Source: Azolla caroliniana | Lineage: Eukaryota; Plantae; Polypodiophyta | Assembly (NCBI GenBank): GCA_043228905.1 | Contig: JBHGNT010000007.1 | Coordinates: forward strand, 8,804,001 to 8,868,000 | Reading direction: 5' to 3' | DNA length: 64,000 bases | In this document: positions 1 through 64,000 of the stretch, in pieces | How positions within the stretch are numbered: position 1 is the stretch's first letter | Layout of the letters: the number at the start of each line of letters is the position of its first letter | Notes under the pieces: model-generated | The model's database searches: none | What the model was told of the DNA's origin: nothing | Seen by the model: the letters and a program-made list of their open reading frames with translations, nothing else | Program-made: the position numbers and the translations under genes

Positions 1-209
1 TAGTAACGACATTTCTCGATTATTCATTCAAGGGGATAACATCAGATTTCACTTAAAACGAAACATACTTGATGCTCTCATTCATTAAACGAAGAACCAC
101 GAACCCAACACTAGGATATCATGTGTCATCTTGGATTTCCACAACTTATGGGTAATTGAGATTTTATTTTATTTTAGAGAAACATCCTCGAACTTTGTCA
201 AGTCCATAC

Positions 210-282
210 TCCATTGTAGTCTAGTTGGTTCGAATACTCTGCTTTCACCTGAGCGACCCGGGTTCAAGTATCGTCAATGGAA
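210..282 (+). pseudogene. tRNA-Glu(TTC), degenerate copy
   Basis: TCCATTG...CTTTCAC...GGTTCAAGT...CAATGGAA, but D, anticodon and T stems carry mismatches (ttcgaatac, ctctg, tatcgtc). Confidence 0.8.
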
Positions 283-862
283 ACATCAAGTCTTGTTCAA
301 CTTGGATCTTATACGAAGAAAGTCTCATAATTGACAAATACAAGACATAAAACCTTGTTGTGAGATGATCTGCATGTTGGGGGTTTCAATGGTGGCCTCT
401 AAATTCGAATATTGAATTTGAAAGTATAATACGTGTTAAAAACCTAAAGCGTATCATGTGACTTACATATTCAAATTTAGGTCTTACCATAAATATCTGA
501 TTAAATCTTGTGGGTTTGCGTTATTCACTGTATTCCCAAGCATTTAGGAATCTTTTTATTCGTCTTCTATAACATAAATCTTAACATATTAACCGATTGA
601 GCTCAAATTAACTCTTATCAAAAGTACGAGGTATATTGCTTAATTAATGCAACGACATTTCTTGATAATTCATTCAAGGGGATAAAATCACGTTTCACTT
701 AAAAGGAAACATATTTGATGCTCTACTTTAGTAAATGAAGAACCACGAGGGCAACACTAGGATATCATGTGTTATCTTGCGTTTCCGCAATTTATGGTTA
801 ATTAAGATTTTATTTTACTTTAGAGAAACATCCTTCGAATCTGTCTACTTCATACTCAATAC

Positions 863-935
863 TCCATTGTAGTCTACTTGGTTAGGATACTCGGCTTTCA
901 CCCGAGCGACCCGGGTTCAAGTCCCGGCAATGGAA
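863..935 (+). tRNA. tRNA-Glu(TTC), near-intact
   Basis: Cloverleaf with acceptor TCCATTG/CAATGGA, anticodon stem CTCGG/CCGAG, loop CTTTCAC and T arm CCGGG-TTCAAGT-CCCGG. One change from the array consensus (G15C). Confidence 0.85.
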
Positions 936-1530
936 ACATCAAGTCTTGTTCAACTTGGATCTTATACGAAGAAAGTCTCATAATTGACAAATAGAAAACA
1001 TAAAACCTTGTGGTCAGATGATCTGCATGTTGTGGGTTACAATGGAAGCCTCTAATTTCGAATATCGATATGTATCGAATCTAAAAGTAAGTATAATACG
1101 TGTTGAAAAACGTAAAGCGTATCATGTGACTTACATATTCAGATTTAGGTCTTACCATAAATATCTGATTAAATCTTGTGGGTTAGCGTTATTCACTGTA
1201 TTCCCAAGCATTTAGGAATCTTTTAATTCGCCTTCTATAACATAAATCTTAACATATTAGCCGATTGAACTCAATTTCACTCGTATCAAAAGTACGAGGT
1301 ATATTGCTTAATTAAAGTAACGACATTTCTTGATAATTCATTCAAGGGGATAAAATCACGTTTCACTTAAAAGGAAACATATTTGATGCTCTACTTTAGT
1401 AAATGAAGAACCACGAGGGCAACACTAGGATATCATGTGTTATCTTGCGTTTCCGCAATTTATGGTGAATTAAGATTTTATTTTACTTTAGAGAAACATC
1501 CTTCGAATCTGTCTACTCCATACTCAATAC

Positions 1531-1603
1531 TCCATTGTAGTCTAGTTGGTTAGGATACTCGGCTTTCACCCGAGCGACCCGGGTTCAAGTCCCGGCAATC
1601 GAA
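1531..1603 (+). tRNA. tRNA-Glu(TTC), near-intact
   Basis: Matches the array consensus except for one acceptor-stem mismatch (CAATCGA). Confidence 0.8.
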
Positions 1604-2198
1604 ACATCAAGTCTAGTTCAGGTGGCATCTTATACAAAAAAATCTAATAAATGACAAATACAAGACATAAAACCTTGTGGTAACATAATCTACATGCAGT
1701 GCGCTACAATGGTGGCCTCCAATTCCAATTGAATTTGAAAGTATAATCCAAGTGCGCTACAATGGTGGCCTCCAATTCCAATTGAATTTGAAAGTATAAT
1801 CCATGTTCAAAATTAGCTCTTACGATAAATACCTAATTAAATCTTGTGGGTTAGAGTTATTCACTGTATTCCCAAGCAGTTAGGAATCTTTTAATTCGCC
1901 TTCTATAACGTAAATCTTAACATATTAGCCGATTGTACTCAATTTCACTCTTATCAAAAGTACGAGGTATATTATTTTACTAAAGTAACGAAATTTCTTG
2001 ATAATTCATTCAAGGGGATAAAATCGCGTTTCACTTAAAAGGAAACATACTTGATGCTCTACTTTAGTAAATGAAGAACCACGAGGGCAACACTAGGATA
2101 TCATGTGTTATCTTGCGTTTCCGCAATTTATGGTTAATTAAGATTTTATTTTACTTTAGAGAAACATCCTTCGAATCTGTCTACTCCATACTCAATAA

Positions 2199-2271
2199 TC
2201 CATTGTAGTCTAGTTGGTTAGGATACTCGGCATTCACCCGAGCGACCCGGGTTCAAGTCCTGGCAATGGAA
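2199..2271 (+). pseudogene. tRNA-Glu(TTC) copy with U33A
   Basis: Anticodon loop is CATTCAC; otherwise near consensus. Confidence 0.75.
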
Positions 2272-2919
2272 ACATCAAGTCTACTTCAGGTGGCATGCTA
2301 TACGAAAAAATCTAATAAATGTTAAATACACGACATAAAACCTTGTGGTAACATAATCTACCTGTACTGCGCTACAATGGTGGCCTCCAATTCTAATTGA
2401 ATTTGAAAGTATAATACATGTTGCTAAACCTAAAGCTGGCCTCCAATTGCAATTGAATTTGAAACTATAATACGTGTTGCAAAACCTAAAGCGTATCATG
2501 TGACTTGTGTATTCAATATTAGGTCTTACCATAAATATGTGATTAAATCTTGTATGTTATAGTGGGTTAGAATTATTCAGTCTATTCCCAATCATTGAGG
2601 AATCTTTTAATTTAATGAAAAAATCGTGTTCTATAACATAAAGCTTAACATTTTAGCCGATTCAACTGAATTTCGCTCGTATCAAAAGTACGAGGTATAT
2701 TGTTTAATTATAGTAACGACATTTCTCGATTATTCATTCAAGGGGATAACATCAGATTTCACTTAAAACGAAACATACTTGATGCTCTCCTTCAGTAAAC
2801 GAAGAACCACGAACCCAACACTACGATATCATGTGTCATCTTGCATTTCCACAACTTATGGGTAATTCAGATTTTATTTTATTTTACAGAAACATCCTCG
2901 AACTTTGTCAAGTCCATAC

Positions 2920-2992
2920 TCCATTGTAGTCTAGTTGGTTCGGATACTCTGCTTGCACCTGAGCGACCCGGGTTCAAGTATCGTCAATGGAA
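2920..2992 (+). pseudogene. tRNA-Glu-derived copy with anticodon TGC
   Basis: Loop CTTGCAC; same degenerate stems as the copy at 210. Confidence 0.75.
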
Positions 2993-3572
2993 ACATCAAG
3001 TCTTGTTCAACTTGGATCTTATACGAAGAAAGTCTCATAATTGACAAATACAAGACATAAAACCTTGTTGTGAGATGATCTGCATGTTGGGGGTTTCAAT
3101 GGTGGCCTCTAAATTCGAATATTGAATTTGAAAGTATAATACGTGTTGAAAACCTAAAGCGTATCATGTGACTTACATATTCAAATTTAGGTCTTACCAT
3201 AAATATCTGATTAAATCTTGTGGGTTTGCGTTATTCACTGTATTCCCAAGCATTTAGGAATCTTTTAATTCGTCTTCTATAACATAAATCTTAACATATT
3301 AACCGATTGAGCTCAAATTAACTCTTATCAAAAGTACGAGGTATATTGCTTAATTAAAGTAACGACATTTCTTGATAATTCATTCAAGGGGATAAAATCA
3401 CGTTTCACTTAAAAGGAAACATATTTGATGCTCTACTTTAGTAAATGAAGAACCACGAGGGCAACACTAGGATATCATGTGTTATCTTGCGTTTCCGCAA
3501 TTTATGGTGAATTAAGATTTTATTTTACTTTAGAGAAACATCCTTCGAATCTGTCTACTCCATACTCAATAC

Positions 3573-3645
3573 TCCGTTGTAGTCTAGTTGGTTAGGATAC
3601 TCGGCTTTCACCCGAGCGACCCGGGTTCAAGTCCTGGCAATGGAA
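3573..3645 (+). tRNA. tRNA-Glu(TTC), fully foldable copy
   Basis: TCCGTTG...CAATGGAA; the two changes from consensus give G:U pairs only; A and B boxes intact. Confidence 0.85.
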
Positions 3646-4293
3646 ACATCAAGTCTAGTTCAGGTGGCATCTTATACGAAAAAATCTAATAAATGACAAA
3701 TACAAGACATAAAACCTTGTGGTAACATAATCTACATGTAGTGCGCTACAATGGTTGCCTCCAATTCCAATTGAATTTGAAAGTATAATACATGTTGCTA
3801 AACCTAAAGCTGGCCTCCAGTTGTAATTGAATTTGAAACTATAATACGTGTTGCAAAACCTAAAGCGTATCATGTGACTTGTGCATTCAAAATGAGTTCT
3901 TACCATAAATATGTGATTAAATCTTGTATGTTATAGTGGGTTAGAATTATTCAATCTATTCCCAATCATTGAGGAATCTTTTAATTTGATAAAAAAATCG
4001 TCTTGTTTAACATAAAGGTCAACATATTAGCCGATTGAACTCAATTTCACTCGTATCAAAAGTACAAAGTATATTGTTTATTTATAGTAACGACATTTCT
4101 CAATTATTCATTGAAGGGGATAAAATCACATTTCTATTAAAAGGAAACATACTTGATGCTCTACTTTAGTAAATGAAGAACCACAAGGCCAACAATACGA
4201 TATCATGTGTCATCCTGCATTTCCACAATTTATGGTTAATTGAGATTTTATTTTATTTTAGAGAAACATCCTTAAACTTTGTTAATTCCATAC

Positions 4294-4366
4294 TCCATTG
4301 TAGTCTAGTTGGTTAGGATACTCTACTTTCACCTGAGCGACCCGGGTTCAAGTCGCGGGAATGGAA
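4294..4366 (+). pseudogene. tRNA-Glu(TTC), degenerate copy
   Basis: Anticodon stem ctcta/ctgag and T/acceptor stem mismatches. Confidence 0.75.
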
Positions 4367-5822
4367 ACATCAAGTCTTGTTCAACTTTGATCTTATACGA
4401 AATTAGTATCATAATTGACAAATACAAGGCATAAATCCTTGTGGTGACATAATCTACCTGTAGTGGGTTACAATGGTTGCCTCAAATTCCAAATATCCAT
4501 ACATATCAAATTTAAAAGGATAATGCGTGTTGAAAAACCTAAAGTGCAGAAATATCTAATTAAATCTTGTATGTTATAGTGGGTTAGAATTATTCAGTCT
4601 ATTCCCAATCAGTGAGGAATCTTTTAATTTGATAAAAAAATTGTCTTGTATAACATAAAGCTTAACATATTAGCAGATGGAAGTCAATTTCACTCGTATC
4701 AAATATACGAGGTATATTGTTTAATAAAAGTAACGACATTTCTCAATTATTTATTCAAGCGGATAAAATCACATTTCACCTAAAAAGAAACAAACCTTGT
4801 TGGCAATGAATCAACATGGGTGGTCAATTCGGGTGCGTTGTTTCACCTAACCCCCGACCAGAAATGCTTCTCATCCTACAAGGTTGGAGATCTCAGATCT
4901 GTAAAGATGGAAAATGAAGGAGCATGCCGAATTGTCGGCATTGGAGATGTGTGTCTGATGACTTCGAGCGGGTGCAAACTAGTGTTGAGAGAGATGTTAG
5001 ACACATTCCGGAGGTTTGATTGAACCTGATATCAGCTGGTCGGCTGGATGATGAAGGCTACATGCGTAGCATCCAGAATGGTGTCATGAAGTTCTTCAAG
5101 GGGAGCCTGGTCGTGGCTCGGGCACGGAAAACCAACACATTGTATGTGATGCATTCTCGATTATGCTGTGGGGAAGCAAATGTGTGCCATATAAGCCAAA
5201 AGGGGATGTGGAAGCTTGTCGAGGACAACCTCATTCTAGAGGTGAAAGACGTGCATCTTGAGAAGTGCACCGATTGCTTGGCCAACAAGAAAAACTGAAT
5301 CTCTTTCTAGACAAGACCACCGTTGAGATGGAATGCACCGCTGGAATTTGTGCATACTGATGTATGCCAAGTGGATACGAAGTCATATGCTGGATCGCAG
5401 TACTTCGTGACTTTCATAGAAGACCACAATCGGAAACTGTGGGTCTCACCGTTGAAGACGAAGGAACAGATATTGTAGGGAATCCGGCTTGAATTTATTG
5501 TGCCGGAGACACCGGAGCTAAATGGATTGGCCAACAGGATGAACCGTATTGTAATTGAGAGAGTCCAGAGTATGCTAGCACATGCATACTTCGGACAACA
5601 ACCTATGTGATAAACAGATCACCCTCAACACCCTTGGAAGTAGACTCACCGCAAAAGGTATGGACAGGTAAAGACATGTCTTACCGGCATCTGAAGGTGT
5701 CTTACGGATCCGGTCGGAAGCCAGATAACACTCGAAGAATTAGCCAGAGTCAGACAAGAGACTGAACCGATCGAAGAAGAAGATCAGGACACTGGAACTA
5801 GACAAGACGCCGAATCAGATTC

Positions 5823-8800
5823 TGTAAAGAAAAGACAATGATTGCATGTAGTGGAAGGACTATGTGTGTTATGCAACAAAGAGAAAGGAGAGAGAGTTCT
5901 CAACCAAGAAGACTGTATATTATCATCCAACAGTAACAAAGTTACAAAAGGATGGTTTAAATACCAACTAAACTAGCTCAAGGGCCCTTTCTACTATTTA
6001 CAAGACTAGCCTGGTATGTCCATGAGATTAGTGTGAAACCTATTTCTATGGGATGTTGAGTTCGATTCTCAACACGCCCTTCGAACACAACTTCTGGATA
6101 TCGAAAAATTGTTTCGGATCGGTCTTCGGAACACTTCGCACTTCGATTGTTTGGCTTCAATCAATAGATCGGGACTGTGCTATTCACTATTTTGTACTCC
6201 CCCTCAAGCTCAGCTAGTCGAGAATAGATAGGCCAACGTTCGACGTGAATCGCCACAGCTTGTCGATACCTAGGGCTTTTGTGAAAATGTAGGTTACCTG
6301 TAGATTCATTCTGATGTGGTGTAAGGCTATATCTCCAGCTTGCACGTTGTCGTGAAGATTTTCGTCCACAAGCGGAAACCCGAGCAACGAGAGCCAAAGA
6401 GTGATGTGCAACGTTGCACATGTACATAATGTATTTGTAATAGTAATAAGGGTAAAGTGTATGGTGCTAGAAATGCCCCATAGGATCCCTAAGGCATAAA
6501 GGTGATGTGGTCTTGTGCGCACATCCACGCGCGAGAGAGAGAGAGAGAGGTACTATGCGGTACATAGGTACCTAGTTGTTTGTGTGGAGGTGGGAGTTAA
6601 GGGGCCATCAATCTCACCCTCCCCAAATCAAGGCAAATGTCCCCTTTGAATGAAAGGGGATATTTTAGTCTCACTTTTGTAAACGGTCTTCCCTCCTTGT
6701 GCTATAAAAGGAGAGGGAAGGCACCATTGTGGGGGTTGCCTATTTTGAGTGTGCGAGGTATACCACATAGGTCGAGCGTTAGGGTTAGGGTTAGGGTTTC
6801 TTTATCTTTATCTTCATCTTCGTCAGTTAGGGTTTCGAGTAGTCGTTTGGTGCGGCCTATGCGGCCACCATTTTGTAATCGTTCATTTCGTTTTAATATA
6901 TCTTGTTGATCATCTTGTCTCCATCTTCCTCTTGTTCATTCTTCTTCTTCTTGAGCAAAGCTTCCATTCCATGTCCGATTCCTTCTCCTCTACTCCTTAG
7001 TCCAAGACCCCCGCGGTCCCGCCCTTCGCCACGCACGCGCGTAGCAATGCGATAACGCGTTCGCAGATGAAGTGGTACTACACTTCGACATGCTTAGTCC
7101 GAAGTCTGCATGTGGAATACGGGGTTCCGTGCTAGGTAGATACTGCTCATGTTGTCGCAGTATAGACAAATCGGATCCTTGATGGGTATGCCCAGATCCT
7201 TAAGTATACACTTGAGCCATACGACTTCGCACACGGCGACTGCCGCGCCCTTGTATTCGGCCTCTGTGCTCAACAGTGCGACTGTCGGTTGCTTCTTGCT
7301 ACTCCATAAGATTTCTCTGCTACCGAGGGAGAAGATGAATTCTGATGTTGACCGTCTATCCACTTTATAACCTGCCCAATCCGCGTCTGTGTACTCTTCA
7401 AGTCGAATTATCGTATTTGACCTGTATCTGACATCGTAATCCATCGTACCACCGGTGTACCGAAGCAACCATCATTGTTGAATCGTACTTGCATTCCTTG
7501 ATAGACAATCTAGCCGACCGAGACTAGGTTTTTCGTGATAGTAGTAACATGCACTACGTTCTTGAGGTAGGTTTGTTTGTTGTCATTTCCGAATGGGACG
7601 TTCCCAATATGCTATATTGGATGAGTCATGTCATCACCTATCTCGACATATCCGGGACGTTTGGGTTTTCGTAATTCTCAAAACCAATCTTCATGAGACG
7701 TCATGTGGTTGGATGCTCCCGAGTCAACAAACCATACATTCTCAGAGGGTGTGCTGCTTATTTCACCTTGTGTCGCCATTAAGTGTGCTTTGTGCCTCAT
7801 CATGAACATTTTTCTACGATCGTCGTAGTTGGAATTCGATGCATAATTCGTGAGCATTCCGCTACGATCGTTGTAGTCAAAATTCGATGCGTAATTCATG
7901 AACTATCGGTTGGTTGAAGCCGACTCTTGCTTCTTCTTTCGGCACTCCTCTTCGTAGTGACCGAGTTTTCCACAGTATCCACATTTGATTGTGTTATTAC
8001 GGTTTCTTGGTCTGACATGATGATTCCCCCTTCTGCCAAACTCTCTTGGATTGTTCCTGTCCGCTTGCCATTAGTGGGAGTTACGCCCTTGGGTCTGCTG
8101 ACCGTGACGGCCTTGTCCCAATCGAGCTCTATTTCCACAGCCGAAATTTCTTCCATCATTCGATTGGGAGTAGAGCACCTAACCCTTTGGTGCGTTGCTT
8201 CTTTGTTGGGTGTGATTTTCCTCGACCAACAATATTGACTAGAGATCGAAAAAGGTGGGAGGATTCTCTCTTGCGAGGACGGCGAACCTTATTGTGCTGA
8301 ATTGAGGTGCCAAGCCCTTGAGGCATATTTGCACCATTTCTTCATCGTCAATGCCAACATTGATCGACCCAAGGGCATCACACAACTCCTTGATCTTCAA
8401 GGTGTAGTTGCCGATTGACACGTCCCTTTGTTGAATGTCATTCCACTACTAACGACGCTGGAGCTTGCAAGCAACCGTTTTGGCCGCAAAGATCTTCTCG
8501 AGATTCCCCACGCTTCTTTCGGCATTTTCGGCTCTCGAATATAGCCAAGCATGTGATCATGTACGCATTATGCAAGGCATATAACACATGGCTTGCGACC
8601 TGCTCCCATACTGGGTAGTCGACGTGTGGCGGGTTGGGTTGCGTTTCACGAGCTCCTTCAATATAGCTCCAATATCCTTATCCGACAAGGTACTGATACA
8701 TCTTGTACTCCCAAGATGTGAAGTTTTTCCTGTCGAGCTTCTCCGTAGGAAGAGCACTTCCCATATGAGTATTCATGGTGATTTCTTCTCTGTTTCCTTG

Positions 8801-9146
8801 GTCTATGCGAATGTTGTGAAGTGATTAGCCAGCTCTTCGTGAATGCGTTTTTTTGGTCTGGGCTTGGATCAAGCTACCACGCACTCTGATACCATGTAAA
8901 GAAATGAGAGTGATTGTATGTAGCAGAAAGATTGTGTGTGTTATGCAACAAAGAGAAAAGAGAGAGAGTTCTCAACCAAGAAGACTGTATATTATCATCC
9001 AACAGTAACAAAGTTACGAAAGGTTGGTTTAAATACCAACTAAACTAGGGCAAAGGCCCTTTCTACTATTTATAAGACTAGCCTGGTATGTCCATGAGCT
9101 TAGTGTGAAACCTATTTCTATGGGAACTTGACTTTGTTTTTTAACA
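5823..9146 (-). mobile_element. Internally deleted Ty1/copia LTR element with two LTRs and a TSD
   Basis: Homologous ~252-bp TG..CA LTRs at 5823-6074 and 8895-9146; 5-bp TSD GATTC (5818-5822, 9147-9151); Met-type PBS (CTCTGATACCA, 8884-8894); gag, WFVDSGASNHM and RNase H (DADWAG, SKKQPTVA, YCDN) remnants. Integrase and most of RT are missing. Confidence 0.93.
6348..7054 (+). mobile_element. Gypsy solo LTR inserted in the RNase H region of the copia element
   Basis: Starts TGTCGTGAAGATTTTCG like the LTR at 45628; splits ...HFxxER/VQAGDI; 4-bp TSD ACGT/ACGC; similar to 36585-37331. Confidence 0.85.
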
Positions 9147-9876
9147 GATTCGGATGAATAACAAACGGAGGAACTGGTAGCCGAGAACCAAGGAAGAAGA
9201 TATCCTCTTAGAGAGAGAAAAGCCCGCCGGAGATTTCCGGATGCAGAGCATGTGTTGCTGACCAATGAGGGGGAGCTAGAAAGTTTCGAAGAAGCAAATA
9301 AAGACACCCCCAACCACAAGTGGTTGAGTGCCATGTAGGATGAGATGGATTCCTTGCATGACATACATATGAGCTGACGGAGTTGCCGAAAGGAAAGAGG
9401 GCACTTTGGAACAAGTGGGTGTACAAGTTGAAACCGGGGAACTCCGGAGATCCACCAAGGTATAAGGCCCGCATTCTGATGAAGGGCTTCCAGCAGAAGA
9501 AAGGAGTGGATTTCGATGAGATCTTTTCCCCGGTAGTGAAGATGACATCCATTCGAATGGTGTTGAGCATAGTGGCAAGCATGGACATCGAGGTAGAGCA
9601 ACTAGACGTCAAGACGACATTCCTACATGGCGACCTCGAAGAAGGGATCTACATGCAACAACAGGAAGGATTCTTCAGAAAAGGGAAGGAGCACCTGGTA
9701 TGCCAGTTGAAGAAGAGCTTATACGGACTGAAGCAAGCTCCCTAGCAATGGTACAGGAAGTTCGACTCCTTCATGACCGACAATGGGTACCCAAAAATAT
9801 AGGCCGATCACTGCGTGTTTTTGAAGATGTTTGACGGAGGAGATTTTCTCATCCTCCTACTGTATGTGGACGACAG

Positions 9877-10030
9877 TGAATCGAGACTTAGATAGTAGAT
9901 TGAGCTTTAATGGAAAGCTTCTTATTACTTCGTTCTCTCTTAGATATACAATATTCTTCTTGTCATCACACATTACAATGTTAGGTATTCACTTATATAC
10001 TAAGCCCGAACTTATTACCGAGTTCACACT
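9877..10030 (-). mobile_element. Truncated LTR fragment of the minus-strand copia (same as 12926- and 33243-)
   Basis: Near identity to 12926-13080; fused directly to a tRNA array unit. Confidence 0.75.
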
Positions 10031-10163
10031 CTCCTTTAGTAAACAAACAACCACGAAGCCAACACTACGATATCATGTGTCATCTTGCGTTTCCGCAATT
10101 GATGGTTAATTGAGATTTTATTTTATTTTAGGGAAACATCCTTCAACTTTGTCAAGTCCATAC

Positions 10164-10236
10164 TTTTTTGTAGTCTAGTTGGTAAGGATACTCGGCTTTC
10201 ACCCAAGCCACCGGGGTTCAAGTCGCGGCAATGGAA
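10164..10236 (+). pseudogene. tRNA-Glu(TTC), degenerate copy in a single array unit (~10030-10667)
   Basis: 5' acceptor strand replaced by TTTTTTG; CTTTCAC loop and B box retained. Confidence 0.75.
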
Positions 10237-10667
10237 ACATCAAGTCTAGTTCAAGTTGCATCTTATACGAAAACAGTATCATAATTGACAAATACAAGAC
10301 ATAAAACCTTGTGGTGACATAATCTACATGTAGTGAGTTACAATGGTTGCCTCCAATTCCAAATATTCATACATATCAAATTGAAAAGGATAATGCGTGT
10401 TGAAAAACCTAAAGTGCATAAATATCTAATTAAATCTTGTATGTTATAGTGGGTTAGAATTATTCAGTCTATTCCCAATCAGTGAGGAATCTTTTAATTT
10501 GATAAAAAATTTGTCTTGGATAACATAAAGCTTAACATATTAGCAGATGGAAGTCAATTTCACTCGTATCAAATATACGAGGTATATTGTTTAATAAAAG
10601 TAACAACATTTCTCAATTATTTATTCAAGCGGATAAAATCACATTTCACTTAAAAGGAAACATACTT

Positions 10668-12925
10668 CAAGCTCTGCTAATTGCTGCTCATTAGTGAGAA
10701 AAATTAAGCAAACCTTGTCGGCGATGAATCGACATGGGTGGTCAATTCGGGCCCGTTGTTTCACCTAACCCCCGACCAGAAAGGCTTCTCATCCTACAAG
10801 GTTGGAGATCTCAGATCTGTAAAGATGGGAAATGAAGGAGCATGCCGAATTGTCGGCATTGGAGATGTGTGTCTGATGACTTCGAGCGGGTGCAAACTAG
10901 TGTTGAGAGAGATGTTCGACACATTCCGGAGGTTTGATTGAACCTGATATCAGCTGGTCGGCTGGATGATGAAGGCTACATGCGTAGCATCCAGAATGGT
11001 GTCATGAAGTTCTGCAAGCGGAGCCTGATCATGCCTCGGGCACGGAAAACCAACACATTGTATGTGATGCATGCTCGATTATGCTGTGGGGAAGCAAATG
11101 TGTGCCATATGAGCCAGAAGGGGATGTGGAAGCTTGTCGAGGACAACCTCATTCCGGAGGTGAAAGACGTGCATCTTGAGAAGTGCACTGATTGCTTGGC
11201 CAGCAAGCAAAACCGAACCTCTTTCTAGACAAGACTACCGTCGAGACGGAATGCACCGCTGGAATTTGTGCATACTGATGTATGCCAAGTGGATACGAAG
11301 TCACATGCTGGATCGCAGTACTTCGTGACTTTCATAGAAGACCACAATCGGAAACTGTGGGTCTCACCGCTAAAGACGAAGGATCAGGTATTGTCCATCT
11401 TCAAGGACTTCCACACGAGAATTGAAAGGGAAATCGGTCGGAAGCTAAAGGTGGTTTGAGTGGACAATGAAGAAGAATACCGGGGGCAGTTCGAGGAGTA
11501 TTTCCGGTTGAAGGGAATCCAGCTTGAATTTATTGTGCCGAAGATACCGGAGGTAAAGGGATTGGCCAAGAGGATGAACCGTATTGTAATTGAGAGAGTC
11601 TGGAGTATGCTAGCACATGCATACTCTGGACAACAACCTATGTGATAAACAGATCACCCTCAACACCCTTGGAAGTAGACTCACCGCAAAAGGTATGGAC
11701 AGGTAAAGACGTGTCTTACCGGCATCTGAAGGTGTTCGGTTGTTGCTGCTGACAACAACCTATGCGATAAACAGATCACCCTCAACACCCTTGGAAGGAG
11801 ACTCACCGCAAAAGGTATGGACCGGTAAAGACGTGTCCTACCGGCATCTAAAGGTGTTCGGTTGTCTCGCCTACGTGCATGTAGCAAAGGGCAAGCGAGA
11901 GAAATTGGATCCGAAGTCCCGACCATGCATATTTTTTGGATACAGTGATGATGAGTTTGGATACCGAGTGTGGGATTTGGTCGAAAAGAAGGAGTTCTGG
12001 AGTCAAGACATAGTTCTTAACCAAGAAGACTGTATATTATCATCCAACAGTAACAAAGTTACTAAAGGTTGGTTTAAATACCAACTAAACTAGGGCAAGG
12101 GCCCTTTCTACTATTTACAAGACTAGCCTGGTATGTCCATGAGCTTAGTGTGAAACCTATTTCTATGGGAAGTTGACTTTGATTCTCAACAGATTCGGAT
12201 GAATAAGAAACGGAGGAACTGGTAGCCGAGAACCAAGGAAGAAGATATCCTGTCAGAGAGAGAAAAGCCCGCCGGAGATTTCCGGATGAAGAGCATGTGT
12301 TGCTGACCAATGAGGGGGAGCTAGAAAGTTTCGAAGAAGCAATTAAAGACACCCACAACCACAAGTGGTTGAGTGCCATGCAGGATGAGAAGGATTCCTT
12401 GCATGAGAACCATACATATGAGCTGACGGAGTTGCCGAAAGGAAAGAGGGCACTTCGGAACAAGTGGGTGTACAAGTTGAAACTGGGGAACTCCGGAGAT
12501 CCACCAAGGTATAAGGCCCGCATTCTGATGAAGGGCTTCCAGCAGAAGAAAGGAGTGGATTTCGATGAGATCTTTTCCCCGGTAGTGAAGATGACATCCA
12601 TTCGAATGGTGTTGAGCATAGTGGCAAGCATGGACATCGAGGTAGAGCAACTAGACATGAAGACGACATTCCTACATGGCAACCTCGAGAAAGGGATCTA
12701 CATGCAACAACCGGAAGGATTCTTCAGAAAAGGGAAGGAGCAGCTGGTATGCCAGTTGAAGAAGAGCTTATACGGACTGAAGCAAGCTCCCCAGCAATGG
12801 TACCGGAAGTTCGACTCCTTCATGACCGACAATGGGTACCAAAAAATGTAGGCCGATCACTGCGTGTTTTTGAAGATGTTTGACGGAGGAGATTTTCTCA
12901 TCCTCCTACTGTATGTGGACGACAG
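10668..12925 (+). mobile_element. Ty1/copia pol fragment, copy 2, with LTR remnant at 12012-12191
   Basis: Integrase ORFs 11268-11645 and 11740-12093, RT ORF 12297-12851 to YVDD; near-identical to 4791-5700/8960-9876 and 30986-33242. Confidence 0.9.
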
Positions 12926-14106
12926 TGAATCGAGACTTAGATAGTAGATTGAGCTTTAATGGAAAGCTTCTTATTACTTCGTTCTCTCTTAGATATACAG
13001 TATTCTTCTTGTCATCACACATTACAATGTTAGGTATTCACTTATATACTAAGCCCTAACTTATTACCGAGTTCGCACTCGGACGGATACAATTTGGAAG
13101 GAGTCGGCCTTTTATGCCAACAAACTCCTCCGTAAAAGGACTACTCTTTCTTGCATGTACAAGTGTTTGGGGTTATCTCCCCTGTAAGCCTAGATTACAA
13201 AATTGATCTAAGTTTATATGTTACAAGTCGGTCGGCATGCAAGTGAGTCGGCAGATGTATAGGATGTGTCGTTATTGTTCCGATCAGATCTTAACTTCTG
13301 CTCCTCATTCGGCTTTCTTCTGCTCGGTCGCTGTGGTAGCCCCATTTTCGTCCTTAGTGCTCTGAAGCGTAGATTTGGGAGTGGCTTCGTCAGGCAATCG
13401 ATGATGTTCAGCTCGATGATGAACTTCGAGTTTCTTTTCGTTTACAAGCTCCCGGATATGATGATACTACACCTCAATGTGCTTCGTCTTCGCATGATAG
13501 ACGGGATTGTTGATGAGGTGTATTGCGCTCTGTGAGTTGCAATAGATGGTCGGCGCTAGTCGGTCGTTTCGGTTTGCAGTTCCGAAGTCGACATTTAGTC
13601 GATGCAACCAGATCGCTTCCTTCATTGCTTCCAATGTACTCGGTTTTTGTGGTAGACAAAACCGTGCACTCTTGCAGTTTCGACCTCCATGATAGGTGAA
13701 GATGTAGCCTGATGTTGATTTCCGATTGTCCGTGTTCTTGGCATAGTTGGAATCAGTGTAGCCTTCGACTTCGGCTAAGGTTGTTAGTTTGAAAGTCAGT
13801 TGTACATCGAGGGTTCCTTTTAGATACCTAAGCATGTGCTTGACGGCCTCCCAATGCTTCTTTCCTGGGTTTGACATGTACCGGCTGACCACCCCTACGA
13901 CATAGGTTAGGTCGGGTTGGGTCGTCACCATTGCGTACATGATACTTCCTACTGCCGATTCGTAGGGTATCTTTCCATTAAGCTCTCTCTCCTTGTCTGT
14001 CAAAGGAGAGTCTCAGTCCGATAGTCCAATCGACGTCAGAAGTGGTGTCAGTGCTAGCTTCGCATTCTGCATGTTGAAGCGCTTCAGCACTTTGCGGATC
14101 TATTCG
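12926..14106 (-). mobile_element. Ty1/copia 3' end (RT C-terminus/RNase H plus putative LTR ~12926-13286)
   Basis: ORF 13467-14003: PYESAVGSIMYAMV, HWEAVKHMLRYL, GYTDSNYA, RKSTSGY, HAKTKHIEV. LTR limits are tentative. Confidence 0.85.
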
Positions 14107-17100
14107 GACCTACGAAAGGCCGGTTACCGGTTGAGCACGGAGATTGGAAGGGCCACGGACCTACGAAAGGTCCTAGAGGAACGGATCCTTGATAGCAAAG
14201 TGGAGCTGTCGCTGAGGGAAGTGCTCGGGATCGCCAAGAAGGAGTTCCACGACTTCATCGTAGACTTAGTGAAGCGAAAAAGGCTTTCGACAGAGTTGGA
14301 ATTGGAGAAGCCAGTGGAGGTGTGAACGACGCACCTAGAAGACATGGCCCTGGACGACGAGTTGGCGGAAAGCCGCTATTCGAGGCTACATTGGGCTAGA
14401 GCCACTACTGAGACCCTCATTAAGATCGGAGACGTCCAGGAACCGGTGGTGGCGTTGGGAGACCATGGTTCGGAAATCAACATGATGTCCATGGACTTTT
14501 ACAAGAAGGGCAGGTGGCCGATCAACACCAAGCACGGGTGGAAAATACGAGCGGCGACACGCAGCACTGAGGAGCTACACGGAGCCTGCCCGAATGTACG
14601 AGTGAAAATTGGTGATGTTGAAATCGATCAACACCTCTTTGTGTAGGAGACATCCTCGCATCCGGTGATACTCAAGGAACCGTACATCACAGCGGCACGT
14701 ATGGAGACGAAGGTGTTGGACAACGGTTCGGTGTACGCACGGGTCAAGAGCCAGGACGGGCGTCACTTTGTCCAGTTTTTGACGGTGAGGCCGAACCATG
14801 AGCGCAACTGTGAGACCCTCGGCAGCGAGAGCCGAGGGGAATTTTAGAGAGGGCTATCAAGGTGTGGGCCCGAGATAGTCCGGGGTCTCCGGGAAAACCC
14901 CACACATGTACAGTAGGCAGAAGAACCTGTAACATAGGTAGGAAGTTTTGGTTCTCCGACAACGGAGGTTGTACGATAGCCGGCGTCATTGGCCGGGAGA
15001 AGAAGCGGGCAGAAAGGTGACTCAGGGCATGCAGAGTCCTTGGCCCTGGAGAGGGAATCAACGGAGCCATCGAGGCAGTCTCTTTCGACGACACCTTGGG
15101 GAAGCTAGGGAGGTGTTCGGAGAGGGCCTTAGTGAAGACCGGACGATTCCGGTATGTTCAAAAAAGATGTATGAAGTCATCGCCGACTTCGGCAGAGGAC
15201 TCGAGTCGGATCAGACGACCCGACTGGATACAAAGTACAAGATTGTGGACCGGAAGGTGAGGCCAGTCGCAACACCCTTGCCGGAGGGCAGCGAGTTACG
15301 GATGAAAGGGGTCACGTCGGACTCGAGTTTACAAGATCCGTCCGGCAAAGGACACAGGTTTACCGACATAATGCTATGAGAGCTCAAGGTCGGTGGGGGT
15401 GGATTTCTACTACCAGCAGAGGAGGACCGATTCTAGAGAATGTTCGGGAGGCACGAGAAGGCCTTCACATTCTCGCCGGAGGAGATCAGGTGCGTAGACC
15501 GGATGGTTGTGGAACCGATGGTGATCTTCATGGAACCGCACATGCCCTGGAATCTTAAGCCGATTCCAGTACCCAGAGCTCACGTCCCGAAGCTGATGGA
15601 GCTACTAAAACAGAAGGGGGAGATGGGTATCCTAGAACCGTCGAGTGCCCCGTATTCTAATCGGTGGTTTACCGTGCCCAAGAAGAATGGTACGCTACGC
15701 TTCATTTAGAACCTGAATCCGGTAAAAAAGGTGACCATTCGGAACATAGGAATCAGACCGACCATTCGGAACACAGGAATCGGACCGACCATAGACGAGT
15801 TCGCGGAGGCCTTCGCCGGAAGGTCAATTTACTCGGTCGGTGATCTGTACTCGGGATACGATCAATTCCAGCTAGCCATGGAGAGCAAGGACATTACGAC
15901 GATGCCGACTCCTCTCGGCCTAGTACGGATGTGTACCCTTCCGCAAGGGGGGATGAACTCGGTAGCCCACATGGTGAACACAATGAACAAAGTGCTAAGG
16001 TATTGTATCCCGAACATCACGATGCCATTCTTAGACGACATCCCGATCAAAGGATGCCCGATTGAGGATAAAGAAGAGACGATCGGACCGGAGGGATGCT
16101 GGAAGTTTGTGGCGAACCACGTCGATGAGTGCGAGAAGGTGCTGCAACGGCTAGAAAGCGTGAGGCTCACCTTCTCCGGGGGAAAGTCGGCCTTCGGGCA
16201 ATCAGAGGTCATGATCGTTGGACACCTATGTGGGCCGTTCGGTTGGAAACTGTCGCCGGTCAAGGTGGAGGCCATCTCTGCGATGAAGCGCGTCTGCAAT
16301 TCGATCACGGAAGTCCGGAGGTTCTTGGGAGGGTGCGTACTACCATATCTGGATCCTGCATTACACCCACGTCGCGGAGCCGATCTATGGACTGCTGAAA
16401 AAAGGGCGTAAGTTAGTTCGAGTGGAGAGAGGAGCATATGGAGTCGGTCCAAAAAATGAAAGAAGCACTTGTTGCGGCACCGGCACTCTGGAAAGCGGTC
16501 TACGGTAGAGACATCCCGATTTACGTGACTGTAGATACGAGTCCAACCGGAATCGGATGGGTGATCAACCAGGAGGTTGAGAATGGCACGAGGTTCACCA
16601 TCCGGCTCGGCGTGAAAGTCCTCAATGAACGACAACGAGGGTACACCTAGGTTAAACGCGAACTCTGGGGTATCGTTTCGGTGGTCAAAGCCGACAAAGA
16701 CTATCTAATCGGGACGGAGGTGATAATTGAGACGGACTGCCTGCCGATTCTCGGTATGGTTTCTGGATGCGCAACGCCGGACCTGGCAATGCTCAGGAGG
16801 ATAGCATACATAAAGTCCCTAAATCCGGAAATACGACACATTTCCGGAAAAGACAACGCCATGGTTGACATGCTTTCGAGGGCGAGATTTGATGACGAGG
16901 ACAACATGGTTTCGGATGACGAGGAAGTCGGCATGGGCTTCTTCGAGACGTGTTGCGTGACAACAAGGGAGGGGAGCACTCCGGCGCTTAACGAGTTCGA
17001 CGAGAGCAAGTACGACGGGGAGTGGCTCCAGATCGGTGGGTTCCTGAGGACAATGACACCGGACGCGGCATGGACGAAGGAAGAGGTCAACGGAATTCGA

Positions 17101-18545
17101 AAGAAAGCGTATCGATTCTTCCTACGGGATGGGCGCATATAGAAGCACCCAAAGAAGAGGAACAACATCCTGCTCCGGGTTATGGCGAAGAAAGAGGAAC
17201 AGGAGGAATTGTTGGCAGCGTACCACGAAAGTCCCTGTGGCTGGACACCGCGGGACGTGGGCCATATTCGAGAAGCTGAAGGGGAAGTACTGGTGGCCGG
17301 GACTATACCGGGACGTGCATCGGTTCGTGATGACTTGCGAAAGCTATCAGATGCACTCCGTAGTTCGACATCGGGACGAGCTCCACCTGATCTACCCTCC
17401 GACCGTCCACTTCAAGTGGATGGTGGATTTGGTGATGATGCCGATGGGGGTAGGGCAGATGCGATATCTAGTGCTGGCTCGAGAGGACCTAACGAACCAG
17501 GTGGAAGGCCGAGCGTTGCCAAATAAAACGACCGCAGCCGTGTGCCGATTTCTGATCAAAGAAGTGGTATGCCGGTACGGGTGCGTAGGGAAGATCGTAG
17601 CCGATCGCGGAGAACTTGACGCACAAGAGGCTGAAGAGCTGTTTGACCGACTAGGGGTTAAACTCTCGGTCACCACGGCGTACAATCCAGAGGCGAACGG
17701 GAAGCTGGAACGCGGACATGGGCCGATCTTCAAAGCATTAGTGCGGGCATGTGAAGGCCAAGTGCGAAATTGGCCGCGACTCCTACCCTATCCGTTGTGG
17801 GCCGACCGAACTACGCACAGTACGGTAACTAGGTTCATGCCGGCGGAGTTGATGTACGGGCAGAAGCCGGTCATGTCAATGGAGTGAACAATCTCCTCAT
17901 GGACTACGGTAGACTGGAAGGACTAGATGAACCGGAAGGAGCTGTTAAAGGCACAAATCTGACAGCTCGAGCGAAGACCGGAGGATTTGGAATGAGCCGC
18001 GGAAAAGCTGCGGACGACGAGGGTGAAGAACAAAGAATGATTCGACAGGACCCATCGACTACGGCCAAGGAAAATCGAGGAAGGCGATTGGGTTCTTGTA
18101 TATGACAACAGCCTCGACAACTAGCACAAGGCAATACGGAAGTTCACAAGGAGGTGGTTCAGGCCTTATGTGGTGGCAAGCGCCAATGCGAACGGGACCT
18201 ACCATCTCACGGAACTCGACCGGACGAGGATGGCGGTACCGGTGGCCGAAAAAAGGATCAAAGCATTTAAAAAGTGGCACAAGGATGAACCGGACCCGGA
18301 AGACTTGGATGGCGAGGACGACCGGCTCGGAGCGAATGGAGATCCGGAGGACGAAGAGTAAGCGCAGGTCGGTCTTCTTCGGCAAGAGTCTATTTTGGCG
18401 CACACCGGTGGATGCATGGTTAGGTGGGGGTGGATGTCGTGGAGAAAACCGTGCCTAGGTGGAATCGGAGAATAATGTGCACGAACCGGCCCTTACACGC
18501 GGGCACAAGTTTTGTTGTTATATATATAAATAGGTACAAGGCGGT
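14107..18545 (+). mobile_element. Degenerate Ty3/gypsy (protease, RT, RNase H, integrase, PPT, start of 3' LTR)
   Basis: DHGSEIN protease, DLYSGYDQ and FLDD RT, GHRG and YNPEANG integrase; PPT GGTGGGGGTGGA then TGTCGTG at 18435; homologous to the 38566-46756 element. Confidence 0.93.
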
Positions 18546-21500
18546 TCTTTCTTGCTCCTACTCCTGATCGGTTATTCCTGGGTCCAAGATCCCTGCGGTC
18601 CCATCCTTTAATAATCGCAGTGATTGCAGGATTGCTGGTGTCACCACTGCCGGTGCTTCCTCCGGATTTGAAAAGAATGCCGGAGCCGGTGTAGGACTTA
18701 ACGGAGCCATCGCTGATTTCAACCCGTCAGTGAACCGGGGCACTAGTTGCAGTAACTGGCCCAGTGGTAACGTGATTTGGCATTCTTGAAGTGCTTGCGA
18801 CGTGGGGTTCTCCGACTGTGCCTTTACGGTGAGTTCCTCCACTGCATTCGTGTGCTCTTTTATTTCGGTGACATTGTGTTCATTGGCCTTTTCAATCCAT
18901 TCGGTGGTCGATTTCCGTATGGCCTCCTGTGCTTCCCACTCCGCCGTCTTTCCTTTTGATCTGGTGGTGACTTGGTGTATATCCGCTACTTCTGCTACCA
19001 CCCTATTGACTGTCGGCCGTTTTTCATTACTTTTAACTGGACATTGGTTGCTGTAATGGCCCTCCTGGCGGCAATAGTAACAATACGCCTTCCTGGTAAT
19101 GCTAGATTCTGCTTTTGGTTCGGTACCCTATTGAAATCCGGTTACCGCTCGGTTAGGTTCTTCTGTTCTTCTTTGTTCCAGTTGGGCACTACTTATGCCT
19201 CTATCCGGCTCTCATTGGTACTCCTTTGCCGGCTCCTGACCATCCTCTTTCTGAAAGTTCTGTTTCTTAATAAAGCATCTGTTGTTCATGTAACCCTACC
19301 GGTGCCGGTCTTTGTAGATTTCTTGTTGGTCCTCCCTCCTTTGGTTATAGCTTGGAGAGTAATCGCAACCATACCGGTCACTATTATAAGAGTAGTCCCG
19401 TTCATATCGGTCTCGATTGTAGCCTTGCCTATGTCGGTCGTCGCGATCACGCCCATAGTTGTTGCGTCTTCTATCATTGTACCAATCCCCACGTTCTGGT
19501 CGGTATCAGTCCTTCCTTCTGATCTGTTTGTTGTCCAGCTCGTGACTGCTACGTGGTTCAATGATCCGCATCGGGGCCGCTTGTCGGTTGAGCAGGTTGT
19601 ACTCGCATTGGTTCGTTGTGTGTGCCTGTGAGTGGTAGATCATACACTGCATCCTCATTGTGTAGTCTACCATTGAATGGCCCGGGTTTAGACACATTGT
19701 GCATTGCAACGCCTGGGGAAACCTGAGATCCTCCTTATTTGGAAGGGCCCTTTGCAGGGCTCCCATCGTCATCAAGGAGCTATGTTTATCCATTTCCAGC
19801 ACCTGATCGATGAGTTGATCCATTGTGCTAGTTTGGAAATCTAGTACCCCGCACATCGTTCGGAGGGGTTCCCGTAGAGCAGCCAAAAACACCTCTTTCG
19901 TCTCCTCCTCCGGAGCTACCCTTGTTAACTGGATATGTAGTGTTTGAAATTAGATGATAAATTGGGGCACTGTCTCCTGCTCCTCCTTGTGGGTTGTGTA
20001 AAACTGTCTGACTAGTTCGCATTGTTCCACTTGCCTATGGAATAGTCGGAGGAATTTTGTTTTCAAGGCCCCATATGTGGGAAAGCTTCCAGATGGGTGC
20101 TTTGCGTGCCAACGGGCCGCCGGTCCCTCTAATGTTATGCCGAATTCAGCAATCTTGCATTGGTCCGTTGTGTGTGCCCGTGAGTGGTAGATCATACACT
20201 ACATCCTCATTGTGCACTCTACAATTGAATGGCCCGGGTTTAGACACGTTGTGCATTGCAACGCTTGGCGAAACCTGAGATCCTCCTGATTTGGAAGGGC
20301 CCTTTGCAGGGCTCCCATCGTCATGAGGGAGCTATGTTTATCCATTTCCAACACCCGATCGATGACTTGATCCATTGTGCTGGTTTGGAAATCTAGTACC
20401 CAGCAAATCGTTTGGAGGGGTTTCCATAGAGCAGCCAAAAACACTGCTTTGGCCTCCTCCTCCGAAGGTGTCCTTGTTAACTGGCTGTGTAGTGTTTGAA
20501 ATAAGATGATAAATTGGTGCACTGTCTCTTGCTCCTCTTGTTGGGTTGTGTAAAACTGTCCGACTAGTTCGCGTTGTTCCACTTGCCTATGGAATAGTCA
20601 GAGGAATTTTGTTTTCAAGGCCCCAAATGTGGCAAAGCTTCCGGGTAGGTGCTTTGCGTGCTAGCGGGCCTCCGGCCCCTCTAATGTCATGCCGAATTCG
20701 GCAATTTTTGACCATTCGGCTTCCGATTTGGTCCGCCTTTGGGATACATGATTCGCTTCCCATGTTTGTAGGAATGCATAGACGTGCGCCTACGCGTCAG
20801 GGTGATCACGGTGTCGTGAAGATTCCGGGCCATAGTGAGGAACTGGGGAATATCAGAGGAATCAACAAGGTGCACCATGTGCACCCACTCTTGTAAATTT
20901 GTATAGGAGAATGGGGGGGGCGCCTTTATGACGCTGAGTGGCAATAAAGTAGGGACAGACGATCCCATGTATCACGGGATCTCTCCCACATAGCCACGCG
21001 ACCCTCACCTTGTTCTATAAAAGGGAGGGCACACTTCTTGTACAGGGGGTTCCCACCCGTTGGGTCCCAAAGAGTTTCGTTCCTCATTGTTCCGCTTTGT
21101 GGGTTCCATTTTTGGTGTTAATAAACTTCTGTGTATAACGTCTATTTCTGTCTTCTCTTCATCTTGGTGTGTATGTTGTCTCTATTTGTGTGCGTGCGTA
21201 GTTGGTGTGTTAGGTTGTGGCAAGCGGCGTGCGGGCTATCTGTGCCTCCCCTGAGCTCCTGTTTGTTGGTTCTCAGCACTCCACGGTCCGGTATGTCTGT
21301 GTGTGTGGGGGTGTTGGCTTCAGCAAGTCTTCTTCCTCGTTCGGTAACTTGGTCTTTAGTCGATCGAGACATCCATCGCCCGATATTCTCTGCTCACTAC
21401 AGGAATTGTGGTCGCCAAAAACTTTGTTATTCCTTAGGCTGGACAAGCACTAACACAGGGTGTCTCTATGGAACACTTCAGCAAAGGGTGGTACGGGGAG

Positions 21501-21924
21501 ATATGGATAAACTGTTGTATCGAATGGGTCTTAACCGGTTACTAACTGGCACTGTTAATGATCATAGCACACGCGTAAGATTAATTATATTAAGCACAAG
21601 ACGGTAAGCAAATAGATCCTAAACACTACGTCAAATAGCAGCACATCTTTTAATTATCCATCCTTGATTACATTCTTGGCAAGTCCTTTTATAGGTCTCC
21701 GACTGAGTTACAAAACGATGACAACCGGCAACCGGCAACTATCCGGTCGGATCCGAATCAGCATACCCATTCTAGGTCCGTCCGTCCGCTTCTCAAAATC
21801 ATATAATACTCCGCTTCTACAAATAACCTAATTAAATCCTTATTAATTTCAACTCCCTATTCCTAATTAAACACCCCTTTCACATTCTAGACTCTAACCA
21901 GCCCTTTGTACTTGACGGCCAACA
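18546..21924 (-). mobile_element. Ty3/gypsy 5' portion (LTR 21425-21924, Arg-type PBS, gag with internal tandem duplication)
   Basis: TG..CA LTR abutting the tRNA array; minus-strand TTTTTGGCGACCACA PBS (21407-21417); gag motifs LEGPAARW, CTTCLNPGHSIVEC and VTTRSKGK; ~19560-20150 duplicated at ~20150-20700. Confidence 0.8.
20812..21371 (+). mobile_element. Probable gypsy solo LTR
   Basis: Begins TGTCGTGAAGATT, has a TATAAAA box and ends GAGACA. TSD not confirmed on the right side. Confidence 0.6.
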
Positions 21925-22214
21925 TCTATAACATAAACCATAACATATTAGCCGATTGAACTTAGTTTCACTCGTATCAAAAGTACGAGGTATATTGCTT
22001 AATTAAAGTAACAACATTTCTCGATTATTCATTCAAGGGAATCAAAACACATTTCACTTAAAACGAAACATAGTTGATGCTCTCCTTTAGTAAACGAAGA
22101 ACCACGAAGGCAACACTACGATATCATCTGTCATCTTGCGTTTCCGCAATTTATGGTTAATTGAGATTTTATTTTATTTTAGAGAAATATCCTTCAACTT
22201 TGTCAAGTCCATAC

Positions 22215-22287
22215 TCCATTATAGTCTAGTTGGTTAGGATACTCGGCTTTCACCTGAGCGACCCGGGTTCAAGTCCCGGCAATGGAA
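22215..22287 (+). tRNA. tRNA-Glu(TTC), near-intact, in array unit 21925-22482
   Basis: Two changes from consensus (G7A; a G:U pair in the anticodon stem). Confidence 0.75.
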
Positions 22288-22482
22288 ACATCAAGTCTAG
22301 TTAAGCTGGCATCTTATACGAGAAAATCTAATAATTGACAAATACAAGACATAAAACCTTGTGGTGACATAATGTACATGTAGTGCGCTACAATGGTGGC
22401 CTCCTATTCCAATTGAATTTGAAAGTATAACACGTGTTGCAAAACGTAAAGCTGGCCTCCAATTGAATTTGAATTTGAAACA

Positions 22483-23790
22483 TGATGGGAACTTAACGCT
22501 CCTTATGCACAAAGCTCGGCCACAACCGAGATTCTTTTCATACACAGAATAACGGGAAATAAAACACGATCCAAAGGAGAGGAAGATACACACACACAAC
22601 ACAGGAGGTTTACATGGAAAACCCCAAACTAGGGGAAAAACCACGGCAGCCCACAGGCTGCAAACTGTCACTATGTATGAATGTACAAAACAGTGAGTTC
22701 TCGGAGGCAACGACCTCGGACTCACGCTCTTCGCCACAAGCGGCGGTTACAACAGAGGCAACGACCTCTTTCTCTCTCTCTCTCTCTCTCTGTACACTAT
22801 TACGTGCTCTCTCTTCTTCTTGCACCAACAAGAAAAGTAACAACAACAGTTACTAAAAGTTTGCCCTAAGTCATATTTATACTAATATGACTTTTCGGCT
22901 ATTTACAAATATAGCCACGATGGGCTCTCAGAAACATATTTACGAATATGTCTCTTCCTCCGGTTCATACCGGGTCTGCACTTTCCGGCTCTCCGTAGCC
23001 GGGTACTCCTCATCCGGTTTGTACCGGGCCTACACCATCCGGCTCTCCGTAGCCGGGTACTCCTCATCCGGTTCGTACCAGGCTTGCACCATCCGGCTCT
23101 TCGTAGCCGGGTACTCCTCATATGGTTTCTTCTTCTCCCTTCCCATCCGGAGGGACCTGTCTCTCAACAAACTCCCCCTTCACTCTGGCATGGGGTGTCT
23201 TACCAATCTAATCCTCTTCCGGCATGCGTCCAGCTTGTCGGGTATCAGCACTTTGGTCAGCATATCTGACCCATTCTCGGCCGTGTGGATCTTCGTCAGT
23301 GCGAACTCCTGGTCATCTACTCTTTCCCGGATCCAGTGATACCTCCGTTGGATATGCTTCGTCCGGGAATGGTAGGCCGCATTCTTAGCAACGTGGATGG
23401 CACTTTGACTGTCGCAGTAGAGTCGGTATTCCTCTTGCCGTATACCGAGCTCTCCGATGAAGTCCTTCATCCATAAAATTTCCTTGCCGGCTTCCACAGC
23501 CGCCATGTACTCCGCCTCTGTGGTTGACAATGCAATCGTCTTCTGCAGCCTCGACTACCACGAAACAGCTCCCCCTGCATATGTCATTACATACCCGGAT
23601 GTAGACCGGCTGGTATCCACATCAGCCGACATGTCCGAGTCGGTGAAACCGTCCAGTTGAGGTTTTCCGGAGCCGAATCGGCGACGCATATTTGAAGTGC
23701 CCTTCAAATACCGGAGTATCCATTTGACCGCGTTCCAGTGCTCCTTGCCGGGATTGCTCATAAACCAGCTCACCACTCCGATTGCGTATC
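22483..23790 (-). mobile_element. Ty1/copia 3' end: RNase H, PPT and 3' LTR (22483-23169)
   Basis: ORFs 23555-23776 and 23180-23530 (HWNAVKWILRYL, STTEAEYMA, YHSRTKHI, DMLTK); PPT AAGGGGGAGTT; LTR contains 54-bp tandem repeats and a (CT)n tract. Confidence 0.9.
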
Positions 23791-23875
23791 CATATCTTGC
23801 GTTTCCGCAATCTATGGTTAATTGAGATTTTATTTTATTTTCGAGAAACGTCCTTCACCTTTGTCTACTCCATAC

Positions 23876-23948
23876 TCCATTGTAGTCTAGTTGGTTAGGA
23901 TGCTCGGTTTTCACCTGAGTGACCCGGGTTCAAGTCCCGGCAATGGAA
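23876..23948 (+). tRNA. tRNA-Glu(TTC), foldable copy
   Basis: Acceptor and T stems perfect; loop TTTTCAC (this internal T4 run could terminate Pol III). Confidence 0.7.
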
Positions 23949-24540
23949 ACATTAAGTCTAGTTCAAGTTACATCTTACACGAAGAAATCTAATAATCGAC
24001 AAATACAAGACATAAAACCTTGTGGTGACATAATCTACATGTAGTGCGTAACAATGGTGGCCTCCAGTTCCAATTGAATTTAAAAGTATAATACGTGTTG
24101 CAAAACCTAAAGTGTATCATGTCACTTGTGCATTCCAAATTACGTCTTACCATAAATAGCTGATTAAATCTTGTATGTTATAGTGGGTTAGAATTATTTA
24201 GTCTATTCCCAATCATTGAGGAATCTTTTGATTTGATAAAAAATTCGTCTTCTATAACATAAAGCTTAAGATATTAGCCGATTAAACTCAATTTCACTAT
24301 TATGAAAAGTACGACCTATATTGTTTTATTAAAGTAACGACATTTCCTGATAATTCAATCAACGGAAAAAAATCAGCTTTCGCTTAAAAGGAAACATACT
24401 TGATGCTCTACTTTCGTAAATGAAGTAGCACGATCGCAACACTAGGATATCATATGTTATCTTGCATTTCCGCAATTAATCGTTAATTGAGATTTTATTT
24501 TATTTTAGAGAAACATCCTTCAACTTTGTCAAGTCTATAA

Positions 24541-24613
24541 TCCATTGTAGTCTAGTTTGTAAGGATACTCGTCTTTCACCCGAGCGACCGGGGTTCAAGG
24601 TGCGGCAATGGAA
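24541..24613 (+). pseudogene. tRNA-Glu(TTC), degenerate
   Basis: D-loop GG lost; T stem mismatched. Confidence 0.75.
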
Positions 24614-25184
24614 ACAGCAAGTCTAGTTCAGGTTGCATCTTATACGAAAAAAGTCTCATAATTGACAAATACAAGAAATAAAACCTTGTGCTGACATAAT
24701 CTAAATGTTGTGGGTTACAATGGTGGCCTCCAATTTCAAATATCCATGCGTATCGAATTTGAAAGTATAATACGTGTTGCAAAATTTCTCCAATTAGGTG
24801 TTACCATAAATATTTGATTAAATCTTTTGGGTTAGAATTATTCACTTTATTCCCAAGCATTGAGGAATCTTTTAATTTGATAAACAATTCGTCTTGTATA
24901 ACATAAAGCTTGACATATTAGCCCATTGAACTCAATTTCACTCGCATCAAAAAAACGAGATTTATTGTTTAATTAAAGTAATGACATTTCTCGATTATTC
25001 ATTCAAGGGGATAAAATCACCATTCACTTAAAAGGAAACATACTTGATGTTGTGCTGTAGGAAACAACGAACCACGAAGGCAACACTAGCATATCATGTG
25101 TGATCTTGCGTTTCCGTAATTTATGGTTAATTGAGATTTTTGTTTTTTTTAAAGAACCATCCCTCAACTTTGTCAAGTCCATAC

Positions 25185-25257
25185 TCCATGGTAGTCTAGT
25201 TGGTAAGGATACTCGGGTTTCACCCAAGCGACCGAGGTTCAAGTCGCGGCAATGGAA
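25185..25257 (+). pseudogene. tRNA-Glu(TTC), degenerate
   Basis: Multiple stem mismatches; TTC retained. Confidence 0.75.
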
Positions 25258-25822
25258 ACATCAAGTCTAGTTCAAGTGGCATCTTATACGAAAAAAGTGT
25301 TATAATTAAAAAATTACATGTTGTTCGTTACAATGGTGGCCCCCAATTCTAAATATTCATGCATATCAAATTTGAAACTATAATACGTGTTAAAAAACCT
25401 AAAGCGTGTAATGTGACTTGCACATTCAAAATTAGGTCTTACCATAAATATCTTATTAAATCTTGTGTGAGAGAATTATTCATTCTATTCCCAATCATTG
25501 AGGAATCTTTTAATTTGATAAAAAAATCATCTGATATAACATAATGTTGAACATATTAGCTGATTGAACTCAATTTCACTTATATCAAAAGCACAAGGTA
25601 TATTCTTTAATTAAAGTAACGACATTTCTTGATTATTCAGTCAAGGGGATAAAATCACATTTTACTTAAATGGAAACATACTTGATACTCTACTTTAGGA
25701 AACGAAGAACCACGAAGGCAAGACTACAATATCATGTGTCATCTTGCGTTCCTACAATTAATGGTTAATTGAGATTTTATTTTATTTTAGATGAAAATCC
25801 TTGAATTTTGTTTACTCCATAC

Positions 25823-25895
25823 TCCATTGTAGTGTAGTTGGTTACGATACTCGACTTTCACCTGAGCGACCTGGGTTTAAGTCCCGACAATCGGA
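25823..25895 (+). pseudogene. tRNA-Glu(TTC), degenerate
   Basis: B box mutated (GGTTTAAG); several mismatches. Confidence 0.75.
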
Positions 25896-26471
25896 ACATA
25901 ACGTCTAGTTCATCATGCATCTTATACGAAAAAAGTCTCGTAATTGACCAATACATGACATAAAACCTTGTGGTGAGATAATGTAAATGTAGTGGGTTAA
26001 AATGGTGGCCGCCAATTCCAAATATCCTTGCGTATTGAATTTGAAAGTATAATACGTGTTGAAAAAATTAAAGCGTATCATGTGACTTCTGCATTCAAAA
26101 TAAGGTCCTACCATAAATATCTGATTAAATCTTGTATGTTATAGTGGGTTAGAATTATTCACTCTGTTCCTAATCATTGAGGACTCTTTTAATTTGACAA
26201 AAAAATCGTCTTCTATAACATAAAGCTTAACATATTAGCCGATTGAACTGAATTGTTGTATTAAAGAACAACATTTCTCCATAATTCATTCAAGGGGATA
26301 AAATCATATTTTACTTAAATGGAAACACACTTGATGCTCTCGTTTAGTAAACAAAGAACCACGAAGACAACACTAGGATATCATGTGTTATCTTGTGTTT
26401 CCGCAATTTATAGTTAATTGAGATTTTATTTTATTTTAGAGAAACATCCTTCAAATTTCTCAAACCCATAC

Positions 26472-26544
26472 TCCATTGTAGTCTAGTTGGTTAGGATACT
26501 CGGCTTTCACTCGAGCGACCGAGGTTCAAGTCCCGGCAATGGAA
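26472..26544 (+). tRNA. tRNA-Glu(TTC), near-intact
   Basis: Two changes from consensus (one G:U pair, one T-stem mismatch). Confidence 0.7.
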
Positions 26545-27150
26545 AAATCAAGTCTATTTCAAATTGCATCTTATACAAAAGAAGTCTCATAATTGACAAA
26601 TATAAGACATAAAGCTTTGTGGTGACATAATCTACATGTGGTGGGTTACAATGGTGGCCGCCAATTTGCAATATCTATGCGTATCGAATTTGAAACTATA
26701 ATACGTGTTGAAAAACTTAGAGCGTATCATGTGACATGCATATTCAAAATTAGGTCCTACCATAAATATTTGTTTAAATCTTGTATGTTATAATGGGTTA
26801 GAATTATTCACTCTATTCCCAATCATTGAGGAATCTTTTAATTTGATAAAAAATTCGTCTTCTATAATATAAAGGTTAACATATTAGCCGATTGAACTCA
26901 ATTTCACTCGTATCAAAAGTACGAGGTGTATTGTTTTATTAAAGTAACGACATTTCTTCATAATTCATTCAAGGGGATCAAATCATATTTCACTTACATG
27001 GAAACATAGTTGATGCTCTGTTTTAGTAAACGAAGAACAACGAACGCAACACTACGATATCATGTGTCATCTTGCATTCTCGCAATTTATGGTTAATTGA
27101 GATATTATTTTATTTTACAGAAACATCCTTCAACTTTTCTAACTCCATAC

Positions 27151-27223
27151 TCCATTGTCGTCTAGTTGGTTAGGATATTCTGCTTCCACGCGAGCGACCC
27201 GGGTTCAAGTACCATCAATGGAA
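27151..27223 (+). pseudogene. tRNA-Glu-derived copy with anticodon TCC
   Basis: Loop CTTCCAC; degenerate stems. Confidence 0.75.
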
Positions 27224-27806
27224 ACATCAAGTCTTGTTCAACTTGGATCTTATACGAAGAAAGTCTCATAATTGACAAATACAAGACATAAAACCTTGTG
27301 GTGAGATAATCTGCATGTTGTGGGTTACAATGGGGGCCTCCAATTTTGAATATCGATTTGTATCGAATTTGAAAGTATAATACGTGTTACAAACCTAAAG
27401 CGTATCATGTGACTTACATATTCAAAATTAGGTCTTACGATAAATATCTAATTAAATCTTGTGGGTTAGAGTTATTCACTGTATTCCCAAGCAGTTAGGA
27501 ATCTTTTAATTCGCCTTGTATAACATAAATCTTAACATATTAGCCGATTGAACTCAATTTCACTCGTATCAAAAGTGCAAGGTATATTGTCGAATTAAAG
27601 TAACGACATTTCTGGATAATTCATTCAAGGGTATAAAATCACGTTTCCCTTAAAAGGAAACATACTTAATGCTCTACTTTAGTAAATGAAGAACGGTGAG
27701 GGCAACACTAGGATATCATGTGTTATCTTGCGTTTCCGCAATTTATGGTTAATTGAGATTTTATTTTATTTTAGGGAAACATCCTTCAAATCTCTCTACT
27801 CCATAC

Positions 27807-27879
27807 TCCATTGTACTCTAGCTGGTTAGGATACTCGGCTTTCACCCGAGCGACCCGGGTTCAAGTCTCAGCAATGGAA
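27807..27879 (+). pseudogene. tRNA-Glu(TTC) copy
   Basis: G10C and T-stem mismatches (tctcagc). Confidence 0.7.
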
Positions 27880-28516
27880 ACATCAAGTCTAGTTCAGGTG
27901 GTATCTTATACGAAAAAATCTAATAAATGACAAATACAAGACATAAAACCTTGTGATTTCATATGCGCTACAATGGTGGCCTCCAATTCTAATTGAATTT
28001 GAAAGTATAATACATGTTGTTAAACCTAAAGTTGGCCTCCAATTGCAATTGAATTTTAAACTATAATACGTGTTGCAAAACCTAAAGCGTATCATGTGAC
28101 TTGTGCATTCAAAATTAGGTCTTACCATAAATATGTGATTAAATCTTGTATGTTATAGTGGGTTAGAATTATTCAGTCTATTCCCAATCATTGACGAATC
28201 TTTTAATTTTGAGAAAAAAATCGTCTTCTATAACATAAAGCTTAACATTTTAGCCGATTCAACTGAATTTCTCTCGTATCAAAAGTACGAGGTACATTGT
28301 TTAATTATAGTAACGACATTTCTCGATTATTCATTCAAGGGGATAATTTCAGATTTCACTAAAAATGAAACATACTTTATGCTCTCCTTTAGTAAACGAA
28401 GAACCACAAAGCCAACATTACAATATCATGTGTCATCTTGCATTTGCACAATTTATGGTTAATTGAGATGTTATTTTATTTTAGAGAAATATCCTCAAAC
28501 TTTGTCAAGTCCATAC

Positions 28517-28589
28517 TCCATTGTAGTCTAGTTGGTTAGGATACTCTGCTTTCACGCGAGCGACCCAGGTTCAAGTATCGTCAATGGAA
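28517..28589 (+). pseudogene. tRNA-Glu(TTC), degenerate
   Basis: Same variant type as 210 and 2920 (ctctg, tatcgtc). Confidence 0.75.
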
Positions 28590-29139
28590 ACATCAAGTCT
28601 CGTTCAACTTGGATCTTATACGAAGAAAGTCTCATAATTGACAAATACAAGACATAAAACCTTGTGCTGAGATGATCTGCATGTTGGGGGATTCAATGGT
28701 GCCCTCCAATTTTGAATATCAAATTTGAAAGTATAATACGTGTTGAAAACCTAAAGCGTATCATGTGACTTACATATTCAAAATTAGGTCTTATCATAAA
28801 TATCTGATTAAATCTTGTGGGTTAGAGTTAGGAATCTTTAAATTCGCCTTGTATAACATAAATCTTAACATATTAGCCGATTGAACTCAATTTCACTCGT
28901 ATCAAAAGTGCAAGGTATATTGTTGAATTAAAGTAACGACATTTCTGGATAATTCATTCAAGGGTATAAAATCACGTTTCCCTTAAAAGGAAACATACTT
29001 GATGCTCTACTTTAGTAAATGAAGAACCGTGAGGGCAACACTAGGATATCATGTGTTATCTTGCGTTTCCGCAATTTATGGTTAATTGAGATTTTATTTT
29101 ATTTTAGAGAAACATCCTTCAAATCTCTCTACTCCATAC

Positions 29140-29212
29140 TCCATTGTACTCTAGCTGGTTAGGATACTCGGCTTTCACCCGAGCGACCCGGGTTCAAGTC
29201 TCGGCAATGGAA
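29140..29212 (+). tRNA. tRNA-Glu(TTC), near-intact
   Basis: G10C plus a G:U pair in the T stem; anticodon arm perfect. Confidence 0.65.
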
Positions 29213-29777
29213 ACATCAAGTCTAGTTCAGGTGGTATCTTATACGAAAAAATCTAATAAATGACAAATACAAGACATAAAACCTTGTGGTATCTTCAGGT
29301 GGGGGATTCAATGGTGCCCTCCAATTTTGAATATCAAATTTGAAAGTATAATACGTGTTGAAAACCTAAAGCGTATCATGTGACTTACATATTCAAAATT
29401 AGGTCTTATCATAAATATCTGATTAAATCTTGTGGGTTAGAGTTATTCACTGTATTCCCAAGCAGTTAGGAATCTTTTAATTCATCTTCTATAACATAAA
29501 TCTTAACATATTAGCCGATTGAACTCAATTTCACTCGTATCAAAAGTACGAGGTATATTGCTTAATTAAAGTAACGACATTTCTTGATAATTCATTCAAG
29601 GGGATAAAATCACATTTCCCTTAAAAGGAAACAGATTTGATGCCCTACTTTAGTAAATGAAGAACCACGAGGGCAACACTAGGATATCATGTGTTATCTT
29701 GCCTTTCCGCAGTTTATGGTTAATTGAGATTTTATTTTATTTTAGAGAAACATCCTTCAAATTTCTCGAACCCATAC

Positions 29778-29850
29778 TCCATTGTACTCTAGTTGGTTAG
29801 GATACTCGGCTTACACCCGAGCGACCCGGGTTCAAGTCCCGGCAATGGAA
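29778..29850 (+). tRNA. tRNA-Glu body with switched anticodon TAC (Val)
   Basis: CTCGG-CTTACAC-CCGAG; acceptor and T arms perfect; G10C. Confidence 0.65.
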
Positions 29851-30493
29851 ACATCAAGTCTAGTTCAGGTGGCATCTTATACGAAAAAATCTAATAAATG
29901 ACAAATACAAGACATAAAACCTGGTGGTAACATAATCTACATGTAGTGCGCTACAATGGTTGCCTCCAATTCCAATTGAATTTGAAAGTATAATACATGT
30001 TGCTAAACCTAAAGCTAGCCTCCAATTGCAATTGAATTTGAAACTGTAATACGTGTTGCAAAACCTAAAGCGTATCATGTGACTTGTGCATTCAAAACTA
30101 GGTTTTACCATCAATATGTGATTGAATCTTGTATGTTATAGTGGGTTAGAATTATTCAATCTATTCCCAATCATTGATGAATCTTTTAATTTAATAAAAA
30201 AATCGTCTTGTATAACATAAAGCTTAACATATTAGCCGATTGAACTGAATTTCACTAGTATCAAAAGTACAAAGTATATTGGTTAATTATAGTAACGACA
30301 TTTCTCGATTATTCATTCAAGGGGATAAAATCACATTTTAGTTAAAAGGAAACATACTTGATGCTCTGCTTTAGTAAACAAAGAACCAGAAAGCCAACAC
30401 TTTGATATCATGTGTCATCTTGCGTTTCCGCAATTGATGGTTAATTGAGATTTTATTTTATTTTAGGGAAACATCCTTCATCTTGTGTTTCCG

Positions 30494-30554
30494 TAGTTGG
30501 TAAGGATACTCAGCTTTCACCCGAGCGACCGGGGTTCAAGTCGTGGCAATGGAA
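30494..30554 (+). pseudogene. 5'-truncated tRNA-Glu(TTC)
   Basis: Starts at TAGTTGG; 5' acceptor strand missing. Confidence 0.75.
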
Positions 30555-30985
30555 ACATGAAGTCTATTTCAAATTGCATCTTATACGAAAACAGTATCAT
30601 AATTGACAAATACAAGACATAAAACCTTGTGGTAACATAATCTACCTGTAGTGGGTTACAATGGTTGCCTCCAATTCCAAATATCCATACATATCAAATT
30701 CAAAAGGATAATGCGTGTTGAAAAACCTAAAGTGCATAAATATCTAATTAAATCTTGTATGTTATATTGGGTTAGAATTATTCAGTCTATTCCCAATCAA
30801 TGAGGAATCTTTTAATTTGATAAAAAATTTGTCTTGTATAACATAAAGCTTAACATATTAGCAGATGGAAGTCAATTTCACTCGTATGAAATATACGAGG
30901 TATATTGTTTAATAAAAGTAACGACATTTCTCAATTATTTATTCAAGCGGATAAAATCACATTTCACTTAAAAGGAAACATATTT

Positions 30986-33242
30986 CAAGCTCTCCTAATT
31001 GCTACTCATTAGTGAGAAAAATGAAGCAAACCTTGTCGGCGATGAATCGACATGGGTGGTCAATTCGGGTGCGTTGTTTCACCTAACCCCCGACCAGAAA
31101 TGCTTCTCATCCTACAGGGTTGGAGATCTCAGATCTGTAAAGATGGGAAATGAAGGAGCATGCCGAATTGTCGGCATTGGAGATGTGTGTCTGATAACTT
31201 CGAGCGGGTGCAAACTAGTGTTGAGAGAGATGTTCGACACATTCCGGAGGTTTGATTGAACCTGATATCAGCTGGTCGGCTGGATGATGACGGCTACATG
31301 CGTAGCATCCAGAATGGTGTCATGAAGTTCTGCAAGCGAAGCCTGATCATGGCTCGGGCATGGAAAACCAACACATTGTATGTGATGCATGCTCGATTAT
31401 GTTGTGGGGAAGCAAATGTGTGCCATATGAGCCAGAAGGGGATGTGGAAGCTTGTCGAGGACAACCTCATTCCGAAGGTGAAAGACGTGCATCCTGAGAA
31501 CTGCACTGATTGCTTGGCCAGCAAGCAAAACCGAACCTCTTTCTAGACAAGACCACCGTCGAGACGGAATGCACCGCTGGAATTTGTGCATACTGATGTA
31601 TGCCAAGTGGATACGAAGTCACATGCTCGATCGCAGTACTTCGTGACTTTCATAGAAGACCACAATTGGAAACTGTGGGCCTCACCACTGAAGACGAAGG
31701 ATCAGGTATTGTCCATCTTCAAGGACTTCCACACGAGAATTGAAAGGGAAATCGGTCGGAAGCTGAAGGTGGTTTGAGTGGAGAACGAAGAAGAATACCG
31801 GGGGTAGTTCGAGGAGTACTTCCGGTTGAAGGGAATCCGGCTTGAATTTATTGTGCCGAAGATACCGGAGCTAAAGGGATTGGCCAAGAGGATGAACCGT
31901 ATTGTAATTGAGAGAGTCCGGAGTATGCTAGCACATGCATACTCTTGACAACAACCTATGTGATAAACAGATCACCCTCAACACCCTTGGAAGTAGACTC
32001 ACCGCAAAAGGTATGGATAGGTAAAGACGTGTCTTACCGGCATCTAAAGGTGTTCGGCTGTTGCTGCTGACAACAACCTATGTGATAAACAAATCACCTT
32101 CAACACCCTTGGAAGGAGACTTACCGCAAAAGGTATGGACCGGTAAAGACGTGTCTTACCGGCATCTGAAGGTGTTCGGTTGTTTCGCCTACGTGCATGT
32201 AGCAAAGGGCAAGAGAGAGAAATTGGATCCAAAGTCTGACCATTCATATTTCTTGGATACAGTGATGATGAGTTTGGATACCGAGTGTGGGATTTGGTCA
32301 AAAAGAAGTTGTTCTGGAGTCAAGACATAGTTCTCAACCAAGAAGACTGTATATTATCATCCAACACTAACAAAGTTACGAAAGGTTGGTTTAAATACCA
32401 ACTAAACTAGGGCAAGGGCCCTTTCTACTATTTACAAGACTAGCCTGGTATGTCCATGAGCTTAGTGTGAAACCTATTTCTATGGGAAGTTGACTTTGAT
32501 TCTCAACAGATTCGGATGAATAACAAACAGAGGAACCGGTAGCCGAGAACCAAGGAAGAAGATATCCTCTTAGAGAGAGAAAAGCCCGCCGGAGATTTCC
32601 GGATGCAGAGCATGTGTTGCTGACCAATGAGGGGGAGCTAGAAAGTTTCGAAGAAGCAATTAAAGACACCCACAACCACAAGTGGTTGAGTGCCATGCAG
32701 GATGAGATGGATTCCTTGCATGAGAACCATACATATGAGCTGACGGATTTGCCGAAAGGAAAGAGGGCACTTCGGAACAAGTGGGTGTACAAGTTGAAAC
32801 CGGGGAACTCCGAAGATCCACCAAGGTATAAGGCCCGCATTCTGATGAAGGGCTTCCAGCAGAACAAAGGAGTGGATTTCGATGAGATCTTTGCCCCGGT
32901 AGTGAAGATGACATCCATTCGAATGGTGTTGAGCATAGTGGCAAGCATGGACATCGAGGTAGAGCAACTAGACATGAAGACGACATTCCTACATGGCAAC
33001 CTCGAAAAAGGGATCTACATGCAACAACCGGAAGGATTCTTCAGAAAAGGGAAGGAGCACCTGGTATGCCAGTTGAAGAAGAGCTTATACGGACTGAAGC
33101 AAGCTCCCCAACAATGGTACCGGAAGTTCGACTCCTTCATGACCGACAATGGGTACCAAAAAATGTAGGCCGATCACTACGTGTTTGTGAAGAAGTTTGA
33201 CGGAGGAGATTTTCTCATCCTCCTGCTGTATGTGGACGACAG
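30986..33242 (+). mobile_element. Ty1/copia pol fragment, copy 3, with LTR remnant at 32329-32508
   Basis: Near-identical to 10668-12925; RT ORF 32614-33168. Confidence 0.9.
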
Positions 33243-36200
33243 TGAATTGGGACTTAGATAGTAGATCAAGCTTTAATGGAAAGCTTCTTATTACTTCGTT
33301 CTCTCTTAGAGATACAATATGCTTCTCGTCATCACACATTACACTGTTAGGTATTCACTTATATGCTAAGCCCTAACTTATTACCGAGTTCGCACTCGGA
33401 TGGATACAATTTGGAAGGAGTCGGCCTTTTATGCCAACAAACTCCCCCGTAAAAGGACTACTCTTTCTTGCATGTACAAGTGTTTGGGGTTATCTCCCCC
33501 GTAAGCCTAGATTACAAAATTGATCTAAGTTTATATGTTACAAGTCGGTCGGCATGCAACTGAATCGGCAGATGTATAGGATGTGTCGTTATTGTTCCGA
33601 TCAGATCTTACCTTCTGCTCCTCGTTCGGCTTTCTTCTGCTCGGTCGCTTGTGGTAGCCCCATTTTCGTCCTTAGTGCTCCGAAGCGTAGATTTGGGAGT
33701 GGTTTCGTCAAGCAATCGATGATGTTCACCTCGGTGTCGATCTTCCAGACTTCGAGTTTCTTTTCGTTTACGAGCTCCTGGATATGATGATACTACACCT
33801 CAATGTGCTTCGTCTTCGCATGATAGACGGGATTGTTGATGAGGTGTATTGCGCTCTGTGAGTCGCAATAGATGGTCGGCGCTAGTCAGTCGTTTCGGTT
33901 TGCAGTTCCGAAGTCGACAGTTGGTCGATGTAGCCAAATCGCTTCCTTCACTCCTTCTAATGTACTCGTCTTTTGTGGTAGACAGAACCGTGCACTCTTG
34001 CAGTTTCGACCTCCATGATAGGTGAAGATGTAGCCTGATGTTGATTTCCGATTGTCCGTGTTCCTGGCATAGTTGGAATCAGTGTAGCCTTCGACTTCGG
34101 CTGAGGTTGTTAGTTTTAACGTCAGTTGTGCATCCCAGATTCCTTTTAGATACCTAAGGATGTGCTTGATGGCCTCCCAATGTTTCTTTCCTGGGTTTGA
34201 CATGTACCGGCTGACCACCCCTACGGCACCATTGCGTACATGATACTTCCTACTGTCGATGCATAGGGTATCTTTCCATTAAGCTCTCTCTCCTTGTCCA
34301 TCGAAGGAGAGTCTCAGTCCGATAGTCCAATCGACGTTAGAAGCAGTGGCAGTGCTAGCTTCGCATTCTCCATGTTGAAGCGCTTCAGCACCTTGCGGAT
34401 CTATTCTGACTGGGAGAGTTGGCGAGTTTTGGCCTTCCGATTTCGCTCTATCCTCATGCCTAGTATGTGTCGGGCTTGTCCGAGTACCTTTATCGTGATC
34501 TTTGCGTGAAGGCTCCGCTTCAGCTTACCGATCTCTGCTTGATTTCTTCCTGCAATGAACATGTCGTCGACGTATAGGATCATATAGATCCTTGACTCGC
34601 CGGCCAGTTGCCGAACATACATGCATGGGCCAGAGTCTGATCTGTTGTATCCAAGCTGTCGTATGTAGGAGTCAAATTTCTGGTACCACATTCTCGGCGC
34701 TTGTTTTAGGCCATACAGACTTTTCTTTAGTCGACATACGAGGTCACTAGCCTCCCCCGTCGCCATGAAGCCTGCCGGTTGAGACATGTATATGTCTTCT
34801 TCTAGATCTTCATGTAGGAATGTCGTCTTTACGTCCATATGCTTGAGCTCTAGATCTTCTGTCGCCACCACTCCTAGTAGGAGTCGGAGGGTGGTCATCT
34901 TGACTACTGGTGAGAATATCTCGTCGTAGTCGACCCCGTATTCATGTTTGAATCCTTCCGCGACAAGCCGAGCTTTGTACTTGGGTTTCTCTGAGTCGGA
35001 TACATACTTGTATCAAAAAACCCATTTGCAGGGTAGTGGCTTCCTTCCAGCTAGTAGTTCGACCAGCTCCCATGTCTAATTCTGATGAATCAAGTTCATT
35101 TCAGATTTCATGGCTTGTAGCCATGTTTCGGCGTTCAGTGCAGCCATAGCTTCTTCATAAGTGCTTGGTTCGCCTGCATCCGTGTAGTTGACATAGTCAA
35201 GGCCCGGTTGCTAGAACTCTGTTTGCCTTCGAGCTCGTCCAAATCTCTTGTGTGCCGAGATGTTTGGTTCGGATCCTTCGATCACCTCTGTTGGTCGATC
35301 AGTATTAGTTGAACTAGTCGTGTCAGGAGTCTTGTTAGGTGTCCCACCCCCGATTTAGAATTTCGGCGGTGTCTGGTTGTCCTCCACTATGGTTGTCATC
35401 GACTCTTTTCTGACTTGTCTCTTGGTGACTTTTCCTTTATCGATCCACCACTCCTAGTAGGAGTTGGAGGGTGATCATCTTGACTACTGGTGAGAATATC
35501 TCGTCATATCGACCCCGTATTCATGTTTGAATCCTTTCGCGACAAGCCGAGCTTTGTACTTGGGTTTCTCTGAGTCGGATACATACTTGTATCAAAAAAC
35601 CCATTTGTAGGGTAGTGGCTTCCTTCCAACTAGTAGTTCGACCAGCTCCCATGTCTGATTCTGATGAATCAAGTTCATTTCAGATTGCATGGCTTGTAGC
35701 CATGTTTCGGCGTTCGGTGCAGCCATAGCTTCTTCATAAGTGCTTGGTTCGTCTGCATCCGTGTAGTTGACATAGTTGAGGCCCGGTTGCTAGAACTCTG
35801 GTTTCCTTCGAGCTCGTCCAAATCTCTTGTGTGCCGAGATGTTTGGTTCGGATCCTTCGATCACCTTTGTTCATCAATCGGTATTAGTTGAACCGGTTGT
35901 GTCAGGAGTCTTGTTAGGTGTCCCACCCCCGGTTTGGAATTTCGGCGGTGTCTGGTTGTCCTCCACTATGGTTGTCATTGACTCTTTTCTGACTTGTCTC
36001 TTGGTGACTTTGCCTTTATTGATCCTTGTCGATTCGGTTGTGTCTTCGAAGACTTTGTCTTTGAGTTCGATGATAGGACTTGTTGCCGATTCAGTGTCGG
36101 CAGGGAAGTTGGCAGCTTGTTGGAGTTCGACTATTTGTAGAGTCTCCGATTTGGCCCGTTGGGTCGGTCCTTCTAAGACAATGTTGTCATCTTCGAAGGA

Positions 36201-38004
36201 TACCTACTTACCAACTATTTTCTGTTGGTTCCACTGAGAGAAGATAGAGTCTTCATTGAAGACTACATCGTTGCTTCGGATCAATTTCTGGTTCTCAGGG
36301 TCCCATAGCCGGTAGTCGAAGTCCCCATCGATTCCATCACCGAGAAATATGCACTTTTTTGCATGGGGTGCCAACTTTGTCCTTTTGTCCCTAGGGATGA
36401 AGGCGTAGCCTTTGCATCCGAATATACGGAGCCTATTGTAGGTCGGTTGTTTGCCTGACCATAGTGCCTGTGGCACTTCAAGCCTGATTGCTCTTGACGA
36501 TGCCAGATTTATCAGGTACACGGCCGTCTACAATGCCTTGGCCCAGAATTCCAACTTTAGTCCGGCTTGGTGGAGCATTACCGTTGTCATGAAGATTTCC
36601 AGCTATGGTGAGAAAACTGGGAGGGACAAATAAACTGGGGATGTGCAACATTGCACATACACTTGTAAATTTGTGTAATAAGAATAAGTAAACAAAATGT
36701 AACGGGAAGGGTAATAATCTAAGGTGCTAAAGGTGCACCACGAAGTTTGTAGAGGCATAAATGTGATGTGCACTTTGTAGAGTAGAATGAGTAGTGGGCA
36801 TTGAGAGTGAATGTGATAGGAGAGAGAGAGTTAAGGCCCACCGATTTAAGATCAAGGGAGATACTCCCCATTAAATGAAAGGGGATTTGACTTCCTCTTG
36901 TAATGTGCTCACCCCTTACTAGTATAAAAGGGAGTGAGGGGTCACTTGTGAAGGGGTTGCCTATTTTTGAGTGTGAAAGGTATACCACATAGTTCTAGGG
37001 TTCTTCTTCTTCCCATTTCGGGTTAGGGTTAGGGTTTCTCTTAGGGTTTCCTTATTCATCTTCTTTACTTTACTTATCCGGTGAGGGTTTCTTGTAGTCG
37101 TCCGGTTTTGGCCTATGCCGCCATGGTTGTATTCGTTTGTGTTTTCTTAATATAACTTGTTTAGTATTTTGCCCCCATCCATCTTTTGTTCAATCCTCAT
37201 GTCATATTCATTCTCCTCTCCTCTTGAGCTAAGCTTCCATTTCATGTCTTATTCCTTCTCCTCAACTCCCTAGTTCAAGACCCCTGCGGTCCCGCCTCGG
37301 ATCCTACATGCGCTCACGGAATATCGTGACACCGTCACCCTCTCCTAGATCATTCTGTTGATCCGTTCTGCCACTCCATTTTGCATGGGTGTGTAGGGAA
37401 CGGTCTTTTGGTGTCGGATCCCTTTTCTGGACAGGTATTGTTTGAAGGCTCTAGAGGTGTATTCACCTCCGTTGTCAGATCGGAGTGTCTTCACTTTGTA
37501 TCCCGACCGGTTCTCCACTTCAGATATCCATCGAGTGAAGACCTCAAGTGCTTTGTCTTTGGACTTGATGGAGTATGCCCAAACTTTCCGTGTACAGTCA
37601 TCTATGAATGTGATGAAGTACCAAGAGCCTCCTAGTGATCGCTCTGGCATGGGTCCACATATGTCTGTGTGCAAGAGCTCTAGGGGTTGTCGTACCGTCT
37701 CGTAGTGGAGAGAGTGTGGACTTCAAGTCTGTTTCCCATATCGACAATGCTCGCAGAAGTCTGTCTTTGCCTGGAGTTTCGGGATGTAGCCAACCGACAT
37801 CAGCCGATCAAGTCTGGCTTGAGACATGTGGCCAAGTCCGCCATGCCATAGGGTATAGATGATTCACGTCCCCTTCAGGGTTGAGCGCCATCAATGGGTA
37901 TAGATTATTATACTTATGCCCACTACCGATTTTGAGGTTTCCTCGGCTGATCACCCATGTCAACTCATGTAGAGTCGTTCGATACCCGTCTTAGGCTAAC
38001 ATGT
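33243..38004 (-). mobile_element. Degenerate Ty1/copia (GAG-pre-integrase, integrase, RT, RNase H, putative 3' LTR ~33243-33603)
   Basis: HTDICGP and QNGVAERINR (37345-37674); KKCIFLG (36204-36521); [18 protein letters not shown] and LYVDDM (34401-34898); internal ~580-bp tandem duplication at ~34870-36020. Confidence 0.92.
36585..37331 (+). mobile_element. Gypsy solo LTR inserted in the copia integrase
   Basis: TGTCATGAAGAT...GTGACA; perfect 4-bp TSD CCGT (36581-36584, 37332-37335). Confidence 0.92.
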
Positions 38005-38410
38005 TGTTGGGAGACAAGTCCCTCCGGATGGGAAGGGATAAGAACAGTGCCGATGAACAATCTCGGCCGAGGCCGAAACCGGATGAGGAGTACCCGGCTA
38101 CGGAGAGCCGGATGGTGCAGGCCTGGTGAGAACCGGATGAGGAGTACCCGGCTACGGAGAGCCGGATGGTGCAGACCCGGTGAGAACCGGATGAGGAGCA
38201 CTCGGCTACGAAGAGCCGGATGATGCAGACCCGGTGAGAACCAGAGGAAGAGACATATTCGTAAATATGTTTCTGAGAGCCCATCGAGGCTATATTTGTA
38301 AATAGCCGAAAAGTCATATTAGTATAAATATGACTTAGGGCAAACATGTGTATGTGTGGTTATTATTCTTGTTGGCGCAAAAAGAAGAGTGAGCACGTAA
38401 CAGTGTACAT

Positions 38411-38442
<32 letters not shown>

Positions 38443-38565
38443 GTTGTTGCCTCTGTTGTAACCGCCGCCTGTGGCGAAGATCGTGAGCACGAGGTCGTTG
38501 CCTCCGTGAACTCACTGTGTTGTACATTCCAATATAGTGATAGTTTGCAGCCTATGGGCTGCCGT
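38005..38565 (+). mobile_element. Copia LTR (family of 22483-23169), left part; continues at 46757-46880
   Basis: Reverse-complement match to 22483-23169, including the 54-bp repeats; split at GCTGCCGT/GGTTTTTCCC by the gypsy insertion. Confidence 0.88.
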
Positions 38566-39658
38566 TGTCGTGACGATTTTCGGCAATAGTGTGAAAATCC
38601 CATAAAACGTACAAAATCGAGTATAAATCACATAATACAATAATTGTGAAGATAACATTTTAAATAAATTTAATATCTAAGTACAAAATGATGGAGGTTT
38701 TGAATGCACTTTATTACACGAGAAACGGACAACTAAATGTCAAGATATGAGGGTATAAAGTTTGTGAAAGGAAAAGAGAAAATTGTGAGATATCCCACAT
38801 AGGCACGACAAATACGGCTCTCATCATATATAAGGTGGAGCAAAAGATATTATCTTTGTGTCTATGTGTGGAGCATAGAGAGTTCAAGGTAACTTGAACT
38901 AAGAGTGGAGGTGGGCTAGCTACTCGTAAAGGGTTTTGGCCAACCAAAACCGGACCGACGATGGAGTCGGTGATCCGACGGCATCCGACGGCAATGATCC
39001 GACGAACCGGCGTCCGGCTACTAGATAAATAAATATATAAATATATATACATATATACGTATACAAGGAGGGCAAGTACGGATTCGAACCTTGCACCTCC
39101 AAGTTAGGAATCAATTGGCTTACCATTAAGCCATGCTATTTAGTTGAAATTATATTTCTATCATTGTACTTTTACATGTAAATTCTCATACATGAGAGCT
39201 AAAATGAGTGACATGGTTATCATGCACCACATGTAATACATAAGCGCCAAATTGCAAACATGCAATTTATGCATGTCTTGTACCCTCACATGCATCATAT
39301 GCATGAGAGCATCTATAAAAGAAGGGGGAGGAGAAAAAACATGTTTTTTTTTTATGAAAATTAAGAGGAAGAAATTCGTTATCAAATTGATCGTGTAACT
39401 TGTTTCTTAAATCTAAAGTTAAAAGTTCAATCAATCTCTCTCAATCGTGTAATCTCAACTTCTCTCTTTCCCAATCTATCTTAAGTACTTTCTCGCTAAA
39501 GCTTGCGCCAAAGCTTGTACCGACTTTGAATCCTTCCGGTCCAGAACCCCGGCGGTTCCGCCTCACGATCCGCGCATAGTGACGGATCTTCACGACATAA
39601 TCAAGTGGTGAACCCGACGTGAAAGGGGCGATAGGAAGGATCAAGTCGAGATTAATAC

Positions 39659-42074
39659 TTGGAGATGGCGTCCTCAAGGAACCAAGCGGGAGAGCTCGAA
39701 AGGATGATGCTAATCGTCGAGCAAATGATGAGATCTCGGGACAACGATGCGAGCGTGGAGAAGGCTGTCGATCGTGTCGTAGAGCTCGAGGGCCAATTTG
39801 ATGGAAGGAACGTTACGAAGTTCCTTGATGCATATAGAAGGGAGATGAATCAAAGGGACGTGTCTGAGGCACGTCAAATCGCAAGCTTCAAGAGAGTTGT
39901 CGCCAACAACATCCAAAGATGCGTCATCGAGCTTCAAGAAGGTAAGACAACATGGTCCGAGTTTGAGAAAACGATACTAGCGGAGTTCGTGACTAAAGAC
40001 TCAACGAGGATGACTCGACATGCCCTGATGAACTGGATAGAGAAGAAGAATAAGAAGATCAGCGTCTCGAGGGTGTACGACGAATTCGACCAGATGTTTA
40101 GTCGTCTCCCCAATACGGACCAAGTGTTGCTTGAAGAGGACAAGACTTTGTACTTCTTGAAGGCCGTGGACATAAAGGATAGACAGGAGTTGGGGACTCT
40201 TCTCGAAGATGATACCCAAGCAAATGGGCTCGTAGTGGACTGGATCGCGGTGAAGCGGGCATGCAATAGTCTCGACAAGCGTTGCCAATGGGTTGATGAC
40301 ACCGACTTGACGAGACCGACTACCACGGAGAAAGCAAGACCGCCGAAAGTAGCTGAGCCGCCAAGACAAAGTAACGTGGAAGAAAAGAAGATTGATGACG
40401 ACATCATTGAAGAGCTAGCGAAGAAGTTCGAGAAGGTCACGCTAGACAACATGAATCGTCGGGGCCCTAAAGGAAAAGAACCCTTTAGATGCGTGTGGTG
40501 CGATAGCATGGACCAATGAGAAGGGATTGTGCGAGCCTTCGAGAGGTGATTCGACAAAATATCGTATACATAGAGGACAACATGATCTGCTCAAGCGAGA
40601 CTAGAAGACCCCTACGGGTGAATTTCAGAAGAGGAGGAATGAAGAAATCTATGGAGGATGCCGATGCGACTCATGTGGATGTGATGCACTATGCTGTGTC
40701 GGCCGGAATAAGAGTCGGGAAAGACAAGACTGAAGCTGCTAGAGCGGGAGCAAAGTTTTGGACTTCCGTTCTCGAATATGAGAAGAAGGGAAAAGTCACA
40801 TCGAATGAGGTAGAGCTTGCGGACCGAAGCGTGCAAAGCATAACCGGGTGGTCGGATCCGGTGGACGACAACACCATACTCGCAGAGGTGATGTGCGACA
40901 ACCACGAGGTGTTCGTCGAAGAAAAGAGAAAGAGAATAGAAGAGCAAGGCCCATCAAAAAGACATGAAACAAGGAACGCAAAAAGGAAGGACGATGCGGA
41001 GACAAGTTGACCTTTACAAACGGAGGAACGAGAATCAAGCCGAAAAGGGGAGCCGAGCATACGAGTTGAAGAAACGGTTCGGCCCGTGAAGGTTGGTGTC
41101 GAAGACCCCGCTCGGAGGACTAGGACTATACCTACCTATAAGCTAAGGTCGGACATAGAGCAGACAACGGACCTAAAGAAGATTCTCGAAGAACGAGTTC
41201 TTGATAGCCATGTAACTTTGTCCTTGAGGGAATTGCTTGGCATTACGAAGAAGGAGTTCCATGACACGATCGTGGACCTTGTAAAGAGAAAGAGACAACA
41301 ATCGGGCGAGGAAGAAGAGAAGCCGCAAAAAGCAAAAACGAATGCCATAACGATGGCAAGAGACGAAATCGATGAAGATATGGTGGACAGCCACTATACT
41401 CGACCTCATTGAGCACGAGCCATGTAACTTTGTCCTTGAGGGAATTGCTTGGCATTACGAAGAAGGAGTTCCATGACACGATCGTGGACCTTGTAAAGAG
41501 AAAGAGACAACAATCGGGCGAGGAAGAAGAGAAGCCGCAAAAAGCAAAAACGAATGCCATAACGATGGCAAGAGACGAAATCGATGAAGATATGGTGGAC
41601 AGCCACTATACTCAACCTCATTGAGCACGAGCGACAACGGAGACGTCGGTGAAGATCGGGGAGAAGAAAGAGATCGTGGTAGCCTTGATCGACCACGGCT
41701 CGGAGATCAACCTCATGTCAATCGACTTCTACAAAAAAGGAAGATGGCGAATCAATACAAACCACGGATGGAAGATTCGCGTGGCAACAAAGTCTACGGA
41801 GGATTTGTATGGAACTTGTCCCAATGTCAAAGTCACGATCGGGGATGTGGAGATGGATCAACACTTCTTCGTACAAGAATCGGCGTTGCATCCTGTCATC
41901 CTAGGGCAACCTTATATCACATCATCTCGGATGGAGACCAAAGTGTTTGATAATGGAGCAACCTTCGCACGAATAAAGAGTCTTGACAACCAAAGATCGG
42001 TCCAATTCCTAACGGTGCGAGCCAATCATGAAAGGAATCGAGATAGTCTTGGAGGCAAATCCTTGGATTTTTAG
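39659..42074 (+). pseudogene. gag: gag-protease of the gypsy element (frameshifted, with a 212-bp duplication)
   Basis: ORFs 39659-40519, 40516-41010, 41086-41412 and 41649-42074; CVWCDS knuckle remnant; LIDHGSEINL aspartic protease. Confidence 0.85.
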
Positions 42075-42243
42075 AGCGGACTATTGAAGCATGGGACACA
42101 AATAGTCCGAGCAATCACAAGACCCCACAAGAAAGAAGAGTGTGTGGATTGCGAGGAGAAGCAACATGTGTCACACCTAGTGGCGCATGTAAACTAGTAC
42201 TACCCGACAAGAAGCACAAGCACCGGAAGAAGAATTCGAGAAG

Positions 42244-45200
42244 ATGCTGAAAGAAGAGAACATAATAGAAGAAGGAGAGTTCGTGACTCATATTATGGAA
42301 GAAGCCTCATTTAACGACACCATCGGCGAAATCGAGGACGTCGTGGACTTGAGCTATCTTCACAACCAACGCGTGATTTCGGTTAACTCCGTCAACATGT
42401 ACGCTATCATCGATGAATACCATCGTGGCATCTCGATGAAGGAAGCTAACATCAACACGAAATATAAAACGGTGGATAAGAAGATCAAGCCAGTTGCGGT
42501 TCCGCTACCGGAAGATAGCTGGCAAAAGATGAAGGAAGTCTCTAACGATCCAAGCTTAAGAGATCCGAAGAAGATAGGTCATATCTTCACCAAAGAGACG
42601 AAGGGGAAGCTACGAGTTGGAAAAGAGGATTTCCTTCTCCTTGAAGAGGAGCGAATGTTTCGCGATATGCTTAAGAGACATGGGAAGGCTTTCGCATTCT
42701 TCCCACGAGAAATCGGATGCGCCGACCCAAAGGTTATAGAGCTGATGGTGATCTTCACGGTGCCTCATGTGCCTTGGAATTTGAAACCGATACCGGTTCC
42801 GAGAGCACACCTTCCGAAGCTGATCGAGCTCTTAAAGGAGAAGGTGAGTATGGGAATTCTAGAACCGTCGAATGCTCCTTATTCCAATAGGTGGTTCACG
42901 GTGCCGAAGAAGAATGGATCATTGCGATTCATCCAAGATCTTCAACCCGTCAACAAGGTGACGATTCGAAATGCCGGAATCGGTCCGAGCGTGGACGAAT
43001 TTGCTGAAGCGTTTGCGGGCCGGTCCATCTACTCCATTGGCGATCTCTACTCCGGATATGACCAATTCCAATTGGCGATCGACAGTCGGGAACTTACAAC
43101 CATGAGGACTCCGATCGGGCTTGTGCGGATGTGTACCTTACCCCAAGGCGAAACGAACTCGGTGGCTCATATGGTGAATGCCATGAATAAAGTCTTGAAG
43201 GATTGCATTCCGGACATCACGATGCCATTCTTGGATGATATTCCGATAAAAGGATGTTCGGATGAGGAGAAAGATGAATCGAAAGATAAGGAAGGTTGTA
43301 GAAAGTTCGTTGCGGATCATATGAAAGATTGCGAGAAGGTGCTTCAAAGGCTCGAAGATGCAAATTTGACATTTTCGGGAGAAAAATCCGCATTTGGGAA
43401 ACCAGAGATCTTGGTGGTAGGTCACTTGTGTGGAGCATACGGCTGGAAGCCCTCACCATCCAAAGTGAACGCAATCCAAGACATGAAAGAAGAATGCGAA
43501 AACCAAACGGAGGTTCGAAGGTTCCTTGGAGCGTGCGCGTTTTATCATATATGGATTCCTCACTACGCTCATGTCGCCGAACCGTTATATGGACTACTAA
43601 AGAAAAGAATAAAGTTCGAATGGCGAGACGAGCACACAAAGGCGATGCAAAGATTAAAGAAACTGCTTCTTGAAGCTCCGGCACTAAGGAAGGCCGACTA
43701 TGCCGAAGGGAAACCAATTTACGTGACCGTAGATACGAGCCCAACCGGAATCGGGTGGGTCATCAATCAAGAAGGTGAAGATAATGCGCGATATGCCGTC
43801 CGGTTCGGAGCAAAGGTTCTCAGCGAACGGCAACAAAGATATGCCCAAGTCAAGTGGGAACTTTGGGGTATTGTGTCGGCAGTGAAGACGGACAAAGATT
43901 ACCTGATCGAGTCAGAAGTGATAATAGAGACATATTGTCTCCCAATTCTCGGAATGGTCTCGGGATGTGCGACCCCAGATCTTGCTATGCTAAGGTGGAT
44001 CACCTACATCAAGTCTTTAAACCCAGAGATCCGTCACATTGCAGGGAAGAAGAACGCCATGGCTGACATGCTGTCGAGGGCAGGATTTTCAAATGGAAGT
44101 AACATGGTTTCGGAAGATGAAGATGTCGCCCTCGACTTCTTCAAGATGGCTCGATTGTCGGCGGAAGACCAGGACACGCAAACCCTCCACGCCTTCAACG
44201 AGAACGAGTATGAAGGAGAGTGGTTACTCATCGATAGATTCCTAAGAACATTGACGACAGACGCTTCGTTGACAGAGGAGGCCCTACGAATTCGAAAGAA
44301 AGCTTACCAATACTTCTTGAAGGGAGGATTCCTTTGGCGACATCCAAAAAGAAGGACAGGAATACCATGTCGAGTGGTGGTAAAGAAAGAAGAGCAAGAG
44401 ACGTTGATGACCGAATTCCATGAGAGTGCTTGGGCAGGTCATAGAGGAACATGGGCGATGTTCGAAAAGTTGAAGGAGAAGTACTGGTGGCCAAGCATGT
44501 ACAAAGATGTACTCCATTTCGTGTACACATGCGAAACTTGCCAAGTATATTCAAATATACGTCATTGTGATGAGTTAAAGCCGACATACTCACTCACCAT
44601 ACACTTCAAATGGATGGTGGATCTGGTCTCGATGCCAATGGGAGTGGGACAAATGAAGTACTTAGTGCTGGCAAGGGAAGACTTGACAAATCAAGTGGAA
44701 GGACGAGCCTTGACAAATAAGACGACTTCAGCCGTTTGCAAATTTCTACTTGAAGATGTTGTTTGCCGATATGGATGTGTAGGGAAGATAGTGGCCGACC
44801 GAGGGGAGTTGGACGCGCACGAAGCGACGGAGCTCTTCGAAAGACTAGGAGTGAAGCTCTCCCTCACGACTGCCTACAATCCGGAAGCAAATGGGAAGAT
44901 CGAGCGAGGGCATGGACCTATCGTTAAAGCCATCGTACGAGCATGCAACGGTCGAGTCGGGAATTGGCCACGACTATTACCCTATGCCTTGTGGGCCGAT
45001 AGAACGACACATAGCTCGGTGACAGGGTATATGCCGACGGAGCTTATGTATGGACAAAAGCCGATTATCCCCATCGAAAGGACGATCGCCTCATGGGTAG
45101 CGATACCGTGGGAGAACGAGATGAGCCGAGAAGAGTTATTAGTGGCGCGGATAAGGCAACTTGAAAGAAGACCTGAAGATTTAGAAAAAGCGCGAAAGAT

Positions 45201-45555
45201 GATGAAGGCAGCCCGAGTAAAGAACAAGGTTCGGTTCGACAACACGCATCGACTTCGTCCCAAGAAGATTGAAGAAGGGGATTGGGTTTTGGTTTACGAC
45301 AGCACTCTTGACAATCAACACAGTACAACAAGGAAGTTCGCAAGAAGATGGTTCGGGCCGTATGTGGTGAAAAGTGCCAACGATAATGCCACATACCACC
45401 TTGCGGAACTAAACGGATCAAGGTTAGTCGTACCCATTGCGGGAAAAAGAGTAAAGATTTTCAAGAAAAGACAAGACAAGGATCCTGACCTCGATTACCT
45501 CGACGATGAACACAACAGGGCGGATGAAAATGAAGACATGGAGGAATCTAATTGA
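42244..45555 (+). CDS. pol: Gypsy pol polyprotein (RT, RNase H, integrase), 1103 aa open
   Basis: DLYSGYDQ, LPQG, FLDD, VRRFLG, VDTSPTGIG, N-x2-ADMLSR, H-x5-H...C-x2-C, DRG, YNPEANG, WFGPY. Confidence 0.95.
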   Translation: MLKEENIIEEGEFVTHIMEEASFNDTIGEIEDVVDLSYLHNQRVISVNSVNMYAIIDEYHRGISMKEANINTKYKTVDKKIKPVAVPLPEDSWQKMKEVSNDPSLRDPKKIGHIFTKETKGKLRVGKEDFLLLEEERMFRDMLKRHGKAFAFFPREIGCADPKVIELMVIFTVPHVPWNLKPIPVPRAHLPKLIELLKEKVSMGILEPSNAPYSNRWFTVPKKNGSLRFIQDLQPVNKVTIRNAGIGPSVDEFAEAFAGRSIYSIGDLYSGYDQFQLAIDSRELTTMRTPIGLVRMCTLPQGETNSVAHMVNAMNKVLKDCIPDITMPFLDDIPIKGCSDEEKDESKDKEGCRKFVADHMKDCEKVLQRLEDANLTFSGEKSAFGKPEILVVGHLCGAYGWKPSPSKVNAIQDMKEECENQTEVRRFLGACAFYHIWIPHYAHVAEPLYGLLKKRIKFEWRDEHTKAMQRLKKLLLEAPALRKADYAEGKPIYVTVDTSPTGIGWVINQEGEDNARYAVRFGAKVLSERQQRYAQVKWELWGIVSAVKTDKDYLIESEVIIETYCLPILGMVSGCATPDLAMLRWITYIKSLNPEIRHIAGKKNAMADMLSRAGFSNGSNMVSEDEDVALDFFKMARLSAEDQDTQTLHAFNENEYEGEWLLIDRFLRTLTTDASLTEEALRIRKKAYQYFLKGGFLWRHPKRRTGIPCRVVVKKEEQETLMTEFHESAWAGHRGTWAMFEKLKEKYWWPSMYKDVLHFVYTCETCQVYSNIRHCDELKPTYSLTIHFKWMVDLVSMPMGVGQMKYLVLAREDLTNQVEGRALTNKTTSAVCKFLLEDVVCRYGCVGKIVADRGELDAHEATELFERLGVKLSLTTAYNPEANGKIERGHGPIVKAIVRACNGRVGNWPRLLPYALWADRTTHSSVTGYMPTELMYGQKPIIPIERTIASWVAIPWENEMSREELLVARIRQLERRPEDLEKARKMMKAARVKNKVRFDNTHRLRPKKIEEGDWVLVYDSTLDNQHSTTRKFARRWFGPYVVKSANDNATYHLAELNGSRLVVPIAGKRVKIFKKRQDKDPDLDYLDDEHNRADENEDMEESN

Positions 45556-46880
45556 TCATTGTAGCCGAAATCTCACTTTCTCTCTTCTTGGCACGTACCG
45601 GAGGATGTGCGGTTTGGTGGGGGTGGATGTCGTGAAGATTTTCGGCAATAGTGTGAAAATCCCATAATACGTACAAAATCAAGTATAAATCACATAATAC
45701 AATAATTATAAAGATAACATTTTAAATAAATTTAATATCTAAGTACAAAATGATGGAGGTTTCGAATGCACTTTATTACACAAGAAACGGACAACTAAAT
45801 GTCAAGATATGAGGGTATAAAGTTTGTGAAAGGAAAAGAGAAAATTGTGAGATATTCCACATAGGCACGACAAATACGGCTCTCATCATATATAAGGTGG
45901 CGCAAAAGATATTATCTTTGTGTCTATGTGTGGAGCATAGAGAGTTCAAGGTAACTTGAACTAAGAGTGGAGGTGGGCTAGCTACTCGTAAAGGGTTTTG
46001 GCCAACCAAAACCGAACCGGCGATAGAGTCGGTGATCCGGCGGCAATCCGGTGACGGTGATCCGATGGCATCCGGCGCCAGTGAGACACCGGCATCCGAC
46101 GGCAATCCAGCGACGGTGAGGGGGCGGCATCCGGCGACGCACCGATAACCGACGGCATCCGGCGAACCGGCGTCCGGCGACTAGATAAATAAATATATAA
46201 ATATATATACATATATACATATACAAGGAGGGCAAGTAAGGATTCGAACCTTGCATCTCCAAGTTAGGAATCAATTGGCTTACCATTAAGCCATGCTATT
46301 TAGTTGAAATTATATTTCTATCATTGTGCTTTTACATGTAAATTCTCATACATGAGAGCTAAAATGAGTGACATGGTTATCATGCACCACATGTAATACA
46401 TAAGCGCCAAATGGCAAACATGAAATTTATGCATGTCTTGTACCCTCACATGCATCATATGCATGAGAGCATCTATAAAAGAAGGGGGAGGAGAAAAAAC
46501 ACGTTTTTTTTTATGAAAATTAAGAGGAAGAAATTCGTTATCAAATTGATCGTGTAACTTGTTTCTTAAATCTAAAGTTAAAAGTTCAATCAATCTCTCT
46601 CAATCGTGTAATCTCAACTTCTCTCTTTCCCAATCTATCTTAAGTACTTTCTCGCTAAATCTTGCGCCAAAGCTTGTACCGACTTTGAATCCTTCTGGTC
46701 CAGAACCCCGGCGGTTCCGCCTCACGATCCGCGCGTAGTGACGGATCTTCACGATACTGTGGTTTTTCCCTTAGTTTGGGTTTTCCACATAAACATCCTG
46801 TCTACCTTTTCTCTCCTTTGTGTCGTGCATTTGTTTCCCGTTTTCTGTGTATGATCCTAAGCTCGGTTGTGGTGGCATCA

Positions 46881-48445
46881 TATACTCTTGTTCTTTGAAT
46901 CATACTTTGTCTCAATCTTCTTTCTAGAATCATACTTTGTCTCAATCTTCTTTCTTGAATCATACATTGTCTCTATCCTTTATCTATACTTGTCTCTCTC
47001 TCACACAGATTACTTTAAACTCTTATTCTTTTTATCCTTAATCTTCCTAACATTTGTGCGCAAGCCTTATAAAAGTTCCTTCAACTCCCCCTTGACCTTA
47101 GTCCCTGCGACTTCGCCGCACGAACCACAACTACCCCGACACCGCAAGCAATCTTTCACATGGTATCAGAGCGCGTGGGTTGAGAACCTCTGCTGCAAAC
47201 ATCTACGCTTGTGAAGGAAACCCTAACAGATCGGAAAACAGACACAAAAGGAGAAATGGATAGAGGTATGGCTACGTCGCTCCCGGTGGAGAAGCTCGAC
47301 AGAACCAACTACGCATCTTGGTCATACAAGATGCACCAGTACCTGCTTGGGCATGGCTACTGGAGTTATGTCGATGGAGTGAACGACTCAGCACCGGAGA
47401 CGACACACAAGGACTTCCCAATGTGGGAACAGGCGGCAAGCAGGGTGATGTACTACTTCGCGTCCAGTGTCGGTGACCAGCTGCTCAACCATATCCGTGA
47501 CGCCAAGACACCGAAGGATGCTTGGGGAAACTTGAAAAAGGTCTTCACCACAAGCACCACTACCCGGAAGCTGCAACTCAGACAGGAGTTGAGCAATGTT
47601 CGACAGAAGAGCATGTCGGTGGCAGATTACACAGACCGGATCAAAGGGATCTGTGACTCGCTTGCCTCTATTAACGTCATCGTAGAGGAAGACGAGATGG
47701 TGCAGGTCTGTCTTGGAGGCCTGACGTCCAAGTTCGGAGCTTTCCAGACTGCGGTTTGTACAAAGGAGAATATGCCCTAATTTTTCGACTTACAGTCGAT
47801 GCTCCTTGTAGAGGAGAACCACGCCAGTGCATCTACCAGTGCATCCCCAGACAGTCGGATGCTATACACGGGAGCGGATCGGCCCCGCCGGCGTGGTGGA
47901 CGAGGCAGGTCGGCACGCAATGGAGGCGGCCGGCAAGAGCAGGAACGAAGGCACAATGAGCATGCCGACAGCAGTTCCGGGACTTCCACAAGTAGGGGGA
48001 GTCAAGGTGGTGCCGGAGGCCGGCAATACAAACCCGCTACGGAATGCCGCTACGGACAAACTCACTTTCCTGTGGCACAAGCGGATCGGCCACGTCAACT
48101 ACTGGAGGCTTCAAGACCTGCAAACGGAACAAGTTGTTTTCGGTTTGCTGAAGTTTAGCGGCCGGAGAGCCCAGATTTGTTAAGCTTGCCAACTCGGGAA
48201 GCAACACCGGCTTCCATTCCCCACCGAAAGAAATCGAAGCCGTAACAAGCTTGACCTTATCCATTCGGATGTGTGGGGACCGGCACAAAATGTTAGCATT
48301 GGCGGGAGTCGATATTTCGTCTCCTTCATCGACGACTACACACGGCATACGTGGATCTACCTCATTGAGCCGAAGAGCGAAGTGTTTCCGGAGCCTTCAG
48401 AAGATGGTGGAACGGGAATCGGAGAGGAAGATCAAATGCCTACGG
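46881..48445 (+). mobile_element. Ty1/copia fragment (LTR end, Met PBS, gag, deleted pol), related to 57978-63637
   Basis: CA-TGGTATCAGAGC at 47159-47172; gag EKLDRTNYASWSYKM; jumps to LWHKRIGHVN and HSDVWGP. Confidence 0.9.
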
Positions 48446-50400
48446 TCAAGAATCGCTACTTAGGCCACTCTTTGAGTCAACTTGTCCCATAGAAGCAGCT
48501 TGCCATGTTGCCACTCCAGTGTGTTGTGTTGGGCCATAAGGAGGAGTTAAGGCGTTCGAAAAAGCGACTCGTCTGACTTCAATTGGCATTTCGGCCGGCT
48601 TGTGCATTTCTGACTAATTGAAAACGATGTCCGAACTTTGGACGATTTGTCAGTTTTCAAGATCCCCAAGTCTGTAGCTGAATTTGCCTTCTGATCCATA
48701 ACCAAGGAAAATACATTTCCGAGATCATGGCTCAAGCTTTCGGTGATCATCCTTATGAACAAGTGTGAATGCTTCGCAGCCAAAAATCCACAACTTCTTG
48801 TAATTCAGCCTTTGGCCAGTCCAAAGCTCCTGCGGGATTTGAAGTTGTAGAGGCCTACTTGGCGACATGTTGATTATGTGCACTACAGTGAGTCACACCT
48901 CAGACCAAAAACCATTGGATAGTCTATTGTGTTGCATCATGGCGACAATTTGCTCCTATATTGTCCGATTCGTTCTTTCTGCAACGTCATTTTCTTCCGA
49001 ACTATACGAAAATGTTAACTCTCGTCTGATGCCACGTTTTTGGCAAAATTTAACGAATTCTTCAGACTTAAACTCTCCCCTGTTGTCGATCTGAAGGCAT
49101 TTCAACTTTTGACCAGACTAGTTCTCTACCATGGCGAGCCATTCCTGGAAAATCGAGAACACCCGATCTTTGGTTCAGGCCAGATTTCCCCACACCTTCA
49201 TGGTCGAGTTGTTAATGAAGCTAATGAAATAGAAGGCACCACCGAGAGATTGATGTGGCATAGGACCACAGACGTCCGAGTGGCCAGATTGAGTGGGCTC
49301 GATTCTCTCGGTGTTGTCATTGGGTATGAGGCCACGGCTTGCTTGCCATACTGGCAATGCTCGCAAAACTAATGGTCGGAGAAGGAGAATTTGGGGATAT
49401 ATCTGGCTCTGGACAAGTGCATTATGTCGGCCTTGTTGAGATGTCAAAGTCATCCCTGCCATAGTGATGACACAGGGATGTCTATTAGAAACAAGTCACC
49501 CTCTCTGATTGTGACATACAGCGGGTACAATGAATGTAGTTTCAAACCTCGAGCAAGGAGGAGGTTCCCCCGATGGAATGTCCACCCTCTCGACAAGAAG
49601 CCAGGATGGATGTCGTCTTCATCTAGCTGCCTAACTGAGATCAATGGCCATGCAAACATTGGTACGTGTCAAACATTACGTAGTACTAATGTAGAGCCAC
49701 CCGGAAGGTTAAGCTCTACTATGCCGATTCCGATGATGGCGTAGTGCTGCGAATTTCCACTCGGACTGAGTTGGAATGTTGGGCCGAATATTGCCAAAAT
49801 TGGGATCTCTAAGGGGTCACATGGTATGAAGCGCCCAAATCCAAGAGCCAAGTGCTTGGCTCTTCAGTCATAAGCAGAACTTCTTATTCGGCTGAGTGTT
49901 CAAGTCGTTCGTCAATACTTCTGTTGACGAGTCGACGTAGTTGACCTCCTCATGCCGGCCAGTCTTCTGATCAACTCGCTGAGCTTTGTCATTCTTGTCT
50001 TTGGGTGCGGAGTAATCGGCCTTGATATGTCCGGGTTTCTTGCAATAATTGCAAATTCCACTATCCTGAGACTTGCTCCAACTTCACGTGTTGTTCATCG
50101 ATCGGGAAAAACTTCTTCCTCGGTTGTTCAATCGGTCGGCCAAACTTTGTACTCCATAGGCGTCACTGGCTGAATCGTTTGCAAACAATTTTCTTCGAGC
50201 TGCTTCAGTCAAGATTGCGCTTGTGAGTTCGGAGTATTTTACTGCTGCAGTCAATGCATTGCACACAATTGTGATGAAAGTTTCCCAACAAGGGGGGAGA
50301 CTACTCATGAGCAACATTACTTTTAATTCTTCTTCAATTGTCTTCCCCTGAGCCAAAATTTGGGAGCTTAGGCTTTCGTACTCACTGAGGTGTGCCTAGG
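48446..50400 (-). mobile_element. Degenerate Ty1/copia gag-integrase fragment
   Basis: LLMSSLPPCWETF (50084-50356), HSDVCGPMP and FYFISFIN (49175-49462). Confidence 0.8.
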
Positions 50401-50769
50401 CTGAGTCATTGGTCCAAGTTGGTTTCAAACCACACGAGATCGAGCACAAAAGGGGTTGAAATTGGAAGTCGGGTACTTTAAGCTTTTTGAACTTGCTTCT
50501 TTCACAATCAAAAATACTTTTGTAATTACGTGAAAGACGTAGAAAATTAGTTATCAAACCTTTACCATGATTCTAAGAACCAAAGCATGAGATTGTATTT
50601 CAGCAACATGTCTTATGCACATAAAATAATATAGATATAGAGAAATTTTCTATCAATATTGATATGCACATTGTGAAAACGTTTTTTCCAATTCGATTCC
50701 TCACTTTATATATAGAATTTCCCATAATAATAAGAAACGAAATGAAGTCAAATTTAATTTCTCTTTAGA

Positions 50770-51273
50770 ATTTCCCGTACACCGGATGCCGAGTTCGTTT
50801 CACCTTGAATATCTTCATATAACCCACAAAGGAAGGTGATGAGGTGATCCTAAAGTTCCATGATTACCTTTACTGGCGGGATGGGCTCCCCTTGGAAGTT
50901 CCTGCAGCAGTAATGCTTCCATATTTGCCAGGTTGTTAAACATGCAAATATGATCCACAATGACTTCAACTTTGTTGACTTTGTGTGTGACCAAGATGAA
51001 GAATCGTTCATTCTAATAGTTCCTCACTCCAGTTGCATGAAGGGACCCGATTCGTTGAATTTGGGAAACCATCATTCTTGGTTCATCGTGAGCCATTGGG
51101 TCACCGCCCATGAGACCTCTCCATAACCTTCGTTGTGAGCAAGTATCCATAAACTTTCCTTCCATATTTCATGTGGGTGTACGCAAGACCACAAGCAACA
51201 TTGAGATCATTCAGTCACTTCACCACACAAGCGACAAGTTGAGTCTAGCCCACGTTTGTTGCTCTATTCCCCA
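50770..51273 (-). mobile_element. LINE (L1-type) ORF2 C-terminal remnant (zf-RVT); continues at ~57640-57720
   Basis: Manual minus-strand translation: FWLLSHHAVPT | ...RGLDSTCRLCGEVTE*SQCCLWSC..EIW... LWIIFACLTTWQIWKHYCCRNFQGE. Confidence 0.75.
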
Positions 51274-54200
51274 TGTTCAGAATCAAGCTCAACCTAGTGT
51301 AGTGTGTGAACACACCTTCGAGAATCTATGAGCACTCAAAGGTCAAAAGTTACCACTACTCTCTACACATTAACTATGTGTCATAGAATCATATTCTATG
51401 ACACATAACTAATGAGTTCCATATTCCCCTTGACTAGTGAGTCTTCACATTCCCCAAGAGAGAGTGGACATTATAGTCCGTTAATCAAGAGAGAGGGTGA
51501 CCTTATATAAAGCACCCTCCTCCTACTTCATAAAGTTGCGGTTGTTGGTCCTTGTAATGCTACATTTTTGTACATCATATTCTCCTTGTTAATATACATC
51601 TTCTTCTTCTTGAGTACTTCATTTTCTTTTAATCTATCTTGTTTTTCTCTCCTCTCCTCTTCTCTTTCCACAAACACACACACACACATAACACACATCT
51701 CGTCCGCTGCATAGAATCATATCTAATTCTTTACATGGTATCAGAGCGATTTGGTAGCTCGATCTAGCCCATCCACGTGTGTTGCGTTCTCCGCCGACGT
51801 TCAAGAAGAACCGTCTCATTGCTATCATAGTGTGACTATATAGCTCATGTTCGAGAGAGAAGGAAAAGAATAATGAAATCTACATCAACAGAATGAATAC
51901 TCAAATGGGAAGCGCTCTCCCTAACGAGAACTTGGATAGAAACAACTTTACATCTTGGGAGTACAGGATGCACCAATACCTTGTCAACCAAGGCTATTGG
52001 AGCTACATCAAAGGAGCACAAGCATAGATTGACATATTCGCATTCGTGGGGGTTACCATACAAATACATACAAATACACATAAGAATACATGGAAAAATA
52101 TTCGTTAAAAAAAAAAGAAAAAAAAAGAGTTCCTACTTTTTAGTTTCTAATATATATATCATATAACAAACAAACTTTCACATTAAATATGGGATATTTA
52201 ACTTGACATTAAAAAGGAGGCTTACTCTACATAATATTTTTATATAATAAACTGAAAACTTAAAAGTTAAAAGTATTTGTTTTATTTTTAATAAATATAA
52301 AACAATAATTAAAATAAATAAAAGATTCATTAATTTCCCACTTTACTCTCCCACAAAAATTGATATTTTTATCTGTTATTAAAAGGGAACCTCATACTAA
52401 TACTATTTTTATAATATATATATAAAACTTAAATGTATTTGTTTTTTTTAATAAAACGAAAAATAAATAAATATGTAAATAAATTAACTAAATAAAAGGT
52501 TCCCATAAATTTCATATTTTTATTTCACATTAAAAAGGGGAACTCACACTAATAATATTTTTATAATATTTATCAAACTTAGATGTATATGTTTTAATTT
52601 TTAATAGAACAACAAATAAATAAAATATATGTAAAATAAATAGAATAAATAAAAGGTTCTCACAAAACTTTATATTCTTATCTCACATTAAAAAGGGAAC
52701 CTCACACTAATAATATTCTTATAATAGATGAAAAACTTTAAAGTATTTGTTTTATTTTTAATAAAAATTAAAAAATAAATAAAAGGTTCATTAATTCCCT
52801 ACTTTTTATTCTCTTGAAAAGGGGACCACTAATAATATATTTATATATAATATATATATTTATTTTTTAAATAATAAATAAATAAACGAATGGTTCTGTA
52901 ATATTCTTGGGGTGATTTTGTATTCTCGAATATTACGAATATTACAGATGTCGAATATTACGAATTTCACGCATGGGTCAATCTATGAGCACAAGAAAAT
53001 CAACCCAGCCCAACAACTCCCAAATACTCAACATGGGAGCAAGCCACAAGCCGAGTAATGTATTGCTTGGCGACATGTGTCCATGACCACATGCTTGCCT
53101 ACATTCGAGAAGTCAAGAAGCCAAAGGAAGTGTGGGAGAATCTAAGGAAGATTTTCACAGCTAACACAACTGCAAAAAAGCTTCAACTCCGCGAAGAGTT
53201 GAACAACATCCAACAAAGGGATATGTCCATCACAAGCTACACCTTGAAGATCAAGGAGCTTTGTGACTCACTCGGCTCAATAAGCGTCAAAGTGGAGGAT
53301 GATGAGATTGTGCAAATATGCCTAGGTGGCCTCACACCACAATTTGACGCGATGAGAACCATCGTCATAGCAAGGGAGAATCCTCCCTCTTTCTTCGATC
53401 TTCAATCAATGTTGTTGGTTGAAGAAAACCATGTTTGAACAAGGAGCAACACCACGGAAGGCCACATGTTCTACTCACACTCGAACGGAGGAAGAGGAAG
53501 CGGTTGAGCAAGAAGAGGCCGATTCGGCCACGGACAAGGTGGACGAGGTCTGACCTATGAAAATAACTCCCACTTTCGGCAAGAAAACGGAAACAATAGA
53601 GGGACATTCAGAAGAAGGGGGAGCTTCCATACCGGTCGAAGCCGACAAAACTCGATCAAATGCGAATACTGCGGCAAAATCGTCCACCATGAAGAAGAGT
53701 GCAAAAGAAGAAGCACGGGTCGGCTTCCACTAGCCAACATCTAACCAATTATGCCACCATTTCCAACTATGATGACCATAGCGGAATGTTTGTGATGAGA
53801 CAGAGCCAATTCTATGTCCGCTTCTACTTCGACTAATGCCTCAAGTCTGAAAGATGTATGGTTCGTCGACTTCGGTGCCTCGAACCATATGATGTCTAAT
53901 CAAGAATGGTTCCGAGACTTACGAGAGCCAGATCGACCCGGCTATGTGGAAACCGGAGACGACACTACTCATCCAATTCGGCACATCGGCAATGTCCCAT
54001 TCAGGAAAGAAGGCGAACGAACTTGCATGTACCAATTATAATGAAGAATTTGATCTCAGTCAACCAAATTATTGAGCAAGGCATGCAAGTTCAATTCAAC
54101 CATGGTGGTTGTTTCATCGAGAAAGGAAGGCTGACTCATCGCTCGTGGTCAAAGGAAGGCCAAATGTTTATCCTAGAGCCGAACGAGGTAAAATAGGCCA

Positions 54201-57200
54201 TGTTTGCAAAGGGTCTCAAAGCTGACACCGACATCGAGTTGTGGCACAAGATGATTGTCCACATCAATCTCAATAAACTCAAGGTGATGCAATCGAAAGG
54301 AGTCGTCATCGGGCTCCCGACCTTCAAAGATAAAGAGATTGAAGGTGTATGTGGAGCCTGCAAATTCAGGAATCAACATCGGCACCCATTCCCAAAGGAG
54401 AGGAACGTGAGCAAAGGCATATTGGATGTAATTCATTCCGACGTATGGGGACCGACTCAAACGACTACATTCGGCAGATGCCGATATTATGTGACCTTTA
54501 TCGATGACTTCTCCAAGCACTCTTGGATCTACCCCATGTGACAAAAGAGCAAAGTGTTCAGACACTTCCAAAAAATTTAAGAATGAAGTCGAGAAAGTCA
54601 CAGGTTGGCATGTTCGATATCTTCGGTCAGATGGAGGCAAGGAATAATTCTCCGATGCATTCACGACATACCTTCGACAAGAAGGAACCCGACGAGAATT
54701 TTTGTGTCGACATACACACAACAAAACGGAGTGGCCGAACACAAAAATTGGCACATCCTCAAAGTAGTAAGGGCCATGCTAAACGAGAAGCACATCCTCG
54801 AAGTAGCAAGGGTCGTCTACCTCATGAACCGGTGCACAACATCCGGAGTGCATGAATTTAACCCTCACGAGAAATACTATTGGAAGAAGCCGAATCATCC
54901 CATGTAAGGATATTTGGCTCACTTGCATACGTGCACATCCCCGACGAAAAGCGGAAAAACTTGGATCCCAAGTTGGAGAAGTGTATCCTCGTAGGGTACT
55001 CACTGGAGAAAAAGGAGTACAAGTGCTTCAACCCCTCTACTCGGAAGGCTCATGTAGTCAGGATGTTGTGTTTGACGAATCAGCATCATGCTACGAACCT
55101 GGGCTGACTCCTCTTGAACCATTTCCAGTCAACCCGAACTTGGCCAAACAAGAGATAGAAGATGAAGATCAAATGAGGCATATGTTCAAAGAAAGTCCGA
55201 TCACGACCAGGCTCTGTGGGCCACAAGAGCCCCAGAGCGACCAAAGCACATCTCGGCCAAGTCAAAAGATGGACAAAGTCAAGGCCAAAATGCCAAAATA
55301 TGAAGACAATCAATTCGACGGCAAAATATCAACTCACTCACTCGACAGTGAGTTCAGTGGCTTTGATGTGCTTCTAATTGGGTCACCTGGAGTTAAGAAA
55401 GCACTCACATTGGCAAATGAGAAACTCCATCGCTCCATCCGAGAGAAGAATCTGATTAGCCGATTTGGCTACAACGACTATATGGCATACCATTATGCCT
55501 TTATGATGAAGGTGGCAGCAATTTGAGAACCAGAATTTTATTCCAAAGCAGTCAAGGATCCACAATGGATCGAAGAAATGAATGAGGAGACGCAGGCACT
55601 ATGCAAGAACGAGACATGGGATCTCGTTTCTCACTCACCACACAAAAAGGCGATCGGTTGCAAGTGGATTTACAAAGTGAAATATAATGTTGACGACTCT
55701 GTCAACTGCTACAAAGCCCGACTCGTAGCGAAAGGATATGCACAAACACATGGAGTCCACTATGAGAACACCTTTGCCCCAGTGGCAAAGATGATGACTA
55801 TGCGGACCGTGATTGCATTTGCAACGACAAACGGGTGGCACCTCCATCAAATGGACGTCACAAACGCCTTACTTCAAGGAGAATTAGAAGAGGAGGTGTA
55901 CATGGTACATACTACTACAGCCACCGGGCTTCGAATCCAGCATTCATCCGAAATCTGTTTGCCGACTAAAGAAGCCATTATACGGCCTTAAGCAAGCACC
56001 ACGTGCTTGCCACTCGAAGATAACACAATATCCTCATCGAATCAGCTTCAGAATGTCTAAATCCGACAACTCTCTCTATGTTAGAAACGACTCTGGAAGC
56101 CTGATTGTCATCATCCTATATGTGGATGATCTAGTCATTGGAGGTGAGCATCTACTCGACATCAACAAGGTGAAGTCCCTCCTCTCCGGCAAATTCGAGA
56201 TGACTGACATGAAGGAGCTTCATTACTTCCTAGGCATTGAAGTAATTCGAACTCCAACTGGCATTATGATCTCCCAACGGCACTACATCGTCAACTTCTT
56301 ATACAAGTTCGGGATGAGTAACTGCAAATCTATGTAAACGCCTCTCGATTGGAACCTAAAGCTAGTTGCCGACTCTGGCACGGAAGAGTGTGAGCAAACT
56401 CAGTATCTACAACTAATCAGGAGCCTCATCTATCTCACAATCACTCGTCCTAACCTCAACTACCTTGTCGGTCTCCTTAGCCAATTCATGCAAAAGCCAC
56501 GTGGCATTCACTTGGATTGCGTTAAGCGAGTGTTACGATACGTGAGCGTCACAATGGATTGTGGCATCCTCTACACTACGGCAATGCCAATTCGACTCGA
56601 AGCGTACACAGATGCCGATTGGGCCGGTTACAGAGTTGATCGACGATCGACCTACGGATTTGTTTTCTCCCTTGACAACAAAGCAATATCCTAGAGTAGC
56701 AAGAAGTAGCCAATCATCGCTCTTTCGAGCACAGAGGCTGAATACAGGGGCATGGTTCTGACTGCATGTGAACCCATCTAGTTTCAGAAGTGAAATTTGA
56801 AGGATCTGGGCATTCCCATCAAGGATCCGACTCCCCTTACTACGACAACATGAGCAGTATTTATCTGGCTCGGAACTCGATGTTCCATGCACGCACAAAG
56901 CATATCGAAGTGCACTATCACTTCATTTGAGAGGCTCACATTTAGGCTGGATATGTTGACCTTCAACACATCAACACGAATCTTCAGACTAGCAACATCT
57001 TCACCAAAGCCCTAGGAGCCGACAAGCTTCGGCAATTCATGTCGGACCTTGGATTGACGATCCCTGACTTGCCAAGCTTGAGGGGGAGTACAAGAGAGAA
57101 CCAAATACCGTCCAAACCGGGTACCAACCGAAGTGAACCTCAACCGAAAGAAGCCAATCCAAGTTGAGCTTGAGGGGTTTTGTTGAGAATCAAGCTCAAC

Positions 57201-57639
57201 CTAGTGTAGTGTGTGAACACACCTTCGAGAATCTATTGAGCACTCAAAGGTCAAAAGTTACCACTACTCTCTACACATTAACTATGTGTCATAGAATCAT
57301 ATTCTATGACACATAACTAATGAGTTCCATATTCCCCATGACTAGTGAGTCTCCACATTCCGCAAGAGAGAGTGGACATTATAGTGAGTTGATGAAGAGA
57401 GAGGGTGACCTTATATAAAGCACCCTCCTCCTACTTCATAAAGTTTCGGTTGTTGGTCCTTGTAATGCTAAGTTTTTGTACATCATATTCTCCTTGTTAA
57501 TATACATCTTCTTCTTCTTGAGTACTTCATTTTCTTTTAAGCTATCTTATGTTTCTCTCCTCTCCTCTTCTCTTTCCACAAACACACACACATAACACAC
57601 ATCTCTTCCGCTGCACAGAATCATATCTGATTCTTTACA
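51274..57639 (+). mobile_element. Full-length but decayed Ty1/copia element
   Basis: LTRs 51274-51735 and 57181-57639; Met PBS 51736-51747; TSD CCCCA/CCCTA; fragmented gag, [32 protein letters not shown] and DADWAG. Confidence 0.95.
52023..52987. mobile_element. Non-autonomous hAT-type DNA transposon (MITE) in the copia gag
   Basis: 11-bp TIR CATAGATTGAC/GTCAATCTATG; perfect 8-bp TSD AGCACAAG (52015-52022, 52988-52995); very AT-rich interior with internal repeats. Confidence 0.92.
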
Positions 57640-57977
57640 CCCTAGTTGGAACGGCATGATGGCTAAGCAGCCAAAAAATTTACTTCGTTTTTTAGGGGAG
57701 AACAATAATCCATTGTTTGGGGGAGGTTTAACTTGTTTTGTCTTGATGCGAAAAGTAGATAATGAATCATACTCAATGCATATCCAACGTACATATTAGA
57801 GTATGTAAGGTTGTCTTAATATGCCAATTAACCCACCATAAGTTCTTAGTGTTATATGAGAGTAACTCCGAATAGCAATATTATATTGTAATTTCTCTTT
57901 TCAATTTAATCTTGATTTTAAATATTCATGCTATTTTAACTGCCCTTTGTGAAAATGGATCCGTAGGCCTCTAACAA

Positions 57978-60900
57978 TGTTGAGAGACAAGCTCAACATC
58001 GGCCGGATCGGCTGAAGAAGCCGAGGACCGGATTGGTTGGGACCGATCGGTTAGGCTGAGTGCGTAAACCGGGAGATCGTTAGGAAAGATATTCCGTGAG
58101 GAATATATTTGGGAGTTAGTGTAGGGGCTCTTGATGAGCATTGAAGTACTGTCAGTACTTCGGTCAGTCCTTCTAGGGCTTGTATAAAAGTGTTCACTGA
58201 GCACGTCTTATGTACAGACTGAGTATTATTATTGAATATAGAGTTTTCTGTGTTTCTCTCTCTGTCTCTCCCGCGTATATCGTGTAAGCCCAACCTCTCC
58301 ATTGAACCTGAGTTTCCTTCCTCTGTTCTGTCTTCATACCTGCTTCCGCATGCTATTTTCTACATGGTATCAGAGCACGAGGGTTGAGAACCTCTCTGCA
58401 GCCGACATAGCTTGACGAAGAAGAACAAGAAGAATGATGGATAGAGGCATGGCGAGCTCGCTTCCAACAGAGAAGCTCGACAGAACCAACTACGCGTCTT
58501 GGTCCTACAAGATGCACCAGTACCTGCTCGGGCATGGCTATTGGAGTTATGTCGAAGGAGCTAATGACGCGGCACCCGAATCGACACACAGAGACTTCCC
58601 GTCGTGGGAGCAATCGGCGAGCAGGGTGTTGTACTGCTTCGCGTCGTGTGTGGGCAAACAGCTATTAAGCTATGTTCGGGATGCAAAGACGCCGAAGGGT
58701 GCGTGGGAAAATCTGAAGAAGATTTTCACCGCGAGCACCACAGCTAGGAAGCTTCAGCTCCGACAGGAGTTGAGCAACCTACGACAACGCGACTTGTCGG
58801 TGGCGGACTATACCTCGAAGATCAAGGATATCTGCGACTCCCTCGCCTCCATAGAGGTGAACATCGAGGAGAGCGAGATGGTCCAGATCTGTCTCGGAGG
58901 TTTGGCGTCAAAGTTTGGAGCGTTCCGAACGGCTGTGTGTACCCGGGAGAATACGTCGTCCTTTTTCGACTTACAGTCGATGCTCCTGGTAGAGGAGAAC
59001 CACGCGGGTGCGTCGACGAGCACGCACACCAACAGCAAGATGTTGTACACGGAGGGAGAAAGGCCCCGTGGTCGTGGCGAACGAGGCGAGTCGGTACGCA
59101 ATGGAAGCGGCCGACGAGATGAAGGAAGATGGCACCAAAGTGATGCCGACAGCAACTCTAGACCCTCCGAAAACAGGGGGGGTCGAAGCGATGAGAACCG
59201 GCAAGGGAAGGCCATCGCGGAGTGCTGGTACTGTGGCAAGAAAGGCCACAGGGAAAGTGAGTGCTGGAAGAAGCGCGCCGATTCGGAGAGAACTGGTTTC
59301 GGGAATGGCTCCAGACATACCGACAAGGGAAATCGGCAGCGATCGCACTACGCCAAAGACTCCAGGAGAGCTGGAGAAGGGTCTGTCTTCGTGACGAGAC
59401 ACGAAGCAAACTCAATGAAACAAAGCACCCCGAGATCAGACGAGGTGTGGTACGTAGACTCCGGCGCGTCAAACCACATGACGAGCCATAAGGAGTGGTT
59501 CTCGTACCTTGAAAAACCGATACAACCTGGAGTAGTCGCAACAGGAGACGACACTCCGCATCCGATTGTGAATGTCGGAGAAGTTCCCCTTAGCCATGTC
59601 GGGCAGAAAGGGAAACTCATGAACGTGTTGCACGTTCCGACAATCACGAAAAACTTGGTCTCAGTCGGACAGATCGTCAACCAAGGGATGGACGTTCGGT
59701 TTACACACCTAGGGTGCTTCATTGAGGAAGAAGGCCGTGTGATTGCGCAAGGGCGCAGTGACGGGAGGATGTTCATCCTCGACTCCACTGACGGCGGCAC
59801 CGCAATGTTCGTGAAGGGACAAAAAGCCGAGTCGGACATCGACTTGTGGCACAAGCGGATAGGCCACGTCAACCACCAGCGGCTTCAAGATCTGCAATCG
59901 AAACAGGTAGTGTTCGGATTGCCCAAATTTAGTGGCCGAAAGGCACAAATTTGTGAAGCCTGCCAGCTCGGGAAGCAACACCGACTTCCTTTCCCGAACG
60001 AGCGAAACCGGAGCCGGAACAAGCTCGACCTTATACACTCCGATGTATGGGGGCCGGCACAAAACGTTAGTCTTGGCGGGAGCCGATATTTCGTCTCCTT
60101 CATCGACGACCACACGCGGCATACGTGGATCTACCTCATTGAGAGGAAGAGCGAAGTCTTCGACTGTTTTCGTGACCTCAAAGGGTTCGTGGAAACGGAA
60201 ACAGGACGGAAGATCAAGTGTCTGCGATCGGATGGCGGAAAAGAGTACTTTTCCGGTCAATTCAACGGTTATCTACAACAAATGGGAATTCGGCGCGAAT
60301 TCAGTTGTAGATATACGCCAGAGCAGAACGGCGTGGCCGAGAGGAAAAATCGGTCAGTTGTGGAAGCGGCACGGGCAATGCTGGAGGAGAAGAGCTTGCC
60401 CAAGTTCTACTTGGCCGAGGTGGTAAGGACCGCGGTATACATCTAGAACCGGATCGGAGACAAAGTGTCGGCACACGAGCTATATTTCGAAACGAAGCCG
60501 AACTTGCGACACTTGAGGGTGTTCGGTAGCATTGCGTATGTGCATGTACCAAAGGAGAAAAGGAGGAAACTGGACGCAAAGGCCGAGAAGTGCATCTTGA
60601 TCGGTTACTCGAACGAGCAGAAGGGTTATAAGTGCTATAACCCTCGCACCAAACAAGCGCGTGTCAGCCGCGACGTTGTGTTTGACGAGTCCGCGTCCTG
60701 GTACCTCTCCCCGACTCGGAACCCCGACTCCAATACGAGTTCTGACGATGAGGTCAGCGAGGCCGAGATGCCTCCGGTGAGCCCGAAATCGAGACCCGCG
60801 AAGAGAGTCCGATTTCACTCCGGTTAAGTGGACCGATTGGACGACTGAGTCGGTACGACCAGTCCGATGAAGAGCCGGCGAGTAGTGGAGACTCGGTCGT

Positions 60901-63637
60901 GCATTCCCCGCGCAGGAAGCTGAGGAGACGGCTTACGCGCAAAGAAAAAAGGAAGAAGAAGGTGTCGGATTCCGGCACGGATAGGAACGAGTCAGACCGA
61001 CGCGAGTCCGACTCCGAGGGAACCGGTGACGGGTCTTTAAAGGTGAAGACCGCATCGACCGAGAAGGCCTCGACATCGGCTAATGTGAGATTACGTCGAT
61101 CTACCCGCCAAAAGAACCCAGTTGTGCGGTTCGGATACAACGAGTACATGGCGCATCATTATGCGTACATGACCCGTGTAGCGGAAGTGCGTGAGCCGGA
61201 GAGCTACGCAGAAGCGGCTAAAGACGCGAATTGGCGTGCCGCGATGGAGGAAGAGATGCACGCATTGGCGGAGAACGAGACCTGGGACCTGGTTGACGCA
61301 CCGAAGGGTGTGAAGCCGATCGTGTGTAGATGGGTGTACAAAGTCAAGTACAACACCGATGGCTCGGTCAACCGGTACAAGGCTCGGCTAGTGGCAAAGG
61401 GCTACGCGCAGAAACACGGCATCGACTACGATGAGACGTTTGCCCCGGTCGCGAAAATGATGACCGTCTGTATTTTGCTCGCATTAGCTACGGCGAAGGG
61501 GTGGCATTTACATCAGATGGATGTAAAGAATGCGTTCCTGCAAGGTGACCTTGAGGAACAGGTGTACATGGTACAGCCCCCCGGATTTCACTCCGGAATG
61601 AACTCCTCGGCAGTATGCCGACTGAAGAAGTCCCTTTACGGACTAAAGCAAGCCCCGCGTGCCTAGAACGCGAAGATCACGCAACAACTGCATCGGATGG
61701 GCTTCGTCACGTCAAAATCGGACTCTTCCTTGTTCATCCGGGGAGGTCGACTCAGACCGGTTAGTATTCTATTATATGTTGATGACTTGGTCATCACCGG
61801 CGCCGACCTAGGTGAAATCGACCGCGTGAAGCTTCAGCTTGCGGCATCGTTCGACATGAAGGATCTGGGGGACCTTCATTACTTCCTCGGGATCGAAGTG
61901 ATCCGTACCCCCGAAGGCATATTGATCAGCCAACATCACTACGTGCTGAGTATGCTCTTCAAATTCGGGATGGCCGACTGTAAGTCCGTCTCGACTCCTC
62001 TGGATAGAACCGTGAAGCTTCGTCCAGATACGGGAAAGGTATGCGACCCGACGAGGTTCCGAAAAATTGTCGGACGCCTCATATATTTGACCATCACCCG
62101 ACCCGACCTCAGTTATCCGGTCGGGGTGATCAGTCAGTTCATGGCGCGACCTACCGAGGAGCACCTTCAGTGTGCGCAACGCATACTTCGGTATGTAAGC
62201 GGCACTAAGGACCGCGGACTTCTATATCGGACCGGTGCAGCTGCACAGTTAGTCGGCTATACCGATGTTGATTGGGCTGGCAACGCCGCCGATCGTCGAT
62301 CCACGTCTGGATACGCGTTCTCCCTCGGGAGTGCCGCGATCGCGTGGAGCAGTAAGAAGCAGCCGACAGTTGCCCTATCGAGCATCGAAGCTGAGTACCG
62401 AGGAGCGGTTGTCGCGACATGTGAAGCCATATGGTTGAAGCGGCTACTTAAGGACCTGCAGGTGGAGGTGTCCGATCCAACGACGATCTACTGCGACAAC
62501 CTCAGCAGCATCCAGCTCGCGAAAAACCACGTTTTCCACGCACGGACCAAGCACATTGAGGTGCACTACCATTTCGTCCGTGAGCGTGTCCTTTCCGGTG
62601 AAGTCGAACTTCAGTACGTTCCGACGGATCGGCAGACTGCCGACATCTTCACCAAGCCTCTTGGTCTGGACAAGTTGCGGCAATTCTCAGGTGTGCTCGG
62701 GTTGCGTCACCTTGACATGCCGAACTTGAGGGGGAGAAAAGTCCCGAACAACCAACCAAGGCAGCAGGAAGGGAGCGGACACTGCGACACCGAGTCGGTT
62801 GTCAAGTTCGACATCAGATCGGCTGAAGAAGCCGAGGGCGGACCCGCGGAAAAGTTCGGAAGAGGACAGAAGGGGAGCAGCCGAAGAAGAGAGCCGATGC
62901 CAACCACGCATGGGGGAGATGACACCATCAAGGGCGAGAAGACCAAAGACGAGTTGGAGACAGCCAACTCGGACGAGAGCGAAAACCGATCGGAGGTAGC
63001 CGAGTCGGTTCGGATGTTTGATTCAGACACGCTGAATCAACCGAGGCCCAAGCAGAAGAAAAGGCAGCAGGAGAAGCGTCAACACCACAACAGCAGAAGA
63101 GCTGATAAGGGCCGCATGAGCATACAAGCCGACCGGAAGGGTCGAAGCACGCGGAGTCGAACAGGTCGAGGAGCGCGAGCGAGGCGAGAAGCCAGGAGGA
63201 ACCGGTGCTGTGAAGATCCCGAAGAGCCTCAAGTTGAGCTTGAGGGGGAGTGTTGAGAGACAAGCTCAACATCGGCCGGATCGGCTGAAGAAGCCGAGGA
63301 CCGGATCGGTTGGGACCGATCGGTTAGGCCGAGTGCGTAAACTGGGAGATCGTTAGGAAAGATATTCCGTGAGGAATATATTTGGGAGTTAGTGTAGGGG
63401 CTCTTGATGAGCATTGAAGTACTGTCAGTACTTCGGTCAGTCCTTCTAGGGCTTGTATAAAAGTGTTCACTGAGCACGTCTTATGTACAGACTGAGTATT
63501 ATTATTGAATATAGAGTTTTCTGTGTTTCTTTCTCTGTCTCTCCCGCGTATATCGTGTAAGCCCAACCTCTCCATTGAACCTGAGTTTCCTTCCTCTGTT
63601 CTGTCTTCATACCTGCTTCCGCACGCTATTTTCTACA
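57978..63637 (+). mobile_element. Young, near-intact Ty1/copia LTR retrotransposon
   Basis: 387-bp LTRs 57978-58364 and 63251-63637 (5 C/T differences by eye); PBS TGGTATCAGAGC 58365-58376; PPT GAGGGGGAG; flanking ACAA/ACAA. Confidence 0.97.
58434..63256 (+). pseudogene. Copia gag-pol polyprotein with two premature TAG stops and one frameshift
   Basis: ORFs 58434-60446, 60465-60827, 60899-61666 and 61697-63256: [60 protein letters not shown]. Confidence 0.95.
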
Positions 63638-63853
63638 ACAACCTACCAACCTACCGGTTTCAATCCAATCCAGCTCCCCGAAACCGATCCGTCTCCGATT
63701 GAGCTTGTTGTCATAGACATGACAACGGTCATGTCAAGATTTGAACTCTTGACCTCTTATATATAGTCAAGTGTTGTGTTCTAACCAACACGTCCAAATA
63801 TATTATCACATTATATATATCTTAGTAGATTATTAGTAGATTATCTATTTCAA

Positions 63854-63957
63854 GTTCTAGGAGTTTTTAGAAAGTTCTAGAACTAGAAGGTTCTAGAGAG
63901 TTCTAGAATATTCTCCCGAATATTCTAATGCATGTACTTTGACTCACAGTATAAATA
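63854..63957 (+). promoter_or_regulatory. Heat-shock-element cluster followed by a TATA box
   Basis: TTCtaGAGagTTCtaGAAtaTTC (63891-63913) and GAAagTTCtaGAA (63870-63882); TATAAATA at 63950-63957. Confidence 0.6.
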
Positions 63958-64000
63958 CTTGTAACTTCCTTGGTCCCTTTGAAGGGATTCAACACCAGTC

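What the first reader, a model, noticed from the sequence alone, without database searches (positions are those of the whole stretch)
1..30985. tRNA-Glu(TTC) satellite: at least 20 tandem tRNA-bearing units forming the scaffold of a heterochromatic TE nest
Seen: a ~620-720 bp unit with one 73-nt tRNA-Glu recurs 20 times on the same strand and continues past the left edge. The consensus folds into a perfect cloverleaf, yet by eye no single copy equals it. Several copies (863, 1531, 3573, 22215, 26472) are within 1-2 changes. Known: tandem tRNA arrays exist (Arabidopsis Ser-Tyr-Tyr and Pro clusters, Entamoeba arrays), and TFIIIC-bound tRNA genes act as chromatin boundaries next to S. pombe centromeres. 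Inference: this is a tRNA-derived satellite that could act as a structural or boundary element, a tRNA-fragment source, or a dosage reserve rather than an ordinary tRNA locus.
Basis: partly seen in the sequence, partly recalled or inferred. Interest (0 to 1): 0.8.

Follow-up and report, generated by a model that had tools for sequence, protein, structure and literature searches.

The report
Decaying piece of giant tRNA-Glu arrays
This plant DNA holds 20 head-to-tail, mostly damaged copies of one glutamate tRNA gene among jumping-gene debris; related organisms carry the same tRNA in arrays with very different spacers, so it is likely a decaying outlier of an old and probably very large gene family that selection keeps intact elsewhere.

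Summary
Observation confirmed: 20 same-strand tRNA-Glu(TTC) copies in 623-721 bp units, in four blocks (13.2 kb) split by copia/gypsy debris; 0 of 20 equal the consensus. Locally the array is decaying: private changes hit the tRNA at about the spacer rate (ratio 0.87-0.95), stems break without compensation, 3 anticodons have changed, and a broken copy type was re-amplified four times. But the family is not a dead satellite. The exact 73-nt consensus occurs in two metagenome contigs inside a different 520-bp tandem unit whose spacer is a colinear but only about 60% identical homolog. Read-contig data show organism-specific flanks around the same tRNA in further organisms, at depths hinting at thousands of copies. 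Best reading: an old multicopy tRNA gene family evolving like 5S rDNA (unequal crossing-over, spacer turnover, birth-and-death), of which this window is a decaying outlier. The host is a non-seed plant, probably a fern; an Azolla-like genome (7,848 tRNA genes reported) would fit, but this is unproven. No evidence for a boundary or scaffold role; expression is untested. New variant of known plant tRNA clusters; interest 0.5.

The parts
1..4792 (+). Array block 1: 7 units (u01-u07), begins inside a spacer
10029..10680 (+). Array block 2: one unit (u08), duplicate of u20/u07 type
21925..22482 (+). Array block 3: one partial unit (u09)
23793..30998 (+). Array block 4: 11 units (u10-u20)
210..282 (+). 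tRNA-Glu copy, 7 changes, D, anticodon and T stems broken (amplified broken type A)
863..935 (+). tRNA-Glu copy, 1 change (G15C), stems intact; G15 tertiary pair lost (recalled rule)
1531..1603 (+). tRNA-Glu copy, 1 change, acceptor pair broken
2199..2271 (+). tRNA-Glu copy, 2 changes, invariant U before the anticodon lost
2920..2992 (+). Broken type A copy, 7 changes, anticodon now TGC
3573..3645 (+). tRNA-Glu copy, 2 changes giving G-U pairs; no obvious lesion
4294..4366 (+). tRNA-Glu copy, 5 changes, 4 pairs broken
10164..10236 (+). tRNA-Glu copy, 8 changes, 4 pairs broken
22215..22287 (+). tRNA-Glu copy, 2 changes, one acceptor pair broken
23876..23948 (+). tRNA-Glu copy, 4 changes, stems intact; best Rfam score in window (63.8 bits)
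24541..24613 (+). tRNA-Glu copy, 7 changes, A and B boxes hit
25185..25257 (+). tRNA-Glu copy, 7 changes, 5 pairs broken
25823..25895 (+). tRNA-Glu copy, 9 changes, 5 pairs broken
26472..26544 (+). tRNA-Glu copy, 3 changes, 2 T-stem pairs broken
27151..27223 (+). Broken type A copy, 8 changes, anticodon now TCC
27807..27879 (+). tRNA-Glu copy, 4 changes, 2 pairs broken
28517..28589 (+). Broken type A copy, 6 changes, 5 pairs broken
29140..29212 (+). tRNA-Glu copy, 3 changes, one D-stem pair broken
29778..29850 (+). Glu-body copy, 2 changes, anticodon now TAC
30494..30554 (+). 5'-truncated tRNA-Glu copy (first ~12 nt deleted)
4793..10028 (+). Copia debris X1, joined to the array without an LTR; holds nested element Y
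5823..9146 (-). Nested LTR element Y: 252-bp LTRs 90.5% identical, primer site, 5-bp target duplication
10681..14109 (+). Copia debris X2 (RVT_2, SH3_retrovirus); duplicate of X3
14110..21924 (+). Gypsy pol remnant (RVT_1, integrase) and unclassified TE-like DNA with a 552-bp tandem duplication
22483..23792 (-). Fragment of an LTR element between u09 and u10; array deleted across the right junction
30999..34410 (+). Copia debris X3, 4.0% from X2, same array junction

Best explanation
The window holds a decaying, transposon-broken piece of a tandem tRNA-Glu(TTC) gene family that is likely old and probably runs to thousands of copies, and that likely evolves as 5S rDNA does: unequal crossing-over would amplify and reshuffle units, the spacer turns over between lineages, and selection on a working subset of copies would hold the 73-nt gene fixed. 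Shown: the array, its mosaic units, the lesions, the duplication of array ends with copia debris, the identical tRNA in a homologous but diverged unit elsewhere. Inferred: the crossing-over mechanism, the copy number, a functional subset outside this window, and silencing of this piece. In this piece most copies are pseudogenes; 2 or 3 of 20 could still give a tRNA if transcribed.
For: Local decay: 0 of 20 copies equal consensus; 33 variant alleles at 42 stem sites against 17 at 31 other sites, none compensatory; private changes at 0.95 and 0.87 of the composition-matched spacer rate, P 0.41 and 0.23; one broken type present four times (210, 2920, 27151, 28517). Unequal exchange: nearest neighbours switch along units, and u01/u05 differ by 1.9% at a four-unit offset. 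Past constraint: shared alleles in the tRNA at 0.66 and 0.70 of expectation, P 0.02 and 0.046. Constraint between lineages: 3 exact consensus copies in L001/L002 inside a 520-bp unit; spacers colinear homologs, z 5.6, 0 of 300 shuffles reach the score, 60% identity against 57% for shuffles (nhmmer E 2e-4); two exact copies on L001 have 28 of 150 differences in their trailers; organism D differs from L002 at 18 of 160 flank positions and 0 of 73 tRNA positions, P 0.001. Scale: summed contig depth on the tRNA 52,000-177,000 against 11-18 on the unique flank.
Against: No expression data of any kind. The metagenome search demanded an exact 53 of the 73 nt, so the first match is identical there by construction. 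The 160-position flank was chosen after seeing the table, 24 rows were not shown, and tRNA depth pools all loci. The tool warns that summed depth is no copy number. The spacer homology is near the noise floor in identity and weak in the last 150 nt, so a shared tandem ancestor is not proven. Damaged variants are amplified elsewhere too: 4 of 7 tRNA hits in L001/L002 are damaged or partial, and two contigs of organism C with 12-13 differences have depths 506 and 646 against 20-38. Within-window P values are modest and copies are not independent. No T run of 4 or more lies within 112 nt downstream of any copy, nor within 156 nt of the three exact copies.
Confidence: 0.65

Rival explanations
1. 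The arrays are dead from birth. Each lineage repeatedly amplified a working single-copy tRNA-Glu gene with its own flanks into a neutral satellite; selection acted only on the dispersed source genes.
For: Private changes are neutral; broken variants are amplified here and in organism C; no proximal terminator; Arabidopsis SYY copy number was modelled as drifting neutrally (PMC2886086 abstract and section 17).
Against: Shared alleles are depleted in the tRNA; two exact copies inside one array have trailers 19% apart; spacers of the two families are colinear over much of the unit; it needs the same isotype to be amplified independently in several organisms.
Confidence: 0.2
2. The array is a chromatin boundary or structural scaffold that works through TFIIIC bound to its A and B boxes.
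For: Sits in gene-free LTR debris: all Pfam hits above cut-off among 85 ORFs of 120 aa or more are retroelement-type domains, a zinc knuckle or DUF4100; yeast precedent (PMC13578239 passage).
Against: Both boxes intact in only 6 of 20 copies; the same TE nest lies between and beyond the blocks, so no border is visible; between lineages the whole 73 nt is conserved, not just the boxes; the function is not described in plants.
Confidence: 0.07
3. This very array is a silenced but usable reserve, like the Arabidopsis SYY cluster, switched on in some cells to supply tRNA-Glu or tRNA fragments.
For: 6 of 20 copies are within 2 changes and 2-3 have no clear lesion; SYY is silenced and reactivated in root tips (PMC7544208 passages; PMC13437025 passages); CG transitions are raised in the u08/u20 pair (6 of 34 CG sites against 1% elsewhere).
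Against: 16 of 20 copies have broken stem pairs; recent changes are not filtered.
Confidence: 0.06
4. The unit is a tandemly arranged non-autonomous mobile element (Helenus-type TRIM or tRNA-derived SINE).
For: tRNA-bearing TRIMs inflate tRNA counts in rust fungi and occur in Selaginella (PMC10886601 results); L002 shows an array edge beside unique DNA.
Against: No primer site matching those of the window's own LTR elements (best 2-4 mismatches in 10-11 nt), purine runs 7-10 nt, A runs at most 7; no alternation of LTR and internal part; array edges fall inside spacers; the tRNA is an exact gene, not a degenerate head.
Confidence: 0.02

Closest known systems
Plant tRNA homoclusters and the Arabidopsis Ser-Tyr-Tyr (SYY) array (PMC2886086 abstract and section 17; PMC13437025 passages, sections 6 and 10, Table S3 rows; PMC7544208 passages)
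   Same: Head-to-tail tRNA genes, unequal crossing-over, lineage-specific homogenisation, a mix of working and non-working copies, repeat-rich setting.
   Different: Isotype: no Glu-only land-plant cluster among the Glu rows of the 5-in-5-kb summary sheet (chromosome-scale genomes only). Heavier decay here, no proximal T run, and an apparent scale of hundreds to thousands of copies rather than tens.
5S rDNA arrays, e.g. the >20,000-copy 5S arrays of pike (PMC5437419, abstract)
   Same: Pol III gene conserved while spacers fall into several diverged families; extreme amplification.
   Different: The gene is a tRNA; pike arrays show little pseudogenisation, whereas most copies here are damaged.
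Ceratodon purpureus tandem tRNA repeats, including Val-Glu(TTC)-Phe units (PMC12652284 passages)
   Same: Non-seed plant, tandem units that include tRNA-Glu(TTC).
   Different: Mixed-isotype units with identical copies; here one isotype with 1-9 changes per copy.
Azolla filiculoides tRNA gene excess: 7,848 genes and >10,000 tRNA-like sequences (PMC13437025 Table S1 row; PMC13578239 passage; 10.1101/2021.12.21.473619 passages)
   Same: Order of magnitude fits the depth seen; the host here is a non-seed plant.
   Different: The passages read ascribe the excess to genome duplication and repeat content, not to arrays of one isotype. That the window is from Azolla is not shown. I recall that the supplement of PMC6786969 names tRNA-Glu as the abundant class, but that file could not be read.
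Helenus TRIMs and SINE-derived satellites (PMC10886601 results part 1; PMC10702118 abstract)
   Same: tRNA-related sequence in high-copy, sometimes tandem repeats.
   Different: No LTR, primer site, purine tract or tail found; the tRNA is a complete gene sequence.

Membership tests
Plant tRNA homocluster (PMC13437025 definition) | At least 5 tRNA genes of one isotype within 5 kb | tested here: met
   5 ARAGORN Glu calls in 863-4366; 7 copies in 4.8 kb
Plant tRNA homocluster (PMC13437025 definition) | Homogeneous flanks from tandem duplication | tested here: met
   Units 2-18% apart over their whole length
Functional Pol III tRNA gene | Intact cloverleaf, anticodon and invariant bases | tested here: inconclusive
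   Met by the consensus and 2-3 of 20 copies; 16 of 20 have broken pairs
Functional Pol III tRNA gene | T-run terminator close behind the gene | tested here: not met
   First T4 at +113 to +334; 7-10 T in the first 25 nt, as reported for non-flowering plants (~8)
Functional Pol III tRNA gene | Transcription and mature tRNA | not testable with these tools
   No RNA holder listed; contigs only
Concertedly evolving multigene family (5S rDNA type) | Gene conserved between lineages while spacer diverges | tested here: met
   73 of 73 identical against ~60% spacer identity; 0 of 73 against 18 of 160
Concertedly evolving multigene family (5S rDNA type) | Spacers more alike within than between species | tested here: met
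   Window spacer in A and B but not D; L002 spacer in D but not A or C; 4 organisms only
Concertedly evolving multigene family (5S rDNA type) | Homogeneous, expressed major arrays | not testable with these tools
   No genome held; this piece is heterogeneous (pi 0.11-0.13)
Neutral satellite DNA | No constraint on any part of the unit | tested here: not met
   Neutral for private changes only; shared alleles depleted and tRNA frozen between lineages
Helenus TRIM | Two LTRs with primer site and purine tract between them, 5-bp target duplication | tested here: not met
   (primer sites tested only against the window's own elements); junctions
tRNA-derived SINE | Degenerate tRNA head, A-rich or simple tail, dispersed copies with target duplications | tested here: not met
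   Exact gene, longest A run 7, head-to-tail; dispersal genome-wide not testable
TFIIIC boundary element | TFIIIC occupancy and a chromatin transition | not testable with these tools
   Needs ChIP; both boxes intact in 6 of 20 copies
Dicistronic tRNA-snoRNA gene | snoRNA directly behind the tRNA | tested here: not met
   No other credible Rfam family at E up to 1 in 1-4800, L001 or L002

The most novel reading that the evidence does not exclude
One group of non-seed plants (probably the fern Azolla) keeps a single tRNA-Glu(TTC) gene in rDNA-like arrays of thousands of copies, older than its species splits, under selection, with species-specific spacers and long read-through trailers. These arrays, not genome duplication, would account for the record tRNA gene count reported for that fern.
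Probability: 0.35. Interest if true: 0.75.

Novelty: new variant of a known kind. Interest (0 to 1): 0.5.

Why it matters
Plant tRNA clusters known so far hold tens of genes of a few isotypes. A tRNA gene run as an rDNA-scale tandem family across related species would be a different regime, and it makes a stated open point testable: why one fern has about 7,800 tRNA genes, and whether that raises tRNA supply. It also warns annotators that most such calls are damaged copies, some with switched anticodons (2 of 12 ARAGORN calls here are not Glu). For this window alone the finding is more ordinary: a decaying array fragment in an LTR nest.

Tried and rejected
No whole genome is held, so copy number and position relative to centromeres could not be measured. 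No RNA holder was listed for the array; this is no evidence on expression. The one RNA-guess run laid (X14) covered only the unique flank of L002. Assembly artefact rejected for the unit family. TRIM, SINE and tRNA-snoRNA readings rejected. Clean transposon insertion into the array was looked for by eye at seven array/TE junctions; no paired target duplication was seen, three join straight to copia internal sequence, and an LTR end at 22483 was not confirmed. A methylation signature is mixed: raised CG transitions in TE pairs and u08/u20, none among array singletons (C>T 0.24 per CG site, 0.28 per other C), CpG observed/expected 0.91-0.94. Overdispersion of changes per copy was not significant (P 0.07). 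The species could not be fixed: the best named relatives of the gypsy pol are from Riccia at up to 63% identity, closer hits are unnamed. Nine literature searches listed no paper on tRNA-Glu tandem arrays in a fern; subscription papers and the main supplement of PMC6786969 were not seen. Earlier findings held nothing on this array.
Full report
Observation. A blastn and an ungapped scan of both strands find 20 copies of a 73-nt tRNA, all on the + strand, spaced 623-721 bp apart where contiguous. They lie in four blocks, 1-4792, 10029-10680, 21925-22482 and 23793-30998, together 13,208 bp. The majority sequence folds as a cloverleaf with anticodon TTC; 0 of 20 copies equal it, 19 differ by 1-9 changes and one has lost its 5' end. 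ARAGORN of 20 (10 Glu, 1 Ala, 1 Val) and Rfam 13 of 20, at 30-64 bits; the exact consensus scores 66.9. The unit family is real DNA: 9 of 16 listed runs (organisms A and B, four studies) hold 0.33-0.44 of its sampled words, and contigs of X1, X3 and X9 cover 30 of 30 bins of a two-unit stretch with head-to-tail joints. One of these runs may be the source sample. Unit order was not checked with long reads.

State of the copies. Stem pairs are broken in 16 of 20 copies. There are 33 variant alleles at 42 stem sites and 17 at 31 other sites, none compensatory, and 3 anticodons have changed. Copies 3573 and 23876 show no clear lesion; 863 keeps its stems but has G15C. A and B boxes are both unchanged in 6 of 20. 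The first run of four T lies 113-334 nt downstream. This is a family trait, since the three exact copies found elsewhere have it at +157 or +304, and non-flowering plants have weaker T tracts (PMC13578239 section 20).

tRNA against spacer inside the window. Mean divergence from consensus is 6.4% in the tRNA and 8.4% in the spacer (Wilcoxon P 0.03); pairwise diversity is 0.112 and 0.134. Matched for base class, parsimony steps in the tRNA are 0.75 of expectation (P 0.019). Private changes are neutral (ratio 0.95, P 0.41; 0.87, P 0.23 using the 337 of 580 spacer columns away from indels). Alleles shared by two or more copies are depleted (0.66, P 0.02; 0.70, P 0.046). Copies are related and recombined, so these P values are rough. 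The pattern fits constraint on older lineages and free decay since.

How the array was built. Nearest neighbours change along the unit (u02 has the upstream part of u03/u06 and the downstream part of u01/u05/u15), and u01-u02 matches u05-u06 at 1.9%. This is what unequal crossing-over gives (inference). One broken tRNA type occurs four times (210, 2920, 27151, 28517), each followed by a less damaged copy, so broken copies were carried along. The same junction between a unit with a 36-bp deletion and copia internal sequence occurs three times (4793, 10681, 30999). u08+X2 and u20+X3 differ by 4.0-4.4%, u07 and u08 by 7.1%. Array ends were thus duplicated together with TE debris. Element Y (5823-9146) has LTRs 90.5% identical and a 5-bp target duplication. 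No paired target duplication was seen by eye at the seven array/TE junctions. All 85 ORFs of 120 aa or more were scanned; hits above cut-off are retroelement-type domains, a zinc knuckle and DUF4100. Evidence for methylation is mixed.

Outside evidence changes the picture. An exact search with 53 nt of the tRNA found two metagenome contigs. They hold the full 73-nt consensus three times and four damaged or partial copies, in a tandem unit of about 520 bp that blastn does not match to the window spacer. The spacers are nonetheless colinear homologs: nhmmer E 2e-4; global alignment z 5.6, 0 of 300 shuffles as high, 60% identity against 57% for shuffles, reversed controls at background. The 53 nt are identical by construction for one copy per contig. 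The other 20 nt and the second exact copy on L001 are not, and the two L001 copies differ at 28 of 150 trailer positions. Laid on L002, organism D covers the whole unit and shows another letter at 79% of depth or more at 18 of 160 flank positions and at 0 of 73 tRNA positions (P 0.001; 0.009 if the dimorphic position 45 is counted; flank limits chosen after the fact, 24 rows not shown). Organisms A and C cover essentially the tRNA only, each with its own flanks; C shows just 3 variable places. Summed depth on the tRNA is 51,873 (A), 97,877 (C) and 177,218 (D), against 16-18 (A) and 11-12 (D) on the unique flank. The tool states that this is no copy number, so I take it only as a hint of thousands. 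In A the tRNA depth (39,827) is at least ten times that of most window-spacer bins, so this spacer family is probably a minority. Damaged variants are amplified in C as well (12-13 differences, depths 506 and 646 against 20-38).

Host. The gypsy pol has its best named relatives in the liverwort Riccia, at up to 63% identity, which points to a non-seed plant. Azolla filiculoides is reported to have 7,848 tRNA genes and over 10,000 tRNA-like sequences, ascribed to genome duplication and repeats, with a growth benefit unproven. The fit is suggestive, not shown. I recall that the supplement of PMC6786969 names tRNA-Glu as the abundant class; that file could not be read, and 'tRNA' searches of the main text and nine other supplements gave nothing on it.

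Mechanism and rivals. Best (0.65): an old multicopy tRNA-Glu family in birth-and-death and concerted evolution, with a working subset elsewhere and this piece decaying among LTR debris. Main rival (0.2): neutral satellites seeded repeatedly from working single genes. A silenced reserve of SYY type (0.06) fits only a few copies. TRIM or SINE (0.02) fails its features.

Comparison and novelty. It meets the definition of a plant tRNA homocluster and works like the SYY array and like 5S rDNA. Described clusters are mostly Pro, Ser-Tyr, Gln, Ala and Ile. Among the Glu rows of the 5-in-5-kb summary sheet the only Glu-only cluster is in Drosophila (30 of 150 places seen, chromosome-scale genomes only), and Ceratodon has Val-Glu-Phe units. 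Nine searches listed no paper on fern tRNA-Glu arrays. Papers seen: PMC10886601 abstract and results part 1; PMC12652284, PMC7544208, PMC6786969, 10.1101/2021.12.21.473619 and 10.1101/2020.04.13.039131 passages; PMC13437025 passages, sections 6 and 10, supplement rows; PMC13578239 passages, section 20, supplement rows; PMC2886086 abstract and section 17; PMC5437419, PMC10702118 and PMC10701932 abstracts. Verdict: new variant of a known kind, interest 0.5; 0.75 if the rDNA-scale, selected array family is confirmed (probability 0.35).

Noticed in passing
L002:1027-1472: A contig of the RNA-guess run X14 matches 1442-1472 and continues with sequence from about 1027-1056, which suggests an exon joint; the tRNA array edge at 1472 therefore abuts a spliced gene, or the contig is chimeric.
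   Followed up: partly
L002:1686 (tRNA position 45): A C/A dimorphism at 40-71% of depth is shared by organisms A, C and D; 19 of 20 window copies carry C and none A, so other array families probably carry the A form.
   Followed up: partly
window 1531 and 863 flanks; L002:1642-1715: Loose ends show further flank families around the same tRNA: at least one more in A and B, one more in D, and distinct ones in C.
   Followed up: partly
window spacer about +240; L002 about 1833-1845: A 13-nt motif is identical in the two spacer families although the rest is about 60% alike; role unknown.
   Followed up: no
window 2920, 27151, 29778: Anticodon switches to TGC, TCC and TAC in a Glu body; 29778 has only one other change and is called tRNA-Val by ARAGORN.
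   Followed up: partly
window 38566-46754: Gypsy element with an open 1120-aa pol frame and LTRs 2-4.5% apart, nested in an LTR of the family found at 22520-23170; named relatives are from Riccia.
   Followed up: partly
window 51274-57639 and 57978-63637: Two copia elements, LTRs 3.7% and 1.3% apart; the first holds an AT-rich ~158-bp tandem repeat at 52197-52845.
   Followed up: no
window 19602-20708 and 34865-36025: Two-copy tandem duplications of 552 and 580 bp inside TE DNA.
   Followed up: no
array units: Transversions are unusually common among array changes (ts/tv 0.45-0.88 in three unit pairs, against 0.55-5 in TE pairs); unexplained.
   Followed up: partly
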